This document shows positions 1 through 63,337 of a DNA stretch of 63,337 nucleotides, piece by piece (positions within the stretch are counted from its first letter, which is position 1; every line of letters starts with the position of its first letter). A model generated the notes under the pieces. It did no database searches, had not been told where the DNA came from, and saw only the letters and a program-made list of their open reading frames with translations. The stretch comes from a virus. Taxonomy: Duplodnaviria; Caudoviricetes. The DNA lies in IMG/VR virus record IMGVR_UViG_3300017747_003155, positions 1-63,337 of that record; one strand, given 5' to 3'. The translations under genes were made by a program, and so were the position numbers.

Positions 1-1
1 A

Positions 2-325
2 AACACCCCCCCTCCCCCCGCGGCCCTTCTCGAAATTCCCAGCACAGTGGATCTGCTGTATGACCTTTATCCTCGGAAAGCGTCTCGACCCCAAGCCCTG
101 AAGGCGATCCGTTCAGCCCTGAAGCGCGCATCGTTCGAGACCATCAAGGCCGGCTTGACTCGCTGGTCTGAACACTGGACCCGTTCCAACACCGACAAGA
201 CCCTGATCCCGTACCCTGCGACATGGTTCAATGGCGATCGCTGGAATGACGCCACTTCCAGCGGAGGGTTGGTCGACCGCATGGACCCAGCGCAACATCC
301 CACCCAACGCCCCGACGAATTCTAG
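2..325 (+). CDS. Replication initiator, 3' part
   Basis: Frame open from position 2. 'LYPRK...A.KA...IPYPATWFNGDRWND' is the usual C-terminal motif of phage replisome organisers; directly precedes a DnaC-like loader. Confidence 0.8.
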   Translation, partial: NTPPPPAALLEIPSTVDLLYDLYPRKASRPQALKAIRSALKRASFETIKAGLTRWSEHWTRSNTDKTLIPYPATWFNGDRWNDATSSGGLVDRMDPAQHPTQRPDEF

Positions 326-337
326 CCCCACTACACG

Positions 338-1198
338 ATGAGCACGACACCCGACACCCCACTCCACGACCCGCTGAAATCCCTGACCGCCGCCATCGAG
401 CGTCGGCACCAGCGGTTCCTCTCCGACATCGCCCGATGCCCGAAGACCAAATCCTGCCACCAGCACCCGGACACCATTGCCGAGTTCGACCACGATCGGA
501 CGATCCTGAATGGCGCCATCACCTACCGGTGCGCTGATTGCGACCGGGCGGCCGAAGAAGCCCAATTCGTGAAGATCCAGAACAACTGCGGGGTGCCGTA
601 CGATGTCCGGCACGCCACGTTCGAGAACTTCGACTACCACCGCAAGCCGGACCATGTCGATTCCTGCACGCCGAGCGATTTCCTCCGCGCCGCCACATCC
701 TTCACGGCCGGCACCTTCCGCAACCTGATCCTGTCCGGCACCTGCGGGATCGGGAAAGGGCATCTCGGTGCCGCGGTCATCAATGCCGCGATCGCCCAGA
801 AGCGGGTCCGCCCGCAAGGCCAACTCACCGCCAAGTGGGTCACGGCCCACAACCTGTTTTCGGCCTGCCACGAACTCTACAAGACCACCGGCATCGAACC
901 CCTGCTGCACCACTACGCGAGCCGAAACCTGCTGGTGCTGGACGAATGCGCGATGGCTGAAATGCCCCGCGACGGCCAGAGGATCTTCTACGAAATCATT
1001 GATCGGCGCCAGAAGCAGACTGATCGCGTGATGCTGACCCTGTTCCTCACGAACGCGACCGTGCCGGCGCTGAAGCAATGGCTCGGGGCCCCGGCGGTCG
1101 ATCGACTCCGCTCGGGCGGGGTAAAGGCCTTATGGGGGTCATGGCCATCCGCTCGCGGGACGGACATTGACCGCGCAGGAAAGGCAGGTGAATTTTGA
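338..1198 (+). CDS. DnaC/IstB-like AAA+ helicase loader
   Basis: 'ATFENF', Walker A GTCGIGKGH, Walker B LLVLDE, 'EIIDRR', 'TN', 'DRLR'; follows the initiator. Confidence 0.9.
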   Translation: MSTTPDTPLHDPLKSLTAAIERRHQRFLSDIARCPKTKSCHQHPDTIAEFDHDRTILNGAITYRCADCDRAAEEAQFVKIQNNCGVPYDVRHATFENFDYHRKPDHVDSCTPSDFLRAATSFTAGTFRNLILSGTCGIGKGHLGAAVINAAIAQKRVRPQGQLTAKWVTAHNLFSACHELYKTTGIEPLLHHYASRNLLVLDECAMAEMPRDGQRIFYEIIDRRQKQTDRVMLTLFLTNATVPALKQWLGAPAVDRLRSGGVKALWGSWPSARGTDIDRAGKAGEF

Positions 1199-1205
1199 TC
1201 CACCT

Positions 1206-1532
1206 ATGCCATCACGCCAATCGCTCCAACAGCAACGCCTCAAGGCCGAAGGAAAATGCCGCTCCTGTTGGAAACCGAACCCCGACCCACGCCGAACCTC
1301 ATGCCCAGAATGCTCCGACAAGCACCTTGCGCGCTCCCGCGCCCGGACCGGTCATGGTCATTGGCAACCGGGGAAGCGCGGGCGCTGCCCGATCGCCATC
1401 AAGGACGCCGTCTTCAAGCAAGCCGATTGGTCGAAGTCGGATCGTGAAGTCGCCATCCAGACCGGATTCCACATCATCACCGTCACCCGTAACCGACCAC
1501 GCTATGACCCAAACTCCACTGACCCAAGCTGA
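1206..1532 (+). CDS. Zn-finger protein with probable C-terminal HTH
   Basis: CRSC...CPEC and 'DWSKSDREVAIQTG'. Confidence 0.55.
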   Translation: MPSRQSLQQQRLKAEGKCRSCWKPNPDPRRTSCPECSDKHLARSRARTGHGHWQPGKRGRCPIAIKDAVFKQADWSKSDREVAIQTGFHIITVTRNRPRYDPNSTDPS

Positions 1533-1860
1533 AATCGACGAACTCGCAAAACTCGGGTTCCAGATGCCCCTGAACGCCCCCGGCGCGGAAGCCAAGGCGC
1601 GGATGCTTCTTGCGGCCGCGAAATCGCCCCGAATCGAGAAGGTCCCCGAAATCTCGGGTCGGGTTCAAAAGAACCCAACCCGAGCCGGGGTCGGGCAAAC
1701 CCTCCTGATTTGGGTGCTCGGGCTCGCCGTGCTGCCGTTCGGAATCGTCGCCTCGATCGTCGCGGCGATCATGATTTGCCTGTACGCCGTCGCTCTGATG
1801 ATCCAAGGAGTCTGGCGAATCCTGATGACCAAGTCGCGGTTGACCGGTCCCCCAGCCTGA
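1504..1860 (+). CDS. Membrane protein of unknown function (contains palindrome H1)
   Basis: Long hydrophobic C-terminal segment LLIWVLGLAVLPFGIVASIVAAIMICLYAVALMI. Confidence 0.6.
   Translation: MTQTPLTQAEIDELAKLGFQMPLNAPGAEAKARMLLAAAKSPRIEKVPEISGRVQKNPTRAGVGQTLLIWVLGLAVLPFGIVASIVAAIMICLYAVALMIQGVWRILMTKSRLTGPPA
1653..1684. repeat. 32-bp palindrome H1 (intragenic)
   Basis: CTCGGGTCGGGTTCAAAAGAACCCAACCCGAG. Confidence 0.9.
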
Positions 1861-1873
1861 ACAACCTCACCTC

Positions 1874-2395
1874 ATGAGCAAAGGAGAAGAAAATCTGATG
1901 GCGGGCATCCGTTCCCTCATCACCCCGGCGCTGGTCATCCCGAATGACTTCGTGGTGAAGGTTGGCCGAGACGCCAACTTCTACTCGGTCACGGTCGGCG
2001 TGAATCCGATCGACATGCCACGGTTGATCGGGAAGGCAGGCAACAACGTGCGGGCCATCAAGGCGATCCTCGCTCATGTCGGTCAACGCAACCGGTGCTT
2101 CATCCGGTTCTATGCCGCCGACCCCGACAACCCGACCGCCACCCGGCACGTCACCCCGCCGGCCCCGAAGTGGGAAAGCGGTCCGCTCATGAAGGCGGCC
2201 CGCACCGCCCTGACGATGGCCGGATACAGCGACCGACTCACCGGGCCGGACGCGATCGAGGAAAAGCAATTCATCACCGCCACGGCCGTCCTCGACCCGA
2301 CCTTCGGGGAAGCCCTCGCGCGGTGGCTCCATGTCATCGGCCGCAACTACGGGGCCAACGTCATCTTCGTCCATGAGCGACATCCGGCCGCATGA
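1874..2395 (+). CDS. KH-domain RNA-binding protein (KhpA-like) with C-terminal extension
   Basis: 'VNPIDMPRLIGKAGNNVRAIKAIL' is a KH GxxG loop in KhpA-like context. Confidence 0.75.
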   Translation: MSKGEENLMAGIRSLITPALVIPNDFVVKVGRDANFYSVTVGVNPIDMPRLIGKAGNNVRAIKAILAHVGQRNRCFIRFYAADPDNPTATRHVTPPAPKWESGPLMKAARTALTMAGYSDRLTGPDAIEEKQFITATAVLDPTFGEALARWLHVIGRNYGANVIFVHERHPAA

Positions 2396-2597
2396 CACCC
2401 TGCTGCGGTGGCTGGTACCTTCCAGCACCCGCGAGAACGAATTCCACCTCGTTGACCTCGGGGAAGGCATCTGCAGTTGCGAAGACCACCAATTCCGCGG
2501 CGTCCGCTGCAAGCACTTTGGCCCCGCCGAGGAAATGCTGCTCCGCTATACCATCGACACCCTGAAACGAAATGAGCAAAAGCGGCTTCACCCGTGA
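2373..2597 (+). CDS. SWIM zinc-finger protein
   Basis: 'HLVDL...CSCEDHQFRGVRCKH' (CxC...CxH). Confidence 0.75.
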   Translation: MSDIRPHDTLLRWLVPSSTRENEFHLVDLGEGICSCEDHQFRGVRCKHFGPAEEMLLRYTIDTLKRNEQKRLHP

Positions 2598-3111
2598 GAT
2601 GCTTCGGCAGAAAGGCTTCGTGATCGTCGACGGGGTGGCGACTCGCGTTGGCACGTCCGAGGTCCTTTCAACCGAAGATGGAATCACCACCACTCGCTAC
2701 AATGCCCGTCCTTGCCCTCAGGCGCCCGCCCCTGCCGTTTCCGCACCCGCCCCCGTGGGACCACAGCCAATCCGCATGAACCAGACGGAGGCGCGATTTT
2801 ACGAGATTCTGAAGGTTCGACACCTTGGCGACAAGATCCAACCGTTCTTCCGCGTCCGGATTTCCCGCTGGGACGATCCGACGGTCAGCTTTTACACGGC
2901 CGACTTCGCCGTCTGGACTCGCCTCACTTCGGGGTGGACAGTCCGACTCTATGAGGTAAAGGCGAAGGGCCGAAAGTACCATTCAGATGAACTGACGAGA
3001 CCGAAGATGGCCTGCATGGAGAACCCATGGATCGCCGACGTTGTTCTCGCCACCTACCAGAAAGGATCCTTCTCGGAAAAAACAATCGCATCCAACATCA
3101 ACCACCCATGA
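2572..3111 (+). CDS. PD-(D/E)XK-type endonuclease / possible resolvase
   Basis: 'MNQTEARF...FYTADF...LYEVK' pattern. Confidence 0.6.
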   Translation: MSKSGFTREMLRQKGFVIVDGVATRVGTSEVLSTEDGITTTRYNARPCPQAPAPAVSAPAPVGPQPIRMNQTEARFYEILKVRHLGDKIQPFFRVRISRWDDPTVSFYTADFAVWTRLTSGWTVRLYEVKAKGRKYHSDELTRPKMACMENPWIADVVLATYQKGSFSEKTIASNINHP

Positions 3112-4016
3112 CCCAACAGACATTCCAACCGCATCCCCTGAGCCTCGTCATGCCCGACATGACCCCGGCGGAATTCCAATCGCTCACCGATTCGATCCGG
3201 CAGGACGGCCAGCTTGAAGAAATCATCCTCCACGAAGGCAAGATCCTCGACGGCCGCCACCGCTATCAGGCCTGCATCAACCTCGGGCTCAACCCGGTCA
3301 TGCGCGAGTATGACACGATGATCGACGGGAACTCGCCCGCGAACTTTGTCCTATCGAAGAACCTGTGGCGCCGCCACCTGAGCATTTCCCAGCGCGCCGT
3401 GGTGGCGGCGGAAATCAAGCCGTTCTTCGAGGCGGAAGCCGCCGCCCGCCAAGCCGCCGCCCAGATCCAGCCCGGCAGCAACGTCATCCCGATGGTCGAA
3501 CCCGCCGCCGAAGCCGGCCGATCCGCCGAAAAGGCCGCCGAATTGCTCGGGGTGTCCGAATCATCCGTGAAGCGCGCCGCCGCGATCGTCGAGGCGGACC
3601 CGGCGCTCGCCGCCGATGTGAAGGCCGGCAAGGTCACGGTCACGAAGGCCGCGAAGAAGGTGGCATCGAAGAAAGCCGCGTCCGGCCTGCTCGAAGGCGA
3701 GTTCGCCAAGAAGGAGGCGCTGGAGAAAATCACGAAGGACCATGGCGAGGAATTCGGCAAAGCCCTGATGCGGGGTGACGTCCTGAAAAAAGCCAAGGAC
3801 TTCGACGACTTCATGACGCTCGATGTCGACGACCAGAACAAGGTGAAGGAATTGGTGCTCGCCCGCTGGACGGTCCGCAAGGCGCTCGACTTCCTGTCCG
3901 GCATCCCGACCGAGGAAACGAAGATCAAAGACCTCATGCTGCGGCTGAATGCCCAGACGAAGAAGAAACTCGCGTGGACAGTCGGGGCCTTTACGGTTAG
4001 CATCGCCCGAGAATAA
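3108..4016 (+). CDS. ParB/Spo0J-like protein with HTH
   Basis: 'HPLSLVMP...SIRQDGQLEEI...ILDGRHRYQAC...SKNLWRRHLS.SQRA' and HTH 'AEKAAELLGVSESSVKRA'. Confidence 0.85.
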   Translation: MTQQTFQPHPLSLVMPDMTPAEFQSLTDSIRQDGQLEEIILHEGKILDGRHRYQACINLGLNPVMREYDTMIDGNSPANFVLSKNLWRRHLSISQRAVVAAEIKPFFEAEAAARQAAAQIQPGSNVIPMVEPAAEAGRSAEKAAELLGVSESSVKRAAAIVEADPALAADVKAGKVTVTKAAKKVASKKAASGLLEGEFAKKEALEKITKDHGEEFGKALMRGDVLKKAKDFDDFMTLDVDDQNKVKELVLARWTVRKALDFLSGIPTEETKIKDLMLRLNAQTKKKLAWTVGAFTVSIARE

Positions 4017-4050
4017 CCGATCGAATCCCTCCCACTGACCCAACGAACCC

Positions 4051-5676
4051 ATGAGCCTGAAAGTACAGCTTCGCGACTATCAAAAGCGATGGTGCCGATC
4101 CGTCGAGGATGCCTTGACGGTCGGCGTGGACGGGAACCGATTCACCCGCGTGATCGGGACGGCCGCGACCGGCGGCGGCAAGACCGCGATGGCTTCCGCG
4201 CTCATGTGGAAACGGGTCACGCAGGACAGGCAGCGGTGCCTGTTCCTCGCCCACACGGACGAACTGTGTGGGCAGGCCCGCCGGGCGGTGCACCACAACA
4301 CCGGGATCATCCCGTCGCTCGAAAAGGCGAGCGATCGCGGGAGCCGCGAGGCGTCAATCGTCATCGGGTCCGTGATGACGCTCGCGAATCAGGAACGCCG
4401 TTCCAGATTTCCCAGCAACCATTTCGGTCTGGTGATCGCGGACGAATGCCACCTGAGCATGGCCGCTTCCTTCTTGGAGACCCTTTCGTACTTCAACGAA
4501 GGCGGCGCGCACATCCTCGGCATCACCGCCACCCCGGAGCGGTCGGACAAAATCAGCCTGATGCGGTTCTACGAGCACGTTGCCGCAGAGGTCCCGATCA
4601 AGCTGTTGATCGACCGCGGCTACCTCACCCCGATCGTGGTCCAGACCGCGCCCGTCGCGATCCCGGTCAAAAGCAAGATCGCGGCCGGTGCCGGCGACAT
4701 GAATGCGGTCGCGGAGGAAATCGAGCCCTACTATCATTCGATCATCGACGGCATCGAAAAGTACGCCCACGACCGCAACCGCATCCTGATCTTCCACCCC
4801 AGCGTCAAGGCGTCCCAGCAATTCACCCAACTGCTCCGTGACCGTGGCTTCGACGCCGACCATGTCGACGGCGGTTCGCCTGACCGGGAGGAAGTCATCG
4901 AACGGTTCACCAACGGGGGAGTCCGCATCCTGAACAACGTGATGCTGATGACGGCCGGCGTGGATGTCCCGGCCATCGACTGCGTCATCATGCTGCGCCC
5001 GACAAAATCCCGCACCACCTACATCCAAGCGGTGGGCCGTGGCACGCGGCTATTCTGCCCCCACGGGTGCCATCGCACCGGGTCCATGTGCGAACACCCC
5101 GAACGCAAAGCCAACGTCCTCCTGCTGGATTTCCTCTGGCAATTCGAGGAGAAAAATGTGATGGGCCCGGCCGACATCTTCACGGATGACCCCGAGCAGA
5201 AGCAGGCGGTGAAGGAAAAGCTCGCCGCCGATGATTCGGTCTTCGACCTGCTGCAGCTTGAGCGCGATTCGATCGACGCTCGCGAGCAACGCCTGATCCG
5301 CGCCCTCAAGCGCGCGGCCGAAAAGCGCCCGACGAAGTACGATGCCCGCGACTTCGCGGCGATCTTCCACCAGCCGGACCTCATGAACTACGAGGCCGTC
5401 GCGGAGTGGCAGAAGCAGAAGCCCACCGACAAGCAAGCTGACCTGCTGAAAAAGTGGTGGGTGAAGCGCGGGTCGATCAAGGACCGTGGCCACGCCAGCG
5501 CCATCATCGGGATCGGGATGGATCGCATGGACAAAGGCCTCGCGACCCCGGCCCAAGTCCTCCAGTTGATTCGGTTCGGTGTCGAGAACCCCGAGACCAA
5601 GACGATCAACGAGGCGTCGGAAATCATTTCGCGGGAATACGCCCGCAACCCACAACCCATACCAACACACCCATGA
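4051..5676 (+). CDS. SF2 DEAD/DEAH-box helicase
   Basis: LRDYQ, ATGGGKT, DECH, GITATPER, GVDVP, QAVGRGTR. Confidence 0.95.
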   Translation: MSLKVQLRDYQKRWCRSVEDALTVGVDGNRFTRVIGTAATGGGKTAMASALMWKRVTQDRQRCLFLAHTDELCGQARRAVHHNTGIIPSLEKASDRGSREASIVIGSVMTLANQERRSRFPSNHFGLVIADECHLSMAASFLETLSYFNEGGAHILGITATPERSDKISLMRFYEHVAAEVPIKLLIDRGYLTPIVVQTAPVAIPVKSKIAAGAGDMNAVAEEIEPYYHSIIDGIEKYAHDRNRILIFHPSVKASQQFTQLLRDRGFDADHVDGGSPDREEVIERFTNGGVRILNNVMLMTAGVDVPAIDCVIMLRPTKSRTTYIQAVGRGTRLFCPHGCHRTGSMCEHPERKANVLLLDFLWQFEEKNVMGPADIFTDDPEQKQAVKEKLAADDSVFDLLQLERDSIDAREQRLIRALKRAAEKRPTKYDARDFAAIFHQPDLMNYEAVAEWQKQKPTDKQADLLKKWWVKRGSIKDRGHASAIIGIGMDRMDKGLATPAQVLQLIRFGVENPETKTINEASEIISREYARNPQPIPTHP

Positions 5677-6110
5677 CCACGACCATGCCTGAGCCGCGCA
5701 TCGCCCTGCTGTGCGTGAATTCCCACAAGGACCAGCCTCCGAAACCCGTGAAGGTGCTCGAAACCTACCCGAAGCGGGTGAAGATCGAGGCGCTGACGAT
5801 GACGATCCTTGGTGGCCGAAACAAGATCCTCCAAGCCGGCGAGACCGCCCTCGTTCCGCTCTGGTGCATCAAGTACGATGCCGCGAAACTCGGTCGACCA
5901 TCCAAGAAGGCGAAGGTCGACAAGATCAAATTCTGGCGCGCCGAAGTCCAGACCACGAAAGGCATCCGCATCCGATACTACCGTGCCCAGACCCAGTCAG
6001 GCGCCCGCAGTCAGGCGGACAAAATCGGCGGACTCATTCAGGTCGGGAAAGTCGAAGAAATCACCGAAACCCAATACACCATCGGCCGGGCATCCGGCGA
6101 CAACACATGA
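5673..6110 (+). CDS. Hypothetical protein
   Basis: ATGA-coupled ORF with genome-typical codon usage. Confidence 0.6.
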   Translation: MTTTMPEPRIALLCVNSHKDQPPKPVKVLETYPKRVKIEALTMTILGGRNKILQAGETALVPLWCIKYDAAKLGRPSKKAKVDKIKFWRAEVQTTKGIRIRYYRAQTQSGARSQADKIGGLIQVGKVEEITETQYTIGRASGDNT

Positions 6111-6295
6111 ACACGCTATTCTACCTCCGCGCCGCCGAATCGGCCCACCGGACCAACAACCACGACCTCGCCTTTCGATCGCTCTGCAGCGCGATCGGGG
6201 AACTCGAAAAGGAAGTCACCACCCTGAAGAAAGCCGCCGTCGAGACCGAAGACGGATTCGGTCCACCGCCCAACTGGAAGGAGGCCAAGAACTGA
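6107..6295 (+). CDS. Hypothetical protein
   Basis: ATGA-coupled small ORF filling the gap. Confidence 0.55.
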   Translation: MNTLFYLRAAESAHRTNNHDLAFRSLCSAIGELEKEVTTLKKAAVETEDGFGPPPNWKEAKN

Positions 6296-6296
6296 T

Positions 6297-7181
6297 ATGG
6301 CCGAGAATTCCAAAATCGAGTGGTGCGATCACACCTTCAACCCGTGGCGCGGTTGCACGAAGGTTTCGCCCGGCTGCGCGAACTGCTACGCCGAGACCCT
6401 GAGCCACCGCAACCCGGCCGTGCTGGGCGAGTGGGGGCCGGGCCGGCCGCGCGTGCGGGCCGCGATCGCGCAATGGCTCCTACCGCTCAAATGGGACCGG
6501 CAGGCAGGCGACTATCGCAACATGACAGGCTATCGCCCCCGTGTCTTCTGCGCGAGCCTCGCGGACTGGCTTGACGATGAAGTCCCTGTCGCGTGGCTGG
6601 CGGACTTATTGGCGCTGATCCTCCGCACCCCGAACCTTGACTGGCTGCTGCTGACGAAACGACCGCAACTCTGGCGCCGGCGCATCAACGCCGCGATGGT
6701 GGAACTGGACGAACGCGGCGAAAACATCGACTCATGCGCGTTGACGGAATGGATCGCCGGCATGCCGCCCGCAAACGTCTGGATCGGAACCAGCGTAGAG
6801 GACCAGACGCGCGCCGATGAGCGGATTCCCCACCTGCTCCGCATCCCGGCCAAGGTGCGGTTCCTGTCGTGCGAGCCGCTTCTCGGGCCGGTCGATTTAA
6901 CGGCTGTTCGCTGGGACGCCGGACTCGGTTACTTCGGCGACTGTATGGGACCCGATCACATCCCGCACGGCCGCCCTGACGACGCTCCGCGCATCCACTG
7001 GGTCATCGCTGGCGGTGAGTCCGGCCCGGACGCACGGCCCATGCACCCCGACTGGGTGCGATCCCTGCGTGACCAATGCGCGGAGGCCGGGGTGAGTTTC
7101 TTTATGAAGCAAATGGGAGGCGTCAGAAAGCCATTTCCGGCAATCCCCGAAGACTTGAACATCAAACAATGGCCAGCATGA
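6297..7181 (+). CDS. DUF5131 / phage Gp37Gp68 family (radical-SAM-like) protein
   Basis: 'SKIEWCDHTFNPWRGCTKVSPGCANCYAE', 'LLLTKRP', 'RFLSCEPLLG', 'WVIAGGESG', 'FFMKQ'. Confidence 0.95.
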   Translation: MAENSKIEWCDHTFNPWRGCTKVSPGCANCYAETLSHRNPAVLGEWGPGRPRVRAAIAQWLLPLKWDRQAGDYRNMTGYRPRVFCASLADWLDDEVPVAWLADLLALILRTPNLDWLLLTKRPQLWRRRINAAMVELDERGENIDSCALTEWIAGMPPANVWIGTSVEDQTRADERIPHLLRIPAKVRFLSCEPLLGPVDLTAVRWDAGLGYFGDCMGPDHIPHGRPDDAPRIHWVIAGGESGPDARPMHPDWVRSLRDQCAEAGVSFFMKQMGGVRKPFPAIPEDLNIKQWPA

Positions 7182-7504
7182 AAACAGGAACCACAATCAG
7201 AATCGAACAAGTCGGCAACGGATGGATCGTCACCCCGCAAGACGGCCACCCAGACATGCCGATTGCGATGAATGACATCCATGTCTTCCAAGACCTCGAA
7301 GGCCGCTACGGCTTGAAGGAATTCATCGCCAAACACTTCGGCGTGCAGGCCACGCCGCCCCCGCCCGCAAACATCTGCTTCTACTGCGAACACCACCAAG
7401 CGGTCAGGATCTTTATCGGCAAGCCATGCTGCCGATTCTGCAACGAACCGAAGGAGCACCTGATCGACCCTCCAGTGACCGACAACCCCGAAACCGAATT
7501 ATGA
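7178..7504 (+). CDS. Hypothetical protein with CxxC pairs
   Basis: ATGA-coupled; CFYC...CRFC. Confidence 0.55.
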   Translation: MKTGTTIRIEQVGNGWIVTPQDGHPDMPIAMNDIHVFQDLEGRYGLKEFIAKHFGVQATPPPPANICFYCEHHQAVRIFIGKPCCRFCNEPKEHLIDPPVTDNPETEL

Positions 7505-7929
7505 GTGTGACCTTAAAGGACGCCATCGGGCGCCAGATCAAACCCGGCTCAGTGCTGCGCCATCGCTATGATGGGACTCGCGGCGTGGTGGAGGAAATCG
7601 CCGAACTCGGTCGACCAGCCAAGCACGCAAAGATTGTCGGCGACATGGCCATTCAGGTCGCTGATTCGGTCTGGCGAGTGACGAACTGCGGAGACGAATG
7701 GATTCACCTCGAACGTGAATGGCAGACCGCGGTTGAACGCTGGCGGTCATTCATGGCGACCCCGTGGGAACACGACGAAGGAGTGTCGTCTGACCCAAGC
7801 GAAGCCTTCGCGATGGAATTTGCTGCCGCGCTTCTCCCCGCTGATCCGTGGGAACATTACGCCGCTTATCCTGATGGAATTGAACTTGTCCTGCTCCAAC
7901 TCGCCCGACTACTCGACCAACAAAAATGA
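7501..7929 (+). CDS. Hypothetical protein
   Basis: ATGA-coupled ORF. Confidence 0.6.
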   Translation: MSVTLKDAIGRQIKPGSVLRHRYDGTRGVVEEIAELGRPAKHAKIVGDMAIQVADSVWRVTNCGDEWIHLEREWQTAVERWRSFMATPWEHDEGVSSDPSEAFAMEFAAALLPADPWEHYAAYPDGIELVLLQLARLLDQQK

Positions 7930-8213
7930 ACGACCGCTACACCTTCACCCTGTCGATCGAACACCCGAACTTCGGTGGTCACCGCGCCGCCCGCATCCAA
8001 GTCGACACCCTGTCGAACCGGGACATCCTCCGGGCCGTCGACGATGTGCCGGACCCCATGACGGCCGTGATGGTCGGTGCACCGACCCGAAACAAGATCG
8101 AGCACATCCGCGCCGCCCGCGCCCGGCTCGCCAAAGAAGTCGCGGCCGCGCTGACGGAACAGATCCTCCAAACCTTCGGTGAGAAGGACACCCGCAACGG
8201 ATACCCGCGATGA
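7926..8213 (+). CDS. Hypothetical protein
   Basis: ATGA-coupled ORF. Confidence 0.6.
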   Translation: MNDRYTFTLSIEHPNFGGHRAARIQVDTLSNRDILRAVDDVPDPMTAVMVGAPTRNKIEHIRAARARLAKEVAAALTEQILQTFGEKDTRNGYPR

Positions 8214-8440
8214 CCGATCCATCCCCATGCCCGTGCTGCGGGTCCGAACGAGTCACGATGGTCCAGAACCATCCGCCACCCGGCGAATTCCCCAAGGCGA
8301 TCGTCCAGTGCTCGGACTGCCGCCTGAACGTCTACGTCTACCATGAGGTCGGCCGCCGGCGGTGGATCGAGCCGCCCCGCGACTGGGCCCAAGACGCAAT
8401 GGTCGAAGCCGTCACGCGCTGGAACCGCCGCCCAGCTTGA
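8210..8440 (+). CDS. Lar-family (restriction alleviation-like) Zn protein
   Basis: 'PCPCCGS...VQCSDC...AVTRWNRR' signature. Confidence 0.7.
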   Translation: MTDPSPCPCCGSERVTMVQNHPPPGEFPKAIVQCSDCRLNVYVYHEVGRRRWIEPPRDWAQDAMVEAVTRWNRRPA

Positions 8441-8452
8441 CCTTCACCCCCC

Positions 8453-9184
8453 ATGCAGGATCATTCAGCCGTGAGCAAAATGCGCCTCGCCCGCCGGGCA
8501 AACCGCCATCCTCCACGTGTCCAACCCAAGGACGAATCGGGAACGAAACTCTGCCGCTGTGGGTGCGGAGTCGCCCCAAAGAAACCGAGACGAACATTCG
8601 CCACCAACGAGTGCGTCCACGCCTTCAGATCCATCTATGACCCCGGCTACATCCGCGAGCTCGTCTACAAGCGCGATCGCGGTGTTTGCCAGATCTGCGG
8701 CATCCACGCAAGCAAGGCCTTCAAGGAATGGTGCGCGGCCCGCAAGGAAGCCCATCGGTTGGTCGATCGCCTCGCCCGAGCATGGGAGTGGGACAACTGG
8801 AGGGTGAAGCGGTACGACCCGACCAAAAAGGACTGGGACGCTTTCCACCGGGAAAAGAAGGCGATGGTCGAACGGTTGGTGCCGCTGAACGGATGGACCA
8901 CCGGACGGTCGACCGGCTGGGACGCCGACCACATCATCCCGGTTGCGAAGGGCGGGCTCCAACTCGGGATCGAGAACATCCGCACCCTCTGCCACCCGTG
9001 CCACAAGAAGGTCACGGCCGAACTCGCCGCCGAACTGGCCCGCGAACGGAACCCCCAACCTGACCCTCGACACGGCCAGCAACAACTGCTAGACCTCGGG
9101 GATGAGCAAACGCAAGACCCCGGCACCGCTTCCGCTGAGTGCCATCGCCCCGAACCCGAAGAACCCCCGCGTCCTCACACCTGA
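8453..9184 (+). CDS. HNH endonuclease
   Basis: 'VYKRDRGVCQICG...WDADHIIPVAKGG...ENIRTLCHPCHKKVT'; start codon uncertain (8453/8471/8480). Confidence 0.9.
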   Translation: MQDHSAVSKMRLARRANRHPPRVQPKDESGTKLCRCGCGVAPKKPRRTFATNECVHAFRSIYDPGYIRELVYKRDRGVCQICGIHASKAFKEWCAARKEAHRLVDRLARAWEWDNWRVKRYDPTKKDWDAFHREKKAMVERLVPLNGWTTGRSTGWDADHIIPVAKGGLQLGIENIRTLCHPCHKKVTAELAAELARERNPQPDPRHGQQQLLDLGDEQTQDPGTASAECHRPEPEEPPRPHT

Positions 9185-9668
9185 ACGCGCCGCCATGCTC
9201 CGACGATCGCTGGAGGAATTCGGCGACCTCGGTGGCATCGTCTACAACCGCCAGACGAAACAACTGATCGGCGGCCACCAGCGGGTCTCGATCCTGCGGG
9301 AAGACCCCACGGCCGAAGTCGTCATCACGGACGAACAACAGGAGACCGGCTACGTGGCCCTGCGGGGCGGTGTGGCGCGTTTCAGCTACCGGGTGGTGGA
9401 TTGGCCCCCAGAAAAGGAAAAGCTCGCCATGGTGGCAGCAAACAAGCAGGGAGGCGAATGGGATGTCTCGGCGCTCCAGTCGCTGCTGCTGGACGTCACC
9501 GACCACGACCTCGTTGGCTTCTCCGAGGACGAATGGAACAAACTCTTTCCCGCCCCTGAAATCGACCTCGACCCACCACCAGCCCCAGACCCCGATGACG
9601 AGAACCAAGGGATTGCCCACAAGTGCCCCCAGTGCGGACACGAATGGACCGGAAAGCCTCACGCCTGA
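9102..9668 (+). CDS. ParB-like N-terminal domain protein with C-terminal Zn ribbon
   Basis: 'NPKNPR...SLEEFG...LIGGHQR...ANKQGGEWD', 'CPQCGHEW'. Confidence 0.85.
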   Translation: MSKRKTPAPLPLSAIAPNPKNPRVLTPERAAMLRRSLEEFGDLGGIVYNRQTKQLIGGHQRVSILREDPTAEVVITDEQQETGYVALRGGVARFSYRVVDWPPEKEKLAMVAANKQGGEWDVSALQSLLLDVTDHDLVGFSEDEWNKLFPAPEIDLDPPPAPDPDDENQGIAHKCPQCGHEWTGKPHA

Positions 9669-9672
9669 ACCC

Positions 9673-10320
9673 ATGAAGATCGAACAAGTCCCACTGACCA
9701 GCATCCGGCCTCACCCGCGCAACTACCGCGAACACCCGGATGACCAACTCGACCACCTGAAGCAGTCGATCACCGAGCACGGGATCTACCGCAACATCGT
9801 GGTGTCGTCCGACAACTACATCCTCGCAGGCCACGGCGTCACGAAAGCCTGCACGGCACTCGGGATGACGGAAGTCCCCATCATCAGGATCGACGTACCC
9901 CACACGGACCCGAAAGCCCTCAAGCTGCTCGCGGCCGACAACGAACTGTCGAACCTCGCCGTCATCGACGACCGCGCCCTCACGGAACTCCTGAAGGAAA
10001 TCAAGGACACCGACCTCGACGGTCTGCTCGGCACCGGGTTCGATGAATCGATGCTCGCCAGTCTGGTGATGGTGACCCGCCCAGCATCCGAAATCGGAGG
10101 CATCGACGCCGCACGCGAATGGGTCGGCGCAGGAATGCCAGCCCACGACCCGGCAGAGAAGCGAGTCGTCCTGTCGGTATTCTTCACCAGTGAGGAAGAC
10201 CGCGCCAAATTCGTCGAGGAATTCAAGATCCCCCCGATCCTCACCAAGCGCCAATCCGTCTGGTCAACCTACTGGCCAGAACGAACCCGCGATGACCAGT
10301 CCAGCGTCCGCTTCGAATGA
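9673..10320 (+). CDS. ParB-like N-terminal domain protein
   Basis: 'PHPRNYREH...SITEHG...ILAGHG...LAADNELS'. Confidence 0.85.
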   Translation: MKIEQVPLTSIRPHPRNYREHPDDQLDHLKQSITEHGIYRNIVVSSDNYILAGHGVTKACTALGMTEVPIIRIDVPHTDPKALKLLAADNELSNLAVIDDRALTELLKEIKDTDLDGLLGTGFDESMLASLVMVTRPASEIGGIDAAREWVGAGMPAHDPAEKRVVLSVFFTSEEDRAKFVEEFKIPPILTKRQSVWSTYWPERTRDDQSSVRFE

Positions 10321-11213
10321 AACCACTCGCCCCACGCTACCCGGTCTATTGCATCTCCAAGGGCCGATCGGATTGCTGCCTCACCGCACAATTCCTCACC
10401 GCCGACAAAGTGGACTTCACCCTCGTGGTCGAGCCACAGGAACTCGAACTCTACGCGGCCCACTTCCCACGCGAAAGGATCGCGGTCCTGCCATTCAGCA
10501 ACCTCGGGCTCGGGTCCATCCCCGCCCGCAACTGGTGCTGGGAAGACGCCAAGGCCAAGGGCCACAAACGCCATTGGATCCTCGACGACAACATCCGGTG
10601 GGTCAGGCGCCTCTACCGCGGCAAACGCCTCCAGTGCAATTCCAAGTACGGCTTCACGGCCATCGAAGACTTCACCGACCGTTACGAGAACATCGGGATC
10701 GCAGGGATGAATTACACGATGTTCGTCCTGAACGACACCCCGACCCCGTTCTACCATAACTGCCACGTCTACTCCTGCCTGCTGATCGACAATGACCTCC
10801 CGTACCGCTGGCGCGGCCGATACAACGAGGACACCGACCTCTGCCTCCAAGTCCTGTCGGGCGGCTACTGCACCGTCCTCGTCAACACCTTCATGATCGA
10901 GAAAATGCGGACCATGACCATGAAGGGCGGGAACTCAGACCAACTCTACCAAGGCGACGGCCGCCTCAGGATGGCCCGGTCGCTCGAACGAGTCTGGCCA
11001 CACGTGGTTTCGGTCGACCGCCGCTTCCAACGCCCCCAGCATGTCGTCCGCGACTCATGGCGGAAATTCGACACCCCACTCAAGCTCAAACCCGGGATGC
11101 CGATCCACACCGAACCGGACGACCGCGGGATGAAGTTGGTGATGGTGAAGCCACCGAAGTCGAAATACATGCAGCAACTTCTGAACGAATTCCCGGCCGA
11201 CCCGCCTACGTGA
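10317..11213 (+). CDS. GT-A fold glycosyltransferase (GREB1/TET-associated type), putative DNA base modification
   Basis: 'YPVYCISKGR...VVEPQE...ARN...HWILDDNI...YSCLLI...WRGRYNEDTDLCLQ...TMKGGN'. Confidence 0.75.
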   Translation: MKPLAPRYPVYCISKGRSDCCLTAQFLTADKVDFTLVVEPQELELYAAHFPRERIAVLPFSNLGLGSIPARNWCWEDAKAKGHKRHWILDDNIRWVRRLYRGKRLQCNSKYGFTAIEDFTDRYENIGIAGMNYTMFVLNDTPTPFYHNCHVYSCLLIDNDLPYRWRGRYNEDTDLCLQVLSGGYCTVLVNTFMIEKMRTMTMKGGNSDQLYQGDGRLRMARSLERVWPHVVSVDRRFQRPQHVVRDSWRKFDTPLKLKPGMPIHTEPDDRGMKLVMVKPPKSKYMQQLLNEFPADPPT

Positions 11214-11265
11214 CATCCGCCCCCTGAGTGGTAAAGTCCCCAACCGACCCAATGATCAACCCAGC

Positions 11266-11874
11266 ATGAGCACCCCTCGCAACGCAACTCAGAAAGCCGA
11301 AGACGTCGCCTTCATCGCCAACCTGCGCCTTCGGCGTGTGACCTACAAGGACTGCCTCGAACTCATGAACGCGCGGCCGCACCGCGAGCCGATGTCGTGG
11401 GCATCGGTCCGGCGGATCGCCAAGGAGGCCGAGGACATGTGGAAGAAGGATGCGATCGCCGCCATCGAGACCGGGAAGGCGGAAATGCTGGCCGAGATCG
11501 AGTTGGTCCGGCAGGAGGCATGGGCGCTGTACGAGGAATCCAAAAAGTCGAAGACCGTGAAGCGTGCCGAGAAGGCCGGTGCCGGCGACGGCCGCGAAGG
11601 ATCGACAAAGCAGATCGTGACCGTCGAGGAACGGCTGGGAGACGTCAATGCGCTGAAGCTGGTGCTGGAAGCCCAAGAGCGGAAGGCGAAATTGCTCGGG
11701 CTGGACGCTGCCCAGAAGCAGGAACTGTCGGGCCCCGGAGGCACCCCGTTGGGCATCGGCACCCCGAAACTCACCGTCATCGTCAACACGCCCGTCGACG
11801 ATCGACCGTGGCATGAGAAGGTGGCGGCCGTCACTGGCCGGCGCATCGACCCCATCCCCGAACTCGAAGGCTGA
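11266..11874 (+). CDS. terS: Terminase small subunit
   Basis: Helical/HTH protein ending in the typical 'KLLGLDA.QKQELSGPGG.PL'; overlaps the TerL start. Confidence 0.75.
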   Translation: MSTPRNATQKAEDVAFIANLRLRRVTYKDCLELMNARPHREPMSWASVRRIAKEAEDMWKKDAIAAIETGKAEMLAEIELVRQEAWALYEESKKSKTVKRAEKAGAGDGREGSTKQIVTVEERLGDVNALKLVLEAQERKAKLLGLDAAQKQELSGPGGTPLGIGTPKLTVIVNTPVDDRPWHEKVAAVTGRRIDPIPELEG

Positions 11875-13277
11875 TGGCGGAACCGGGCGAAATCGTTCTC
11901 CAGTTGCACCCCAAGCAAAAGCTCGCGCTGGAATGCCCGGCGGACGAGGTTGTGTATGGGGGCGCGGCCGGCGGTGGCAAGTCCGGCCTGATGCGGGCGG
12001 CCAGCGTGGACTGGTGCATGAAGGTGCCCGGCCTGCAGGTCTATCTGTTCCGCCGCAACCGGATCGACCTCATCAAAAACCACTTCCAGTCGAGTTGGTC
12101 CTACCGGGACATCCTCGCCCCCCTGATCGCGACCGGCCACGCCCGGATCGTCCTGTCCAACAACCAGATTCGATTCTGGAACGGCAGCGTGATCCACCTG
12201 TGCTTCTGGCAGCGGGAGGAAGACCGGACCCGATACCAAGGTGCGGACATCCACGTTCTGCTGATCGACGAACTCACCCACTTCAAGGAGTCAGAATACC
12301 GGTTCCTACGCGGTCGTCTGCGCTTGGGTGGGTTGCCCATACCCCCCGGCCTCAAAACGCGCTTCCCGCGCGTCCTGTGCGGAACAAACCCCGGTGGCGT
12401 GGGGCATGTCTGGGTCAAAGAAGGCTGGGTCGACAAAGGCGAGTTCGTGGTCGAGCGCATGGACAAGACCGAAGGCGGGATGCTGCGCTGCTTCATCCCC
12501 GCCCGGACGGACGACAACCCGACGCTCGATGCCGACTATGAGGACAAGCTGTCCGGCCTCGGCGACCCCCTGTTGGTTCGAGCGATGCTCGACGGCGACT
12601 GGGAGATTGTGGCTGGATCGATGTTCGGGTCAACGTGGCGCCGCGAACTCCACACCTGCGACCCGTTCCCGATCCCGGCCGACTGGTCCATCTGGCGCGG
12701 GGCCGACGATGGCTTCGCAGATCCGCACGCCGTCGTCTGGATCACCAAGGACCCGAAGACCGGCACCCACTACATCATCGACGAACTCTACCGCTCCGGA
12801 ATGCTCCCCGAGGATGTCGCCCGCAAGACCAAGCAGATCGACGCTCAGATCACCCGGGAAAGCCCGGAAGGCCCGGTGCCGAACCATCAGGCTATCACGG
12901 GAATCCTCGACTCAGCGGCATTCGGGGACACCGGCACGGGCATCCCGCGCGGCGTGGCCTTCAACAAGCTGGGCCTGTACTATCGCCCCTGCATCAAGTG
13001 GCAGGGATGCCGGGCGGCCTACGCACAGCACTTCCATCGCCTCATGGCCCCGAACCCCAAGACCCCGATCGCGGGCCAGCCGGGGAAATTCTGGCCGTCC
13101 ATTCGGGTGTTCCGAAACTGCAAGGAATTCATCAAGCGGGTCCCGAACCTCCCGCGTGACGAACGCGACCCCGAGGTCATCGACGATGACGCCGAAGACC
13201 ACATTTTTGACGCCGCGGCCTACGGTCTGATGTGGAAGACAAACGAGTTTCGGCGCGCCTCGAAGACGGGCCTCTGA
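11874..13277 (+). CDS. terL: Terminase large subunit
   Basis: 'YGGAAGGGKS', 'LLIDELTHF', 'TNPGGVGH.WVK', 'DNPTL', nuclease 'GADDG', 'DHIFDA..Y'. Confidence 0.95.
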   Translation: MAEPGEIVLQLHPKQKLALECPADEVVYGGAAGGGKSGLMRAASVDWCMKVPGLQVYLFRRNRIDLIKNHFQSSWSYRDILAPLIATGHARIVLSNNQIRFWNGSVIHLCFWQREEDRTRYQGADIHVLLIDELTHFKESEYRFLRGRLRLGGLPIPPGLKTRFPRVLCGTNPGGVGHVWVKEGWVDKGEFVVERMDKTEGGMLRCFIPARTDDNPTLDADYEDKLSGLGDPLLVRAMLDGDWEIVAGSMFGSTWRRELHTCDPFPIPADWSIWRGADDGFADPHAVVWITKDPKTGTHYIIDELYRSGMLPEDVARKTKQIDAQITRESPEGPVPNHQAITGILDSAAFGDTGTGIPRGVAFNKLGLYYRPCIKWQGCRAAYAQHFHRLMAPNPKTPIAGQPGKFWPSIRVFRNCKEFIKRVPNLPRDERDPEVIDDDAEDHIFDAAAYGLMWKTNEFRRASKTGL

Positions 13278-13341
13278 AATCAATGACCGAGAATTATTTT
13301 TTCGCGTCCGAGTTTCGCCAAATCGAGAACGCCACTCGATT

Positions 13342-13373
13342 CTCGGGTCGGGGTCAAAAGAACCCGACCCGAA
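13342..13373. repeat. 32-bp palindrome H2
   Basis: CTCGGGTCGGGGTCAAAAGAACCCGACCCGAA. Confidence 0.9.
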
Positions 13374-13390
13374 GCCTGCCCGACAAAAGA

Positions 13391-13450
13391 TTGCAGAAAA
13401 TGCGCAACTATTGTTTACAGCGTTGCGCAAATCGGGTATAGTTCACCTAC
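13391..13450 (+). promoter_or_regulatory. Operator-bearing sigma70-like promoter P1
   Basis: TTTACA(13414)-N17-TATAGT(13437); TTGCGCAA in the spacer, TGCGCAA upstream. Confidence 0.85.
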
Positions 13451-13465
13451 CAACCCAACGAATCC

Positions 13466-13759
13466 ATGAAGACCACGATCCTGACCTTTACCCGCGCCCA
13501 ATTCGACTCCCTGCGCGACATGATCCTCACCAACGGCAAACCCGCCTACGACGAAGCCAACCAAGGCGATTGCGAGAATGGCCCGGAGGCGCCCGACTAC
13601 CTCGGCCACCAGTACAACGAAATGACCGCGTGGACCGACACCGACGACATCATCGAAATCTGCGCCACGGTCGCCGGCAAACCCGAGATCCTGTTCATCG
13701 TCCATCCTGATTCCGACCCAGCGATCGTCGCCGAAATCCAGAACGGCCCACAATTCTAA
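13466..13759 (+). CDS. Hypothetical acidic protein (first gene after P1)
   Basis: Start motif CCAACGAATCCATG; typical codon usage. Confidence 0.7.
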   Translation: MKTTILTFTRAQFDSLRDMILTNGKPAYDEANQGDCENGPEAPDYLGHQYNEMTAWTDTDDIIEICATVAGKPEILFIVHPDSDPAIVAEIQNGPQF

Positions 13760-13785
13760 CCGCCCACCACCAACCCACCGCACCT

Positions 13786-14250
13786 ATGAAAACCACCGCC
13801 ATCGCGATCCTCAGCATCATCGTGACCGCTCAGTCAGTCTGGATCGCTCACCTCGAAATCAGCATTCAGGGAACGTCCCCGACGATTTTCGTGCGAAGCA
13901 ATCCTGCACCCGCTGCACCCGCTGCACCCGCTGCACCCGTCGCAATACCCGCCGCCCTGCTGCGACCCAGCACCGAGGAAGAACAACAGCTACTCCCCCG
14001 GCTCGAAGAAGGCCAAGGCGACGGCGAGAAGGACTTCGACTTCCCGCTCCCGACCGAACCCCCGTTCGGGTCCGCGGACAGCAAACTGATCCCCCAGCCG
14101 GCCGACCCGGTGCCGATCGCATCCGCTGCACCCGCGAAACCGAAAGCCAAAAAGGCCCCGGTCGCGAAGAAGCCCGCCGCCAAGCCCGCGCGCATCCTCG
14201 CGAAGACGACCGCGAAGCCGAAACCGAAGGCCAAGCCCAAGGCAAAATAA
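13786..14250 (+). CDS. Membrane-anchored or exported Pro/Ala-rich protein with Lys/Ala/Pro-rich tail
   Basis: Hydrophobic N-terminus, PAAPAAPAAP, C-terminal KPKAKKAPVAKKPAAK. Confidence 0.7.
   Translation: MKTTAIAILSIIVTAQSVWIAHLEISIQGTSPTIFVRSNPAPAAPAAPAAPVAIPAALLRPSTEEEQQLLPRLEEGQGDGEKDFDFPLPTEPPFGSADSKLIPQPADPVPIASAAPAKPKAKKAPVAKKPAAKPARILAKTTAKPKPKAKPKAK
13904..13939 (+). repeat. Tandem repeat (CTGCACCCG) x4, coding PAA units
   Basis: Four exact 9-mers. Confidence 0.9.
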
Positions 14251-14310
14251 TTGATCAAAATGCGCAACTTGTGTTTACAGGTTGCGCATTTTGTGGTAGT
14301 ATGCACCTAC
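14251..14310 (+). promoter_or_regulatory. Operator-bearing promoter P2
   Basis: TTTACA(14274)-N17-TAGTAT(14297) with extended -10 TG; TTGATCAA, TGCGCAA and TTGCGCA boxes. Confidence 0.85.
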
Positions 14311-14329
14311 CAACCAATCCACCGAATCC

Positions 14330-14491
14330 ATGAAAACCGTCCAAGACACCCTGCTCGAAACCATCTCCAAAATCAACGAGTGCATCAAGTCCGACCCGAA
14401 CGCTCTGGTCTGCACCATGGAGGGTGAAGTTTCCCCCGAGCGCGCCTACTGCGAACTGATCCAAAAGCTGGTCGCGGCCGCCACCCTGTAA
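14330..14491 (+). CDS. Small hypothetical protein, 53 aa (first gene after P2)
   Basis: MKTVQDTLLETISKINECIK...; start motif CCACCGAATCCATG; below the ORF-track cutoff. Confidence 0.65.
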   Translation: MKTVQDTLLETISKINECIKSDPNALVCTMEGEVSPERAYCELIQKLVAAATL

Positions 14492-14517
14492 CCGTCCACC
14501 CCGAACCCACTGCATCC

Positions 14518-15216
14518 ATGTCCACCGAATCCAAACTCCACCCATTCGAAGCCGCCGGCATGGGCCACGGCCCCTACCGCTTCAACGGCGTGTTCGACCT
14601 CGCGGAAGCGATGAACCCCGACTCTGCCGCGAACTTCGGCAACATGCGCGGTGGGCTGAAAGACGCCCCCAACCTGAAGGCCGGCATGGGAACATGCGCC
14701 TGCTGCGGCCACGCCATCATGGTCATCTGCATCGTCGAGGACGGCGCTGGAGACCTCTGGGGTGTCGGGTCCGACTGTGTCCTCAAGACCGAGGAAAAGG
14801 CGCTCTGCGACAAAGCGAAGATCGCGGTGGCGGCACGCCGGAAGCAACTGAACCGCCAGAAGGCGCAGGCCAAGCGCCTCGCCCAACAGGAACGCTGGAA
14901 CAATGCCCCGTCGACCGACTCGCGGGCGCTGCCGGGTGAAACCAACGGCGCATTCACGATCCGCCTTCGCGAACTCCAGAACGCCGAATGGGCCAAGCAG
15001 GAAGCCGCCCGGCAGGAATGGATCGCCCGCCACAAGGTCGTGTTCGACGCCTTGCTGGAAGCCCTGCGGTGCGGCGACCACTTCGCTGGCGCGATGAACG
15101 AGGTCCTGACCAACGGTCCGATGACCGAACGCCAAGCCGATTGCACCGCCAAGTACCTCTACCGCCGCGGCACCCCGGAACACGCCGCCCTCGCCCAAAC
15201 CCTCTGCACCCGATGA
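14518..15216 (+). CDS. Hypothetical Zn-binding protein
   Basis: 'GTCACCGHAI...VGSDCV' motif common in phage early genes. Confidence 0.7.
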   Translation: MSTESKLHPFEAAGMGHGPYRFNGVFDLAEAMNPDSAANFGNMRGGLKDAPNLKAGMGTCACCGHAIMVICIVEDGAGDLWGVGSDCVLKTEEKALCDKAKIAVAARRKQLNRQKAQAKRLAQQERWNNAPSTDSRALPGETNGAFTIRLRELQNAEWAKQEAARQEWIARHKVVFDALLEALRCGDHFAGAMNEVLTNGPMTERQADCTAKYLYRRGTPEHAALAQTLCTR

Positions 15217-15458
15217 ACGCCCGCACCGAAACCACCGTCCAACACATCGGCGTCCAGAATGGCTTCGATGGCGAGAAATTCGACCTCTACAACGTGGTGG
15301 CGCCCGGCTGGCGGGCGAACGGCACCACGATCATGCTGCGGCAGGGAGCGCCACCTGAAGTCGTGCTCGAAGCCGCGGTCCAGAAGGTCGTGATGGTCGA
15401 GCAACAATCTGCACAGATTTGCGCAAAAATGATGGACAGATTGCGCAAAGTCGGATAG
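15213..15458 (+). CDS. Hypothetical protein
   Basis: ATGA-coupled ORF. Confidence 0.55.
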   Translation: MNARTETTVQHIGVQNGFDGEKFDLYNVVAPGWRANGTTIMLRQGAPPEVVLEAAVQKVVMVEQQSAQICAKMMDRLRKVG

Positions 15459-15470
15459 GATCGTCCTACC
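15409..15470 (+). promoter_or_regulatory. Operator-bearing promoter P3 (overlaps the 3' end of a CDS)
   Basis: TGGACA(15433)-N17-TAGGAT(15456); two TTGCGCAA boxes. Confidence 0.8.
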
Positions 15471-15494
15471 TCCCCCAACCAATCCAACGTACCC

Positions 15495-15995
15495 ATGAAA
15501 ATGAAATCCACGCCCTACCAAGTCGCTTCCCTCCTGCTCGAATTCGCCGCCCAGTATGGCGGGATGTTCGGGATGCCTGAACTCAGCAACACCCCGGCCG
15601 CCAGCGCGGTCCCCGACACGATCGGCGAAACCAGCCGGTGCAGCGCCCAGTGGAACGTCCGCCCGACCGGCCAGATGGCCGCCATGTGCCGCACCCTGAA
15701 GGTCGAAATCCTCCTGTACACGCAGGAAGCCCAAGTGACCGAATGGACCTCGCGCAAGCTGATGGTCGCCCGCGTCCGCCTCCGGTATGACCACAAGCTC
15801 GGCGGGTCGAACGGCTATGACATGGAGTACATCCTGCGCTGCGACAAGGGTGACGATGACGAACCGTATGAACTGCTCGACTTCGTGACCAAGGACACCT
15901 TCGGGGCGATCCAGCAAGACGCCTACGCGAACGTCCGCGAGATCGAAAAGAAACGCGCCGCGGCTTTGGTCCCTCCTGCCGTCGCGACCGAGTAA
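15495..15995 (+). CDS. Hypothetical protein (first gene after P3)
   Basis: Start motif CCAACGTACCCATG. Confidence 0.7.
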   Translation: MKMKSTPYQVASLLLEFAAQYGGMFGMPELSNTPAASAVPDTIGETSRCSAQWNVRPTGQMAAMCRTLKVEILLYTQEAQVTEWTSRKLMVARVRLRYDHKLGGSNGYDMEYILRCDKGDDDEPYELLDFVTKDTFGAIQQDAYANVREIEKKRAAALVPPAVATE

Positions 15996-16050
15996 CCGAT
16001 CGAACCACCCGGGCGGGTCCGACCCCCGCCCTACAACCCATCCTCACGCC

Positions 16051-16290
16051 ATGCCCGACGCCACAAAGATCCAAGTCCACCGGTTCCATGATCGAGTCGC
16101 GGTTTCGTTCTCGCCGTTCCGCCCGGACCTCCCGACCTACTACATCACGACCAAAATGGCGGACGAATTGGTCACCGCCTTGCAGTCCTGCATGAATGAC
16201 ATCAAGGCCGCGTCATTCGATCGCAGTCGATTTCCCACCACGATGATCGACCCGAACGAAGATCCCCGCGATGTCTATGGACGTCCTTGA
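16051..16290 (+). CDS. Hypothetical protein
   Basis: ORF with C-rich leader. Confidence 0.6.
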   Translation: MPDATKIQVHRFHDRVAVSFSPFRPDLPTYYITTKMADELVTALQSCMNDIKAASFDRSRFPTTMIDPNEDPRDVYGRP

Positions 16291-16315
16291 ACATCATGGA
16301 ACGTCCTGAGACAAT

Positions 16316-16366
16316 TTGATCAAAAGTTGTTTACAGGTTGCGCAAAATGCGATAGGATCATCCTAC
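16316..16366 (+). promoter_or_regulatory. Operator-bearing promoter P4
   Basis: TTTACA(16330)-N17-TAGGAT(16353); TTGATCAA and TTGCGCAA. Confidence 0.85.
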
Positions 16367-16395
16367 CCTCCAAAAAACACCAATCCAACGTAACC

Positions 16396-16773
16396 ATGAA
16401 CTCGACCGCACTTCAAGCTGGCACCCAAACAGGCTCACTCATCAATCATCTGATGAGCGGATCAAAACTCATCACCCCCGAAATTGGCATGGGCTGCACC
16501 ATGCTCGGTTGGACCGATCGACACGCTGCGACAATCGTCGAAGTGAAACGCGACGGTAAGCTGATCGGGATCAAGCAAGACATCGCGACTCGGACCGACG
16601 ACAACGGCATGTCCGACTCCCAATCGTATGAATTCACACCAAACCCCGAGGCTGGCGTCCAGTGGTACAGCTTCCGGCCCAAGGTCAACGCCTTCGTGCG
16701 AGTAGGTGATTCGGTGCGCGGTGCTCGCCTGCTGGTCGGCCATCGTGAAGAATACTACGACTATTCATTCTAA
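16396..16773 (+). CDS. Conserved phage hypothetical protein (first gene after P4)
   Basis: 'PEIGMGCT...TDRHAATI...GHREEYYDYSF'. Confidence 0.75.
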   Translation: MNSTALQAGTQTGSLINHLMSGSKLITPEIGMGCTMLGWTDRHAATIVEVKRDGKLIGIKQDIATRTDDNGMSDSQSYEFTPNPEAGVQWYSFRPKVNAFVRVGDSVRGARLLVGHREEYYDYSF

Positions 16774-16828
16774 CCATCCACCGGGGCGGGGTTCGACCCT
16801 CCGCCCCACATCCCCCACACCCACACCC

Positions 16829-17050
16829 ATGAAACCATTCTCCATCTGGACCCGCCGCTACACGCCGGCCATCGAAATCAACGAAGTGCGCCACCTCGAA
16901 TACCGCCGCGACCTCATGGCCTTCGGCCGTTGGGTTTGCAGCTTCGACCCCGACCACAAGACAATCCTGATGCGCCCGTACGGAATGCAATCCATGCGGA
17001 CCTACATCGCCGACGGCCACCACACGCTCGACCTGCCATCCTTCTCCTAA
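16829..17050 (+). CDS. Hypothetical protein
   Basis: C-rich leader; typical codon usage. Confidence 0.6.
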   Translation: MKPFSIWTRRYTPAIEINEVRHLEYRRDLMAFGRWVCSFDPDHKTILMRPYGMQSMRTYIADGHHTLDLPSFS

Positions 17051-17073
17051 CATCCCACCACCCCACCATACCC

Positions 17074-17961
17074 ATGAACGTCTGCAATGATCCTATCGCC
17101 GTCGAATTCACCGAAACCCGTGAGGACGGGGCAGGCACGGTTCGCCTGATCGCCTCGACCCTGAAACAGAAGGTCCGGCTTTTCGACCACTTCAAGCTAT
17201 TCAGCATGGAAGACCCCACCCAGATGATCGCGATGGCCGAGGCCTTGCAATCGCCTGAGCCGTATGTCCACGAACTCACTTCGCCGCCAATGAACACGGG
17301 CGAGGAAAAGACCTTCTGTGGTTCGAAGAATAAAGGCTGGTTCCTTGAGACCGTGACGCTTGACCTCGAATGGACTGAGCCATACTTCAAGCTGTTGAAC
17401 CATCGCACCGGCTACGTCGGCACCGGCCTGCTGCCTGACATGGACCTGACCGGCGCGGACGGCTGGCAAAACATCTGCCACACGCACTTCACGAAATCGC
17501 GCCAGATCGTCCAAGGTCATTTCGTCGCCGAGTACGTCGACCAATCAAGCGACTGGGACGGGCGCAAAGCCGCCGATCGCGCTCCGAACGCTTGCCTGCG
17601 GCATGCCAAGTACGATGTCGGGGTCACGCTCCACGAACCCGAATACATCGAATGCGGCAACCTGTTCCGTCGCAACCCGAACTATGCCACCGGCCGCGAG
17701 AAATGGAGCACGGGCGTCCACAGCGAGGAAATCTGGTGGGCCATCTGCGACTGGTGGCTGAATCATCACGCGAACGACACCCAGCGGGCGCTGGTCCAGC
17801 GGTCGCACGAAATCAACAGCAAGAACCACCGCGGCGTGTCCGACCTCCACAACCATCGCGGGTACGGCAACCTCCGGTGGTCATGGCACCACCATGAGGT
17901 CAAGTGGGAAGACTTCCACACCATCACCGAATTCGACTTCGACCAACCCAAGCACTATTAA
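17074..17961 (+). CDS. Hypothetical protein (His/Trp-rich C-terminus)
   Basis: 295-aa ORF with leader CCACCATACCCATG. Confidence 0.7.
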   Translation: MNVCNDPIAVEFTETREDGAGTVRLIASTLKQKVRLFDHFKLFSMEDPTQMIAMAEALQSPEPYVHELTSPPMNTGEEKTFCGSKNKGWFLETVTLDLEWTEPYFKLLNHRTGYVGTGLLPDMDLTGADGWQNICHTHFTKSRQIVQGHFVAEYVDQSSDWDGRKAADRAPNACLRHAKYDVGVTLHEPEYIECGNLFRRNPNYATGREKWSTGVHSEEIWWAICDWWLNHHANDTQRALVQRSHEINSKNHRGVSDLHNHRGYGNLRWSWHHHEVKWEDFHTITEFDFDQPKHY

Positions 17962-18297
17962 ATGAAACCCGCACAAATCACCACCGCCCTCGAAAGCATC
18001 CTCGCCAAAGTCACCGCGCTGCCGTACGAACCCGAAGTCAGCGCGATCCTTCAGACCGCTATCAGTAGGATGAAGCGGATCGAAGAACGCCACGAGGAAG
18101 GCGATCGAGCCATAGCGCGCAAACGCTTGAAGCAAGACCCTGTCGACCGCGAATGGCTCGACGCTGCCAAGACCCTATTCGGTGGCGTGGAGGAAATCGC
18201 TGCCGTCATCGACCGCGCCCCCAAGACCGTCTATGGCTGGTTCCAAGGTCGACCGATCAGCGATCGCCATGTCACGACCATCCGCAAAGCCCTGTAA
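17962..18297 (+). CDS. Cro-like HTH DNA-binding protein (candidate operator repressor)
   Basis: C-terminal 'AKTLFGGVEEIAAVIDRAPKTVYGWFQGRPIS'. Confidence 0.65.
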   Translation: MKPAQITTALESILAKVTALPYEPEVSAILQTAISRMKRIEERHEEGDRAIARKRLKQDPVDREWLDAAKTLFGGVEEIAAVIDRAPKTVYGWFQGRPISDRHVTTIRKAL

Positions 18298-18325
18298 CTT
18301 CACCCCGCACACTCATCCAACTACC

Positions 18326-18718
18326 ATGTCCGAAGACACCATACCCTACGAAACCGTCCAGCCGCCCGAACGCCCGAAGATCGTCCGCAAGCAGATCCCG
18401 CCCCATGTCAAGGCGGCGCTGTCGCTGGAGGTCTTCCCCGTTCGAGGCGACCTGCAAGAACGCCTGACCGAAGACCACATCGCGGTCATCGACGAACTCG
18501 CGAACCGGCACGGCATTCCCTACATGTCGGTCCGCAACTTCCTGCTCAAGCTGGGCTACACGATCCCGTCGAAACACTCGGAGGAATACCGTCAGGCGAT
18601 GCGGCAGAAGCGGGAGCAGGAATCCGGCGTGGTCGAAGACCCACTGGAGCAGATCCAGCGGGACATCGCATGGATCAAGGCGGCGATCGCGAAGCTCATC
18701 CCGCCGGAACAAAATTGA
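18326..18718 (+). CDS. Hypothetical protein, possible HTH
   Basis: 'IDELANRHGIPYMSVRNFL'. Confidence 0.6.
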   Translation: MSEDTIPYETVQPPERPKIVRKQIPPHVKAALSLEVFPVRGDLQERLTEDHIAVIDELANRHGIPYMSVRNFLLKLGYTIPSKHSEEYRQAMRQKREQESGVVEDPLEQIQRDIAWIKAAIAKLIPPEQN

Positions 18719-18765
18719 TCAAAGTTGTTTACAGCTTTGCGCAAATCGGATAGGATCGCTCTACC
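18715..18765 (+). promoter_or_regulatory. Operator-bearing promoter P5
   Basis: TTTACA(18728)-N17-TAGGAT(18751); TTGATCAA and TTGCGCAA. Confidence 0.85.
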
Positions 18766-18779
18766 AACCCACTGCACCC

Positions 18780-19040
18780 ATGATTAAGACCATCCAACGC
18801 AAAGCCCTTGCCGAAACCTTCCCGACCGACCGCGGCGACCTGCCATCGGTCGACGCCTCTGACCTCGGCCTTAAGCCCGGCGAATGGCCGACAACCATTC
18901 GCTTGATCGACTCCGAATCCACCGGGCGGCAATTCGCCACCGGCACGCAGGTCGGGTCCGTGATGGACCACGGCGAACTCACCGGGGTCATCTACTACGC
19001 GTCCGAATGGGCGCTGTCCTTCGTGGTCGTGAACGACTAA
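18780..19040 (+). CDS. Hypothetical protein (first gene after P5)
   Basis: Start motif CCACTGCACCCATG; 'DASDLG...VVVND'. Confidence 0.7.
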   Translation: MIKTIQRKALAETFPTDRGDLPSVDASDLGLKPGEWPTTIRLIDSESTGRQFATGTQVGSVMDHGELTGVIYYASEWALSFVVVND

Positions 19041-19065
19041 CCGAACCCTTCACTCCACCGCACCC

Positions 19066-19293
19066 ATGAACGCACTCATCCTCATCGGTCACCGCCCCGG
19101 CGGCCCAGCCCAAGCCTACGGGTTCGGGGGATGGGTGGCGCTCGAATCCGTTCCCACCAACATGCACGGCTTGATCCTCACGCCGCTGGACGGGATCGAG
19201 GCTTACGCGGCGACGGTTCGCCGACGTTACCCGACCCACAAGCTCAGCGCGATGACCACCGCCGACTTCTTGAAATCCCGCACCAACCCATGA
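19066..19293 (+). CDS. Hypothetical protein
   Basis: Start motif CCACCGCACCCATG. Confidence 0.65.
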   Translation: MNALILIGHRPGGPAQAYGFGGWVALESVPTNMHGLILTPLDGIEAYAATVRRRYPTHKLSAMTTADFLKSRTNP

Positions 19294-19571
19294 AAGACGA
19301 CTCCACCACCATGATCGTTGCGCTGATGCGCACATTCCCGAGCCTGCAGCACTACGCGAACCAAGTCGGCGACCGATTTGACCCGCAGGAAGTCCGTGAC
19401 CTGTTCCACCTTGGCAACCACGGGTCCGGCGCCACCCACGCGATGAACTTCATCCTCGACCTCTGGGCCGGCACCACACATCGCTTCGACCTGTTTGCCG
19501 CCATGAACGCTTGGGACTACCACCACAAAAAGGCCTTCGCGGCATGGGCCGCCAACCCCGTCCAGCCATGA
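19290..19571 (+). CDS. Hypothetical protein
   Basis: ATGA-coupled; 'FILDLW...FDLF.A...WD..H..AF.AW..NP'. Confidence 0.65.
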   Translation: MKDDSTTMIVALMRTFPSLQHYANQVGDRFDPQEVRDLFHLGNHGSGATHAMNFILDLWAGTTHRFDLFAAMNAWDYHHKKAFAAWAANPVQP

Positions 19572-19840
19572 GCGAAATCATCGAACTGACCTCCGGCGAC
19601 TTGTCGACTCTCTGGCGCGCCGCCAAACGGCTCGATCGCGAGGCCGACACATGGGAGGACGGGTGGTGCATCACGAAGGACGGTGAGCGCGTGTGGCCTG
19701 ATCCTCCGCAGGACGAGCTTCAGGCTGAAATGGAAGTCCGCACCATGGGGCTCCGAACCTCCGCTCGAATGCTTCGCGAGATGGCAAAAAAACTGAGCCG
19801 CAAGGCTGAACTTCCCTTCGATACTTCCGACGAATTATGA
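19568..19840 (+). CDS. Hypothetical protein
   Basis: ATGA-coupled ORF. Confidence 0.6.
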   Translation: MSEIIELTSGDLSTLWRAAKRLDREADTWEDGWCITKDGERVWPDPPQDELQAEMEVRTMGLRTSARMLREMAKKLSRKAELPFDTSDEL

Positions 19841-20331
19841 CCCCGCTACCACCCACCGACCTCCGACAACTCCACGCCGACACGATCCGGGCACTGTCCG
19901 AAAATCGGCGCAAGCACGACACCCTCCGCACCCAGATCCTCGAAATGCTCGCAGAGGCGCTTCGCCTGATCCGCGAGACCACTGACTGGTCGATCGGTGA
20001 TGTGGCCGATGTGGCCGGCTGTTGGCCCCAGCAGATCCTTGAGATCGAGCGCGGGATGTACCCGCCGACCCTGCCGCAGATCGAAGCCTACCTCGCGATG
20101 CAGCGCAGGACCGACATCCGAAAGCAGGCACGCGCCCAGCGATCGACCGAGATGGTCATCCATCTGTGCATGCTGCCGAGCAACCTTCGCACGAACCCGC
20201 ACCCGGCCGCCGCCTGCGGGGCACCCAAGGACTCGTTCCTCGGGGTCGCCTCCGACGTCACCTGCCCGGCCTGTATGGCGACACGGGCCTATCAGGCGAC
20301 CATGGGAGCAATCAGGAGGGAAAAGCCATGA
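19837..20331 (+). CDS. XRE-family HTH protein with C-terminal Zn-binding motif
   Basis: 'LRLIRETTDWSIGDVADVAGCWPQQILEIERG..PPT'; 'H...ACG...VTCPAC'. Confidence 0.7.
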   Translation: MTPLPPTDLRQLHADTIRALSENRRKHDTLRTQILEMLAEALRLIRETTDWSIGDVADVAGCWPQQILEIERGMYPPTLPQIEAYLAMQRRTDIRKQARAQRSTEMVIHLCMLPSNLRTNPHPAAACGAPKDSFLGVASDVTCPACMATRAYQATMGAIRREKP

Positions 20332-20669
20332 GCGCCTTCGGATGGTCCTACCCGCCCGGGTGCAACGGCACCCCGTTTGACGACATGGACGAGGTCTGCC
20401 AAGTCTGCGGTGAGACCGAAACCAGATGCGTCTGCCCGACCTGTCGCCAGTGCGACGAGCGCGGCAACCCCGAATGCTACCACGAACTCGCCACCACGCG
20501 CTGGATCGGGACACGGTTCCACGTACCACCCCATCGGCACCTCACCGCCACCCAATTACGCCACCGACACGCGGCCGAAAAGAAAGCCGCCGAACAGCAA
20601 CGCTGGGAAGATGCCCAAGCTGAACTGTACGGCACCGAAGATCCCTTGCCCGACGACCTCTATGATTGA
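20328..20669 (+). CDS. Cys-rich hypothetical protein
   Basis: 'WSYPPGC...CQVCG...CVCPTCRQC'. Confidence 0.65.
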   Translation: MSAFGWSYPPGCNGTPFDDMDEVCQVCGETETRCVCPTCRQCDERGNPECYHELATTRWIGTRFHVPPHRHLTATQLRHRHAAEKKAAEQQRWEDAQAELYGTEDPLPDDLYD

Positions 20670-20961
20670 ACAACGCCTTGTCGTTTCCCGCCGCAGTTGG
20701 CTGGATCGTGGAAAGCTGAACCCCGACCGTGTCGAATCATTGCTGGTTCGAGGCCGCACCAAAAAGGACTGCCTCGAAATCCTGAGGGTTCACGGCCATT
20801 GCGGTCGACTGAGCGCCCACCACATGCGCAACTACGGTTCGATGTGGGGGACCGACATCATCCGACCGGAGCACGAAGGTCGAGGCCTGTGGTTGACCAG
20901 AGACCCGAACAGCCGCGAACTCATCCCCGTCTGGATCGAACCACCACCAATCGTCCTATGA
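20662..20961 (+). CDS. Hypothetical protein
   Basis: Overlapping start/stop chain. Confidence 0.55.
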   Translation: MIEQRLVVSRRSWLDRGKLNPDRVESLLVRGRTKKDCLEILRVHGHCGRLSAHHMRNYGSMWGTDIIRPEHEGRGLWLTRDPNSRELIPVWIEPPPIVL

Positions 20962-21293
20962 GCAGCATCCTTGACCCCATTGACCCGACCCCGCGTTCCC
21001 GCGTGTTCGTGCGCCTGCGCCGCTCATGGTTCCGCACCGCGGCCGGCGTGGCGATGAAGACCGAGATGAACATCCTCAAGCGTCGATCGACGAACTGGGA
21101 ATGGATCGAGGAAGACATTGGCGGCGCTGGCGCGGACGTCTTCATCGGTCGCATCACCAACTGGGGAGCGATGCCCGACGGCATCTATGAACTGACGATC
21201 ACGAACCCGTGCCGGGACTTCGAGACTGGCATTGTGGAGGATTGGGACTATGAACTGGTCCCGCTGCCCGTTCCGTTTGCACCATTCACCTGA
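20958..21293 (+). CDS. Conserved phage hypothetical protein
   Basis: 'DGIYEL..TN..RDFETG.VEDWDYEL'. Confidence 0.65.
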   Translation: MSSILDPIDPTPRSRVFVRLRRSWFRTAAGVAMKTEMNILKRRSTNWEWIEEDIGGAGADVFIGRITNWGAMPDGIYELTITNPCRDFETGIVEDWDYELVPLPVPFAPFT

Positions 21294-21306
21294 AACCAAC
21301 ACCACC

Positions 21307-22170
21307 ATGCTCGAAATTGAAGAATCCATCGTCACTGAAATCCGGGAACGCCGCGACCACGGCCGCGCCAAGTACGGCAACACTATGGAGCGCACCGACC
21401 TGACGCTCCCGCAATGGCTCCAGCACCTGAAGGAAGAACTGCTCGACGCCTCCATCTACATCGAAAAGTCGATCCGCGAAGCCAAGGCTGACCCTACGGA
21501 TCGGTTCGACAAAAAGCAGATCGAGGAACAGTCGGCGATGATCCAGAAGCAGGCGCGCACGATCAACTCCCTGAGCCAATCCCAGCAGACCGACCGTGCC
21601 ACCATCGTCGACCTGCAAACCAAGCTGCAGCAGAGCAAACAGGAGGCCCAAGTGCTCGGGTCACAACTGATGGGTTCCCGCGCCCGCGCCGACAAGGCCG
21701 ACATCGAAATCGAAACCTTGAAGAAGCAACTCGATGATGCCCGCGTCGAAGCCATCAACGCCAATTCCGCCGTCGAAGGTCTCACAAAGGACAACGAACG
21801 ACTCGGGGAACAATGTGGCCAACGCTTCAAGGAGTCCGTCGAATCCGCCGCCGCCGTCCAGACCGCGATGGAGATGCTGAACGCGATGCGGCTGGAACGC
21901 GATGCACTCCAGAAGCGCCTGACCGCGACCGAAAGTGTGCTCGAAGGGGCTGGCTGGGTGCGGTGCGTCGGGCCAGCCAACTGGAAGGCCCCGGTCAACA
22001 TGGAGGCGTCGAAGCAGAACGCACTGGTGTCGAAACTGTACAGCAAGCTGATGGCGATCCGGTCGCTGCTCCACGAACAGCACCCGGCCGAATGGCACAT
22101 GGAACCGCCGCTCCGTACATCGATCGAGCAGCACGAACTCGAAACGATCGCCGCGCTCTGCAGACCATGA
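21307..22170 (+). CDS. Small all-alpha (MazG-like?) N-terminal domain fused to a long coiled coil
   Basis: 'G.AKYG.TMERTDL..WLQHLKEELLDA..Y' followed by a heptad-rich region. Confidence 0.55.
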   Translation: MLEIEESIVTEIRERRDHGRAKYGNTMERTDLTLPQWLQHLKEELLDASIYIEKSIREAKADPTDRFDKKQIEEQSAMIQKQARTINSLSQSQQTDRATIVDLQTKLQQSKQEAQVLGSQLMGSRARADKADIEIETLKKQLDDARVEAINANSAVEGLTKDNERLGEQCGQRFKESVESAAAVQTAMEMLNAMRLERDALQKRLTATESVLEGAGWVRCVGPANWKAPVNMEASKQNALVSKLYSKLMAIRSLLHEQHPAEWHMEPPLRTSIEQHELETIAALCRP

Positions 22171-22388
22171 TCGTCACGCGCCTTGTCCAGATCCCGCCCC
22201 TCGGGCCGGATTCCCGCCCGCCCGACATCCACGCCTTGACGATCGAGGCCATGCAGGAAGTCGAACTGGAAAACGGTGGGGCCGTCCGGTTCCATTGGTC
22301 CAGCCTCCACACCCACCCGTCCTCCATGACGCTACGTCTGGTCTACTGCGACGGCCGGCGCGAGCCCGTGGTCGCCACCACCCCCTGA
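22167..22388 (+). CDS. Hypothetical protein
   Basis: ATGA-coupled ORF. Confidence 0.5.
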   Translation: MIVTRLVQIPPLGPDSRPPDIHALTIEAMQEVELENGGAVRFHWSSLHTHPSSMTLRLVYCDGRREPVVATTP

Positions 22389-22422
22389 TTGACACACGCG
22401 CCCCACTGGCCTCCAGTGGGGA

Positions 22423-22911
22423 ATGATCCAACCGACTGTTGTTGTCTCGGCCAAGAAGGACCGAGAAGGCCTGTACATCGGCCGGGCATTCGCCGGCTTT
22501 GAAGCCTCCCCGTTCCTGAACCCGTTCAGCGTCGGGGAAGACACCCCGCAGAATCGCATCGAAGCGGTCTGGAAGTTCACGAAGTGGTTCCTGAACCAAC
22601 CGCAGCGGTTCGAGCTCGACCAGATCCGCAACGCCAAGCAGGTGGTCTGCTGGTGCGCGCCGAGCCTGTGCCACGGTCACGTTCTGGCGTGGCTGGTTGC
22701 CCACCAGAAGTTCCGCGGTCCGTGCGTGATGTGCGGGGAACCGATGGTCTCGAAGATGAATGGGTTTGACCACGGCCCCCATGTGGCATCGTACTTGGTC
22801 TATGAGCAGGGCGAGTGTCGCAATCCCCCGTGCCGACACTACCGGTTCACCCACACCGCCAACATCACCAAAGAGACCATCCCGGCATGGGCCGCCGAAC
22901 ATTATGACTGA
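22423..22911 (+). CDS. DUF4326-family protein with Zn-ribbon tail
   Basis: 'LYIGR...SPFLNPF...CWCAP.LCHGHVL'. Confidence 0.85.
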   Translation: MIQPTVVVSAKKDREGLYIGRAFAGFEASPFLNPFSVGEDTPQNRIEAVWKFTKWFLNQPQRFELDQIRNAKQVVCWCAPSLCHGHVLAWLVAHQKFRGPCVMCGEPMVSKMNGFDHGPHVASYLVYEQGECRNPPCRHYRFTHTANITKETIPAWAAEHYD

Positions 22912-23197
22912 CGACATCGACCCAGAGCGAGGCGCCGTCCTCGATCGCCACATCAAAGGACTCGGGAAGCACTTCGATTGCGTTCTGATCATCGGGTCCT
23001 ACATGGACGAACTCGGTCGAACGAAGTCGCTCGAAATCGGGCACGGGAACCACTATGCCCGGATCGAGATGGCCCGGGCCTACGCCCGTCGAAACGACGA
23101 CCGCGAACTGGCCGGGCACCTTGCGGTGGCGCTTGACGCCGTGGTCGAGGACATCGACGATGACGAAGACAACGATGACGACGAAAAAGTGAGTTGA
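22904..23197 (+). CDS. Hypothetical protein with acidic tail
   Basis: 'LGKHFDCV.I...GHGNHYAR', 'DIDDDEDNDDDE'. Confidence 0.65.
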   Translation: MTDDIDPERGAVLDRHIKGLGKHFDCVLIIGSYMDELGRTKSLEIGHGNHYARIEMARAYARRNDDRELAGHLAVALDAVVEDIDDDEDNDDDEKVS

Positions 23198-23269
23198 CGG
23201 CGGGTCTTCGTGGTGGACGATGCCGCCAGTGGTAGCCACTCTTGGGAGGGAGGCGGCACCGCGAGCGAG

Positions 23270-23310
23270 ACCCCGGAACGGCTTTGAAACCCGTTCCGGG
23301 GTTTTTGTTT
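23270..23310 (+). terminator. Intrinsic terminator closing the 10-kb accessory block
   Basis: ACCCCGGAACGG-loop-CCGTTCCGGGGT followed by TTTTGTTT. Confidence 0.8.
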
Positions 23311-23341
23311 GTCCGGGCGACCCATCGTGCTATCGGTTGCG

Positions 23342-24964
23342 ATGCCCGTCTCTAATTGCCACCCCACCCACCAATCAGCAGTCGACCGCTGGCGCCAGAT
23401 CCGCGACTGCATCGACGGATCGCAGGCGGTGAAGGAAGGGGGAACCCTGTATCTCCCTTCGCTCGGGTCCCACACGGATGTCCCGGGTGCCTATGAGGCC
23501 TACAAGAAGCGCGCCCTGTACTTCAATGCGACGAACCGCACCCACGATGCGCTGCTCGGGTTCCTGTTCCGCAAACCGCCGGTCGTCCAGCTTGGCCCGA
23601 AGGACTCGAAGGCCACCCTGATCCCCGAGAACGAAGTCGCGAACATCGACCTGTCGGGCAATTCCATCACCGACTACTCCCGGCTGGTAGGCGACGATGT
23701 GGCGAGCGTCGGGCGCGCCGGCACACTGATCGACTGGATTCTGTCGGACGGCGTGGGCCGCCCTCGGTTCACGTTCTATTCGGCCGAATCGGTCATCAAC
23801 TGGCGCGGGCAGATGGTGAACGGGAAGATGCTCCTGACGATGCTGGTGCTGAAGGAAGTGGTTCGGGTGGAAAGCTCCGCGGACGAATTCGATGAACCCG
23901 AGGATGTCCAGTACCGGGTGCTGCGGCTCACGGACTCGGGTGTCGAGGTCGAGGTCCACACCGGGATCAAGGAAGATCCCAATTCGGATGTCCCGAAGCG
24001 CGGTGGGCAGGGGACGGGCGTGCCGTCCTTCGCGATCGAAAAACTCCCCCCGATGACGCGTCGCGGGCGACCCCTCATGGAAATCCCGTTCGTGTTCCAC
24101 AACGCCGACCACATCGGGATGGACATCGGGATTTCCCCCCTGTATGACCTCAGCGAAGTCAACATCAGCCACTACCAGACCAGCGCCGATGTCGAGAACG
24201 CCAGCCACGTTCTGGGAGTCCCGACCCCGTACGCCTTCGGGTTGACCAGCGGTGGCGAACCCGTGAAGGCGGATCTACTGTACCTCGGCGGGCCGGCGTG
24301 GGTCAGCGACAACGCCGATGCCCAAGTCGGGTTCCTCGAATTCACCGGCCAAGGCCTCGGGGCCCTGAAGGATCGACTGGCCGAAAAGCTGCAAGCGATG
24401 GCGGCGATCGGCGCGCGGATGATCGAACCAAAGCAGGGGGATGCCGAGGCATTCGAGACGGTGGCGCTCCGGGCGACCAGCGAGACCTCCGCACTGGCCA
24501 GCATCGCCTCGTTCATCTCCCGCTCGATGACCGATGCCCTGAAGTGGTATGTCTGGTGGACATCGACCGAGGACTCCTACGAGGACATCAAGGACGTCCG
24601 GTTCGAGATCAACCGCGACTTCGTGGCGACCCGCCTGCAGCCGGCCGAACTGACCGCCCTGCTCGCCGCATACCAGTCCGGCGCCATCTCGTTCGAGACG
24701 ATGTTCTTCAACTTCCAGCGTGCCGACCTGTACCCGCCGGACCACGACCTCGAAACCGAACGCGCCGCGATCGACGAACAACTCCAGATGCCGATCCCGG
24801 GCGCCCGCGGCGAAGCCTTCAATGCCGAGCGCGAGGACGCCGCAGCAGAGGCCGACGCCGAGGAAGATCCCGAGGAAGACCCGACATTCGGCAAACCGGC
24901 GGCGAAGAAGGCGGCGAAGAAAGCGGCCAAGAAGGCGGCTGGAAAACGCCCGCCGGCCGAGTAA
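23342..24964 (+). CDS. Portal protein (DUF4055-like)
   Basis: 'YEAYKKRALYFNAT', 'AESVINWR', 'PLYDL...NISHYQ.SAD', 'GARM', 'GAIS.ET'; C-terminal AAKK repeats. Confidence 0.9.
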   Translation: MPVSNCHPTHQSAVDRWRQIRDCIDGSQAVKEGGTLYLPSLGSHTDVPGAYEAYKKRALYFNATNRTHDALLGFLFRKPPVVQLGPKDSKATLIPENEVANIDLSGNSITDYSRLVGDDVASVGRAGTLIDWILSDGVGRPRFTFYSAESVINWRGQMVNGKMLLTMLVLKEVVRVESSADEFDEPEDVQYRVLRLTDSGVEVEVHTGIKEDPNSDVPKRGGQGTGVPSFAIEKLPPMTRRGRPLMEIPFVFHNADHIGMDIGISPLYDLSEVNISHYQTSADVENASHVLGVPTPYAFGLTSGGEPVKADLLYLGGPAWVSDNADAQVGFLEFTGQGLGALKDRLAEKLQAMAAIGARMIEPKQGDAEAFETVALRATSETSALASIASFISRSMTDALKWYVWWTSTEDSYEDIKDVRFEINRDFVATRLQPAELTALLAAYQSGAISFETMFFNFQRADLYPPDHDLETERAAIDEQLQMPIPGARGEAFNAEREDAAAEADAEEDPEEDPTFGKPAAKKAAKKAAKKAAGKRPPAE

Positions 24965-24973
24965 CGGTTGGGG

Positions 24974-26125
24974 ATGCCCGACCAGACCGACGAGATCGTC
25001 ACCCATACCCTGAGCATCCTGCGTGTGGCCGCCGGCCTGCGGCGGGAAGCCGTGGCGGTCCTGCAAGACTTGCAGGCCGCACTGATCGCGAAGATCGAGC
25101 GCATCGCTCCAGACACCCTCAAGGGCCGTCGAATGCGAGCCCTGTTGGAACAAACGGACGAGTCGATCGCAGCCGCCTACCGCGATGTGGAGGTCAACCA
25201 AGACGCCGGCCTGCGGGCGATCGCCGGGCTGGAAGGGAAGTTCGCCATCAAGACCCTGAATGGCAAAATCGGCGTGCCGCTCATCAGCGTGGCGATCCCC
25301 GAGAAGGTGGTCGAGGCGGTGGTCGACGGCGACACGATCTTCGGGCACTCGGCCAAGTCGTGGTGGGACCAGCAGGCAGAGGATCTTCGCTTCAAGTTTC
25401 GCGGTGCCATGCAGCAAGGAATCCTGATGGGTGAAACCGTCGACCAACTCGCCCGCCGCGTGCGCGGCACGAAGGTCGGGGAATTCAAGGACGGCATCAT
25501 CCCGTCCGGCGATGCGACAGGCCTGATCCCGAAGAAAAAGCGCGAGGCCGAGGCACTGGTGCGATCGAGCGCCATCGCCATCTCGAACGAAGCCCGCCTG
25601 CGGTCCTACGAGGAATTGTCGGATGTCGTCGGGGCCATCCAGTGGGTGTCGACGCTGGACTCCCGCACGACCGATATCTGCAAGGCGCTGTCCGGCCTCA
25701 AGTGGTCGCTGCCCGACTACAAGCCGATCGGCCACACCAAGGTCTTCCCCGGCCCGACCGCGCATTGGAATTGCCGCTCGACCCAAGTGGCGGTCACGAA
25801 ATCATGGGACGAACTGAGTGGGAAAAAGCTCCCGTCCCTCGGCGACAAGACCGTGGAGGCCCGGATGAAGCAACTGCTCCGGAAAGAGGGATGGTCGGAG
25901 GAAAAGCTGGAACAGGTGAAGGTGAATGCCCGTGCGTCGATGGACGGACCGATCAGTCGGGATGTGACGATGGACAAATGGATGGAAGGGAAGTCGGACT
26001 CGTTCCTGAACGAAGCCCTCGGGCCCGGCCGGGCGGCGCTTTTCAAGGAGGGAAAGATCGCGCTGGCGGACCTGACCGACCAGTCGAATCGACCTCTGAC
26101 GCTCGCCCAACTGAAGCGACTGTGA
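24974..26125 (+). CDS. Minor head / head morphogenesis protein (SPP1 gp7 / Mu F-like)
   Basis: 'QWVSTLDSRTT.IC...GPTAHWNCRST', 'LGPGRA.LF..G', 'LTLAQL'. Confidence 0.9.
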   Translation: MPDQTDEIVTHTLSILRVAAGLRREAVAVLQDLQAALIAKIERIAPDTLKGRRMRALLEQTDESIAAAYRDVEVNQDAGLRAIAGLEGKFAIKTLNGKIGVPLISVAIPEKVVEAVVDGDTIFGHSAKSWWDQQAEDLRFKFRGAMQQGILMGETVDQLARRVRGTKVGEFKDGIIPSGDATGLIPKKKREAEALVRSSAIAISNEARLRSYEELSDVVGAIQWVSTLDSRTTDICKALSGLKWSLPDYKPIGHTKVFPGPTAHWNCRSTQVAVTKSWDELSGKKLPSLGDKTVEARMKQLLRKEGWSEEKLEQVKVNARASMDGPISRDVTMDKWMEGKSDSFLNEALGPGRAALFKEGKIALADLTDQSNRPLTLAQLKRL

Positions 26126-26133
26126 GGCCGATT

Positions 26134-26165
26134 CTCGGGTCGGGTTCTTTTGACCCCGACCCGAG
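26134..26165. repeat. 32-bp palindrome H3 (core inverted)
   Basis: CTCGGGTCGGGTTCTTTTGACCCCGACCCGAG; its reverse complement matches H2 at 31/32. Confidence 0.9.
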
Positions 26166-26182
26166 CGACGGGTGACGAAAGA

Positions 26183-26243
26183 TTGCACAAAATGCGCAAA
26201 AGTTGTTTACAGGTTGCGCATTCTGGTGTAGTATCTCCTTACC
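26183..26243 (+). promoter_or_regulatory. Operator-bearing promoter P6
   Basis: TTTACA(26206)-N17-TAGTAT(26229); TTGCACAA, TGCGCAA and TTGCGCA. Confidence 0.85.
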
Positions 26244-26261
26244 AACCAATCCACTGCATCC

Positions 26262-26540
26262 ATGAAAACCGACATCACCGCCATCCTGACCGCCCTGAAC
26301 GACCTCGCCTTCCGCGATGCTTCCTTCACCGATGACCTGATCGGCGTCGAACGCTTCCTCCGCACCGTCGGAACCGCTGAACTGATCGTGACGATCTTCA
26401 GCAACGAGAAGATTTGCGTGACCCTTCGCGACAAACCCGCCCCGCAGCCCGCCGCGATCCTCTGGCACATCGAATTCCGCAACAACATCCCGGCCTACAT
26501 CATCACGGCCGCGATCGAAGCCGCCATCACGAAGTCCTAG
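26262..26540 (+). CDS. Hypothetical protein (first gene after P6)
   Basis: Start motif CCACTGCATCCATG. Confidence 0.7.
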   Translation: MKTDITAILTALNDLAFRDASFTDDLIGVERFLRTVGTAELIVTIFSNEKICVTLRDKPAPQPAAILWHIEFRNNIPAYIITAAIEAAITKS

Positions 26541-26574
26541 CCCGCCCCGTCCCATCCCACACTCCACCGCACCC

Positions 26575-26850
26575 ATGAACAACAATCTCGAAACCGGCCT
26601 CCGCGCCCTGCCGACCATCTCGACCTCCTGTGTCCGCGAACTCCTGCGCCCGATCGTCCAAGCGGAAGAAGCGATGGCCGCCGACAAGGCCGCCTACGAG
26701 CAGGCCGTCCGCAGCCTCGCCCACGAAATCATCGCCGACCCGGCCGCCGGAAGATTCTCGGACGGCTGGACGACGGCCGAAGTCCTCGCGACCGACCTCG
26801 CGTTGGTCCCTGAACTGGTCGACGAAATCCGCATCATCACCAAGCGATAG
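26575..26850 (+). CDS. Hypothetical protein
   Basis: Start motif CCACCGCACCCATG. Confidence 0.7.
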   Translation: MNNNLETGLRALPTISTSCVRELLRPIVQAEEAMAADKAAYEQAVRSLAHEIIADPAAGRFSDGWTTAEVLATDLALVPELVDEIRIITKR

Positions 26851-26875
26851 TCCAACCCACGAACCCACCGCACCC

Positions 26876-27313
26876 ATGAAGACCGTCATCCTCAAGAACC
26901 GCCTGTCGGGCAAATACTACCTCCGCGGCGCGCACTTCACCGCCGATCTGGAGATCGCCACTCCTGTCGGGGTGCAGAGCCCCGAATACGCGCTCATCAA
27001 GCACACCTACGACTTCGAGAACGTCGAGGAAATCGAACACGCGCCCCACACCCCGAACGCCGGGTGGCGGCATGACGGGTATGGCCAGTGGATCTTGAAA
27101 CTGAGCCGGACGATCGACATCCGGGTCTTCCAGCAACACGGCCAGCAAGGCGACCCGACCCCGCGCGCATGGCAATACGTCCTCCCGTGGGGCCGCAGCA
27201 AGGCGATCTTCACCACCGCCGACAACGCGAAGGTTGCCGCCGAGCGCCACGCCGTCATCGGTGCCCAAACCATCATCGACCACCTCAGCAACAACACCCA
27301 CTACAAGCCATGA
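26876..27313 (+). CDS. Hypothetical protein
   Basis: Start motif CCACCGCACCCATG. Confidence 0.7.
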   Translation: MKTVILKNRLSGKYYLRGAHFTADLEIATPVGVQSPEYALIKHTYDFENVEEIEHAPHTPNAGWRHDGYGQWILKLSRTIDIRVFQQHGQQGDPTPRAWQYVLPWGRSKAIFTTADNAKVAAERHAVIGAQTIIDHLSNNTHYKP

Positions 27314-27507
27314 AACCGACCACCAAGAAACCCACCGTCAACTTCAAGCCCCTTCGCAAAGGATCAACCCTCGGATTCTTCTATCTGAACGGGGTGAAGA
27401 TCGGGACCGACGAAGCATGGAAACTCTGGCAGGCAGGGAATGCCGACTGGACCCAACGGGCCTACACCCGGATGGCCGCGAACGTCATGGACGGCATCGT
27501 CAAGTAA
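27310..27507 (+). CDS. Hypothetical basic protein
   Basis: ATGA-coupled ORF. Confidence 0.6.
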   Translation: MKPTTKKPTVNFKPLRKGSTLGFFYLNGVKIGTDEAWKLWQAGNADWTQRAYTRMAANVMDGIVK

Positions 27508-27521
27508 CCCCACCACCGATC

Positions 27522-27965
27522 ATGGAAACCGACCCACTCCAAGACGCCGAAACCATCATGCTGCTCGGCGTGATGTCGGCTCAGTACATCGATCGGATCA
27601 AGGCTCGCGACCCCGACACGATGCACCTGCTGCTGATGATCCAGTCATCCATGGTCGAAACGGTCATGCAGACCCACGCGGCGATGCAGGCCGCCGACCA
27701 CACGTTCGCGATCGCAGCACTCAAGAACCCTACGCTGGCCCGCCGAATGGCCCACAAGACCTTCGAGCAAACCCCAGTGCCGGAACTCGCCCGCTACATG
27801 TCGCTGATCGCGATGCGGCAGGGGATGGATATGAGCAATCGGCCAAAGCTCGCGCAATGGATGGACGACGAATGCCGACGCTGGGTGATGGAGCAGGGGA
27901 AGCAGGTCATCGCGAGGGTCAATGGCCACGCCAAGGCGTTGGTGAACAGCCCGCCGCACGGTTGA
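27522..27965 (+). CDS. Hypothetical Met-rich helical protein
   Basis: C-rich leader; typical codon usage. Confidence 0.6.
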   Translation: METDPLQDAETIMLLGVMSAQYIDRIKARDPDTMHLLLMIQSSMVETVMQTHAAMQAADHTFAIAALKNPTLARRMAHKTFEQTPVPELARYMSLIAMRQGMDMSNRPKLAQWMDDECRRWVMEQGKQVIARVNGHAKALVNSPPHG

Positions 27966-27995
27966 CTTCGATTCGATCGAACGGATAATGGTGCC

Positions 27996-28220
27996 ATGAA
28001 GATTGGCACGGTCCTGAGCATCGACGCTCCCCGCTGCAACCTTCGGTTCGACGGCTACCAGAGACAGCTTTTCGGGCCCGAGGTTTCGGTGTGGACGATG
28101 TTGTGCCCACGGTCCGAATGGAACGGCACCCGGCTGTACTGCCGGAAGGGGGCGCGTCCTAGCGAAGTGGAGCGGGCGGCGGCAGAGCGGTTGCAGAAAA
28201 CCCTGCCATTGTGCGCTTGA
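27996..28220 (+). CDS. Hypothetical protein with its own promoter
   Basis: TTGACT-N16-GATAAT ends 6 nt before the ATG. Confidence 0.5.
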   Translation: MKIGTVLSIDAPRCNLRFDGYQRQLFGPEVSVWTMLCPRSEWNGTRLYCRKGARPSEVERAAAERLQKTLPLCA

Positions 28221-28250
28221 CTCGGTCGACCGATTCGCATTCTGTCGGCC

Positions 28251-29006
28251 ATGCTCAAAAAATCCTATTCGTCGGAGGCCGAAATCCCAGAAGGCCACAA
28301 AGCGTTCTATGCCGAGAAAGATGGCAAGTGGGTGCTGCAAGTTGAAGGCATGGTCGACGCCGACCGCCTGAAGGAATTCCGTGACGAGAACATCCGGCTC
28401 AAGCAAGAGCAGGAAAAGTTCAAGGACGTTGACCCGGCCAAGTACGCCGACCTGCTCGCGCGGTCGAAAGACCTCGAAGACGGCAAGCTGGTGAAGGCCG
28501 AGGGTCTGGAGGCCGCCGTGAACAAGCGTGTGGCCGAGGCGAAGGCCGCTGCCGAAAAGGCGGTGGCGGAAGCGAACAAGCGGGCCGACGAAGCCCAAGC
28601 TGCCCTCGCCCGCCAGCAGACCGCGATCGCGCTCCGTGACGCCGGCTCGAAGTTCGGTGTCCGCAAGGAAGCGATCGCTGACCTCGAACTGCGCGGCTCT
28701 GCGGCGCTGAAACTGGTCGACGGCAAGCTGATCGCGCACGACCCGATTTCCGGCCAAGCCCTGTATGACGACGATGCCCAACCGATGTCGCATGAGAAGT
28801 GGGTGGCGAAACTCACGAAGGAAGCCCCGCACCTTTTCGAGCAGTCCGCCGGCGCGGGCGCTCCCGGTTCCGGTGGATCTGGCGGTGGCTTCAGCGGCCT
28901 GAACCCATGGGCCTCGAAGACCATGAACCTGACCGAGCAGGGGCGCATCCTGAAGGAAAACCCCGCGCTGGCCCAACGCCTGAAAACCGCCGCCGGGGTC
29001 GCGTAG
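28251..29006 (+). CDS. Capsid scaffolding protein
   Basis: 'FY.EKDGKWVLQVEG...LKEFRDENI', coiled coil, 'APHLF...GAGA.G...NPW...NLTEQGRI'. Confidence 0.85.
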   Translation: MLKKSYSSEAEIPEGHKAFYAEKDGKWVLQVEGMVDADRLKEFRDENIRLKQEQEKFKDVDPAKYADLLARSKDLEDGKLVKAEGLEAAVNKRVAEAKAAAEKAVAEANKRADEAQAALARQQTAIALRDAGSKFGVRKEAIADLELRGSAALKLVDGKLIAHDPISGQALYDDDAQPMSHEKWVAKLTKEAPHLFEQSAGAGAPGSGGSGGGFSGLNPWASKTMNLTEQGRILKENPALAQRLKTAAGVA

Positions 29007-29008
29007 CC

Positions 29009-29302
29009 ATGGCCGATCCAATCCGCCTTCCGTTCATGAAGGACACCCTCGGGGCTCCCGAGGGACAGCAGGAAGAGGTCGGGGTATTGCCCTGCCATCG
29101 GTCCACGAATGCCGTCCTGTCGGCGTGGCGCCTGAGCCCGGAAGAACTCGCGCACGTTCAGAAGACCGGCGTGGTGCTGGTCCACATCATGGGTTCGACG
29201 CACGCCCCGCTCGCGGTCGGCGTGATGGCGCCCGAAGAAAAACGTGCGACGGCCCTTGACGCCCCTGCCCCCAGTGGTACGGGTGGCGTGTCGCAACTCT
29301 GA
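29009..29302 (+). CDS. Conserved phage hypothetical protein between scaffold and capsid
   Basis: 'LP..R....S.W.LS.EEL......G.V...I.G..H.P'. Confidence 0.65.
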   Translation: MADPIRLPFMKDTLGAPEGQQEEVGVLPCHRSTNAVLSAWRLSPEELAHVQKTGVVLVHIMGSTHAPLAVGVMAPEEKRATALDAPAPSGTGGVSQL

Positions 29303-29400
29303 GCGCCCCGGTGGGGTGTTCGGCCATCCGGTGGGTGGTGAATCCAGCGAACTCCTTTGCCGGGGTTCTGCCTCGGCTCAACCAAACCAAACACACCTTT

Positions 29401-30405
29401 ATGGCCAAGACCCTGATCACCGATGTGGTGGTGCCGGAAATCTACATTCCGTACCACCTTGAACTGACCGCGCAAAAATCGAAGCTGGTTCAATCCGGCA
29501 TTCTGGTCCGCGACGGTCAAATGGACGGACTCGCTTCCGGCGGCGGACGAATCGTCACCATGCCGTTCTGGCAAGACCTCTCGGGCGATTCCGAGATCAT
29601 GAGCGAATCCGCGCCGCTGACCCCGGCCAAGATCGCCGCGACCTCCGACGCTGCCCGGATCCAGAACCGCGCCAAGTCGTGGTCGACCTCCGACCTCGCT
29701 GGCCACCTTGCTGGTTCCGACCCGATGCGCGCCATCGCTGGCCTGACCTCCAGTTGGCAAGCGCGGGATGACCAGACGATCGTTCTCGCGATCCTCAAGG
29801 GCATCTTCGCCGACGCCACCATGAGCGGCAGCGTGCTCGACATCGGCATCACGACCGGCACCGTCGACCAAGACAACTGCCTGACCGCCTCCACCTTCAT
29901 CGACGCCCAGCAACTGATGGGTGACTCGAAGGAGTTGCTGACCGGCATCATGATGCACTCGGCCACCGAGGCGTTCCTGAAGAAGCAAGACCTGATCGAG
30001 TACATCAAGGACTCCGAAGGTGGTGCGACCTACGCCTCGTTCCGCGGTCTGCGGGTCATCACCGACGACACCTGCCCAGTCGATACCTCGGGCGATGTCG
30101 ACAAATACACCACCTACCTGTTCGGCCAAGGCGCGCTGGCGTGGGGTGTGGACACCAGCCCTCGCCCACTGGACGGCGGCTTCGGCAACCACTACCTCGA
30201 ATACGCCCGCGAGTCCCTGTCGCACGAATCCTACCTCATCATGCGCCGCTGGTTCATCATGCACCCTCGCGGTGTGAAGTGGGCCGACGGTTCCGTGGCC
30301 GGCACCAGCCCGACCAACTCCGAACTCGAAAGCGCCGCCAACTGGGTGCGCGTGTACGAGCGCAAGAACGTGCGGATCGTCAAGGTCGCGCACAACATCC
30401 TCTAA
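29401..30405 (+). CDS. Major capsid protein
   Basis: 'TLITDVVVPE...SGI...MPFWQDL', 'GSDPMRAI', 'MHSA', 'HPRG', 'NWVRVYERKNVRI'; position in the head module. Confidence 0.9.
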   Translation: MAKTLITDVVVPEIYIPYHLELTAQKSKLVQSGILVRDGQMDGLASGGGRIVTMPFWQDLSGDSEIMSESAPLTPAKIAATSDAARIQNRAKSWSTSDLAGHLAGSDPMRAIAGLTSSWQARDDQTIVLAILKGIFADATMSGSVLDIGITTGTVDQDNCLTASTFIDAQQLMGDSKELLTGIMMHSATEAFLKKQDLIEYIKDSEGGATYASFRGLRVITDDTCPVDTSGDVDKYTTYLFGQGALAWGVDTSPRPLDGGFGNHYLEYARESLSHESYLIMRRWFIMHPRGVKWADGSVAGTSPTNSELESAANWVRVYERKNVRIVKVAHNIL

Positions 30406-30423
30406 GCCATAACCGGCTGAACC

Positions 30424-30460
30424 GGGGGGTGGGTGGGGAAATCCTGCCCACCCCCTTTTC
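30424..30460 (+). terminator. Intrinsic terminator after the capsid gene
   Basis: GGGGGTGGGTGG...CTGCCCACCCCC followed by TTTT. Confidence 0.7.
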
Positions 30461-30480
30461 ACATCCAACCATCTATTCCA

Positions 30481-31122
30481 ATGCGTTTTCTCAAGAAAGT
30501 CTCTGACATTGTTCGCCGTCTGCACGTCCGGGCCGCCGCCCCGACGGTAGGCATTCTTCGGATCGCTTCGAACGTCGCTGACGGTGAAACCATCACTGTC
30601 GGCACCACGGTTTTCGAGGTCGACACCAATGCGGCCATCACCGCCGGCCGTGTCGCCGTCGACTGCTCCGGTGGCGTCACCCCGACCCTGTTCGGGACCG
30701 CCTTCGTGGCCGCCTTCAACGCACAGAACCTCGGTCTGCTCGCGGTGAAGATCAGCGCCAACGTCGTGGTGATCTACGACAACACCCCGGGCGGTGGAGC
30801 GACCCTCGCGACCACCGAAACTCTGGCCGGCGCCAACAACGGATGGGGTGCTGCCACCCTCGTCAAAGTCGGCGTCCCGCAAGACGAGTTCAGCACCGTC
30901 ATCCAGTCCCGCGCCGCGAACGCGGTCGAGGAAGCGGCCGAAGTCATGGTGTTCGGGTTCCCGTTTGCCCCGACCGCCTACACGGTCGACGTCCGCACCG
31001 CGGCCGGTGTGGCGCGAGCGTGGGACGGCGCAGTCACGGTCTCGGGCAACCTGCTTGTCCTGACCTCCAGCGGCACCACCGACATCGTCAACACGAACGT
31101 CGTGACCGTCGTCGCCCGATAA
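30481..31122 (+). CDS. Virion structural protein (head decoration-like)
   Basis: Beta-rich Thr/Ala/Val composition, 'DGETITVG', located right after the capsid gene. Confidence 0.6.
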   Translation: MRFLKKVSDIVRRLHVRAAAPTVGILRIASNVADGETITVGTTVFEVDTNAAITAGRVAVDCSGGVTPTLFGTAFVAAFNAQNLGLLAVKISANVVVIYDNTPGGGATLATTETLAGANNGWGAATLVKVGVPQDEFSTVIQSRAANAVEEAAEVMVFGFPFAPTAYTVDVRTAAGVARAWDGAVTVSGNLLVLTSSGTTDIVNTNVVTVVAR

Positions 31123-31153
31123 CTCCAACCCTGAAACCCCCGACCATTTTCCC

Positions 31154-31306
31154 ATGCCCTACGCTGCCATTGCCTTTCAGGAAAAAACGACCGGCGAGAT
31201 CCGGATCGCTCACTATTTCAGCCCGACCAAGTCGCCGTTCTGGACGACTCCCTTCGGGGTGACGGTGGACGCACCGGGGACGATCGCGAACTGGAAGGTG
31301 TGCTGA
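31154..31306 (+). CDS. Small hypothetical protein, 50 aa
   Basis: MPYAAIAFQEK...; fills the gap, CCCATG start context. Confidence 0.45.
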   Translation: MPYAAIAFQEKTTGEIRIAHYFSPTKSPFWTTPFGVTVDAPGTIANWKVC

Positions 31307-31347
31307 TCGCTTGATTTCAGCCCACCCACGAATGAGGATGGCGGACC

Positions 31348-31689
31348 ATGAGCAACCACACTCCAGTCCGCTATCCTCTGCCTCCCGGCCACACGGTCAT
31401 CGAGACCTTCAAGCCTCGGAAACCCCAGCCGGTCATCGACCTCGCTGCCGAGGTTGCAAAACGCAAGGCTCGCGCCGAAGCCCAAAAGGCCGCAGAATCG
31501 CGCCAGAGCGCGCCAGACCCCCCGAGGGTGGAAACTACCACCCCCACCCCTGAAACGCCGGCTCCTGCCAGCGTGGACGAAAGCCCGGCCCCCGTGGTCG
31601 AACTTCCCCCTCCAGACCTCGACCTCTCAGACTTTCCCGGCGCAGAATCGCCCGCGGCCCGCAAGGCCAAGCTCCGCAAAACCACCTAA
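31348..31689 (+). CDS. Pro-rich hypothetical protein
   Basis: Low-complexity ORF in the head-neck region. Confidence 0.6.
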   Translation: MSNHTPVRYPLPPGHTVIETFKPRKPQPVIDLAAEVAKRKARAEAQKAAESRQSAPDPPRVETTTPTPETPAPASVDESPAPVVELPPPDLDLSDFPGAESPAARKAKLRKTT

Positions 31690-31692
31690 GCC

Positions 31693-32226
31693 ATGCCTGT
31701 CACTGTCATCGTTGAAGACGGAACCATCGTCACGGATGCCAATTCCTACGTCGACCCGACGGCGGCGGTGGCGACCGATTACTTTGCCGCGCACCTGTGG
31801 GCGACCGCATGGACGGCGGCGACTGCCGACCAGAAGGCCGGGGCCGTCATCATGGCGACTCGCTACATTGACGACCTCATCACATGGAAGGGGAATCGGG
31901 TGGAGTCGACCCAGCCCCGCGCGTGGCCACGGGAGAACATTTACCTGAACGGCGATTGGCTGGCCGACGATGCGATCCCGCTCGACATCCAGCACGCGGT
32001 GCTGGAAACCGCGCTGGCGTTCCTGACCGGCAACCGGGTGTCGGACACCGCGAAGTCCGCCGGGGTTTCGAGCATCGCGCTCGGTAACGGGGCGCTCGGG
32101 CTCGAATTCAACCAGCCTGACCCGACCCGCAACCTGCCGATCATCCCGAATCAGGTCATGATGTCGCTGCTCAAGTATGGCGGCTCGATCGAAGGCGGGT
32201 TCCGGCAAATCCCAGTCTCACGCTAA
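31693..32226 (+). CDS. Head-tail adaptor (DnaT-like phage family)
   Basis: 'IVEDGT...ANSYV', 'ATRYID', 'WKG.R....Q.RAWPR', 'IP.DI'. Confidence 0.85.
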   Translation: MPVTVIVEDGTIVTDANSYVDPTAAVATDYFAAHLWATAWTAATADQKAGAVIMATRYIDDLITWKGNRVESTQPRAWPRENIYLNGDWLADDAIPLDIQHAVLETALAFLTGNRVSDTAKSAGVSSIALGNGALGLEFNQPDPTRNLPIIPNQVMMSLLKYGGSIEGGFRQIPVSR

Positions 32227-32609
32227 TGGCCCTCGACATCCCAGCCATCGCAGCGTCGGGCGTGGCGACCGCATGGTCGGTCGCTGAGTCCGTCCTGACC
32301 GACATCACGGTCCGGCAAGGCCCGACCCCGACCTACGACCCGGCCACGGACGAGACCACGATCGTCTGGGCCGACGAGACCACGGGCAAAAAGGCCCTGC
32401 TGTACCTCCCGAAGACCGAAGAAGTCGACGCTGCCGACCACAATGCCTTCGTGGAAGGGCGGATGAAATTCATGCTGGTGCGGGTGGCTGACTTCCCTGA
32501 CCCGATCCTGAATGACTCCGAGGTCGAAATCGACTCGGTCATCTGGCAGGTGAAGTCCAACCAACCCGACCCCTCGAACACGATCAACGTCCTGACCCTG
32601 CTGCGATGA
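32226..32609 (+). CDS. Head closure / neck protein
   Basis: 'TYDP.T' motif, size and synteny. Confidence 0.65.
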   Translation: MALDIPAIAASGVATAWSVAESVLTDITVRQGPTPTYDPATDETTIVWADETTGKKALLYLPKTEEVDAADHNAFVEGRMKFMLVRVADFPDPILNDSEVEIDSVIWQVKSNQPDPSNTINVLTLLR

Positions 32610-33025
32610 TTTCCTTCAAGAACATGCGGCAGTTTGATGTCGACCTTGACGCCTTCGCGAACAAGCTCGGGATCGCTCGCAAGACCGTCTACCGCAAGGT
32701 GACGGTCGACTTGTGGACCAGCATCACCTTCGCGACCCCGGTGGACACCGGCCGCGCTCGGGCCTCATGGAACATCGCCAGCGGGACCCCGGACCCGAGT
32801 GTGCCGGATGAAGGCGTCACGTTCGCGAGCCCACCGCAACTCGACACCGCCGAAGTCGGGAAGATCACCGGCGAGACGGTGGTCTGGATCACCAGCAATC
32901 TCCCGTACATCGAACCCCTCGAACACGGACACTCAAAGCAAGCCCCGATCGGGATGGTGATGGTTTCGGTGGCGGAAGTCGTCGCCCGCATCCAACTCTA
33001 CAACGAACAGACCATCACCCAATGA
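32606..33025 (+). CDS. Neck protein (HK97 gp10-like)
   Basis: 'TPVDTGRARASW', 'NLPYIEPLEHGHSKQAP.GMV'. Confidence 0.9.
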   Translation: MISFKNMRQFDVDLDAFANKLGIARKTVYRKVTVDLWTSITFATPVDTGRARASWNIASGTPDPSVPDEGVTFASPPQLDTAEVGKITGETVVWITSNLPYIEPLEHGHSKQAPIGMVMVSVAEVVARIQLYNEQTITQ

Positions 33026-33426
33026 GCTTCGAAGTCACCCGTTCCACCGTCGCCAGCTACTTCTTCGACGAATGGGACCAGAGCGTCCTTCCGGTCATCC
33101 CGGAGAACAAACCCGCACCGGTCCAGACCGGCGCGTGGGGGCGCTTTTCGATCCTGCAAGGGGCGACTGAGCCAATGGAGATTGGCCGGGCGAGTGTGCG
33201 CGGGGTCGGATTTGCGGTGCTGCAGGTGTTCGTCCCTGAGGCCGGCGGCAGCAAAACCTTCACGGATGTCGCGGACGAATTCGCCGACATCTTCGACCTG
33301 CTCCGACTTTCCTCGCCCCCCACCTATATCGTCTTCGGGACCGCTTCGATCGTCGAAGCCGGGACGACGAAAGGTTGGATCCAGAAAAACATCCGGGTGG
33401 ATTTTCGGCGCGACACGCACGCTTGA
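33022..33426 (+). CDS. Tail terminator-like protein
   Basis: Synteny; 'G...LQVFVP..G...AD....F'. Confidence 0.7.
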   Translation: MSFEVTRSTVASYFFDEWDQSVLPVIPENKPAPVQTGAWGRFSILQGATEPMEIGRASVRGVGFAVLQVFVPEAGGSKTFTDVADEFADIFDLLRLSSPPTYIVFGTASIVEAGTTKGWIQKNIRVDFRRDTHA

Positions 33427-33456
33427 TTTTCCGCCCCCACCCACCACCCTACGACC

Positions 33457-34995
33457 ATGGCCACCACAGACGCTAACTACACCAGTCTCGCCTACGATCA
33501 GGAAACCTCTTACGGTGTCCTGCCGGGCTCCCCACAATTCCGCGCGCTTCGCCTGACCGGCGAAACACTCGGCCACGCCAAGGAAACCATCACCAGCGCC
33601 GAACTTCGCTCGGACCGTCAGGTGCCGGACATGGCCGAAGTCGGATCGAGCGCGAGCGGCGGGTTCAACTTCGAGTTGTCCCACCTTGCGTTCCGCGATT
33701 TCTTCGAGGCGCTTCTGTGCGGGACTTGGGTGGACTACAACATTTCGGCCGTATCGGGCGACTTCGACGCATCGTCCAGCACCTTCACCGCCACCACGCC
33801 GGGCGACCTCGCGGATGTGCCTGTCGGTGGTTTCGTCAAGTTGGCTGGCGCGACCGCCACCGGCAACAACGGCATCAAGCGGGTCATCGCGAATGACGGC
33901 GATGTCGTGACCTTTGCGGCTGGCGCGATCGCCGCGGACGCCACCGGGGAGTCGATCGACTTCACCTGCAAGGACCTCCGCAACGGTACCACCCGCCGTT
34001 CGTACACGTTCGAGCGCCAGTTGGTCAATTCGTCCGACCAGACCTACTACCAGACGTACCCCGGTTGCTACATCGGGCAGGGGACGCTGAACGTCGAGTC
34101 GAAGCAGATCATCACCGGCACCTTCAACGTGCTCGGGAAGTTCGGCGAAACCGACACCGTGTCGCTGAACACGAATGGCCTCGCGGCCGCCACCGGCACC
34201 CTGACCGCCACCGGCAATCCGTCCGACGGCGACACGGTCACGATCAACGGCAAGGTCTACACCTTCCAGACCACCCTGACGAACTCGAACGGCAACGTGT
34301 TCATCGGCGTGTCGGCATCCGCAACGCTCGACAACCTGATCGCGGCGATCAACCTCGCGGTCGGGGCCGGGACGACCTATGCGGCCGCCACCACCCTGCA
34401 CCCGACCGTCAGCGCCGCCGCCGGCGCGGGCGATACCATGACCGCGACCGCGAAGACCGCGGGCACCGCCGGCAATGCGCTCACGACCACCAAGTCCTCG
34501 ACCAACCTCGCGTGGGGCGCCGCGACCCTGACCGGTGGCACCGCCCACACCTACCTCGCCGCTCACCCGGGCGACATCCTGAACGGCACCAGCAACCTCG
34601 GAACCATCCAAGGGACCGCCGGCACCTTCACGGACAAGCTCCGCATCTTCGCCTTCGATGTGAACAACAACCTCCGGGGCAAGGACGCCTTGGGCGAGTT
34701 GGGCAACTTCGAGGTCGGACTGGGCACCTTCAGCGTGACCGGGAACATCAGTGCGTACTTCGCCAACAACACGCTGTACCAAGCCCTGATCGACCACGAC
34801 GACAATGCCATCGGGATCACCCTGACGGACGGCGACGGCAACACGATCGCGTTCACGTTCCCACGGATCAAGTGGGGCGCGGGCAACCCGAACGCGACCG
34901 GGATCAACACCGACGTCATGCTCGACATCGACTTCACGGCCATCCGCGACCCGGACACTGGCGTGACGATGATCGTGAATGCTTTCGATGCGTAG
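33457..34995 (+). CDS. Major tail tube protein with inserted beta-rich accessory domains
   Basis: 'LAY..ET.YG', 'LRLTGETL', 'S.ELRSDRQ', 'SYTFERQ', 'VTGNISAYF', 'FP.IK'. Confidence 0.9.
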   Translation: MATTDANYTSLAYDQETSYGVLPGSPQFRALRLTGETLGHAKETITSAELRSDRQVPDMAEVGSSASGGFNFELSHLAFRDFFEALLCGTWVDYNISAVSGDFDASSSTFTATTPGDLADVPVGGFVKLAGATATGNNGIKRVIANDGDVVTFAAGAIAADATGESIDFTCKDLRNGTTRRSYTFERQLVNSSDQTYYQTYPGCYIGQGTLNVESKQIITGTFNVLGKFGETDTVSLNTNGLAAATGTLTATGNPSDGDTVTINGKVYTFQTTLTNSNGNVFIGVSASATLDNLIAAINLAVGAGTTYAAATTLHPTVSAAAGAGDTMTATAKTAGTAGNALTTTKSSTNLAWGAATLTGGTAHTYLAAHPGDILNGTSNLGTIQGTAGTFTDKLRIFAFDVNNNLRGKDALGELGNFEVGLGTFSVTGNISAYFANNTLYQALIDHDDNAIGITLTDGDGNTIAFTFPRIKWGAGNPNATGINTDVMLDIDFTAIRDPDTGVTMIVNAFDA

Positions 34996-35022
34996 CGTTT
35001 CGGGGGTTTCACTACGCATCGG

Positions 35023-35059
35023 ACGGCGGCACCTATTCTGGGTGCCGCCGTTTTCGTTT
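35023..35059 (+). terminator. Intrinsic terminator after the tail tube gene
   Basis: ACGGCGGCACC-N7-GGTGCCGCCGT followed by TTTCGTTT. Confidence 0.8.
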
Positions 35060-35094
35060 GACGATCCAGCCGGCGCAGCGACGATCCGGCCACC

Positions 35095-35502
35095 ATGGAC
35101 ATCTCCAAATTCAAAGTCGCCGAGGACAAAAAGGAAGGCACTTGGTTCAGCTACGAAGGCGCGGAATTCCTGATCGCCTACGCGCACCGCCCGACGTTCT
35201 ATCGGGTCAGCGCCCGGATCAATCGGCGCTACCCCGAGCACAAGATCAAAGCTGATCCTGCGCTGAAACTCCGCAACGGGTGCGAAATCATGGCCGAGTG
35301 CATCCTGCTCGACTGGAAGGGGGTGAAGGACGGCGACAAGACGATTCCGTTCACGACCGACAACGCCCTGAAACTCCTGATGGAGATCGAGCCGTTCCGC
35401 GAATGGGTCGCCGAGACCTCCCGCTCCCTGACCGAATTCCAACAGGAGGCAGACGCGGAGGACGCGAAAGCCTTGAAAAGCGGCACTGGCGTGGAGTCTT
35501 AA
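35095..35502 (+). CDS. Tail assembly chaperone (G)
   Basis: 'EG.W', 'ILLDWKGV.....IPFT..NA..LL'; lies between tube and tape measure. Confidence 0.85.
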   Translation: MDISKFKVAEDKKEGTWFSYEGAEFLIAYAHRPTFYRVSARINRRYPEHKIKADPALKLRNGCEIMAECILLDWKGVKDGDKTIPFTTDNALKLLMEIEPFREWVAETSRSLTEFQQEADAEDAKALKSGTGVES

Positions 35503-35824
35503 GTGGGGGAAGGATGAATCGTTCCTACGCGAACTCGAAGAGGACGGTCGGGAAGTCCCGGCGCTTGCCGAACGACCGTCACTCACGGGAGTCCAAGACG
35601 CGGCCCTCGAACTGTTCTGGATGCTCTCAGCCGGGCGTCCAGTCGCGTTCGGGCCCGGACCGATCCCGGCCTCGGACATCCTGATGGTGGGGGAAGTTCA
35701 CGGTTTTCCCCTGCCGTGGTTCTACCGGATGATGCGGGCGCTGGATCACGAATTCTTGCTCGACTCGATCGACAAGAAAAAGTCGAAGGAGAAGGCCGCC
35801 CCACCGCCGCGCCGCAAACGATGA
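35477..35824 (+). CDS. Tail assembly chaperone extension (T), in the +1 frame of G
   Basis: Frame open from 35477: KAALAWSLKWG...PALAERP.L...FW.LS.GR..FG.GPIP.SDI; first ATG only at 35621. Confidence 0.75.
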   Translation, partial: KAALAWSLKWGKDESFLRELEEDGREVPALAERPSLTGVQDAALELFWMLSAGRPVAFGPGPIPASDILMVGEVHGFPLPWFYRMMRALDHEFLLDSIDKKKSKEKAAPPPRRKR

Positions 35825-35863
35825 CCTGTTGCGGCTGGTGCCCCAGCGGGCTATCAGTCCGCC

Positions 35864-38725
35864 ATGGACATCGCACGCCTCGGGGTCGCACTCGATCCAG
35901 CACCATTCATCAAGGGCGAGAAGGAGACTCGCGCCGCCATGGACCGCCTCAAGCAAGGGGCCGGCGACATGGCGACAAAGATGGACCGCGACGGCAAAAA
36001 GGCCGCCGGTTCCTTCAACGCGATGATGAGCGCCGCCCGTACGGCCGCGAGCGGGATTCGGTCCGCCTTCGATGCAATGTCCAGCGCGGTCGGAGTGTTC
36101 TCGCCAAAGCTCGGGTTTGCCTTGCAGGCGATGCGCGGTTTCGCGGGCGCCACGGGCGCTATGGTGTCCGGCCTCAAGAACGCCGCCAACGCCGCACAGG
36201 GGGCAGGGGGAGGCTTCCGTGCGCTCGCCGCCGCCCTCGGGTCGGTAGCCGCGATCGTCGGCACGGTGACGGTTGCCATCGGGGCATTGCTCGCCGTCGT
36301 GCTGCCGCTGGTTGTGGCGTTCAAGGCGGTGGGTGCCGCGTTCAGTATCTTCTCGGACGGCCTGCGTGGAGCCGCCTCGTTCGAGACTCTGAAGATCCGG
36401 TTTGCTGGTGTGCTCGGGTCGATGGAGGCCGCCGAAACCCGGATGAAGGAACTCGCCAAGCTCGCCGCCGACACGCCGTTCGAGCTTGAGGGTATCGCGA
36501 ACGCCAGCCTGACCCTCGAATCCCTCACCGCGGGCGCCTATTCGTCGACCGCCGCCCTGACGGCAGTGGGTGACGCGGCAGCGAAGTCCGGCCAGCAGAT
36601 CGATGTGACGGCCGAACAGATCGGGCGCATCTACGCGGGCCTGAAGACCGGGGTTGGGTTCGACGATCCGCTCCGCACCCTGACCGCCAAGGGGGTGTTT
36701 GCGCCTGAGGTCTACCAGCAACTCATGGCGATGAACAAGGAGGGGGCGAAGTTCGCCGATATGTGGAAGATCATCACCGACCAACTCGATCGAGCGGGCG
36801 GGTCGATGCAGAACCTTTCCGTGTCGTTCGAGGGTCGGGTCTCGACCATGAAGGACTCATGGGACGAATTCAAGCGCACCCTCGGGGAAGCGATCCTTCC
36901 GGCCGCCACCGATGTCGTGAAACTGATGACCGAACAGATCGGTCGCCTGACCGAGTACGCGAAATCCATCCAGCCCGAGATTCAGGCGATGGCCGATCAG
37001 GCGGTGGCATTCGTCCGCGTGCTGGGGAAGGAAGGCGGACTCGAAACCGCCATGCAGGCGGCCGGTGACACGCTGGAGCGAGCCCTTGACGAAGGTTTCA
37101 CCGCGACGGCGACGAAGATCAATGCGTGGATCAAGGAGAAGTTCGGGATCGACCTGATGGGCGCGGTCGAGCAACTGTCGACGGCCAAGGTCTGGGACAC
37201 GATCGAGAACGACATCATCCCGCGAATCGGCAAGGCGTTCGTGAACGCGATGATTAACGCCATCCTCGAAGGCCTGAATGCCGTCGGGGAAGCGATCCAT
37301 GGGATGTGGGACAAGGTCACCTTCGGGATCGGTGGAGCCTATCGGCGCGGCGCGGAAAGCCTAGGGACGGCAGCGGTGGGGGCAGTCCAACAATTCAACA
37401 CCCCGGCCCTTCCGGCGAACGTCGTGGGGGATTCCGCCAGCGCGGCGGCTTTCATGGCCGACCTGCCATTCACGGCCGACGACACCGTGCCGGCGGATGG
37501 TGCCAGCGGGGCAGAACTGCTTGCCCCGTTCGAGCAACGGACATCCGAAAACACGAAGGCGCTGAACAACCTGAACAGCACGCTGGATTCGATGCTCGGC
37601 AAAGCCCCAAAAGATTCCAGCCCGGTGATGCTCCGCAACCTCGACAAAGGGATGGAAGGTCCGAGTGCGGCGTTGTTCGGCGACCAGCCGACCGCGAACC
37701 AGTCGGCCCTCGGTGCCATGATGGACGCCGAACTCGACACGATGGCTCAGGATCGCGCCAAGGACAAAGGCAGCATGTCGTTCAAGACGCCCGGCGGCGG
37801 CGCGGCTTCGACCTTCATGCCGACGAAGCGCGCTGGTCGCGTGGGTGGCGGCGGGAAATCCGAGTCGGAGAAGATGATGGATGAGGGGGCGAAGATCACT
37901 GAAGACCTTCGCAGCCCGACCGAGGAAATGGAGGCGACGATCAAGAACCTCGAAAAGCTCCGGGACGCGGGTGCGATCAGCGCCGAAACCTTTGCGCGCG
38001 GCGTGGAAAAGGCCAAGGAGGACTACAACTCCGCGGTCGAGTCGATGTCCGAAAAGGGGAAGAAGGCCGCAGAAGACCAAGGGACCGCGCTGCAAAAGCT
38101 CGCTGCCCAGTGGACGGACGTTGCCAAGCGGGTCGACGAAATGACCGTCGGGATCGCCAACTCGATCGCCAGCAACATGACCAGCGCCATCACGGGCATG
38201 ATCGACGGCACAATGACCGCCAAGGAGGCGTTCAGCAAAATGGCCGCCTCGATCGTGAACGACATCCTGAAAATGACCACCCAGATGCTTGTCCAGTACA
38301 TGCTCGGGCAGGCCATGGGATGGTTCACCGGGGGCATCGGCGGTGGCGCCGGCGGCGCGGTGGCAGCGGTCGCACACGACGGCGGTGTGGCGGGGTACTC
38401 GACCGGGGAAAGCCGGACGGTGTCGCCGAGCGTCTTCACCGGTGCCCAGCGGTACCACTCGGGCGGCATGGTCGGTCTGGCCCCGGGCGAGGTTCCGATC
38501 ATCGCCGAGAAGGGCGAAACCATCACGACCGAAGACCAAGAGAAGATGAAGGCCCGACTGCGCGGCGAGAAGACCTCGAAGCAGCAGCAGGTCGCGGTCA
38601 CGAACGTGAACGTGGTCGACGCTTCGATGATCGACGAACACATCAACAAGAACCCGGATGCGATGCTGAACGTCATCAGCCGGAACAAAACCCGCGTGAA
38701 ACAAATCCTCGGGGTGGCATCATAA
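35864..38725 (+). CDS. Tape measure protein
   Basis: 953 aa, Ala/Gly-rich helical; 'AADTPFE', 'G..ST.KD.W', 'RYHSGG...PGEVP.I...GE'. Confidence 0.92.
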   Translation: MDIARLGVALDPAPFIKGEKETRAAMDRLKQGAGDMATKMDRDGKKAAGSFNAMMSAARTAASGIRSAFDAMSSAVGVFSPKLGFALQAMRGFAGATGAMVSGLKNAANAAQGAGGGFRALAAALGSVAAIVGTVTVAIGALLAVVLPLVVAFKAVGAAFSIFSDGLRGAASFETLKIRFAGVLGSMEAAETRMKELAKLAADTPFELEGIANASLTLESLTAGAYSSTAALTAVGDAAAKSGQQIDVTAEQIGRIYAGLKTGVGFDDPLRTLTAKGVFAPEVYQQLMAMNKEGAKFADMWKIITDQLDRAGGSMQNLSVSFEGRVSTMKDSWDEFKRTLGEAILPAATDVVKLMTEQIGRLTEYAKSIQPEIQAMADQAVAFVRVLGKEGGLETAMQAAGDTLERALDEGFTATATKINAWIKEKFGIDLMGAVEQLSTAKVWDTIENDIIPRIGKAFVNAMINAILEGLNAVGEAIHGMWDKVTFGIGGAYRRGAESLGTAAVGAVQQFNTPALPANVVGDSASAAAFMADLPFTADDTVPADGASGAELLAPFEQRTSENTKALNNLNSTLDSMLGKAPKDSSPVMLRNLDKGMEGPSAALFGDQPTANQSALGAMMDAELDTMAQDRAKDKGSMSFKTPGGGAASTFMPTKRAGRVGGGGKSESEKMMDEGAKITEDLRSPTEEMEATIKNLEKLRDAGAISAETFARGVEKAKEDYNSAVESMSEKGKKAAEDQGTALQKLAAQWTDVAKRVDEMTVGIANSIASNMTSAITGMIDGTMTAKEAFSKMAASIVNDILKMTTQMLVQYMLGQAMGWFTGGIGGGAGGAVAAVAHDGGVAGYSTGESRTVSPSVFTGAQRYHSGGMVGLAPGEVPIIAEKGETITTEDQEKMKARLRGEKTSKQQQVAVTNVNVVDASMIDEHINKNPDAMLNVISRNKTRVKQILGVAS

Positions 38726-38729
38726 CGCC

Positions 38730-39299
38730 ATGGCAATCCCAACTACCAACACGGCCGTCACGCTCTTTTCCTCCCAGCGGCCCGCTTGGGAGAAGGGAAT
38801 CGAAATGGTGCAGGGTCACGCGACCCGGCTCTTTACGTCAAGGGCGGGGCTAGAGCAGCGGCAACAGGGGCGCTTGCGATCCCAGTGGAAACTGTCCTAC
38901 ACCTGCTACCTCGACGGTCTGGAGCGCGAAGAACGCGATCGGCGGAACCGGGCGGAATTGGTGGCCCCGGTGGTGGTGCCGTTCTGGCCCGAGGAAGCGA
39001 TCGTCTCTGCGATGCTCTCCAATAGCGTCACGATCAGCCGCACGGCCACGGACGACTGGTTTGCGATCGGTGACTACATCTACCTCACCGACGGCACCAC
39101 GGGCCAATTCCGGGTCATTTCCGGGTACGGGGTAAGCCTCCAGCAACTGACCCTTGAGGCAGTCGGATCGGAAGTCCTGTTCAGCGGCGGGGACTTGGTG
39201 TATCCGTGTCGCCTGTGCATCCGTGACGGGGGAATGGCCGAGCACATCGACGACACAGATTTTTCCCTGTCCGAAGAAGTGCGCTACCTCACCCTATGA
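38730..39299 (+). CDS. Distal tail-like protein
   Basis: First gene after the tape measure; 'SRAGLEQR', 'VPFW'. Confidence 0.6.
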   Translation: MAIPTTNTAVTLFSSQRPAWEKGIEMVQGHATRLFTSRAGLEQRQQGRLRSQWKLSYTCYLDGLEREERDRRNRAELVAPVVVPFWPEEAIVSAMLSNSVTISRTATDDWFAIGDYIYLTDGTTGQFRVISGYGVSLQQLTLEAVGSEVLFSGGDLVYPCRLCIRDGGMAEHIDDTDFSLSEEVRYLTL

Positions 39300-41074
39300 G
39301 CCTCCAGTTTGACCTGCTGACCCACGTTCCGGACTTCCTGCGTCCCCCGAACCGCACCACCAGCACCACCCATCATCGGACTGGCCTGTCGACGGCGCGG
39401 GAGACGATGGCGTTCCCGCAACGCACGCCCGACATCCTGTTCAGCTACCGCTACTCCTTCACCGAGCGATTGGCGCTCCAGCAATTCAAGGAGTTCTTCC
39501 GCGACAAGGGCGGGCGGACATGGGCGTTCTTTATCCCGTCATGGCGGCGCGACATCACCCTGATCGACCCGGTGCTGGCCGGCGAGAAGCAGATCGAGAT
39601 TTCCAGCCCGGACGAAGACTATGAGGCGCGCCACCTGACCGACACGGACCCCGAGCATTTCGGGCGGTTCCTGTTCTTCTGGAAGGACGGCGAAGACCCA
39701 TGGGCCACGGACGTCATCCGGGTGCTTCCCGGCACCGCGGACGGTCAGGAAATCCTCGACCTCGACCTCGAACTGCCGTGGGACATCGACGACCGCACCG
39801 TCATCGGGTGGTGCCACCTCGTCCGCTTCATGGACGACCAGATCCAGTGGCAGCATTGGAGTCCCGACCACGCCGAGACCGAAATCGGGTTCCGGGCGAC
39901 CCGCCGCGCGAACCAGAACACGATCACCCAGCCGATCACGCAAGTCGACCAGTACGGCCAGCTTGGATTCACGACCTGCACGCTCGCCCCGGGCGAAGTC
40001 CTGCCGGTCACGAACCGGGTTGGCTACGGGCTGGGCCCGGACACACTCCACAACACGCAGGACGACCCCTACCGGATCAACTGGGCGGTCTATACCGCGA
40101 CCGACGGCAGCGTGCGAATCCGCAAAGCGATCCCGCCCGCCAACGAGGTCATCTGGCTGCCGCAGGTTGCCGGGACCGAGTCCATCCTGTTCACCGGGGA
40201 GGAAAAGACCTCCGACCATTGGTCGCTCGCGTTCGACCAGAATGCCTACGAGGTCATCGCATACCAGTCGGACACGGACGAAATCGAATGCCGGCGGTTC
40301 TTCAACACTGAGGTGGTGACGGTCACATGGGAAGGGCGGGACCCGGCGCTGCAGTACAATGCGCTGCTCGACGCCAACCTCGAAACCGGTGAAACGGACG
40401 TCATCTGCTACTACCTGAAGAAAGACGACAATGCGCTCTACATGCGGGTGCAGCGGGATGACTTCGAAATCGAATACACGGTGGCGTTGCTGCCGTCGCG
40501 ACCGATCGCGCTGAAGCGGGCCTATTTCGAGTACGATGAGACGGAAGCCGCCGGGGTTCTGAAGGTCGAATATCTGGACGCCGGGATGCGGGTCTGCACG
40601 CTGTCCAGTGCCCAGTATGAAGATCCCCCACCGCCTCCAGTCCCGCCGTACGTGCTGATTGCCGAGGCCGATTCTGGTTCCGCAACCGGGGCGCTGGTGT
40701 CGGGCGATTACTCCTATGCGGTCATCTGGGCGGACGGTGGCGGCGAGTTCGACCCACACCCTGCTTTCGAGGACGGCGGCACCGCCACGGCGTCGCTGCA
40801 TGGTGATTATGAGTCGCTTGTCATCTATGCGGACGGGAACGACACCGACCTCGGGCCGCACGATGCCTTCGCTGATTTCGGCGACGCAACCGCGAGCATG
40901 ACGGGCGCCTATACGCTGTCGGTGGTGACGGTGGAAGACGACTTGGCAGAAACCGGGACCGCTGGTAGGGTGACGATCAGCGGCACGTACGCCGAGAACG
41001 TCATTTTCCCACCGATCACCGATGAACAAGCCGAAGTCTCCGCACAAGTCACTGGCGTCTACGAACCGGCGTGA
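39296..41074 (+). CDS. Tail tip structural protein
   Basis: N-terminal 'FFRDKGGR...FFIPSW' distal-tail-like part plus an acidic beta-rich C-terminus. Confidence 0.6.
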   Translation: MSLQFDLLTHVPDFLRPPNRTTSTTHHRTGLSTARETMAFPQRTPDILFSYRYSFTERLALQQFKEFFRDKGGRTWAFFIPSWRRDITLIDPVLAGEKQIEISSPDEDYEARHLTDTDPEHFGRFLFFWKDGEDPWATDVIRVLPGTADGQEILDLDLELPWDIDDRTVIGWCHLVRFMDDQIQWQHWSPDHAETEIGFRATRRANQNTITQPITQVDQYGQLGFTTCTLAPGEVLPVTNRVGYGLGPDTLHNTQDDPYRINWAVYTATDGSVRIRKAIPPANEVIWLPQVAGTESILFTGEEKTSDHWSLAFDQNAYEVIAYQSDTDEIECRRFFNTEVVTVTWEGRDPALQYNALLDANLETGETDVICYYLKKDDNALYMRVQRDDFEIEYTVALLPSRPIALKRAYFEYDETEAAGVLKVEYLDAGMRVCTLSSAQYEDPPPPPVPPYVLIAEADSGSATGALVSGDYSYAVIWADGGGEFDPHPAFEDGGTATASLHGDYESLVIYADGNDTDLGPHDAFADFGDATASMTGAYTLSVVTVEDDLAETGTAGRVTISGTYAENVIFPPITDEQAEVSAQVTGVYEPA

Positions 41075-42896
41075 TGCCGCCCCATTCGCGCATTGGCGGG
41101 AAACCGCCCGTGGTCGCTTCCAAGTTCAAGTGGTCGAAGCGGCCACCGGCCGGGTGGTCGAATCCCGCCCATGGCAGTCGAACCTGATCCTCGATTCCGG
41201 CCTCGACCGGATCGCCACCGAAGGGTGGGCATCCCAGTTGGCATACGGGGTGGCCGGCACCGGGAACACGCCCACCAAGGATCTTCCGGACGATCCCGCC
41301 GACACCTATTCCTGCGCCGGCACCACGGTGACCCGCGTGACCGGCACGCGAGATTTCGTCGCCGGGGATGTCGGCAAATTGATTCGATGGACCAGCGGGG
41401 AAGAAGCCTACATCACCGCCTACACCAGCGCCACTGTCGTGACGGTTGGGACCAGTGCGACGATCGCGGCCAGCCCGATTGACGCCCTGTATCGTGTCGC
41501 CCAGACCGGCCTGACGACCGAAGTCCAACGATCGACGAATGAACCGACCTTCATCGACGAGGACGACGGCTATGCGTCTGTCAGCACCCGTTACGACAAA
41601 GCGGCCGGCACCATAACCTTCCGGACCACCAAGGACTTCACCGAAGAAGTCGCCCCGGTGAACTATACCGAAGTCGGAATGGCGAGCCTCGCGACGGTCG
41701 CGAGCAACCTGTTCAGCCGGATGCTGCTCAGCGGCGCGGTGACGGTCGGGATCGGGCAGTTGCTGCGACTGAAGTACGAACTGACGGTCTCGGTCGCTGG
41801 CCACGCACCGTCGACCCAAACGACGGTGGACGGCGGAATCAGCGGGTGGCCGCTCCCCTACAACATCGTCTCGATCGTCTCGAACGGCACCTACTGGGAC
41901 GTCACCCTGAACGAAAGCCACCACTTCGTGGCCGGCGGGAAATTCAACATCAACGGGGCAAAGCGCCCGCGCGCGGATGTCACGGCGGCGAGCTCGACCG
42001 TAAGCGACTTCACCATCACGGCGGCCGGTCACGGTCTGACAGCGGGCCAGACGGTCGTGATCGAAGGGATGACCCCCAGCGGGTACAATGGGAGCTTCAC
42101 CGTCGACTCGGTGTCCGGCGACGACTTCACCGTCCTGTCGGTTCTGAACCCCGGCGTCGGGACTGTTTTCGGGAATGTCCGGCAGGCGGAACCGACACCG
42201 TGGTATGACGGCGAGTACACGATTGCCAGCATCCCGAGCGCGGCCGTGGTTCGGATCACGAACGCCACCAGCATCGCGCCGGCCGGCGAGGATGGGACCG
42301 CCTACAACAATACGCGGCGGAAATGGGTGGCAACCAACTTCGGCCTCGGTTCCCACGTTGCGGGAGGAGGTACGGGCAACTTCACCGCCAATGCATATAT
42401 CGCGTGCTGTGGCAGTGGGTATAACGCCAACGGCCCGGCCTACAATTTTGCTGGCATCTACGACGGGCGGAACGACACCGACGCGGCTTGTCTGGTCCCG
42501 ACGAGCGAGCCGGCCATCCTGCCAAACGACTTTCCGCAATACTACGGGCGGGCATCGGCCGGCACCTTGACCGCCACCAACGAAAACGGAATCACTCAAA
42601 GCCCGGCCGTCACGAACTGGATCAACACTTCCACTATTAAGATCAACGCCCAGTCGGCATACACGAACGGCACCTTTTACCGGGACACCGCCTACACCTT
42701 CAGCGCCGGGGAAATCAACCGGAGCGACATCAAGACGTTCTTCTTCGGACGCGGCACCGGGTGGTCGCCGTCCGGCTATGTGGCGATCCAAGGCTACATC
42801 CTCTTTGAAGAACCCCAGCGGAAGAAAAACACCTACAAGCTCACGCTGACCTTCCGCCGCAGTTGGGGCCGTGACCTGACCATCATCCCGAACTGA
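41022..42896 (+). CDS. Tail tip / fibre-associated structural protein
   Basis: 'NLILDSGLD', 'VAGTGNTP', nested FCCH-like beta modules ('AAGHGLTAGQTVVIEG...YNGSFTV'). Confidence 0.65.
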   Translation: MNKPKSPHKSLASTNRRDAAPFAHWRETARGRFQVQVVEAATGRVVESRPWQSNLILDSGLDRIATEGWASQLAYGVAGTGNTPTKDLPDDPADTYSCAGTTVTRVTGTRDFVAGDVGKLIRWTSGEEAYITAYTSATVVTVGTSATIAASPIDALYRVAQTGLTTEVQRSTNEPTFIDEDDGYASVSTRYDKAAGTITFRTTKDFTEEVAPVNYTEVGMASLATVASNLFSRMLLSGAVTVGIGQLLRLKYELTVSVAGHAPSTQTTVDGGISGWPLPYNIVSIVSNGTYWDVTLNESHHFVAGGKFNINGAKRPRADVTAASSTVSDFTITAAGHGLTAGQTVVIEGMTPSGYNGSFTVDSVSGDDFTVLSVLNPGVGTVFGNVRQAEPTPWYDGEYTIASIPSAAVVRITNATSIAPAGEDGTAYNNTRRKWVATNFGLGSHVAGGGTGNFTANAYIACCGSGYNANGPAYNFAGIYDGRNDTDAACLVPTSEPAILPNDFPQYYGRASAGTLTATNENGITQSPAVTNWINTSTIKINAQSAYTNGTFYRDTAYTFSAGEINRSDIKTFFFGRGTGWSPSGYVAIQGYILFEEPQRKKNTYKLTLTFRRSWGRDLTIIPN

Positions 42897-43789
42897 TGCC
42901 CGTCCAGACCAATACCTTCATGGCAGAGGAACAGGCGCCCGACCTGAGCGCCGCCTACTGCTACATCATCGGTACGCCGGACGGGGTCGGGCTGTTCCTG
43001 ACCACATGGGATGTCCCGGTCACGATCGCGAATCTGCCGGCCTACCTCGGGGCCGCCGACCCGCAGGTCTTCACCCCGTCCCAGATCCGCAACGGCCCAA
43101 TCGTCATCAACGATCGGTTCGAGCAACGCGCCACCGCCCTCACGTTGTCGGCCGAGGACGACAAGCTCCGGCGGTACTTCACGACCGCCGCGCCGGCGCG
43201 CCTGATGGCGACGATCCTTCGCATCGTGGGTGCAAACCTGCGTACCGACCAGTTGCTCGACTTCGATCGCCATTGCCTGATCGCTGAACGCGGGATCATC
43301 TCCAGCTTCACCTTCCGAGGCATGGAAATCGGTGCCGCCGTGACCCCGGAAGCCTTCCATGAGGATCGCGCCGTGCCGCGCTATTACTGCCAGCGGCGAT
43401 GCAACCATACGCTCTACGGGACCGGGTGTGGGCTCGACAAGGACGACTTCAAGTGGGAGACGGACATCGTCTCGATCGACGCCGCCCAGAAGGAAATCGT
43501 GGTGACCGGCCAAGCGCCCGGAGTGCCCGAGACCCGGTTCAATGCCGGCCACCTGTACCACGACGACACTGGGTTCTTCTTCACGATTTCGTGGAGCGCC
43601 TACGATGGCGCCAACACGAAGCTCAAGCTCATCACATGGCACCCGGACCTCGAAGTCGGCGACACCCTGACGGCCTACTACGGATGCGCCCACACGACGA
43701 CCGATTGCGCCCTGTTCGCGAATTCCGCTAACTTCGGCGGGTTCCCATACGTTCCCGCCTCCAACCCAACCCTCAATGGCGTGTCATGA
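42896..43789 (+). CDS. Tail hub protein (DUF2163 / BR0599 C-terminal, Fe-S Cys motif)
   Basis: 'CQRRCNHTLYGTGCGL', 'YGCAHTTTDC..F.N..NFGGFPYVP..NP'. Confidence 0.9.
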   Translation: MPVQTNTFMAEEQAPDLSAAYCYIIGTPDGVGLFLTTWDVPVTIANLPAYLGAADPQVFTPSQIRNGPIVINDRFEQRATALTLSAEDDKLRRYFTTAAPARLMATILRIVGANLRTDQLLDFDRHCLIAERGIISSFTFRGMEIGAAVTPEAFHEDRAVPRYYCQRRCNHTLYGTGCGLDKDDFKWETDIVSIDAAQKEIVVTGQAPGVPETRFNAGHLYHDDTGFFFTISWSAYDGANTKLKLITWHPDLEVGDTLTAYYGCAHTTTDCALFANSANFGGFPYVPASNPTLNGVS

Positions 43790-44124
43790 TCCGACTCAAG
43801 ACCGGGGTGCCGGCCTACCGCGAACCGAACTGGCCACACTCCACCGAGTCGTGGCTTTTCTGTGAGGATCCCTCTGAACTCGACGAACTGCTCGAACTGG
43901 GGGAGACGCTTGGCTACACCGATTGGCGCGCATCGCATTGCCCGCCGCACTGGCGAATCACGGACGCGGAAGCGAACTTGCTCTGCATCACTCAGGTGGA
44001 CAGTCTCACGATGACGATCCACTGTCGGACATGGCGACGCCACCTGAACTCGACGGTCACGCTCCCGAAGCCGAAATCCCACAAGAAGGGAGAGGGGAAG
44101 TCTGGACGCCCAGCCGGCGCGTGA
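43786..44124 (+). CDS. Hypothetical protein inserted in the tail operon
   Basis: Coupled on both sides (ATGA / GTGA); weak DUF4031-like pattern. Confidence 0.5.
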   Translation: MIRLKTGVPAYREPNWPHSTESWLFCEDPSELDELLELGETLGYTDWRASHCPPHWRITDAEANLLCITQVDSLTMTIHCRTWRRHLNSTVTLPKPKSHKKGEGKSGRPAGA

Positions 44125-44609
44125 CGGCGCTCGCGTTGGCGGAAATGTATCGGGGCACGGTGCACCGAAATCGGATGCGGCTGGCCGGCGAAGGCGTCGA
44201 CTGCATCAACTTCGTGATGGCGATCCTCGAAGGGTCGGGCGTTCTGCCGAGAACCCCGCTGCCGTTCTACGACGAACGCCTCGGGAGCTTCCGCGCCCGC
44301 AACGTGATGGAAGACCTGTTCCTGCGCTTCTTCCACGCCGAGGCGCATGAACCCGAATGGAACAACGGGTGCCCGGAATTCGGCGATGTGGTCATCTGCA
44401 AGTGCGGTCGCCAGTCGAACCATGTCGGGATCATCCTCGACGGGTGGTTCTGGCACGTTCCCTCCAAGGGGTTCTGTTCGCCCGAGCCATGGCCGTTCTG
44501 GCAATTCCGGGCCCAGAGGCTTGTGCGCTTCACCCAGATCGGTCGCCGCGAAGATCCGGCTGGTCTCCGGTGGCGTGACATCAAAGGATTGGCAGACCGG
44601 CCCGCCTGA
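44121..44609 (+). CDS. NlpC/P60-family tail assembly peptidase
   Basis: 'GT.H......GEGVDC..FV', 'GDVV', 'HVGI'; GTG start overlaps the upstream stop. Confidence 0.85.
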   Translation: MTALALAEMYRGTVHRNRMRLAGEGVDCINFVMAILEGSGVLPRTPLPFYDERLGSFRARNVMEDLFLRFFHAEAHEPEWNNGCPEFGDVVICKCGRQSNHVGIILDGWFWHVPSKGFCSPEPWPFWQFRAQRLVRFTQIGRREDPAGLRWRDIKGLADRPA

Positions 44610-44646
44610 GGGATGGACAGGCCTTAATTACAGTATAAGGGTTTTG

Positions 44647-45117
44647 ATGCAAATCAGCCCCGAAACCAAATCCTTCACCCTCTACGGGGTGACATGGCGC
44701 CTCCAGAAAACCGGATACTTCACTGGAGGCAAAGCCAAAAGGTTCCACCGCGTCCACTACGAGCAAACTGTCGGACCGATCCCTCACGGGCACGACATCC
44801 ACCACCGGGACGGCGACAAGCTGAACAACGACCCGAGCAACCTTCAGCCCGTCACCCCACAGGAACACCGGGCGCTTCACCACGACCACAACATGCGGGC
44901 AATCTCGAAAGCCATCGAAGTCGTGCGGGCGACATGCAACCTGCCGGAAAAAAAGGAGGCGTTCCGCGGTCGAATCCTGACCATGTGGAAAAACCGGGCG
45001 GAAAGGGAAATTCGGTGCATTGTGTGTGGAACGGTGAAGACCACCATCTGCATGAAACCTGTGATGTATTGCAGCACCCGCTGCAAACAACGCGCTAAAC
45101 ACTTGAAAACCAAATGA
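44647..45117 (+). CDS. Free-standing HNH homing endonuclease
   Basis: 'HRVHYE...GPIP.GHDIHHRDGDKLNN.PSNL...EH...H' plus a C-terminal Zn ribbon (CIVC...YCS..C); AT-richer leader. Confidence 0.9.
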   Translation: MQISPETKSFTLYGVTWRLQKTGYFTGGKAKRFHRVHYEQTVGPIPHGHDIHHRDGDKLNNDPSNLQPVTPQEHRALHHDHNMRAISKAIEVVRATCNLPEKKEAFRGRILTMWKNRAEREIRCIVCGTVKTTICMKPVMYCSTRCKQRAKHLKTK

Positions 45118-48100
45118 GTAGCTCAAGTTGGGTGAACTACGGCATAGCTGCCGCTGGTGCGGTGGTGGTCGGATTCGCCACCTTCGGGATGGGCCTGTCG
45201 TGGTACATCCCGGCGGCGCTTTTCACCTTCAGCGCCACGGCGAGCTACCTGAACGCCCGCTATGCCCGGCCAAAGATGCCGGGGGTCGGCGGCTTAGGCG
45301 GCGGCGCCTTCGGGGGCGGGAACACGAACAACCAGAAAGACGCCGCGGCGCAAGGCCTTCAGATCAGCACGAACTCGGAGGCGATCACGCTCCCGGTGGT
45401 GTTCGGGACCCAACGGCTGGCCGGCAACTACACGCGCTACGATCGGTCGAGCTTTCGGTCCGTCCCGATCATCGAACGAATCCAGCGGGACCCGTCGCTG
45501 GTCGCCTACGAGCAGGCCAAGGCGTTCTACAAGCGCAACCCCGACAAGGTCGACCACGAACTCGACAGCGCGGCCCAAAAGCAGCAGGAGGCCCAAGGAG
45601 GCGGCGGCAAGGGAGCCCAGAAGTCGCCACCGCCCCCCAGCGAATCCCTCGACTCCTACGACAAGGTGGGCCAGTACAGCCAGATCCTGCTCAAACAGGA
45701 CCAAGAGGGGAAGCGGAAGCTGCCGGTCGAGTATGACGAATACATCGTCGGGTACCGCTACTACCTGAGCTTTGAACTGGCCTACTGCATGGGCCCGATC
45801 GACCGCTTCGAGGTCATGCGGTCATTCCCCGGCGAGGGGATTGTGGTCGACAACCGCACCACCCCGGATGTCGTCGCCGCGAACAGTTACGCGTTCACGG
45901 CGCGCGGCGCGGACGAAGGCGGATCGTTCCGACTGTACCCCGGAAAAGCGACCCAGACCCGCGAGACCGGCGACGTCTACAAGACCGACGCCACCAATTA
46001 CCGGAACGTCTGTTTCGGGATGTTCACCGACTTCTACCTCGGCACCAGCCCGGCCCCAAAATCCTACGCGATCGAGGTCACCCGGTTCCCGGTGGTGCTC
46101 GACGCCGCAGGCGACCCGATTGCAGACTTCCCCACTCGCGGGTCGACGGCCGGCACCGCCTACGCGGCGAGCGGCACGGCGTGGGCCGCGAACGTCTTCA
46201 CGGTCACGATCGGCGCGCACGCGATCAATGTCGGCCAGAAGGTGACGATCGAAGGCTTCGTGCCCGCCAAGCTGAACGGGGTCAACCGGGTGGTCACCGC
46301 GACCACCGGCACGACCGTCTCCTTCGCGCTCACAAACCCCGGCCCGGTCACGACCAACGGTTCGATCCGGGCGACCCACCCCTGCTACTACTCGGCCAAC
46401 CCTGCGGCCGTCCTGTGGGAAATCTTCACCAACAAGCTGTGGGGTCGCGGGATGTCGCCTGATGACCTCGATGTCGAATCCTTCAAGACGGCGGCGCAAT
46501 TCTTCGAGGCGAACGACATCGGGATGGACTTCCACCTCCAGACTCAGAACCTCGTCTCGGATGCGATCGACACCATCCGCCAGCACGTTTCCACGATGGT
46601 CATCCCGGTCGGGGGAATCCTGAAGTGCGTGTGCCTGCTCGACCGCGCCAGCGCCTACTCACCGCGTATTCGGATCACCAGCGAAAACGTGATCGAACCC
46701 GAATTCAGCCGGCCGGACTGGGTCGGGACGATCAACGAACTTCGGGCGACCTTCCAGAATCGCCTGAACAACTTCCAAGACGAAGTGGTCATCGCTCAGG
46801 ACGACGGAAACCTCGCGACGATCGGGCGGGTCAATTCCTCGAAGATGTCCTTGCCGGCGTTCGGGTGTCGCGATGTGGCGGACAGGATGGTGCGGATGCT
46901 GATCCAGCAATCGGCCCAGCCGCAGGCCCAACTGAAGTTCACCATGAACCGGTTCGAGTCGCGGTTGGTGCCGGGCGATTTCCTTGAGTTTGTCTGGACG
47001 GAGTGGAGCGAAGGCCCGGTCACGACCTACTGGCGGGTGGTGGAGGTTGCGGACGTCGACGAAGACGGCTCAGGCATCCAAGTGACCTGCACGGAAGACC
47101 TGTACGTGACCCCGGTGGAAGGCGACGCAACGACCTTCGAGGCCGGCGTGCCACCGTACGAGGACGGCACGGTCTCGGATGACGACGACATCGACCTCGG
47201 CGATGACCCCGACTCCGACTTCGACACCGGCAATCTGGAGTTTGCCATGAAGGAACTCCCGTTCTTCCTCGCGGAAGGGGACAAGATTTTCACCCTGTTC
47301 TGCAACCGGGATTCCGGCCGGGTGGTGAAGGTGAATTTCTACGCACGCGAGAATGGCAGCGGAGACGATTTCGTGTCACTGGGCACGTTGGCACCATGGG
47401 CGATCTTCGGAACGCTTGCCACGCCATTGTCGGCGGTTTCCTCGGGCGTCATCCGCAACGGCAACCTCGACCTGACGGTCAATCTGGAGTTCGCGGCCGA
47501 TCGAGCACGGTTCCTCGAAATGTGCTCCTTCGCGCCCACGGACGACGACGACCTCGTTGCTCTGGTCGGGTCCGAGCAGAACTGGATGATGATCGGGAAC
47601 GAAATCTTTCAGGTCGGCCAAGCGGAGGCCGGCGTGTCGGCGAATCAGGTGAAGATCACCGTCTATCTCCGGGGCCAGATGGGGACCGACCAACAGACCC
47701 ACGCGCCCGCAAGCCGGGTCATCTTCATCCACGAATTCATCCCGCGGGTCTTCACCGCTCGCTACGATGCGCTGCCGATCAACAAGACGCTCGAATTCAA
47801 AGCCGTCCCCCTGTCGATCAGGAACGAGACCGGGCTGGAATACACCTTCACCGGGACCATCACGAACCGGGCGCGGCGCGCCATGCCGATCGAAGTCTGG
47901 TCATCCGCCGGCACGGTCGGGCTGAACTGGGAAGTAGAATTCCGCCCCCGGTTCCACAACCGCGGCGCGGGCACCGTTCTGGACATCGACCAAGACTGCA
48001 ACACTTTCACGGGCGAGATTCCTTCGAGCTACGAATACTATGTGATGCCCCGGACCAGCGGGAACGTCGACCTGTTGACGGCCGCCGTGAAGGTCACCCC

Positions 48101-48245
48101 GACGCTCGATGTCGAGGACGGGACCGACAGCACGACCGGGAAAATCACCTTCAGCTATGTGGCGCCCGCGACGACCGACCACTTGCTGTTCTATCAGGTG
48201 TACGACGGGGTGCTGGGATTTCCCGTGCAGATCGACCCGCCCTGA
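45114..48245 (+). CDS. Central tail tip / host-specificity protein (J-like)
   Basis: 'LPVVFGTQRLAGN', 'C.GPID', 'ANPA..L.E..TN..WG.G', 'L.PGD'. Confidence 0.9.
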   Translation: MSSSSWVNYGIAAAGAVVVGFATFGMGLSWYIPAALFTFSATASYLNARYARPKMPGVGGLGGGAFGGGNTNNQKDAAAQGLQISTNSEAITLPVVFGTQRLAGNYTRYDRSSFRSVPIIERIQRDPSLVAYEQAKAFYKRNPDKVDHELDSAAQKQQEAQGGGGKGAQKSPPPPSESLDSYDKVGQYSQILLKQDQEGKRKLPVEYDEYIVGYRYYLSFELAYCMGPIDRFEVMRSFPGEGIVVDNRTTPDVVAANSYAFTARGADEGGSFRLYPGKATQTRETGDVYKTDATNYRNVCFGMFTDFYLGTSPAPKSYAIEVTRFPVVLDAAGDPIADFPTRGSTAGTAYAASGTAWAANVFTVTIGAHAINVGQKVTIEGFVPAKLNGVNRVVTATTGTTVSFALTNPGPVTTNGSIRATHPCYYSANPAAVLWEIFTNKLWGRGMSPDDLDVESFKTAAQFFEANDIGMDFHLQTQNLVSDAIDTIRQHVSTMVIPVGGILKCVCLLDRASAYSPRIRITSENVIEPEFSRPDWVGTINELRATFQNRLNNFQDEVVIAQDDGNLATIGRVNSSKMSLPAFGCRDVADRMVRMLIQQSAQPQAQLKFTMNRFESRLVPGDFLEFVWTEWSEGPVTTYWRVVEVADVDEDGSGIQVTCTEDLYVTPVEGDATTFEAGVPPYEDGTVSDDDDIDLGDDPDSDFDTGNLEFAMKELPFFLAEGDKIFTLFCNRDSGRVVKVNFYARENGSGDDFVSLGTLAPWAIFGTLATPLSAVSSGVIRNGNLDLTVNLEFAADRARFLEMCSFAPTDDDDLVALVGSEQNWMMIGNEIFQVGQAEAGVSANQVKITVYLRGQMGTDQQTHAPASRVIFIHEFIPRVFTARYDALPINKTLEFKAVPLSIRNETGLEYTFTGTITNRARRAMPIEVWSSAGTVGLNWEVEFRPRFHNRGAGTVLDIDQDCNTFTGEIPSSYEYYVMPRTSGNVDLLTAAVKVTPTLDVEDGTDSTTGKITFSYVAPATTDHLLFYQVYDGVLGFPVQIDPP

Positions 48246-48248
48246 GTA

Positions 48249-49829
48249 ATGTCGGGCCCCATGGCCCTTCTCAGCCCCACCACGCTCGAATCGCACCCGG
48301 CCGGGACCACCAACCTCGGCGGCATCATCAACGACAACTGGGCGAAGATCAATGCGATGTTCGACCCGGACCTCGACCCGGGCGATCCGGTCTATGGCCT
48401 GATTGCCGAAGCGGTGCGGGCACAGGCGGGCGGGGTCTTCACGATCACCTACGGAGCCACCCCGAACATCGACTTCAACGAGGAAGAAATCCAAGTCATC
48501 TCCCTGACTGGCGACGCCGCCTTCACGTTCTCGAATCTGGGTGCAGGGAAGACCGTCCGGCTGTTGATCGCCTGCGACGGCACCGCGCGGACGCTGGGCT
48601 GGCCTACCGGGGTCAACTGGGTGGGGACGGCCATCACGACGATCGACGCCAACGCCTACCTTGTCGTCGAGCTTATCAGCCAAGGGACGACCGACACGAA
48701 CGTCTGGGCGACCGCGGGCGCGGGCGGGACTGGCGGTGGCGGCGGCGGGCCGGCCGGGACTGCATACCTCTGGGACACCGGGACCTCTGGCGACCCCGGC
48801 ACCGGTTCGATCGGGCTGAACAATGCGACGGTCGCGAGCGCCACCCAGATCCGAATTTCCGAGACCGACAACGAAGGGAACACGATCGACACTTGGTTGG
48901 CGACATGGGACGACTCGACCGGGACCGTGAAGGGGACGATCAAGGTGGAGGACGAAGCAGACCCCACGGCATTCGCGATCTTCGACATCAGCGGAACGAT
49001 CACTGACTCGGGCACCTACGACACCTTCACCGCCACCCACATCGCGAGCGGCGGCACGCTGGCGAACAACGCGCCCGTTCGAGTGACGTTCTACCGGGCA
49101 GGGGATGCGGGGTCAACTGGGGCGACTGGTTCGCCCGGCGCGGCGGGACCGGCCGGCGTGGCTGGCAACCTGTTCCTGTTCGACACCGCCACCAGCGGCG
49201 ATCCGGGCACGGGCGAAATCCTTTTCAATAACGCCACGCTCGCGAGCGTCACGGCAGTCCATGTTTCCGAGACGGACGCCGATGCGAATGCGCTTGGTCC
49301 GTGGCTCGACACGATCGACGACTCGACCTCGACCATCAAGGGAACGCTTGTTGTCCGAAACCTCGACGACCTGAGCGCCTTCGCGATCTTCCACCTGACC
49401 GCCATGGCGGACAGCGGCGCATACCGCACCCTGACCGTGACCCACATCGCGAGCGGCGGGACATTCGGGGCCGCCGACAATTGCGGGTTCCAATTCATCC
49501 CGACCGGTGACAAGGGGTCGGCCGGCGATTCATCCATCCATGTCGTCTACGAGGGACCGACCGCGGGCGACTACACGCTGGTCCTGTATTCGGGTCGGGC
49601 CGGGACGATCGACCGCATGGTCACGAAGACGACCAGCGGCACCCTGACCGCAAACCTCAAGATCAACGGCGTCTCGGTCACCAGCCTGAGCGCGGTCGCG
49701 GTTACAAGCACCCTCAGCAACACCGCCGCCACCGGGGCCAACACTTTCGTGGCCGGCGACACCATCACCATCACGGCGAGCAGCGTGGCGGCTGCCGTCA
49801 ACTGGGCCGTCTCCATCATCATCTCATGA
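48249..49829 (+). CDS. Tail fibre with an internally duplicated domain and collagen-like linker
   Basis: Two copies of 'DT.TSGDPGTG.I..NNAT.AS.T...SETD...W...DDST...KGT...AFAIF...DSG.Y.T.T.THIASGGT' joined by GSTGATGSPGAAGPAG. Confidence 0.8.
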   Translation: MSGPMALLSPTTLESHPAGTTNLGGIINDNWAKINAMFDPDLDPGDPVYGLIAEAVRAQAGGVFTITYGATPNIDFNEEEIQVISLTGDAAFTFSNLGAGKTVRLLIACDGTARTLGWPTGVNWVGTAITTIDANAYLVVELISQGTTDTNVWATAGAGGTGGGGGGPAGTAYLWDTGTSGDPGTGSIGLNNATVASATQIRISETDNEGNTIDTWLATWDDSTGTVKGTIKVEDEADPTAFAIFDISGTITDSGTYDTFTATHIASGGTLANNAPVRVTFYRAGDAGSTGATGSPGAAGPAGVAGNLFLFDTATSGDPGTGEILFNNATLASVTAVHVSETDADANALGPWLDTIDDSTSTIKGTLVVRNLDDLSAFAIFHLTAMADSGAYRTLTVTHIASGGTFGAADNCGFQFIPTGDKGSAGDSSIHVVYEGPTAGDYTLVLYSGRAGTIDRMVTKTTSGTLTANLKINGVSVTSLSAVAVTSTLSNTAATGANTFVAGDTITITASSVAAAVNWAVSIIIS

Positions 49830-50068
49830 TTATTGCCCGCACCCATCCGCTCCAGACTGGGGCGTCTGTCGAAGGTATCTCGCAAGGCGTGATCCTGACG
49901 GCCGAAGCCGGCGATGCCACCGTCGAGGGTATCGCACAGGGAACCATCCTGACGATCCCGAGCGACGGTCTAAGCCTCGAAGGACTTTATCTCGAAACCA
50001 TCCTCCAATCCCCCCAGCAAGGCCTGTCGGTCGAGGGTCTTTACCTGCAAGTCATTTTCCAACAGTAA
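49826..50068 (+). CDS. Small repeat protein (fibre adaptor?)
   Basis: Four roughly 17-aa repeats 'S/T-V/L-EG-I/L'. Confidence 0.6.
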   Translation: MIIARTHPLQTGASVEGISQGVILTAEAGDATVEGIAQGTILTIPSDGLSLEGLYLETILQSPQQGLSVEGLYLQVIFQQ

Positions 50069-50076
50069 CCACCACC

Positions 50077-51393
50077 ATGAGCGTAAGAGCATTCGTCGGA
50101 TTCGACCTCGGCAGGGACACCTCCACGGTGAGCGCCTACCCGGGCACCAACTGGACCAACAACCTCAATGCCTACATCGCTTGGGCAAAACCCGTCTACG
50201 TCACCCACAACAGCGGCGTGAGCCCGTGGAACAGCGACGCCCAACCGGCCAACGCCAGCGGGAACCAGAACTTTCATTTCTTCACCCGGCCAAGCAACGC
50301 AGGTATGGCCTACGGACACGCGTCCAACGGTGGGAATTTCAGCGGCCGATACACCGGGGCCACGACCATGACTCGGGCCGCATGGCGCACCGCGAAGGGC
50401 CACCAACTAGCCCTCAGTCGCAGTCGGGTGATCCCGGCGCTGACCAACACGGAACTGTGGTTCACCTTCGACATCTCGTTTCCCAGCCTCGGCGGATCGA
50501 GCATCGCGAGCGGCCTGAGCGCAGATTCCTACGGGGCCATGTGGAAATGGGGAGACCTGAGCGTCTACGTCAAGAGCACGACATGGATCAGCGGCACCAC
50601 CCACGACATCGTCTTCAGCGTCCGCAACGGGGCGAGCGAGGTCGCGACCGTGACGGTCCCGAGCGTGGTGACCAATGACACCTTCGCGAGCGCCGCCGCG
50701 CTCTTTGTGACGATCCAAGCCAAGCTCGACGCCACGACCGGAATGATCGCCGTGGCGATCAATGGCAATGCCCAGAGCGTGGCCTACACCGGCCAGAACA
50801 CGGTCGCGACGACCAGCGACGCCGCCGCGAGCGAGATCTACTTTGGCCCCCCGGTGATCGACGACGGCACGAACGTCTACGTCGGAATGATCGACCATTT
50901 CTTGGTCGACGACGCCGCCTTCCCGGCCGGCCGGCCGACCGTGCGCCTCATCACCCTGAACGCCGATGTGAGCCTGAGCGGGGTGGCGGCGGCTGGCACC
51001 AGCCCGACTACGGTGGCGAATGCGCTGACGGGCCCGACGGACGCAAAGCAGGCGCGGTGGAGCACCACGACAGGGAGCGCCGAGATGAGCATGACGATGC
51101 CGAGCACGACCGGGATGCTTTCGGATGTCCTTGGGTTCGAGGTCATCGCCCAGCGCGCCGCGAACCGATACCCCACCGCTGCCTTGAAACTCCGGGTCGG
51201 GATGAAGCTGAGCGGCGTGGAGGCGGAAGACGAATACTGCCAAGTGCAATCGCTGGCATTCTCGTCTATCCTCACACCACCGGAAACCGCCGCCACCAGC
51301 CCATGCGCTCAGATTTGGGAGAAGGGCGGCGGTGGCAAATTCCAGACTACCGACCTCGCCAGCACCACGATTCTACTCACCTCACAGACCTGA
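50077..51393 (+). CDS. Putative receptor-binding protein, paralog A
   Basis: Beta-rich; colinear with the next gene. Confidence 0.65.
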   Translation: MSVRAFVGFDLGRDTSTVSAYPGTNWTNNLNAYIAWAKPVYVTHNSGVSPWNSDAQPANASGNQNFHFFTRPSNAGMAYGHASNGGNFSGRYTGATTMTRAAWRTAKGHQLALSRSRVIPALTNTELWFTFDISFPSLGGSSIASGLSADSYGAMWKWGDLSVYVKSTTWISGTTHDIVFSVRNGASEVATVTVPSVVTNDTFASAAALFVTIQAKLDATTGMIAVAINGNAQSVAYTGQNTVATTSDAAASEIYFGPPVIDDGTNVYVGMIDHFLVDDAAFPAGRPTVRLITLNADVSLSGVAAAGTSPTTVANALTGPTDAKQARWSTTTGSAEMSMTMPSTTGMLSDVLGFEVIAQRAANRYPTAALKLRVGMKLSGVEAEDEYCQVQSLAFSSILTPPETAATSPCAQIWEKGGGGKFQTTDLASTTILLTSQT

Positions 51394-51395
51394 TT

Positions 51396-52733
51396 ATGGC
51401 ACTCAAGATGTTCATGGGGTTCGATCCCTGCGACGGCGAAAGCCAAGCCCTCATGCTGTCCGGCGTGATGCAGTGGCAGACTGGATCGACGCAATTCCCG
51501 ATCCCGCCGTGGCTGTTCCATAACAAAGGACTGGCGACGTTGGATCAGTCGATTCATCCGCCGGCGCCGGCATCGACGACGACGAAATCCGCCTTCATGC
51601 CGAGGGAAAACACCTTGGCGTTCGGCTGTTGTTATTTCCCGACCAACAGCACATCGACGATGCCGATCAACTACGGGGCAGCCACCGCGACCACTCGAGC
51701 CGTCTGGGCGACCGCGCAGGGCGCGCAACTGGCGATCGCTCGCAACCAAGTACCCGGCGGACTGAGCGCGAACGAGTACTGGTTCAGCTTCGAGGTTTGC
51801 CCGCCCAACTTCAACAGCGTCGACATGGCGAGCGGGTACGAACCGACCGCCGACTGGGCCGCGATCTTCCGCTGGGGTGATGTTCAGATCCGGGCTAAGA
51901 GCGCGACTCGGAACAACACCACCGGCTACTACAACATGGTCTTCTCGGTGCGGAACAACGGCACCGAGATTGCCACGATCACCGTCCCGCAGGTGAATGC
52001 CGGTGGTTCCTTCGCATCGACTTCGTGGCTCTGGGTGTTGGTAAAGGTGAAGCTCCACGCCACGACCGGCAGCATCGAAGCGTACATCAACGGCAACGGG
52101 ATGAGCGCCAGCTACACGAACCAGAACACCGTCAACACCATCGCGAATGCTTCCGAGAACGGGATGTACTTTGGTCCGATCGTGATGGACAACGGGACCA
52201 ACGCCTATGTGGGCGGACTGGACAGCATCATCATCGACGATGCCGCGTGGCCGAGCGGGCGCCCGACGGTGCGCTTCTGGGCTGTCGCCAGCGACGGCAC
52301 TTTGACGAACGCGGCCGCGGCCGGGACAAGCCCAACCACGGTCGCCAATGCGATCGCGACCGGCAGCACGACCAGCCGCAACGATGCGAAGCAACTTCGC
52401 TTCAGTGCGGTCTCGGGCCGAGCGGAACTGAACATGACGGCCCCGTCGACGACCGGCTTCAATACTCAGGTCCTTGGTTTCTTCGGGATCTTGCAGCGAG
52501 CCGCGAGTCGCAACCCGACCGGCGCTCGACGCATTCGACCGAGCGTGAAGGTGTCCGGGGTCGACTATCAGGACGCGATCCACTCCGCGGTGTCGCTGCC
52601 GTTCTCCAGCATCGTCACCCCGCCGGAAACGCTCGGCGTGAACGTCCTGTGGTTCACCGACAAGGCCGGCTCGCGCTTCACGACCACCGACCTTTCGACC
52701 GCGCAACTGGTGCTCGAATCCATCACGGCATGA
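51396..52733 (+). CDS. Putative receptor-binding protein, paralog B
   Basis: Shares 'F.GFD', 'VFSVRN..E.AT.TVP', 'YFGP', 'AAAGTSPTTVANA', 'FSSI.TPPET', 'TTDL' with paralog A. Confidence 0.65.
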   Translation: MALKMFMGFDPCDGESQALMLSGVMQWQTGSTQFPIPPWLFHNKGLATLDQSIHPPAPASTTTKSAFMPRENTLAFGCCYFPTNSTSTMPINYGAATATTRAVWATAQGAQLAIARNQVPGGLSANEYWFSFEVCPPNFNSVDMASGYEPTADWAAIFRWGDVQIRAKSATRNNTTGYYNMVFSVRNNGTEIATITVPQVNAGGSFASTSWLWVLVKVKLHATTGSIEAYINGNGMSASYTNQNTVNTIANASENGMYFGPIVMDNGTNAYVGGLDSIIIDDAAWPSGRPTVRFWAVASDGTLTNAAAAGTSPTTVANAIATGSTTSRNDAKQLRFSAVSGRAELNMTAPSTTGFNTQVLGFFGILQRAASRNPTGARRIRPSVKVSGVDYQDAIHSAVSLPFSSIVTPPETLGVNVLWFTDKAGSRFTTTDLSTAQLVLESITA

Positions 52734-53641
52734 CCGAAAACTTCGCCACCACCCTGATCGTCGAGGAAGACGCCACCGGCCCCGCGGGTTTGGTGGCGGG
52801 TCCGTTTATGGTCAACTCGATTTCGGCCCTCCTTGGCCGGGAGGCATTGACCTCGCTGCAGTCGCGGGATTTCTGGCGCGCGGTCACGAAAACGGTCCCC
52901 ATCCTGTCTACATTCGCTCTGGGGTGGGAATTCGACGTCGGCGACTCCGAGTGCACCGAAATCATCTTCGATGCGCTGGCGGACCCGACTCGCGGCGACG
53001 ACACGGCTGGGGTGCGGACATGGCGGATGGGACGGCCGGACGACATCCGGCGATTCAACTTCATCATCGACCCGGTGGAAGGCGGGCACTTCGAGCTTCG
53101 CGCCGCGGCGCTCCGGTCGGCTCAGTTTGCGATCGAGCGCGGGCGCCTTGCCACCTGCCTGACCCAGTGGGTGGGTCGGGAGTTGACGACGGACGATTCT
53201 GCCCCGTCGAGCACGGCGGCCTCCAACACGCGGTTCGCTTCGGCCCCGACCTGCACGATCACGCTGGACGGCTGGGACATCCCGGTGTTCTCGGGCGCGA
53301 TCGCCTTCAACCGTGACGTTCAGCCGGCGCAGTTTGACCTGAACAACGTGGCGTCGAAGTGGACCGGCGAGCAATCGGTCGATGTCCTCGGGCGGATCAA
53401 CACCCGCCTGTCCAGTGGGAACTTCGCCAGCCTGATGCGCGGCGGGGTGATTGAAAAGGCCATCACGGTCACGATGACGGCCGGGGCCCGCGTGCGGGTG
53501 ATCGAGCTTCCGGTGTGTCGGTTGGAGGTCTCGGAGCGTACTCTGGTTGGTGAAGGCACCTACGAGCATTTGGTTCAATTCGCCGTTGTCCGGTCGGAAG
53601 GCGCGGACATCATGACTGCCACATCAGAAGACACCCCATGA
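52730..53641 (+). CDS. Divergent tail-tube-fold protein (second tube-like gene)
   Basis: Motifs colinear with the core of 33457..34995 (see findings). Confidence 0.55.
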   Translation: MTENFATTLIVEEDATGPAGLVAGPFMVNSISALLGREALTSLQSRDFWRAVTKTVPILSTFALGWEFDVGDSECTEIIFDALADPTRGDDTAGVRTWRMGRPDDIRRFNFIIDPVEGGHFELRAAALRSAQFAIERGRLATCLTQWVGRELTTDDSAPSSTAASNTRFASAPTCTITLDGWDIPVFSGAIAFNRDVQPAQFDLNNVASKWTGEQSVDVLGRINTRLSSGNFASLMRGGVIEKAITVTMTAGARVRVIELPVCRLEVSERTLVGEGTYEHLVQFAVVRSEGADIMTATSEDTP

Positions 53642-53756
53642 CCACCACCTTGAATTTCGGTCCCCATGGGCTATCGCAAGCGATGCTCGCCCCAACCTTG
53701 GACGATCAGGCCGCCATGACGATTTGGGTCACTGGCGAACCCGAGCACGACCGCCC

Positions 53757-54329
53757 ATGCCACCACGCCGCCAACAACCAGAACCCTCCGAAATCCCGTC
53801 GTCCGCAATTCACCATGCCTTCTGGTCTCGCTCGCCAGTGGGCATGGCACGAGTCGGACGGGATGGTACGTTCTTACAGGTCAATCCGGCCTTTTGTGCC
53901 ATCACAGGATACTCCGAGCGCGAACTGCTTGTCAGAACATATCAATCCATCACCCACCCTGCTGACCTTGCTGCTGACGAATCTGAAGCAGAGCATCTAT
54001 CCGGCCACCCCGAAGGCACAGGTTATTCGATGGCAAAACGCTATGTGCGCAAAGATGAACGGATTGTGTGGTGCGAGCTTCATGTGTCCGCGCTCTGCTC
54101 GGAAACCGATGCCTTCGCCTTTTTCGTCGTCTTCGCGGTCCCACTCCCGACCGGCGCCAGCTACCGAGCCGAGTCCAAGGACGGGGCGGTTGTGGTACGG
54201 CCTAGTGCTCGTTGGATTGACCTCTTTCGCGACAATCCTCGGGAATCACTTCTGGTCATTGCTTGCCTCTTTGGGTTCGTGAAGGGGGAATCGCTGGTGG
54301 ACTTTTTGCTCCACCTGTTCAAGAAGTAG
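53757..54329 (+). CDS. PAS-domain protein with C-terminal hydrophobic segment
   Basis: 'SPVGMARV.RDG.FLQVNPAFCAITGYSEREL...YQSITHPAD...KRYVRKD..IVW.ELHVS' is a canonical PAS/PAC; tail 'LLVIACLFGFVKGESLVDFLLHLFKK'. Confidence 0.88.
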   Translation: MPPRRQQPEPSEIPSSAIHHAFWSRSPVGMARVGRDGTFLQVNPAFCAITGYSERELLVRTYQSITHPADLAADESEAEHLSGHPEGTGYSMAKRYVRKDERIVWCELHVSALCSETDAFAFFVVFAVPLPTGASYRAESKDGAVVVRPSARWIDLFRDNPRESLLVIACLFGFVKGESLVDFLLHLFKK

Positions 54330-54332
54330 CGG

Positions 54333-54500
54333 ATGCGACCCCTGCTGCTTCTCTGCGCCACCCTGTTGACCACCGGGTGCGGTTCGATCGACCGCATCGC
54401 ATTCACTGTCGGCTACGACAAGGCCACGGTCGGGATCGAGGCCGATCTGCGGGACCCCGGGAAAAATCCGATTGGCAAGCGCCGCCCTTCTGGCAAATAG
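54333..54500 (+). CDS. Small lipoprotein (spanin candidate), 55 aa
   Basis: MRPLLLLCATLLTTG-C lipobox followed by an amphipathic beta segment; below the ORF-track cutoff. Confidence 0.65.
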   Translation: MRPLLLLCATLLTTGCGSIDRIAFTVGYDKATVGIEADLRDPGKNPIGKRRPSGK

Positions 54501-54504
54501 GGGG

Positions 54505-54864
54505 ATGCGCGACCGCATTCTTCAACTCATCATCGCGGACCGTACCCGCGTCCTGACCCTCCTTGTCAGCCTCGTCCTCGCCCTCTGCGGCGGGATCGCC
54601 ACCAAGTTGCTCGGGTTCGAGCTTACGACCGAGCACAACGCCCAGATCACCCTCATCGTCACCCTTGTGTTCGGGTGGATCATCGAAGCCTACGCGGCCG
54701 AAGTGAACGCGAAGGGGGCCGCCAAGGTTCAGCAATCGCTCCAGCGAATTGACCCGAACCTCCAAGTCGATCGCTACATCGGCGATCAGACCATTGCTGT
54801 CGCGGACGATGCCGCTACTCAGATCGTGCTCAGCGGCAATACGGCGCCACCCACCAAGAAATAA
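54505..54864 (+). CDS. Holin-like two-TM membrane protein
   Basis: Two hydrophobic helices, basic C-terminus, near the endolysin. Confidence 0.65.
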   Translation: MRDRILQLIIADRTRVLTLLVSLVLALCGGIATKLLGFELTTEHNAQITLIVTLVFGWIIEAYAAEVNAKGAAKVQQSLQRIDPNLQVDRYIGDQTIAVADDAATQIVLSGNTAPPTKK

Positions 54865-55156
54865 AGAACGCCAGAGCGCCAAGGAAACCGCAGAGCAGCG
54901 CGAATATCACCGCGATGATGAGCGGAAGATCCCGCTCGGGTTTCACGGATGAAACGTGCTGGAAGGTCCGACGGACATCATCCAGCAGAGCAGGGGCCTC
55001 GACCTTGCGTGGGTCAATGCCATCGTCGGCCAGATTGCAATGCCAGCCGTTCACGTATCCGACGATCTGACACTCGCGAGCGGTGAGTGGGAAGATTTCA
55101 GGATCGGCAATCGTGTTGCCGTCCTGATGGTCATTTGCTGGGGAGGGATTTTTCAT
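54830..55156 (-). CDS. Antisense membrane protein (C-terminal TM)
   Basis: MKNPSP...LPLIIAVIFALLCGFLGALAFFISWW; overlaps the end of the upstream minus-strand gene. Confidence 0.55.
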   Translation of the reverse strand: MKNPSPANDHQDGNTIADPEIFPLTARECQIVGYVNGWHCNLADDGIDPRKVEAPALLDDVRRTFQHVSSVKPERDLPLIIAVIFALLCGFLGALAFFISWWVAPYCR

Positions 55157-55547
55157 AGGTCTGGACGGTGTCGAGGATGCCTTCACTGAGATTGACGAGT
55201 GCCACCTTGGCCTCCGGGGTGGAGAGGTAATCGGCCTTCGGTTTGTAGGACCGGACCAGCGCGGCCGCCATGGCGCTGTACGCGGGTTCCGCCGAGACTT
55301 CATTGAGCGCGATCGCGAGTGCTTCCGCGGTCGGGGACTCGGACAACGCGACCAGTTGGATCTTCGCTGCCGCGAGTCGAAGTTCACTGAGCGCCTTGGC
55401 CCGGCGGGCGTCCGGCACCTGTTCGAGATAGGCCACGGTCGCGATCGATGCGGCGGGGCGAATTTGTGCCGGCTCGAACTGCAGGCCGGCGCAGGACGCC
55501 AGCAGACATGATGCGATGCAGGCGAGGATGGGTAGTCGGTGTTTCAT
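55131..55547 (-). CDS. Antisense lipoprotein
   Basis: MKHRLPILACIASCLLAS-C lipobox; helical mature part. Confidence 0.75.
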   Translation of the reverse strand: MKHRLPILACIASCLLASCAGLQFEPAQIRPAASIATVAYLEQVPDARRAKALSELRLAAAKIQLVALSESPTAEALAIALNEVSAEPAYSAMAAALVRSYKPKADYLSTPEAKVALVNLSEGILDTVQTYEKSLPSK

Positions 55548-55606
55548 GGTCGCGAAGCGAAACGCGGGTTGACCCAGCCCGCAAGCGGGAATAATCGTCC
55601 GCACCC

Positions 55607-56143
55607 ATGAAAATCGAATCCCACATTGTGAAGCTCACGCTGCTTCTTTTCGCAGCCATCCTAGCCATCATTCTGTCCACGGCCGCACAGGCACAGGAGA
55701 AACCCGTTCGAGTCGTCTGGGACCCGCCTGAAGGCGAGGAAGTCCAGCGTGTCGACGGCTACAATGTTTACCGGGTGACCATCACCCCGATGCTGCGGCC
55801 CGCCGACTACGATGTGAACCTGACCACGCCGCTGGCGCCCGAATACACGATGGCCTACCAGAAACTGAACACCGAACTGATCCCCAAGGGCACGTTCGAG
55901 TTCACGATCGAAAAGGCGACGCCCGGCTTCCAGACGATCGTGCGAGCGTACTCGAAGACATGGGATGTCGAATCGCCCGACTCGGATGTCCTGACCCTAC
56001 GGGATGCCCCCGGCAAGGTGCAAGGCCACAAAGTGACGGCATTGGTGCTCGAATCCTCTGTCGACCTCCAGAAGTGGGTGCAGCGTGCCGTGTACGAACT
56101 CGCCTTCGTGGCCCCCACCGAAGTCTTCCGTCTCCGCTGGTAA
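55607..56143 (+). CDS. Secreted fibronectin-III-like protein with C-terminal 'LESSxDLxxW...FRLR' motif
   Basis: Sec signal ending AQA; 'VVWDPP...VDGYNVYR...VRAY...ESPDS'. Confidence 0.7.
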   Translation: MKIESHIVKLTLLLFAAILAIILSTAAQAQEKPVRVVWDPPEGEEVQRVDGYNVYRVTITPMLRPADYDVNLTTPLAPEYTMAYQKLNTELIPKGTFEFTIEKATPGFQTIVRAYSKTWDVESPDSDVLTLRDAPGKVQGHKVTALVLESSVDLQKWVQRAVYELAFVAPTEVFRLRW

Positions 56144-56155
56144 CCCGTCACCGCC

Positions 56156-56773
56156 ATGCAGATCACCCCTTCGCACTACCTCGACACCGCCATCAAGGAT
56201 GTTCTGCCGGGCGGCGAGCCGATGAATGTCCGGCGGTTCCTCGTCATCCACTTCACGGGCGGCTGGACGGCCCAGTCCAGCATCGACTTCTGGCGGACGA
56301 AAGCCGCGAAGGGAGCGAACGCGCATCTCATCATCGACCGCGACGGCACGACCTTCCAGTGTCGACCGTTCAACCGCACGGCCGGCCACGCCGGGGTGAG
56401 TCGCTGGACGGACCCGAAGACCGGGATCGTCTACCGCGGCCTGAATTCGTGCAGCATCGGGATCGAGCTTGCCAACTGCGGCGACCTCGCCCGTTCGACC
56501 TACCCGCAGACGATGCCGATTGGCTTCGCGGGCGAACCGATCCCGCGCTACCGCGGACGACACAAGAACGGCGGGCAGACCAAAGACTGGGAGACCTACG
56601 ACAAGCGGCAACTCGACGCCGTGCTGGCGATCGGTCGACTGCTCTGCACCCGATACAAGCTCGACGACGTTGTCGGGCATGACGACATCGCCCCCGAGCG
56701 CAAGAACGATCCCGGCCCGGCATTCCCGATGACCGAGATCCGGGGGGCACTCGGATATCCGCCATTGCCATGA
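56156..56773 (+). CDS. Endolysin, N-acetylmuramoyl-L-alanine amidase (Amidase_2)
   Basis: 'LVIHFT', 'AHLIIDRDG', 'HAG.S.W', 'NSCSIGIELAN', 'GHDDIAP.RK.DPGP.FP'. Confidence 0.95.
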   Translation: MQITPSHYLDTAIKDVLPGGEPMNVRRFLVIHFTGGWTAQSSIDFWRTKAAKGANAHLIIDRDGTTFQCRPFNRTAGHAGVSRWTDPKTGIVYRGLNSCSIGIELANCGDLARSTYPQTMPIGFAGEPIPRYRGRHKNGGQTKDWETYDKRQLDAVLAIGRLLCTRYKLDDVVGHDDIAPERKNDPGPAFPMTEIRGALGYPPLP

Positions 56774-56868
56774 CACCATTTTCGCTATTCTTTCCATCGT
56801 TGGCGCTCGCCGTGTGGCGGGCAAACCGATCGCTGGACCCAAGACAAAGACCCATACAACTGAACATC

Positions 56869-57204
56869 ATGCCCGGAAATTATTCTGCCACTCAGGCCAT
56901 CACCGTCATCGGTGCGCTGCTCGCCCTCGCGGGTGAACTGCGTGTCCAACTGAAGGAAGCCAAGGCCGCACTGAAACCCGCACAGGACGACTTGCGCGCC
57001 CTTGCGGAAGAAGACGCCGCGATCGAAGCCAAGCTGGCCGAGGTCCAAGCGACCCTCGACGGCTGGAGCGCCGAAGATGCCGCCCCGACCGACCCGGAGA
57101 CTCCACCGACCGATCCGGTGCCTCCGACCGACCCCGCGCCACCGGAGGACCCCGTCCCCCCAGCGGGCGATGGCGGCGACCTCGCGCCGCCCGCGGGGCA
57201 GTAG
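56869..57204 (+). CDS. Coiled-coil protein with PTDP repeats (lysis-associated, possible spanin)
   Basis: Short hydrophobic N-terminus, heptads, (P-T/E-D-P-x-P)n tail. Confidence 0.55.
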   Translation: MPGNYSATQAITVIGALLALAGELRVQLKEAKAALKPAQDDLRALAEEDAAIEAKLAEVQATLDGWSAEDAAPTDPETPPTDPVPPTDPAPPEDPVPPAGDGGDLAPPAGQ

Positions 57205-57234
57205 TTTTCATCCTGTCGCGAGGATGATGTGTGG

Positions 57235-57273
57235 GTGAAGGCCGATCCTTTTGGGGGTCGGCCTTCACTGTTT
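57235..57273 (+). terminator. Intrinsic terminator ending the late region
   Basis: GTGAAGGCCGATCC-loop-GGGTCGGCCTTCAC followed by TGTTT. Confidence 0.75.
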
Positions 57274-57305
57274 CTCGGGTCGGGGTCAAAAGAACCCAAC
57301 CCGAG
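57274..57305. repeat. 32-bp palindrome H4
   Basis: CTCGGGTCGGGGTCAAAAGAACCCAACCCGAG. Confidence 0.9.
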
Positions 57306-57348
57306 ATTTTGGGGGCGCTCTCGATATAGCCGGGAAAAGTTTATGAAG

Positions 57349-57400
57349 ATGCGCAACTTTTGTTTACAGTTTGCGCAAAGGTTGATAGAATGGCATCTCC
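57349..57400 (+). promoter_or_regulatory. Operator-bearing promoter P7
   Basis: TTTACA(57363)-N17-TAGAAT(57386); TGCGCAA and TTGCGCAA. Confidence 0.85.
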
Positions 57401-57414
57401 ACCCCACCGCATCC

Positions 57415-57624
57415 ATGAAAATCGAAATCATCCAAGCCATTCAGGATCGTCTCGCTGAGAACGCGGCCGGCCTTACTCCAGCCGAGCGTTACGAGCTTCA
57501 TCCTGATTCGCAGTATGGCGGCGACGGTCCATGGAACAACTACGGCGAGGAAGACGGTCCGCCGGCCCCGTACGTCCCTTTTGTTTGGGTCAACGACGGT
57601 CCTCCTGCTCCCGATTTCTTTTGA
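57415..57624 (+). CDS. Hypothetical protein (first gene after P7)
   Basis: Start motif CCACCGCATCCATG. Confidence 0.65.
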   Translation: MKIEIIQAIQDRLAENAAGLTPAERYELHPDSQYGGDGPWNNYGEEDGPPAPYVPFVWVNDGPPAPDFF

Positions 57625-57648
57625 TCGACCCCCCACCCCACCGCATCC

Positions 57649-57861
57649 ATGATCCACGCCGTCCGCATCCACTTCGTTCGCGAGTTTACCTCCGGCGCCT
57701 TGAAGGGCCTGACCCACAAGGAATGGATCCAATTCGTCTCCCGCGATCGCGCCGCCAAATGGTGCCGGGGAATCCGCCGCAACGCCCGTGCCGGTCTGCT
57801 CGACTACCGCCTGCAATCCTTTTCCGTCGAACACATCACCATCAACCCACTGAAACCATGA
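57649..57861 (+). CDS. Hypothetical protein
   Basis: Start motif CCACCGCATCCATG. Confidence 0.65.
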   Translation: MIHAVRIHFVREFTSGALKGLTHKEWIQFVSRDRAAKWCRGIRRNARAGLLDYRLQSFSVEHITINPLKP

Positions 57862-58130
57862 ACGATACACGCCGCAAAGCCATCCAGAAGATCCGCTCCG
57901 AAATCGAAGAACTGAAGTCCAAGGCCGAAGACCTGAAGTCCCAGATCGAGACCATCAAGGACGAAGAACAGGAGTACTTCGACAACATGCCCGAGGGACT
58001 TCAATCGTCCGAGAAAGGCGAACGCGCCGAGGAAGCGATCAGTGCCCTTGAGCAAGCGGAATCAAGTCTCGGAGACATCGACTGCGCGCTGGACGAAGCG
58101 TTTGATTCGCTCGATACTGCCGCCGCATAA
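57858..58130 (+). CDS. Conserved phage coiled-coil hypothetical protein
   Basis: 'MN..RRK.I...EEQEYFDNMPE.LQ.SEKGE.AEE'. Confidence 0.8.
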   Translation: MNDTRRKAIQKIRSEIEELKSKAEDLKSQIETIKDEEQEYFDNMPEGLQSSEKGERAEEAISALEQAESSLGDIDCALDEAFDSLDTAAA

Positions 58131-58165
58131 ATTCACCCCACAACCAACCACGATCCACCACACCC

Positions 58166-59077
58166 ATGAAAGTCCACTCGCTCGCCTTCATCAAAGAATG
58201 CCCCGACAAAGCGCCGCTCGAAGCGGTCGAAGGCACCATCACCAAACTGTTCGGGCGCAAGTCCGGCACCACCGCCAAGGGGGAATGGTCGCTCCAGAAC
58301 GGCGAACTCATGACGCCCGAAGGCCCGATCGGCATCCTGTTCAACGGATGCCCGGAAGTCGATCAGTCATGGCGGAACAAGAAGGTCCGCATCTGCTCGA
58401 CCGTCCACGACAACAAGCGTTCGGGCCTGTATGCCCACGATGACAAATACAAGGGCAACCAGACCCGGATCGTCCGGATGACCTCGACCTATCAGATGTT
58501 CGACCTCGCCCAAGCGCATCAGGGTGGCGGACTGGTCGAGGCGTTCGACCAGCGGAATGCCCCGCCTTCGCAGCAGGCGCCCGCCCCAGCGCCCGAACCG
58601 CAGCGGGTGTACGATCATGCCCCCCAGACCCAAAACGCGCCTACACGCCAACCTCAGGCAAATGGCGACTTCGACTTCGTGACCGCCGTTCGGCAGAAGA
58701 TCGCGAAGATCGCCTGCCTGCAGTCCGTCTGCTACGATGCCGCGGTCCACAACGCGCACCGGATCTTCGAGAATCACGGCATCGCGATCATGCCCGGCGC
58801 GGTCGGGGTGATGGGTGACAAGATCTTCATGGAAACCATCCGCCGCATCGACATCGACCTCCTGCCGATGGATTCCTACAAGCAGCACCCCTTCAAGGGC
58901 AAGCCGATGGACATCCTGATCCCGCACATGCGCCAGCAGATCGCCGAAGGGAAGGCTGAAATCGACTGGGGCGCGAACGAGGCCCGCCACGCCCTTGGCC
59001 AACAGGCGATGACCCAAGCCGCCAACACCCCGCCCCCGATTGCCGAAGAACACGTGGACGAGACGGTCCCTTTCTGA
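58166..59077 (+). CDS. OB-fold ssDNA-binding protein (RPA-like N-terminus, acidic PF tip)
   Basis: Beta-rich N-domain, Pro/Gln linker, C-terminal 'EEHVDETVPF' like SSB tips. Confidence 0.6.
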   Translation: MKVHSLAFIKECPDKAPLEAVEGTITKLFGRKSGTTAKGEWSLQNGELMTPEGPIGILFNGCPEVDQSWRNKKVRICSTVHDNKRSGLYAHDDKYKGNQTRIVRMTSTYQMFDLAQAHQGGGLVEAFDQRNAPPSQQAPAPAPEPQRVYDHAPQTQNAPTRQPQANGDFDFVTAVRQKIAKIACLQSVCYDAAVHNAHRIFENHGIAIMPGAVGVMGDKIFMETIRRIDIDLLPMDSYKQHPFKGKPMDILIPHMRQQIAEGKAEIDWGANEARHALGQQAMTQAANTPPPIAEEHVDETVPF

Positions 59078-59115
59078 TACAACTCGACCACCACAACCAC
59101 TGACCCACCACACCC

Positions 59116-61224
59116 ATGCTCAAATCCATCCACATCGGAAACGTCAAAGGCGTCACCACCGACATCACGTTCGCTCCCTTCACGGCTATCGTCGGATCGA
59201 ACTTCTCAGGCAAAACCGCAGTCGCGGATGCCATCCGGCTCTCTCTGCTCGGGTACGTCCCGGCGCTCGGCAAACAGAACGCCGCATCCTACCAGTTGGC
59301 GAGCGGCGACCCCATGCTGGTCGACGCCGTGCTGGAAAACCCGACCCACCGCTTCATGCGGACATGGGCCATGAAGAAGGGTTCGGTCAAGCGGACCGAC
59401 GCCTGCACAACCGAATGGCCGGCCGAAATCCTCGACATCGGGGTGTGGCTCGGGGCCAGCAAGAAAGAGCGGATCAGCATGGTGGCGGGCGCCAGCGGTG
59501 CGTCGGAAGAACTCGCCGCGCTGGTCGAAAAGGAATACGGTCTGCCGGAAGTCGACACGATCGAAAAGCTGGAGCGGACGATCGCTGAACTGACCGAGGA
59601 AGCGAAGAACATCCGCACCCAGATTGCGGTCTTCGCTGGATCGATGCAGGGGACGACCGAAATCGACACCGACCTCGCCCCCGTGACGGTCGACCCCGAT
59701 GAACGCCCGAAGGCACACGCCGCCCTGCTGGCCGCCCGTGACGCTCAGGTCGCCGCCGTCGAGCACCAGCGCCACATCGAACAACTGGAGATGGAGGCGG
59801 ACGAAGCCGACGCCGAACTCGAAGACGTCCCGTCTGCCCCCACCGAGGACATCGAAGCCGAACTCGATCGCCTCAAGGCCGGGAGCGCCACAGCCGAAGC
59901 CGACCTTGCCCGGGCGAAGAAAGACCTCGCGCTGCTGGACGAAGAAATCCGCAACCTGAATGCGAAGCTCACCACCAAGCGGCAGGAACGGATCGAACTG
60001 GTCGGGCCGTTGACCGAATCGCAGGTCAGGATCGAGTTGGCGGATCTTGCCGGCGTGGTCGAGATGCCCGCCGAGACCATCAAGGACGCTGCCGACGCCG
60101 TCTCGAAGGTCCAGTCGACGATCGCTGGCCATCGGGCGAACGCCGCCACGCTGGCACGCCGCCGCGACGAACTCCAGTCGAAGATCGACGGGATGAATGC
60201 GCTGGAATGTTGCCCGACATGCCGCGCATCCGCGGACGGTTGGCGGGACGCAGTCCTGAACACCTACCGGGCCGACCTGAACACCATCAAGGACCAACTG
60301 GACTCCACCGGGGCATTGATCGACGAACTCGCCTCCGACCTGCGCCGGAAGGAATTGGCTCTGGATGACCTGAACCGCGAGGCCGGCAACTGGAAGCGGA
60401 AGAACCTCCTGCACCGGGTCGACTACATCGTCCGCGAGATGGTCGAGATCCAAGACAAGATCGACACCAAGGTCGGCGAACATCAGGACCTCCGGACCAA
60501 GGTAGCCGAATCGGAAGCCCCCGGAATGATCCCGGCTCGGATCGAAGTCCTCAAGGCTGCGCTGGCGAAATCCCGCGCCGCCGCGAAATACCGGGAGGCC
60601 GCCGCGCGCCGCCCGGCACCCACCGCCCTGAACGATGCCGTGTCTGCGGTCGAGGCCGCAACGACGGCGCTCGAACAGGCGGAAGTCGCCTACGCGGCCG
60701 CGGTCGCGCACGCCGAGTCCGCCGCCAAGCAAGCGGAACGCCAGCGGGTCATCTCCGAGGCCCGCGATCGACACGACGCACTGACGGAACAACGGGACGC
60801 CAAGAACCTCGTGATTTCGGGCCTGTCGGAAATCCTCCGCTCTCAGAACGATGCGCTCTGGGGTTCGATCAATCGGGCGTGCCAGTTGTTCGCGAATGTC
60901 GCCGTGGAATGCAAGCTCGGCGTCCGTGACGGGGACATCGGGGCATGGGTCAATGGATCGTTCGTGCCCTACGAGGCACTGTCGGGGTCGGAACAATTGC
61001 TCGCCGCCGCCGCCGTCCAGCTTGGCCTGTGCTTCAAGGCACCGTGCCGCATCCTCCTGCTCGACGAACTTTCCCGCATGAGCAACGAGACGAAGCACGA
61101 ACTGAAATCCATCCTCCGAAACCTGCTCGACGAGAAACTGGTGGACCAAGTCATCGTCTGCGACTGGGCCAAACCCTACTGGCAGCAAGCCGGCGACGTC
61201 ACGGTTGTCGACCTTGATGCGTGA
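59116..61224 (+). CDS. SbcC/Rad50-like ABC ATPase
   Basis: Walker A GSNFSGKT, long coiled coils, Zn hook CPTC, signature LSGSEQ, Walker B LLLDE. Confidence 0.9.
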   Translation: MLKSIHIGNVKGVTTDITFAPFTAIVGSNFSGKTAVADAIRLSLLGYVPALGKQNAASYQLASGDPMLVDAVLENPTHRFMRTWAMKKGSVKRTDACTTEWPAEILDIGVWLGASKKERISMVAGASGASEELAALVEKEYGLPEVDTIEKLERTIAELTEEAKNIRTQIAVFAGSMQGTTEIDTDLAPVTVDPDERPKAHAALLAARDAQVAAVEHQRHIEQLEMEADEADAELEDVPSAPTEDIEAELDRLKAGSATAEADLARAKKDLALLDEEIRNLNAKLTTKRQERIELVGPLTESQVRIELADLAGVVEMPAETIKDAADAVSKVQSTIAGHRANAATLARRRDELQSKIDGMNALECCPTCRASADGWRDAVLNTYRADLNTIKDQLDSTGALIDELASDLRRKELALDDLNREAGNWKRKNLLHRVDYIVREMVEIQDKIDTKVGEHQDLRTKVAESEAPGMIPARIEVLKAALAKSRAAAKYREAAARRPAPTALNDAVSAVEAATTALEQAEVAYAAAVAHAESAAKQAERQRVISEARDRHDALTEQRDAKNLVISGLSEILRSQNDALWGSINRACQLFANVAVECKLGVRDGDIGAWVNGSFVPYEALSGSEQLLAAAAVQLGLCFKAPCRILLLDELSRMSNETKHELKSILRNLLDEKLVDQVIVCDWAKPYWQQAGDVTVVDLDA

Positions 61225-61264
61225 TGGACAAGCTCCGGGGGTGGTGGAATAATTCCGCCACCCC

Positions 61265-61293
61265 CCTTCACCCCACGACCCACTGAACCCATG
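61265..61293 (+). repeat. 29-bp direct repeat, copy 1 (UvrD leader)
   Basis: CCTTCACCCCACGACCCACTGAACCCATG, identical to 62869..62897. Confidence 0.9.
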
Positions 61294-62868
61294 CAACTGA
61301 CAAAATCACAGAGCACTGCCGCCGTCGATCCGAGTCCAAAGAAGGTCATCATCGCCGGCCCCGGCTCGGGCAAGACCCACACGACCATTCGAGCGATCGA
61401 GCTCGACATCGCGACCGCCAAGCAGAAAGGCGACCCGAACCCCGAGTCCCGCATCATCGCCATCACCTTCACGGTGCGAGCCGCCCAGCAACTGAGGGAA
61501 AAGCTGAACGAAAAAGGCATCTTCCCGTTCCACGTTGGCACCCTGCATTCCTTCATCCTCCGGGTGATGTCGTCGACCGCCGGTCGGATCACCCTGCTGG
61601 ACGAACGGTCTGCCGAGGATGCGATCAGCGGCATCATCAAGTCGCTGCGCCTGTCGGTCACGGCCGCTCAGGTGCGGGCAGTCCTTGGCCTGACCAAGAA
61701 GACCGCGCCGATGATCGAGACGGTCATCAAGGCCTACCGGAAAATGCTGCGGCAGGCGAACGCGGCCGACTACGACACCCTGCTGCTGGACGGCGTGGAC
61801 GCGGTCCGAAACTTCAAGATCCCCGGCGGGTGGTTCCTGTACGTCGACGAATTCCAAGATTCATCCCCCGTCGACGTTGCCATCTACAACGGCCTCGAAT
61901 GCGCCCGGATGTGGGTGGTCGGCGACCCTGACCAGTCGATCTATGGCTGGCGTGGCGCCCGGATGGAAAACCTGATCGAGATTGCCCAGCGGCCGGATTT
62001 CGTGGTGCACTACCTCCCCGACAATTTCCGCTCGACCCCGGATGTGGTCGACGCCTGCCAGAAGTTGATCCGCCAGAACACGAAGCGCCTCAACTACACC
62101 CCGAACGTCGTGCGGATCGACCGCGGGCGCGTCTATTCCGCTGCCTACGCGACCGCAGAGGATGAGGTGGCGGGAATACGCGCCGCCGTCAAGGACACGG
62201 GCCTACCGGGATCTTGGGGGATTCTCACACGATACAACCGGGACCGTGAGGAAATCGAACAGGCACTCAGGTCTGCCGGCGTGGACGTTGGCGACCCGCC
62301 GCCGCCCCTGCCTCCCGACTACCGGCTCGGCATGGCGTGGCTGGCAATGATCGCGAACCCGTCGAGCCGCATAGCGCACGAATCCCTCCTGCGAGCCCAA
62401 TACCCGGCGCCCGTGGCCCAGAAGCGGATCGAGATGGGGGATGCGATCGTCAAAACGTGGCCCGACGCTTTCGAGACATGGAACGACCTCGCGACCGTCC
62501 TGCACCAGAAGGGTGTGGGGCGTGGATTCCTCAAGCTGTTGTTCGACGCCTTCGAGGCGACGGGATCGCTCGACCCCGGCCAGCTTGCTCTGGCGATGAT
62601 CCCCGAGCAAGGCGGGCGCGCCGGCCGGGTGCGGGTCATGACGATGCACGGCGCAAAGGGGTTGGAATTCGACAACGTCTGGATCGCCGCCACGGACCTC
62701 GCCCGCGTCCCGACTGAAATCGAAGCCGAACGCCGCCTGTTCTATGTCGCGATGACGCGAGCGAAAAATCACCTTTGGGTTTCGTGCTCTCGGGTGCGTG
62801 TTAACTTCTACACGAATCGGGTGGAAGACCGGATCGTCAGTCCGTTCTCTCCCCCGATCGACCTCTAA
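61291..62868 (+). CDS. UvrD/Rep-family SF1 helicase
   Basis: AGPGSGKT, ITFT, GTLHS, VDEFQD, VGDPDQSIYGWRGA, NFRS, TMHGAKGLEF, ERRLFYVAMTRAK. Confidence 0.95.
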   Translation: MQLTKSQSTAAVDPSPKKVIIAGPGSGKTHTTIRAIELDIATAKQKGDPNPESRIIAITFTVRAAQQLREKLNEKGIFPFHVGTLHSFILRVMSSTAGRITLLDERSAEDAISGIIKSLRLSVTAAQVRAVLGLTKKTAPMIETVIKAYRKMLRQANAADYDTLLLDGVDAVRNFKIPGGWFLYVDEFQDSSPVDVAIYNGLECARMWVVGDPDQSIYGWRGARMENLIEIAQRPDFVVHYLPDNFRSTPDVVDACQKLIRQNTKRLNYTPNVVRIDRGRVYSAAYATAEDEVAGIRAAVKDTGLPGSWGILTRYNRDREEIEQALRSAGVDVGDPPPPLPPDYRLGMAWLAMIANPSSRIAHESLLRAQYPAPVAQKRIEMGDAIVKTWPDAFETWNDLATVLHQKGVGRGFLKLLFDAFEATGSLDPGQLALAMIPEQGGRAGRVRVMTMHGAKGLEFDNVWIAATDLARVPTEIEAERRLFYVAMTRAKNHLWVSCSRVRVNFYTNRVEDRIVSPFSPPIDL

Positions 62869-62897
62869 CCTTCACCCCACGACCCACTGAACCCATG
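62869..62897 (+). repeat. 29-bp direct repeat, copy 2 (initiator leader)
   Basis: Identical to 61265..61293. Confidence 0.9.
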
Positions 62898-63337
62898 TCG
62901 ATCAAGATCATGTCCCGCGTGTGGGACGAACCGGAAAGCCTCGAACCCATCGCTCGGTTCGTGCTGCTCAAGTTGGCCGACCATGCCTGCGATGACGGGA
63001 ACTTCTGCTGGCCGAAGATCGAAACGATCGCGAAGGCCACCAACCTGTCGCCGCGAACCGTGGTGAGGAAAATCAACGAACTGGAAACCGCCGGGTACTT
63101 GCGGCGTCAAATCCGCCAGAGTCAGTCGACGGTCTACCACCTGAGCGTGCCGCCGGGTGGGTGTCACTCTGACACCCCGGGGGTGACTCTCTGTCAGGGG
63201 GGGGGTGACTCTCTGTCACCCCACCATAATAAAGGAACCATCAAGGGAACCGTAAGTTTAAACACCCCCCCCCCCCCCCCGGCCCCTCCCCACAATCCCC
63301 CCACAGAGGAGCTCCCGCATGTCATTTTTCCTCTGAA
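62895..63337 (+). CDS. Replication initiator (lambda O-like, N-terminal winged HTH), 5' part; continues across the circular join into 1..325
   Basis: ATG at 62895 gives MSIKIMSRVWDEPESLEPIARFVLLKLADHACDDGNFCWPKIETIAKATNLSPRTVVRKINELETAGYL, a typical phage HTH_36-type N-terminus. No stop before the window end; in frame with ORF 47..325 if 63260 equals position 1. Confidence 0.85.
   Translation, partial: MSIKIMSRVWDEPESLEPIARFVLLKLADHACDDGNFCWPKIETIAKATNLSPRTVVRKINELETAGYLRRQIRQSQSTVYHLSVPPGGCHSDTPGVTLCQGGGDSLSPHHNKGTIKGTVSLNTPPPPPAPPHNPPTEELPHVIFPL
63157..63263 (+). promoter_or_regulatory. Putative replication origin: three iterons at 22-bp period inside the initiator gene, followed by an A-rich stretch
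   Basis: GGGTGTCACTCTGACA (63159), GGGTGACTCTCTGTCA (63181) and GGGTGACTCTCTGTCA (63203), then ATAATAAAGGAACCATCAAGGGAACCGTAAGTTTAAA; lambdoid ori arrangement. Confidence 0.75.
63260..63337. repeat. Terminal overlap with 1..78 (circular assembly, noisy copy)
   Basis: Ungapped alignment to 1..78 gives about 60/78 identities by hand count; mismatches begin within the poly-C run. Confidence 0.85.

Follow-up and report, generated by a model that had tools for sequence, protein, structure and literature searches.

An uncultured, freshwater, SPP1-like siphovirus without Shine-Dalgarno sites carries a short palindrome, here called H, at four dispersed places, and the question raised by these copies is whether they are sites for a protein, sites of recombination, or hairpins like those of the PeSL cassettes of T4-type phages.

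The palindromes and the unit around them

The window analysed (63,337 nt) is the entire virus record, and the pattern scan thus covers the whole record. As an earlier note had reported, four dispersed 32-bp palindromes were found (Table 1), each matching on both strands with 0-1 mismatch against a shuffle expectation of 0.00 (100 shuffles), and there is no fifth copy in the entire virus record. With at most one mismatch allowed, a single arm occurs 13 times, 8 of them within the four palindromes, and the 5 free half-sites are not enriched over the 5.1 expected by chance. Pairwise identity among the palindromes is 29-31/32, with no compensatory double changes, while the 8 nt adjoining H2 and H3 are unrelated; this combination suggests that the sequence itself is constrained, evolves in concert or was inserted recently, and that structure alone is not what is conserved, which weighs against the PeSL-like reading given below. 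H3 has the core TTCTTTTGAC, exactly the reverse complement of GTCAAAAGAA, and the contexts of H2 and H3 are colinear as described, with CGATT before both and the -35 box starting 41 nt past the palindrome end (13373 to 13414 and 26165 to 26206). The reported observation as a whole is confirmed as real, and the interpretation first attached to it is partly supported.

The copies had been described as 11-bp arms around an asymmetric 10-bp core. The palindrome holds, but a 14-bp stem closed by a 4-nt A/T loop describes it better: pairing extends into the supposed core (T13-A20 and C14-G19, with T12-A21 in H1), leaving a loop of AAAA/TTTT and, in three copies, a G.A mismatch, the stem of H1 being complete. 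Pairing right up to a 4-nt loop characterises hairpins more than duplex binding sites. All four copies fold as the 14-bp hairpin; with flanks, the RNA energies are -29 to -54 kcal/mol (z-scores -2.1 to -5.9), and the bare 32-mers folded as DNA give z-scores of -4.2 to -7.4, so that the stable stem-loop of a PeSL-like cassette is present in every copy (z -2.1 to -7.4).

A 20-nt flank (ATCGAGA...AAAT) is common to H1 and H2, on the left, and to H4, on the right and inverted; H3 is without it. The flanks agree at 16/20, 14/20 and 13/20 positions, the per-pair chances being about 1e-5, 1e-4 and 6e-4 among 24 pairs compared. Palindrome and flank form a unit of ~52 nt found in either orientation, and since three of the four copies have the flank, H behaves as an added unit of this length.

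Table 1. Positions of the palindromes, their flanks and the neighbouring signals in the window
Feature	Position	Strand	Remarks
20-nt flank of H1 (ATCGAGA...AAAT)	1633..1652	+	part of 52-nt unit
H1 palindrome	1653..1684	.	pattern match; one C.A mismatch on + strand; AAAA loop; inside open frame 1504-1860
20-nt flank of H2	13322..13341	+	forms its own 7-bp hairpin
H2 palindrome	13342..13373	.	pattern match; between TerL stop and promoter P1
Promoter cassette P1	13382..13465	+	TGCGCA boxes around -35 TTTACA, -10 TATAGT, C-rich leader to ATG 13466
H3 palindrome, inverted core	26134..26165	.	pattern match; between Mu-F-like head gene and P6
Promoter cassette P6	26174..26261	+	conserved promoter cassette
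Canonical terminator, hairpin and T-rich tail	57234..57269	+	after lysis genes, directly before H4
H4 palindrome	57274..57305	.	pattern match; then ATTTTG
20-nt flank of H4, inverted, opposite palindrome side	57306..57325	-	flank comparison
Promoter cassette P7	57331..57414	+	-35 57363-57368, -10 57386-57391, ATG 57415

Gene ends, promoters and terminators

Three copies had been placed at junctions where a late gene gives way to an accessory block, and H2, H3 and H4 are indeed the left borders of promoter-driven accessory blocks, lying 8-70 nt past a late-gene stop (TerL, MuF-like head protein, lysis). H2 follows the stop of TerL (11874-13277; Pfam Terminase_6N) by 64 nt and H3 that of the Mu-F-like head protein gene (24968-26125) by 8 nt, while H4 is preceded by an amidase gene (56156-56773), an ORF (56770-57204) and the terminator of Table 1. 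The promoters behind these three copies are conserved, sigma70-like and equipped with TGCGCA boxes, and their -35 boxes begin 41 (H2, P1), 41 (H3, P6) and 58 nt (H4, P7) past the palindrome end, the extra 17 nt at H4 being there because the inverted flank sits in this gap. Out of seven conserved promoter cassettes, these three have H upstream and four (P2-P5) do not. Most ORFs of the variable blocks are without a Pfam or PHROG match.

The joining of promoter and stem-loop that defines PeSLs is thus found at H2-H4, and H1 has no promoter. The fourth copy was said to be kept inside a CDS. H1 does lie in an open 118-aa frame (1504-1860), and the GC3 signal favours coding on both sides of it in this frame, but no homologue of the ORF was found, and a shorter 48-aa membrane peptide may start from GTG 1714. 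A copy in a frame with coding signal and no promoter behind it counts against a PeSL-like reading.

None of the copies was thought to have a U-tract, which holds for H1, H2 and H3 but not for H4: the tails after the palindromes are CCGGGGTC, GCCTGCCC and CGACGGGT, and a T run (TTTT, in ATTTTG) stands solely at H4. The clear T-tract terminators of this phage are at 23267-23305, 35021-35053 and 57234-57269, the last confirming that H4 follows a separate real terminator; other G+C hairpins, intergenic and just past stops, are without a T tract (16011-16031, 16783-16807 and 61237-61265). H was rejected as an intrinsic terminator, a G+C hairpin with a T run, as three of its four copies have no T tract. 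The canonical terminator immediately before H4 makes that copy redundant as a terminator, which counts against the PeSL-like reading, as does the lack of a T tract in the other three copies of a phage whose clear terminators have one.

Related phages and the readings of H

Three syntenic relatives (G001, G002 and G003; TerL 51-54% identical) were compared, and the H motif is absent from all three, as it is from IMG/VR outside the source record. In the closest, G001, 32/73 window proteins are matched at 28-76% identity in the same order, and variable blocks stand at the same three places with 2/23 block genes shared; orphan genes thus occupy variable regions between conserved core genes, as in PeSL-bearing phages. 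The ORF containing H1 and its neighbour are missing in G001. After TerL, G001 passes from stop to promoter, and after lysis from stop through a T-tract terminator to promoter, which is the window minus H. It has a private hairpin family instead (seven copies with an exact core and one degenerate, -14 to -29 kcal/mol, no T tracts, a conserved flank motif), and the comparison indicates that hairpin sequences are replaced from lineage to lineage within an unchanged architecture. In G002 and G003 there is a perfect palindrome of 16 bp in 15-17 copies, which has a weak fold (-3 to -8 kcal/mol) and looks like a protein site; in G002 it lies 0-15 nt past stops in 9/15 copies, in two cases beside a canonical terminator. 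With differing private palindrome families and a common TGCGCA-box promoter grammar, the four phages form a small natural series for asking whether the hairpins act by structure alone or via co-evolving binders.

Tentatively, and at somewhat less than an even chance, we read H as a PeSL-like stem-loop module, mobile and specific to this lineage, which would attenuate read-through and mark the borders of cassettes, and we take its inverted core for an ordinary hairpin inversion. In the accounts of Arbiol et al. 2010 (PMC2839356) and Comeau et al. 2014 (PMC4122927), T4-type PeSLs are repeated cassettes of early promoter and stem-loop, with orphan genes in hyperplastic regions; the stem-loop terminates in vivo and the copies recombine. 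The analogy to PeSL cassettes drawn in the earlier note fits in promoter, stem-loop and variable blocks. The unit of flank and palindrome would have been copied to four places in the phage, three of them past the last gene of a late transcription unit and ahead of the early promoter that opens an orphan-gene block. Each copy would fold into its G+C-rich hairpin as RNA and, for short times, as single-stranded DNA. The hairpin would attenuate or stop read-through into the early block and/or shield the upstream 3' end, and the early promoter would be insulated; identical copies could serve as short homology for the gain, loss or swap of blocks. The copies, their fold, placement and flank, and the absence of H from the relatives are results of the analysis; both roles, termination or insulation and recombination, we infer.

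The core inversion of H3 and the inversion of the H4 palindrome relative to its flank would likewise be hairpin-mediated minute inversions rather than products of site-specific recombination. An inversion of the H3 core in place, as suggested earlier, needs no recombinase: hairpin loops invert by themselves in other genomes, recurrently so in chloroplast DNA according to PMC6005162. In the assembled contigs of one run, which are blind to rare forms, breaks fall at H2 and H3, and no junction joins one copy to another. Two further points weigh against the PeSL-like reading: each of the three arm substitutions produces a C.A mismatch in RNA of the sense strand and G.U in its antisense counterpart, and to our knowledge PeSLs have been described in T4-like myoviruses only. 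If the reading is true, the shuffling of promoter/stem-loop cassettes is not peculiar to T4-like myoviruses, and such cassettes would also organise variable blocks among the clustered head genes of siphoviruses from an unrelated group; the finding alone extends a known idea modestly.

We consider it unlikely that H is a duplex DNA site for a phage protein, either the ParB-like HTH protein (3108-4016) proposed earlier or another regulator, which would be loaded or bound at H and keep the adjoining early promoters insulated or silent, in the manner of KorB/OB, N15 IR1-4 and the stoperators of mycobacteriophages. Such a site would fit the conservation of sequence beyond mere pairing in all four copies, the ORF copy included, next to diverged immediate flanks, and H3 as duplex DNA is the same site turned round. 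The ParB-like gene (ORF 3027/3108-4016) lies 1.4 kb from H1; its product has a PHROG ParB-like match (E 6.8e-15), a DGRHR motif and HTH in its sequence, 223 homologues and, in Pfam, only a sub-threshold HTH_23. The palindromes of G002 and G003 also resemble protein sites, four IR centromere sites are described for N15 (PMC7205306), and stoperators are described as dispersed repressor sites (PMC9283540). However, a search for co-occurrence of motif and ParB gave the opposite result: all three relatives carry a ParB-like orthologue (30-41% identity) and none carries H, nor is there a ParA/CbiA-type partner in the 81 ORFs scanned. The OB sites of KorB in RK2 are dispersed sites of the ParB/parS type, and parS/OB sites measure 13-16 bp; H, which spans 32 bp and has arms of 14 bp around a centre of 4 nt, is twice as long and hairpin-like in geometry. 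The lack of enrichment of free half-sites and the 17 nt longer distance to the promoter at H4 than at H2/H3 speak against a protein site as well, and a lineage-private site requires a lineage-private binder, of which none was identified. That H is truly a DNA target of a protein or nuclease we hold to be about equally unlikely, and such a target may take two forms: a loading or roadblock site for a phage-encoded, clamp-like ParB/KorB relative or another private regulator, walling off early blocks inside the late operon, or a cruciform/hairpin cut by a phage Rad50/SbcC-like ATPase complex, starting recombination at cassette borders. If H is such a target, each lineage of this phage group would own a private pair of palindrome and binder.

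Less probable still is that H is a small selfish palindromic repeat, a miniature REP/MITE-like element with no dedicated function, spreading by template switching or ectopic repair and found near promoters where insertions are tolerated. The 52-nt unit is asymmetric and present in both orientations, one copy lies in the orphan ORF missing in G001, the G001 promoters after TerL and lysis, which have no palindrome, suggest an insertion of 52 nt in the present phage, the motif is confined within IMG/VR to its source record, and a related phage has another private family, all as expected of such a repeat. Its hallmarks are missing, however: there is no target-site duplication at the H borders, there are no terminal repeats beyond the palindrome, no integrase, resolvase, transposase or RAYT-like gene was found in the 81 ORFs scanned (the sole IS-related match, IstB, being a DnaC-like loader), and the copy number is only four. 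In addition, H2 and H3 lie at exactly the same distance from the -35 box, which suggests copying together with the promoter, not independent insertion. An RNA processing or stability signal, either a double-strand-specific RNase site or a 3'-end protector, by which polycistronic transcripts would be cut into segments of differing lifetimes as happens at the RNase III sites of T7, is improbable: strong, identical, independently folding hairpins without a T tract at the borders of units and, for H1, within a long early operon, and further such T-tract-free hairpins between co-directional genes here and in G001, would suit it, but RNase III substrates typically have longer stems than these 14 bp, loop and mismatch in the sense RNA vary with orientation (AAAA vs UUUU), and cleavage at H1 would destroy its own ORF.

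Comparison with known systems

The lox, FRT and dif sites have inverted arms around an asymmetric centre, with a spacer of 6-8 nt, and REP/Correia-type elements are small dispersed intergenic palindromes found in both orientations in bacteria. H is like the former in its arms and centre and like the latter in its orientations, but its phage has neither recombinase nor RAYT among the 81 ORFs scanned. The recombinase site proposed earlier (lox, FRT, dif or att type, for a tyrosine or serine enzyme) was rejected on this ground and on its geometry, 14-bp arms with a spacer of 4 nt (10 by the first count); moreover, a phage with several lox-like sites in its genome would stand to have essential DNA deleted or inverted. 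Like intrinsic (Rho-independent) terminators, H has a G+C-rich stem and tetraloop just past a gene end (three copies) and, at H4, a short T run; unlike them, it occurs as four identical copies, one in an ORF, mostly without a T tract, and the phage's own canonical terminators do not look like it.

Like the OB sites of KorB and the N15 sites IR1-4 (PMC7205306), the H copies are few, dispersed palindromes in a genome encoding an HTH-bearing ParB-like protein, some of them upstream of promoters. The stoperators of Cluster A mycobacteriophages (PMC9283540) share with H a single short site with copies, many in their case, dispersed between phage genes, and block transcription; in that account they are 13 bp, asymmetric, fixed in orientation and bound by a known repressor, whereas H is a palindrome in both orientations with no known binder. 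The minute hairpin inversions of non-coding chloroplast DNA (Kelchner & Wendel 1996, as cited in PMC6005162) resemble H3 in that the loop between short inverted repeats is reverse-complemented while the flanks are colinear, recurrently and without a recombinase; they are described in plastids, while the inversion of H is between paralogous copies in one phage genome, not between species.

PeSLs, as described in PMC2839356 and PMC4122927, likewise combine a repeated sigma70-like early promoter and a stable G+C stem-loop up to the start codon of an orphan gene, are concentrated in variable (hyperplastic) regions among conserved late genes, and have copies similar enough to recombine. H differs in its host, an SPP1-like siphovirus without Shine-Dalgarno sites, in standing at 3/7 promoter cassettes with one hairpin alone in an ORF, and in that its hairpin belongs to a unit of 52 nt which is separable, lies upstream of the promoter, has been inverted and is far better conserved than the adjoining spacer; its terminator activity and recombination are putative. 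Overall, by analogy, H looks like the T4-type PeSL cassettes rather than a new recombination or partition system.

Folding and flank of the palindrome

The 32-bp palindrome, termed H, occurs at exactly four sites in the window, against none expected from 100 shuffles. As the earlier note had described, H3 carries the core of H2 and H4 in exact reverse complement, and the contexts of H2 and H3 are colinear, with CGATT to the left of both and a -35 element that begins 41 nt past the palindrome in both. The note had also assigned to H 11-bp arms around an asymmetric core; the palindrome was upheld, but the arm length was not, as pairing extends into the "core" and leaves a stem of 14 bp and a loop of 4 nt. 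Each copy folds well, whether as RNA or DNA. The stem is complete in H1, while H2, H3 and H4 have one G.A mismatch (U.C in the sense strand of H3). On the strand with the A loop, every arm substitution is a G-to-A change within the 3' arm, giving C.A on that strand and G.U in the complement, a one-direction pattern that is not significant (two or three events).

A common 20-nt flank lies to the left of H1 and H2 and, inverted, to the right of H4, matching at 16/20, 14/20 and 13/20 positions, with chance probabilities per pair of about 1e-5, 1e-4 and 6e-4 (24 anchored comparisons); the H unit is larger than the palindrome, and it is asymmetric. Because the flank stands on that side, H4 is 17 nt further from its promoter. 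The entire H4 palindrome, arm variant included, is turned round relative to the flank, and since this reversal comes in addition to that of the H3 core, at least two inversions occurred among the four copies.

Promoter cassettes and gene blocks in a siphovirus genome

The record holds 63,337 bases (completeness estimate 95% in IMG/VR) with a G+C content of 62%, and its + strand carries essentially all genes. The phage is a siphovirus, in which Pfam and PHROGs also named a DnaC-like loader, an SNF2-type helicase, an HNH endonuclease and tail genes; Rfam and tRNA scans gave no match. Since the O-like initiator is split over the contig ends, the map is probably circular or permuted and cut within the initiator gene. 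The contig ends (1-78 and 63260-63337) are 77% alike with many C runs, and GTGACTCTCTGTCA repeats resembling iterons are found immediately inward of the right end (63145-63226). This probably reflects a circular or permuted genome opened in its origin region, with poor end sequence.

A conserved promoter cassette is present seven times, consisting of a TTTACA -35 between TGCGCA boxes, a -10 resembling TAGGAT and a leader rich in C, which has no Shine-Dalgarno site and finishes in CCATG. The genes headed by these cassettes are small, most of them orphans, and fall into three blocks. As previously claimed for three copies, H2, H3 and H4 each stand at the left border of one block, at the junction with the late genes and ahead of the first promoter; H is missing from the four internal promoters. 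Just past stop codons, the genome has several unique G+C hairpins that are not followed by a T tract (16011-16031, 16783-16807, 61237-61265). The second gene of the first block holds a 9-base unit, CTGCACCCG, four times in tandem (13904-13939). Shine-Dalgarno sites are absent at gene starts, which have in common the C-rich word CCACCGCAYCC-ATG instead, a pattern suggestive of a host without SD pairing or of a translation signal specific to the phage.

Coordinates of features in the window and in the relative G001
Feature	Position	Remark
H1	1653-1684	
H2	13342-13373	
H3	26134-26165	
H4	57274-57305	
O-like replication initiator	62895-63335 + 47-322	split over both contig ends; Pfam/PHROGs
ParB-like HTH protein	3027/3108-4016	Pfam/PHROGs
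TerL	11874-13277	Pfam/PHROGs
Portal	23309-24964	Pfam/PHROGs
Mu-F-like head protein	24968-26125	Pfam/PHROGs
Scaffold	28251-29006	Pfam/PHROGs
SPP1-like capsid protein	29311-30405	Pfam/PHROGs
Amidase	56156-56773	Pfam/PHROGs
-35 hexamers	13414, 14274, 15433, 16330, 18728, 26206, 57363	
TGCGCA box pairs	13401-13428, 14261-14288, 15420-15447, 16317-16344, 18715-18743, 26193-26220, 57350-57377	
Block 1		between TerL and portal; 10.0 kb
Block 2		between Mu-F-like and scaffold genes; 2.1 kb
Block 3		after lysis genes, running into replication genes
Terminator with T-rich tail	23267-23305	before portal
Terminator with T-rich tail	35021-35053	after tail tube gene
Terminator with T-rich tail	57234-57269	before H4
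Example starts with C-rich word	13450-13468, 19050-19068, 26246-26264, 26860-26878, 57399-57417, 61265-61293, 62869-62897	
G001 palindrome copies	8800, 18319, 22729, 35816, 48733, 50937, 57380	L342-L345; reverse-complemented record

H1 is inside an open frame (1504-1860, 118 aa) that starts in a context typical of the phage, is supported by GC3 to the left and to the right of H1 and encodes a membrane helix at its C-terminus. No homologue of this ORF was found among near-length proteins, and G001 is without both small ORFs surrounding H1. Directly after the H1-bearing ORF lies the gene of a KH-domain (KhpA/B-like) RNA-binding protein (1874-2395), which is kept in G001. In other proteins such domains bind strands rich in C and, by analogy, this protein may target the C-rich leaders.

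Elsewhere (59116-62868), a UvrD-like helicase that strongly matches GajB models comes after a coiled-coil ATPase resembling Rad50/SbcC/LmuB, and both are kept in all three relatives; PADLOC and NCBIfam added nothing beyond generic Rad50/SMC-like and UvrD-like names, and the ORF upstream, 58166-59077, was not recognisable as an Mre11/SbcD-like partner. A TET-associated glycosyltransferase (Pfam E 9.5e-52) adjoins a second, ParB_N-like protein, and DUF5131 and DUF4326 proteins are also encoded (regions 9370-11213, 6297-7181 and 22423-22911); judged by domain content, this set suggests hypermodified DNA, and no TET/JBP enzyme was found among the ORFs scanned. An HNH_3 endonuclease gene in the tail module (44347-45117), without a match in G001 and with a weak homologue (30%) elsewhere in G002, directly after TerL, looks like a free-standing mobile endonuclease.

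Syntenic relatives and searches for H

Alignment of full-length ParB-like homologues led to three IMG/VR records shown to be syntenic, G001 (62,992 bases), G002 and G003, whose TerL proteins are 51-54% identical to that of the window. Of 73 window proteins, 32 have counterparts in G001 with gene order kept (identity 28-76%). For the 23 genes that lie in the three blocks or open them, the number is only 2, indicating that the blocks are variable regions at fixed places. H is absent from all three relatives. In G001, the TerL stop is followed directly by a promoter with a TGCGCACGCGTGCGCA box, and the lysis genes by a T-tract terminator and then a promoter of the same kind; this layout is the architecture of the window minus H.

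G001 has its own family of G+C-rich palindromes with an AAATTT centre (seven exact-core copies and one degenerate), which are intergenic in early and late regions alike, fold at -14 to -29 kcal/mol and have no T tract, each beside a conserved short motif. The family has two arm types, two copies being hybrids, and the motif CCRACASTGTMGRAC, which may hold a -10-like TAGRAC, can precede or follow the palindrome and is invariably on the sense strand. In G002 and G003, a perfect palindrome of 16 bp with a weak fold and with arms similar to the TGCGCA box is present 15-17 times; of the 15 copies in G002, 9 are 0-15 nt past a stop, two adjoin a canonical terminator and three precede a TTGAC-type promoter. 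The counterparts of the TGCGCA box are TGCGCACGCGTGCGCA at four early promoters in G001 and the 16-bp palindrome in G002 and G003 (L342-L351), and the box seems, on sequence grounds, to be a conserved regulatory word across the whole phage group. The G001 version of the start-associated word is ACCACGACCACGACC-ATG.

In IMG/VR, neither the exact H motif nor its inner stem and loop had any match. A looser pattern (10-bp arms, N8-12) was searched in metagenome and genome contigs (at least 118 and at least 120 stretches); the H loop was in none of the 242 matches listed (238 loci), which were rejected as generic G+C stems. H may have a host or metagenomic source. The promoter/operator word gave 12 IMG/VR loci, all chance matches in low-GC contigs. 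TerL relatives from a direct search (41-44% identity) had no long palindromes, and the Mu-F-like and ParB-like proteins as single queries returned no locus. Among GenBank phages the top matches were 42% for TerL and 47% for the major capsid, with none at the DNA level. The phage was located in only one DNA run, possibly the source sample, and in no RNA run; the assembled contigs of that DNA run break at H2 and H3 without joints, and their depths (40-59) are uninformative on recombination at H.

Readings of H and comparison with known stem-loop cassettes

We tentatively favor, at somewhat under an even chance, the reading that H is the stem-loop module of a lineage-private system resembling the promoter-early stem-loop (PeSL) cassettes of T4-type phages, in which the hairpin would weaken transcriptional read-through to the early blocks and the copies would supply homology at the block borders. 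Against this stand the missing T tract after three of the four copies (the absence of a U-tract, claimed for every copy, failed for the fourth), the redundancy of H4 behind the separate, true terminator that the earlier note had correctly recognised, the promoterless position of H1 within an ORF, and a palindrome kept far better than the adjacent 8-20 nt and free of compensatory changes, which suggests sequence recognition, concerted evolution or recent insertion; because of these points, three rivals stay alive.

An unlikely one is that H is a duplex DNA site bound by a protein. Free half-sites are at chance (5 outside the palindromes versus 5.1 expected). The ParB-like protein had been proposed as the binder; the gene is real, but the site role was not borne out, as orthologues occur without H, no ParA was found among 81 ORFs scanned with Pfam and the geometry is unlike parS, and the expected co-occurrence of motif and gene broke down in G001-G003. 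No other HTH protein was seen to be kept in all four phages, which makes this one a candidate binder of the TGCGCA box, not of H. Rather more doubtful is a selfish miniature palindromic repeat; the same 81 ORFs held no integrase, resolvase or transposase, and the sole IS-related match, IstB, belongs to the DnaC-like loader. That scan also tells against the recombinase site once suggested. Least probable of the three is an RNA processing or stability signal.

Rejected outright were an upstream activator site (promoter distance varies by 17 nt, and four promoters have no H), a nut/put-like antitermination site (H would be upstream of promoters, not downstream), pac or cos (H is scattered over the genome), orientation by replichore or lagging strand (inconsistent pattern, monotonic GC skew) and a promoter within H (no acceptable hexamers).

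Inversion of the H3 core needs no recombinase, since a plastid DNA study describes recurrent flipping of hairpin loops between short inverted repeats (PMC6005162). According to two reports, PeSLs are repeated early promoter and stem-loop motifs in hyperplastic regions of T4-type phages, the stem-loop of which terminates in vivo and the copies of which recombine (PMC2839356; PMC4122927). The PeSL-like reading of H, an analogy already drawn in the earlier note, is preferred because H resembles these T4-type cassettes in its placement, its fold, its association with blocks of orphan genes and the way its hairpin sequence is replaced from lineage to lineage.

Follow-up and report, generated by a model that had tools for sequence, protein, structure and literature searches.

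The window, by which we mean the whole stretch of 63,337 bases that was analysed here, is an IMG/VR record with an estimated completeness of 95%, and its plausible genes lie almost all on the + strand. PHROG matches include structural proteins (large terminase, portal, head-morphogenesis protein and HK97-type major head protein), tail proteins (minor tail protein, tape measure and J-like tail protein) and replication proteins (helicases and a DnaC-like loader). Because of the head, tail and tape measure matches, we regard the window as the DNA of a tailed phage with a long tail. Only one sequencing run was found to contain the region; it comes from a freshwater metagenome, possibly the source of the phage, and no RNA sequencing run containing the region was found. 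A blastn search with positions 53000-57300 against 50,697 GenBank phage records returned no relative.

Downstream of two paralogous fibre-like genes and a 303-aa gene lies the gene of interest (53757..54329, + strand, 190 aa), which was defined by the ORF list, by matches to Pfam PAS families and by a family alignment, and whose product we refer to as the PAS-tail protein. The ORF is open from a TTG codon at 53724, which would give 201 aa, to the stop codon at 54327-54329. A TTG start is possible; the ATG codon at 53757 is the likely start because the closest homologue, P0135, is also 190 aa long and aligns from residue 1. The sequence-only reading of this DNA had described a complete PAS domain with no kinase, GGDEF or HTH output, and this description holds. 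Five Pfam PAS models score above their cut-offs within residues 35-137 of the 201-aa ORF, among them PAS_3 (E 2.3e-9, 37.8 bits against a cut-off of 25.6), PAS (33.7 bits against 22.6) and PAS_9 (31.3 against 27), and PAS families are the only Pfam matches of the protein. An AlphaFold2 model made from two sequences was poor (pLDDT 61.5), and we used instead a model made from an 18-sequence alignment, which has a mean pLDDT of 85.5 and reaches 91-98 in the core. The modelled core has a helix at residues 15-24 followed by five strands and helices in PAS order, and its five-stranded antiparallel sheet and flanking helices, as predicted, superpose on solved PAS domains. The best VIA-align match is 3lyx (Z 18.3, rmsd 1.7 A, 118 residues), the FAD-PAS domain of NifL (2gj3) gives Z 17.2, and Foldseek assigns a probability of 1.00 to many PAS chains. 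All of the PDB matches extend over model residues 13-133. On the basis of the model, these matches and a GC3 of 0.57, we assign residues 1-133 (53757..54155, + strand) to an N-cap helix and PAS core. PAS domains that bind FAD, FMN or heme are among the fold matches, but the fold alone points to no cofactor, and no site for a cofactor or ligand was identified in the protein.

The family to which the PAS-tail protein belongs was assembled in three steps. A single-sequence search gave one clear relative; a length-restricted profile search returned 13 proteins that are 170-195 aa long and score 142-343 bits, well above ordinary PAS matches; and P0168, P0135 and the members from loci L082 and L162 were added to reach 18 sequences. 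These 18 proteins are 170-216 aa long, none has an output domain, and their identity to the window protein is 28-53%, with 12 alignment columns invariant and 11 nearly so (n=18). Every member has an N-cap helix, then a PAS core in which the motifs ITHPxD and KRYxRKDG occur, and finally a family-specific tail, which in the window protein comprises residues 134-190 (57 aa; 54156..54326, + strand) according to the alignment and the model. The tail consists, in order, of a P-L-P motif, a hairpin that carries V-R-P-S, a short helix with D-N-[WP]-[KR] at its end, a hydrophobic helix and an amphipathic end of about 15 residues that usually finishes in Lys (..HLFKK in the window protein, the C-terminus of which is ...SLLVIACLFGFVKGESLVDFLLHLFKK). 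Its conserved residues include R148, P149, D155 and N160, and the model places strands at 136-141 and 144-149 and helices at 153-159, 161-176 and 180-189, with pLDDT values of 64-82. We also observed that the D-N-[WP]-[KR] motif before the hydrophobic helix, together with a conserved acidic or basic residue after it, resembles the flanks of a membrane span.

Judging from the alignment, the tail is the most family-specific part of the protein. When nine tails were compared with Pfam, no model matched (best E 0.21), and the tail gave no match among PDB chains and no usable cluster in the Atlas. Holin families matched neither the nine tails in Pfam nor any of the 18 members in PHROGs. In the latter comparison, 15 of the 18 members matched phrog_5982, a PAS-bearing family of unknown function, and there was one marginal match to a tail PHROG (E 0.0054). 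PADLOC returned no family at E <= 0.01 for the PAS-tail protein or for 8 of the 9 neighbours that were tested. A PAS domain joined to a conserved hairpin-helix tail appears to be an unnamed architecture, found only on phage-like DNA in the searches made.

Full-length relatives are rare among very numerous PAS proteins. A HMMER search with a two-sequence profile against 1.84 billion representatives returned 107,098 proteins at E <= 0.001; among the best 150 of these, P0135 (190 aa) is the only full-length relative, and the other 149 are larger PAS proteins, 397-2840 aa in length, of which only five do not exceed 800 aa. Scanning IMG/VR with alignment A6 recovered L162, a viral contig of 21.6 kb, along with three PAS-only matches, while other IMG/VR scans with the PAS protein, the 303-aa protein, the two-TM protein described below and four alignments found no relative. 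When one genome per species was scanned, a single member came to light, on the 44.9-kb contig L082 in a Nitrospira MAG; the N-terminus of a T7-like tail fibre and an M15 endolysin are encoded on this contig, which has other matches to phage families as well. Four further members (P0156, P0157, P0158 and P0162) are encoded on contigs of 5.8-29.3 kb. The family was not found by tblastn of two members against the 50,697 GenBank phage records, and a genome scan with the tail pattern HFVSWILP found nothing. A metagenome scan with generic PAS patterns kept 80 loci, all of which were set aside as PAS-core matches; the sole metagenome match reaching residue 180, L052, proved to be a 655-aa histidine kinase.

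It had been suggested that the gene was captured from a signalling gene. The PAS core matches PAS domains of large bacterial signalling proteins at E 1e-33 to 1e-41 in a search of the Nitrospirales and at 40-48% identity in the metagenome and one-genome-per-species scans, and it resembles, at the level of sequence, the S-box PAS domains of bacterial kinases, a common bacterial kind. Among 301 Nitrospirales genomes, 41 matches pass E 1e-32, and only the L082 copy, in a short open frame of 223 aa, reaches the tail. In the remaining 40 the match goes no further than model position 149, and the open frames that hold them measure 282-2899 aa; we consider them to be ordinary signalling proteins because they match the PAS core only and because of these frame lengths. 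A tail-only model (A5) run against the Nitrospirales missed even the known member in G001. A signalling origin stands in a remote sense, as the S-box character of the core suggests, but a fresh capture by this phage does not. We rejected a recent capture from a host kinase because the tail and N-cap are kept family-wide and the full-length form is absent from the 300 other Nitrospirales genomes.

The proposed membrane anchor survives in part. A hydrophobic helix with a KK end is present, but it falls short of an established canonical span, as the uncharged hydrophobic run in the window protein is only 12 residues long and is followed by a charged amphipathic stretch. Across the family this run is 10-17 residues long, reaching at least 15 residues in 5 of the 18 members, and it ends 13-43 residues short of the C-terminus (n=18). 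C-tail-anchored membrane proteins carry one hydrophobic span, about 18 residues long or longer, near their C-terminus. The Kyte-Doolittle mean over 19 residues is at least 1.6, the classic threshold, in 7 of the 18 members and is 1.71 for the window protein. These features make membrane association of the PAS-tail protein plausible, and the hydrophobic helix could serve as a membrane span of short length, as an anchor lying in the plane of the membrane or as a means of oligomerisation. Insertion beside a holin is unproven because the hydrophobic helix is short, with 0 of 18 members reaching 18 uncharged residues.

The spacing reported for the genes that follow proved exact. The PAS stop codon (54327-54329) is followed after 3 nt by the ATG at 54333 of a gene for a putative lipoprotein (54333..54500, + strand, 55 aa, GC3 0.79), the stop codon of which (54498-54500) is followed after 4 nt by the ATG at 54505 of the next gene. 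The 55-aa protein begins MRPLLLLCATLLTTGC..., a signal-like start with LTTG directly before C, which we take to be a lipobox, as judged by eye against the general consensus. It matched no Pfam, PHROG or PADLOC family. The next gene (54505..54864, + strand) encodes a 119-aa holin candidate. That this protein is holin-like was borne out with respect to its two hydrophobic segments but not with respect to holin identity, since its match to the Pfam family Holin_LLH (Phage_holin_6_1; E 0.023, 15.5 bits) lies below the cut-off of 24.9. It has no PHROG match, and its Atlas look-alikes at 0.87-0.88, which include two holin clusters, were rated as a lead only. Nine homologues with 57-74% identity all begin with MRDR, MKDR or MKNR. 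The case for holin identity from these sequence comparisons is weak. A predicted complex of the PAS-tail protein with the 119-aa protein (score 0.00, mark 0.32) weighs neither way on binding.

Small size and one to three membrane spans are typical of holins, as is a gene next to that of the endolysin; the 119-aa gene, however, is separated from the amidase gene by 1.3 kb that include a gene on the opposite strand. This is a lipoprotein gene (55131..55547, - strand, GC3 0.75) whose product begins MKHRLPILACIASCLLASC... and matches no Pfam, PHROG or PADLOC family, and it interrupts the run of + strand genes. The region looks mosaic, with this opposite-strand lipoprotein gene and perhaps a second opposite-strand ORF that has a low GC3. 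The + strand resumes with a gene for a 178-aa protein (55607..56143) that has an N-terminal signal or anchor (19-residue hydrophobicity mean of 2.48 at residues 7-25) and no Pfam, PHROG or PADLOC family. Next is the endolysin, an N-acetylmuramoyl-L-alanine amidase (56156..56773, + strand; Pfam Amidase_2, E 1e-25), which also matches lysis PHROGs such as phrog_1794 (E 1e-18). A gene for a 144-aa protein (56770..57204, + strand) overlaps the amidase stop codon. This protein has one hydrophobic segment, and its C-terminal part is Ala/Glu-rich and then Pro-rich. It matched no Pfam or PHROG family above threshold and gave a single marginal PADLOC match (E 0.0092). From its sequence, it is possibly a spanin-like or holin-like partner.

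The composition of the PAS gene sets it apart from its neighbours. Codons ending in A or T had been judged by eye to be commoner in it, and the count agrees, with a GC3 of 0.60 against 0.816 ± 0.029 for a comparison set of 34 confident genes, the minimum of which is 0.746. When these 34 genes were cut into pieces of 162 codons, 0 of 781 pieces fell at or below a GC3 of 0.62. At the three loci with gene context, the GC3 values of the PAS gene and of its own phage are 0.60 and 0.82, 0.61 and 0.74-0.82, and 0.64 and ~0.64, respectively. The PAS gene thus stays at about 0.60-0.64 in all three phages, independent of each phage's own composition. Such a steady GC3 could reflect repeated transfer between phages or selection for modest translation, and that it is low in the two phages of high GC is compatible with movement of the gene from phage to phage. 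The PAS gene had also been credited with a promoter of its own, a claim that we could not reproduce: a consensus scan of positions 52500-58200 found no + strand promoter-like site before 57363. Between the PAS gene and its neighbours, neither a + strand promoter-like site nor a terminator-like hairpin was found before 57180, and a terminator-like hairpin is present at 57180-57198.

Gene context could be compared at three loci only, namely the window, L082 and L162, and the comparison strengthened the proposed link to a lysis region. At all three, the PAS gene lies on the same strand as, and after, tail or fibre-like genes, and it abuts the next gene. In L082 the order is a T7-like tail fibre with beta-helix, a lipoprotein, the PAS protein, a Peptidase_C92 protein and a Peptidase_M15_4 endolysin. 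The ATG of the Peptidase_C92 gene overlaps the PAS stop codon (ATGA), and the endolysin (PHROG endolysin, E 2e-28) lies 0.45 kb downstream. In L162 the order is a Gly-rich fibre-like protein, for which no family match was found, two small genes, the PAS protein, a serine hydrolase, a lipoprotein of 70 aa and two further proteins of 83 and 201 aa. The serine hydrolase gene likewise overlaps the PAS stop codon by ATGA. No endolysin was identified in L162: for the 201-aa candidate, neither Pfam nor PDB sequences gave a match, and PHROGs gave none that was informative. A peptidoglycan hydrolase thus lies 0.45-1.8 kb downstream of the PAS gene at two of the three loci, the Amidase_2 endolysin of the window being 1.8 kb away. 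A lipoprotein gene lies within two genes of the PAS gene at all three, and no two-TM protein like that of the window adjoins the PAS gene in L082 or L162.

At each of the three loci, then, the PAS gene stands at the junction of tail genes and envelope-acting genes. The window, with its tape measure and HK97-type head, and L082, with its T7-like tail fibre, seem to be phages of different types, and this speaks against the arrangement having simply been inherited. Partners that are produced together would be expected to show what is seen in two unrelated phages, namely a hydrolase gene overlapping the PAS gene by ATGA. This context makes it more probable that the protein acts together with the lysis or envelope module, although the loci are few and a role in timing is not proven by it. 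The junction of tail-fibre and lysis genes is also the usual home of accessory genes, including exclusion lipoproteins beside fibre genes, and because accessory genes gather at this same junction, position alone cannot separate a lysis role from an accessory one.

Our best single guess, which we put forward tentatively, is that the PAS-tail protein modulates the lysis step as an antiholin-like or holin-accessory protein. According to this proposal, the protein would be made late, from a transcript shared with the tail and lysis genes, and translation of the PAS gene would run directly into the next gene. It would act as a single-domain PAS sensor in the cytoplasm, kept at the inner membrane, or partly inserted in it, by the conserved tail. 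A cue from inside the cell, for example a small ligand or the redox or energy state, would be sensed by the PAS domain, and, via its tail, the protein would either hold back or permit the lesion that the small membrane proteins encoded next to it make in the membrane. The analysis itself establishes the fold, the family, the conservation of the tail, the gene order and the coupling to the next gene; membrane association, late co-expression, sensing and an effect on lysis are proposals.

Nearly as likely as this lysis-timing role, although still on the unlikely side when taken by itself, is that the gene is an accessory (moron-type) gene outside the lysis machinery. Such a role could take two forms. 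The protein might be a decoy at the membrane, pairing through its PAS domain with those of sensor kinases or energy sensors of the host and dampening host signalling during infection, or it might be part of a superinfection-exclusion cluster with the adjacent lipoproteins. Lipoproteins encoded beside tail-fibre genes are classic exclusion factors (Llp, Cor), and the second form draws on the lipoprotein gene that adjoins or lies near the PAS gene at each of the three loci, as well as on the opposite-strand lipoprotein gene in the window region. With respect to the first form, the closeness of the PAS core to bacterial signalling PAS domains makes heterodimerisation conceivable, and MopJ offers a precedent for a single-domain PAS protein that acts in trans on a kinase relay (PMC4620464). 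A GC3 far under that of the neighbours in two unrelated high-GC phages is also as expected for a gene exchanged among phages. On the other hand, the scan described above found no promoter-like site of the gene's own, and tight coupling to downstream hydrolase genes at two of the three loci suits a working partner better than a free-standing moron. PADLOC, moreover, gave no match for the PAS-tail protein and its neighbours apart from the marginal one for the 144-aa protein. Lysogenic conversion in particular is disfavoured in that neither an integrase nor a repressor was found among 30 window ORFs in a non-exhaustive scan with Pfam and PHROG.

Returning to a modulator of lysis, the sequence-only reading had gone further and proposed that a host metabolic or quorum cue is coupled directly to lysis timing. 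In such a PAS-gated lysis clock, a tethered sensor of the energetic or metabolic state, or of a small molecule, would act directly on the membrane lesion, holding it back or releasing it, so that a sensed cue and not holin accumulation alone would set the moment of lysis, a possibility that we regard as doubtful. In its boldest form, the PAS-tail protein would itself be the gated holin, a lesion-forming protein unlike known holins, in which the hydrophobic and amphipathic helices would oligomerise in the membrane and the PAS domain would provide a gate on the cytoplasmic side. This we consider improbable. It would account for the tail being the family's most specific part, and L082 and L162 have no other + strand ORF with a hydrophobic segment within ~2-3 kb, lipoprotein signal peptides excepted. 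In L082, moreover, the M15 endolysin and the C92 protein start without a signal-like stretch (by eye), and they would need a holin. Against it, runs of 10-17 residues are short for a span, the tail matched no holin family, the window has a two-TM candidate of its own just downstream, and two small ORFs with hydrophobic segments ~2.2-2.6 kb past the L082 endolysin could be the holin there.

Two further explanations have very little probability in our estimation. The protein could be a helper in tail-fibre assembly or in another virion-related process, given that its gene comes after tail or fibre-like genes at all three loci, that genes directly after fibre genes often encode virion helpers and that 170-216 aa is a typical size for these; but only 1 of 18 members touched a tail PHROG, and only at E 0.0054, L082 and L162 have other small genes between the fibre gene and the PAS gene, and we know of no precedent for a PAS fold with a hydrophobic tail among fibre-assembly chaperones. 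A decaying or functionless captured fragment would fit the atypical codon usage and the lack of a demonstrated partner, but hardly the intact frame, the 12 invariant and 11 near-invariant columns (n=18), the conserved non-PAS tail or the confident structure model.

To our knowledge, three inputs to lysis timing have been described: the build-up of holin, the energisation of the membrane and, for T-even-like phages, superinfection. If the modulation of lysis proposed here is correct, a dedicated ligand- or redox-sensing domain wired to lysis would add an input of a new kind, and engineered lysis would gain a compact switch of natural origin. Should the gene be accessory instead, it would still provide a tractable case of a phage using a bare sensor domain.

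With regard to structure, the closest solved relatives of the PAS-tail protein are 3lyx (Colwellia CPS_1291), 2gj3, ARNT PAS-B and short LOV proteins, which have the same fold as model residues 13-133. These chains align with Z scores of 18.3 to 15.3 and rmsd values of 1.2-5.2 A over 101-140 residues at 14-26% identity, and none of them covers the tail (residues 134-190) beyond a single helix. Among viral proteins, BFVD holds PAS proteins of uncultured Caudovirales (A0A6J5KZZ3, 169 aa; A0A6J5QVN9, 195 aa; A0A6J5NY05, 205 aa) that are likewise phage-encoded, of similar size and of PAS fold (Foldseek E 1e-6 to 1.5e-5). They differ from the window protein in showing only 10-16% identity over 105-121 columns, a comparison of the PAS core alone.

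With regard to function, a full-text search of the literature, supplements aside, found no report of a PAS protein in a phage lysis cassette in the text that was accessible to it. As described in the cited articles, three systems bear comparison. VqmA(Phage) of vibriophage VP882 is a PAS receptor and transcription factor that takes part in the lysis-lysogeny decision (PMC8284805). Like the window protein, it is a phage-encoded PAS protein, and it reads a small-molecule cue that bears on host killing, whereas the window protein lacks a DNA-binding domain, ends in a hydrophobic tail and is encoded in a late region beside lysis enzymes. MopJ of Caulobacter crescentus is a single-domain PAS protein that targets components of a kinase relay (PMC4620464). 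It is similarly a stand-alone PAS protein without enzymatic output, and acts in trans, but it is a host protein, and the available text of that article mentions neither a conserved hydrophobic tail nor a link to phage or lysis. The T4 antiholins RI (periplasmic) and RIII (cytoplasmic) are small phage proteins that bind the holin and delay lysis on a signal (PMC11413866, PMC8385771), and by analogy with them, binding to a holin may serve as the working model for the window protein. No relation in sequence or fold was found between these antiholins and the window protein; RI is reported to sense superinfection in the periplasm, whereas the sensor in the window protein would be a cytoplasmic PAS domain. 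Phage PAS proteins and, in T4, signal-responsive antiholins are already known from these accounts. What appears to be new here, as far as comparisons of sequence indicate, is that a single-domain PAS sensor is combined with a conserved tail of a new kind and recurs next to genes for lysis enzymes.

We measured G+C content at third codon positions (GC3) in three phages carrying a member of the PAS-tail family, and the family gene falls at 0.60-0.64 in all three: the window (53757-54329), L082, a phage-like contig in a Nitrospira MAG (9980-10519), and L162, a viral contig (9947-10474). In two of these three phages, the neighbouring genes have a higher GC3, at 0.74-0.84. The low GC3 of the family gene would fit repeated transfer, and it would also fit selection for slow translation. 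A second frame overlaps the PAS gene in the window. Its ATG at 53638 (alternative-frame ORF start, 53638-53850, + strand) shares the sequence ATGA with the stop codon of the upstream gene, and the 214-aa frame that begins there runs across the PAS gene. The first 40 codons from this ATG have a GC3 of 0.72, and the PAS frame over the same stretch has 0.51. There may be a short, translationally coupled ORF upstream of the PAS gene; the homologues belong to the PAS frame and not to the overlapping one.

In L082, the PAS gene is coupled to a gene at 10516-10986 (+ strand), whose product matches Pfam Peptidase_C92, a permuted papain-like amidase, with an E value of 5e-7. The same product matches PHROG 1128 (E 8e-35), which is labelled enoyl-CoA hydratase/carnitine racemase-like and placed in the moron category, so the two labels conflict.

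The 119-aa two-TM holin candidate of the window (54505-54864, + strand) has nine homologues with 57-74% identity on metagenome contigs of at most 53.8 kb; relatives of the window phage therefore exist outside IMG/VR, in which a search found none. Beyond this gene, a lipoprotein gene (MKHRLPILACIASCLLASC...) at 55131-55547 lies on the - strand in a genome that elsewhere uses the + strand. Just downstream of it on the - strand is a possible 108-aa ORF (54830-55156), which has a GC3 of only 0.53-0.70 and a strongly hydrophobic segment at its C-terminal end (mean of 2.84 over 19 residues). As a pair, the two genes resemble an accessory unit that has been inserted.

Overlapping the stop codon of the Amidase_2 endolysin gene is a 144-aa gene (56770-57204, + strand), whose product has one hydrophobic segment and a C-terminal part that is Ala/Glu-rich and then Pro-rich; judged by eye, it is spanin-like. 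After this gene come a terminator-like hairpin at 57180-57198 and then the sole strong promoter-like site of the region (57363-57391; 10/12 matches, with a TG extension).

Upstream of the PAS gene, two adjoining fibre-like genes (50077-51393 and 51396-52733, both + strand) encode proteins of 438 and 445 aa that, on their sequences, are paralogues, with ~43% identity (190 residues are the same when the two are aligned globally); neither matched anything in Pfam or PHROG searches. Elsewhere, a 298-aa protein (10317-11213, + strand) matches PHROG 842 (E 5.7e-39), labelled beta-glucosyl-HMC-alpha-glucosyltransferase, a hint that the phage DNA may be modified with sugars. The large-terminase gene (11874-13277, + strand) lies ~10 kb upstream of the portal gene (23309-24964, + strand), an unusual distance for these two genes, and many small ORFs fill the interval.
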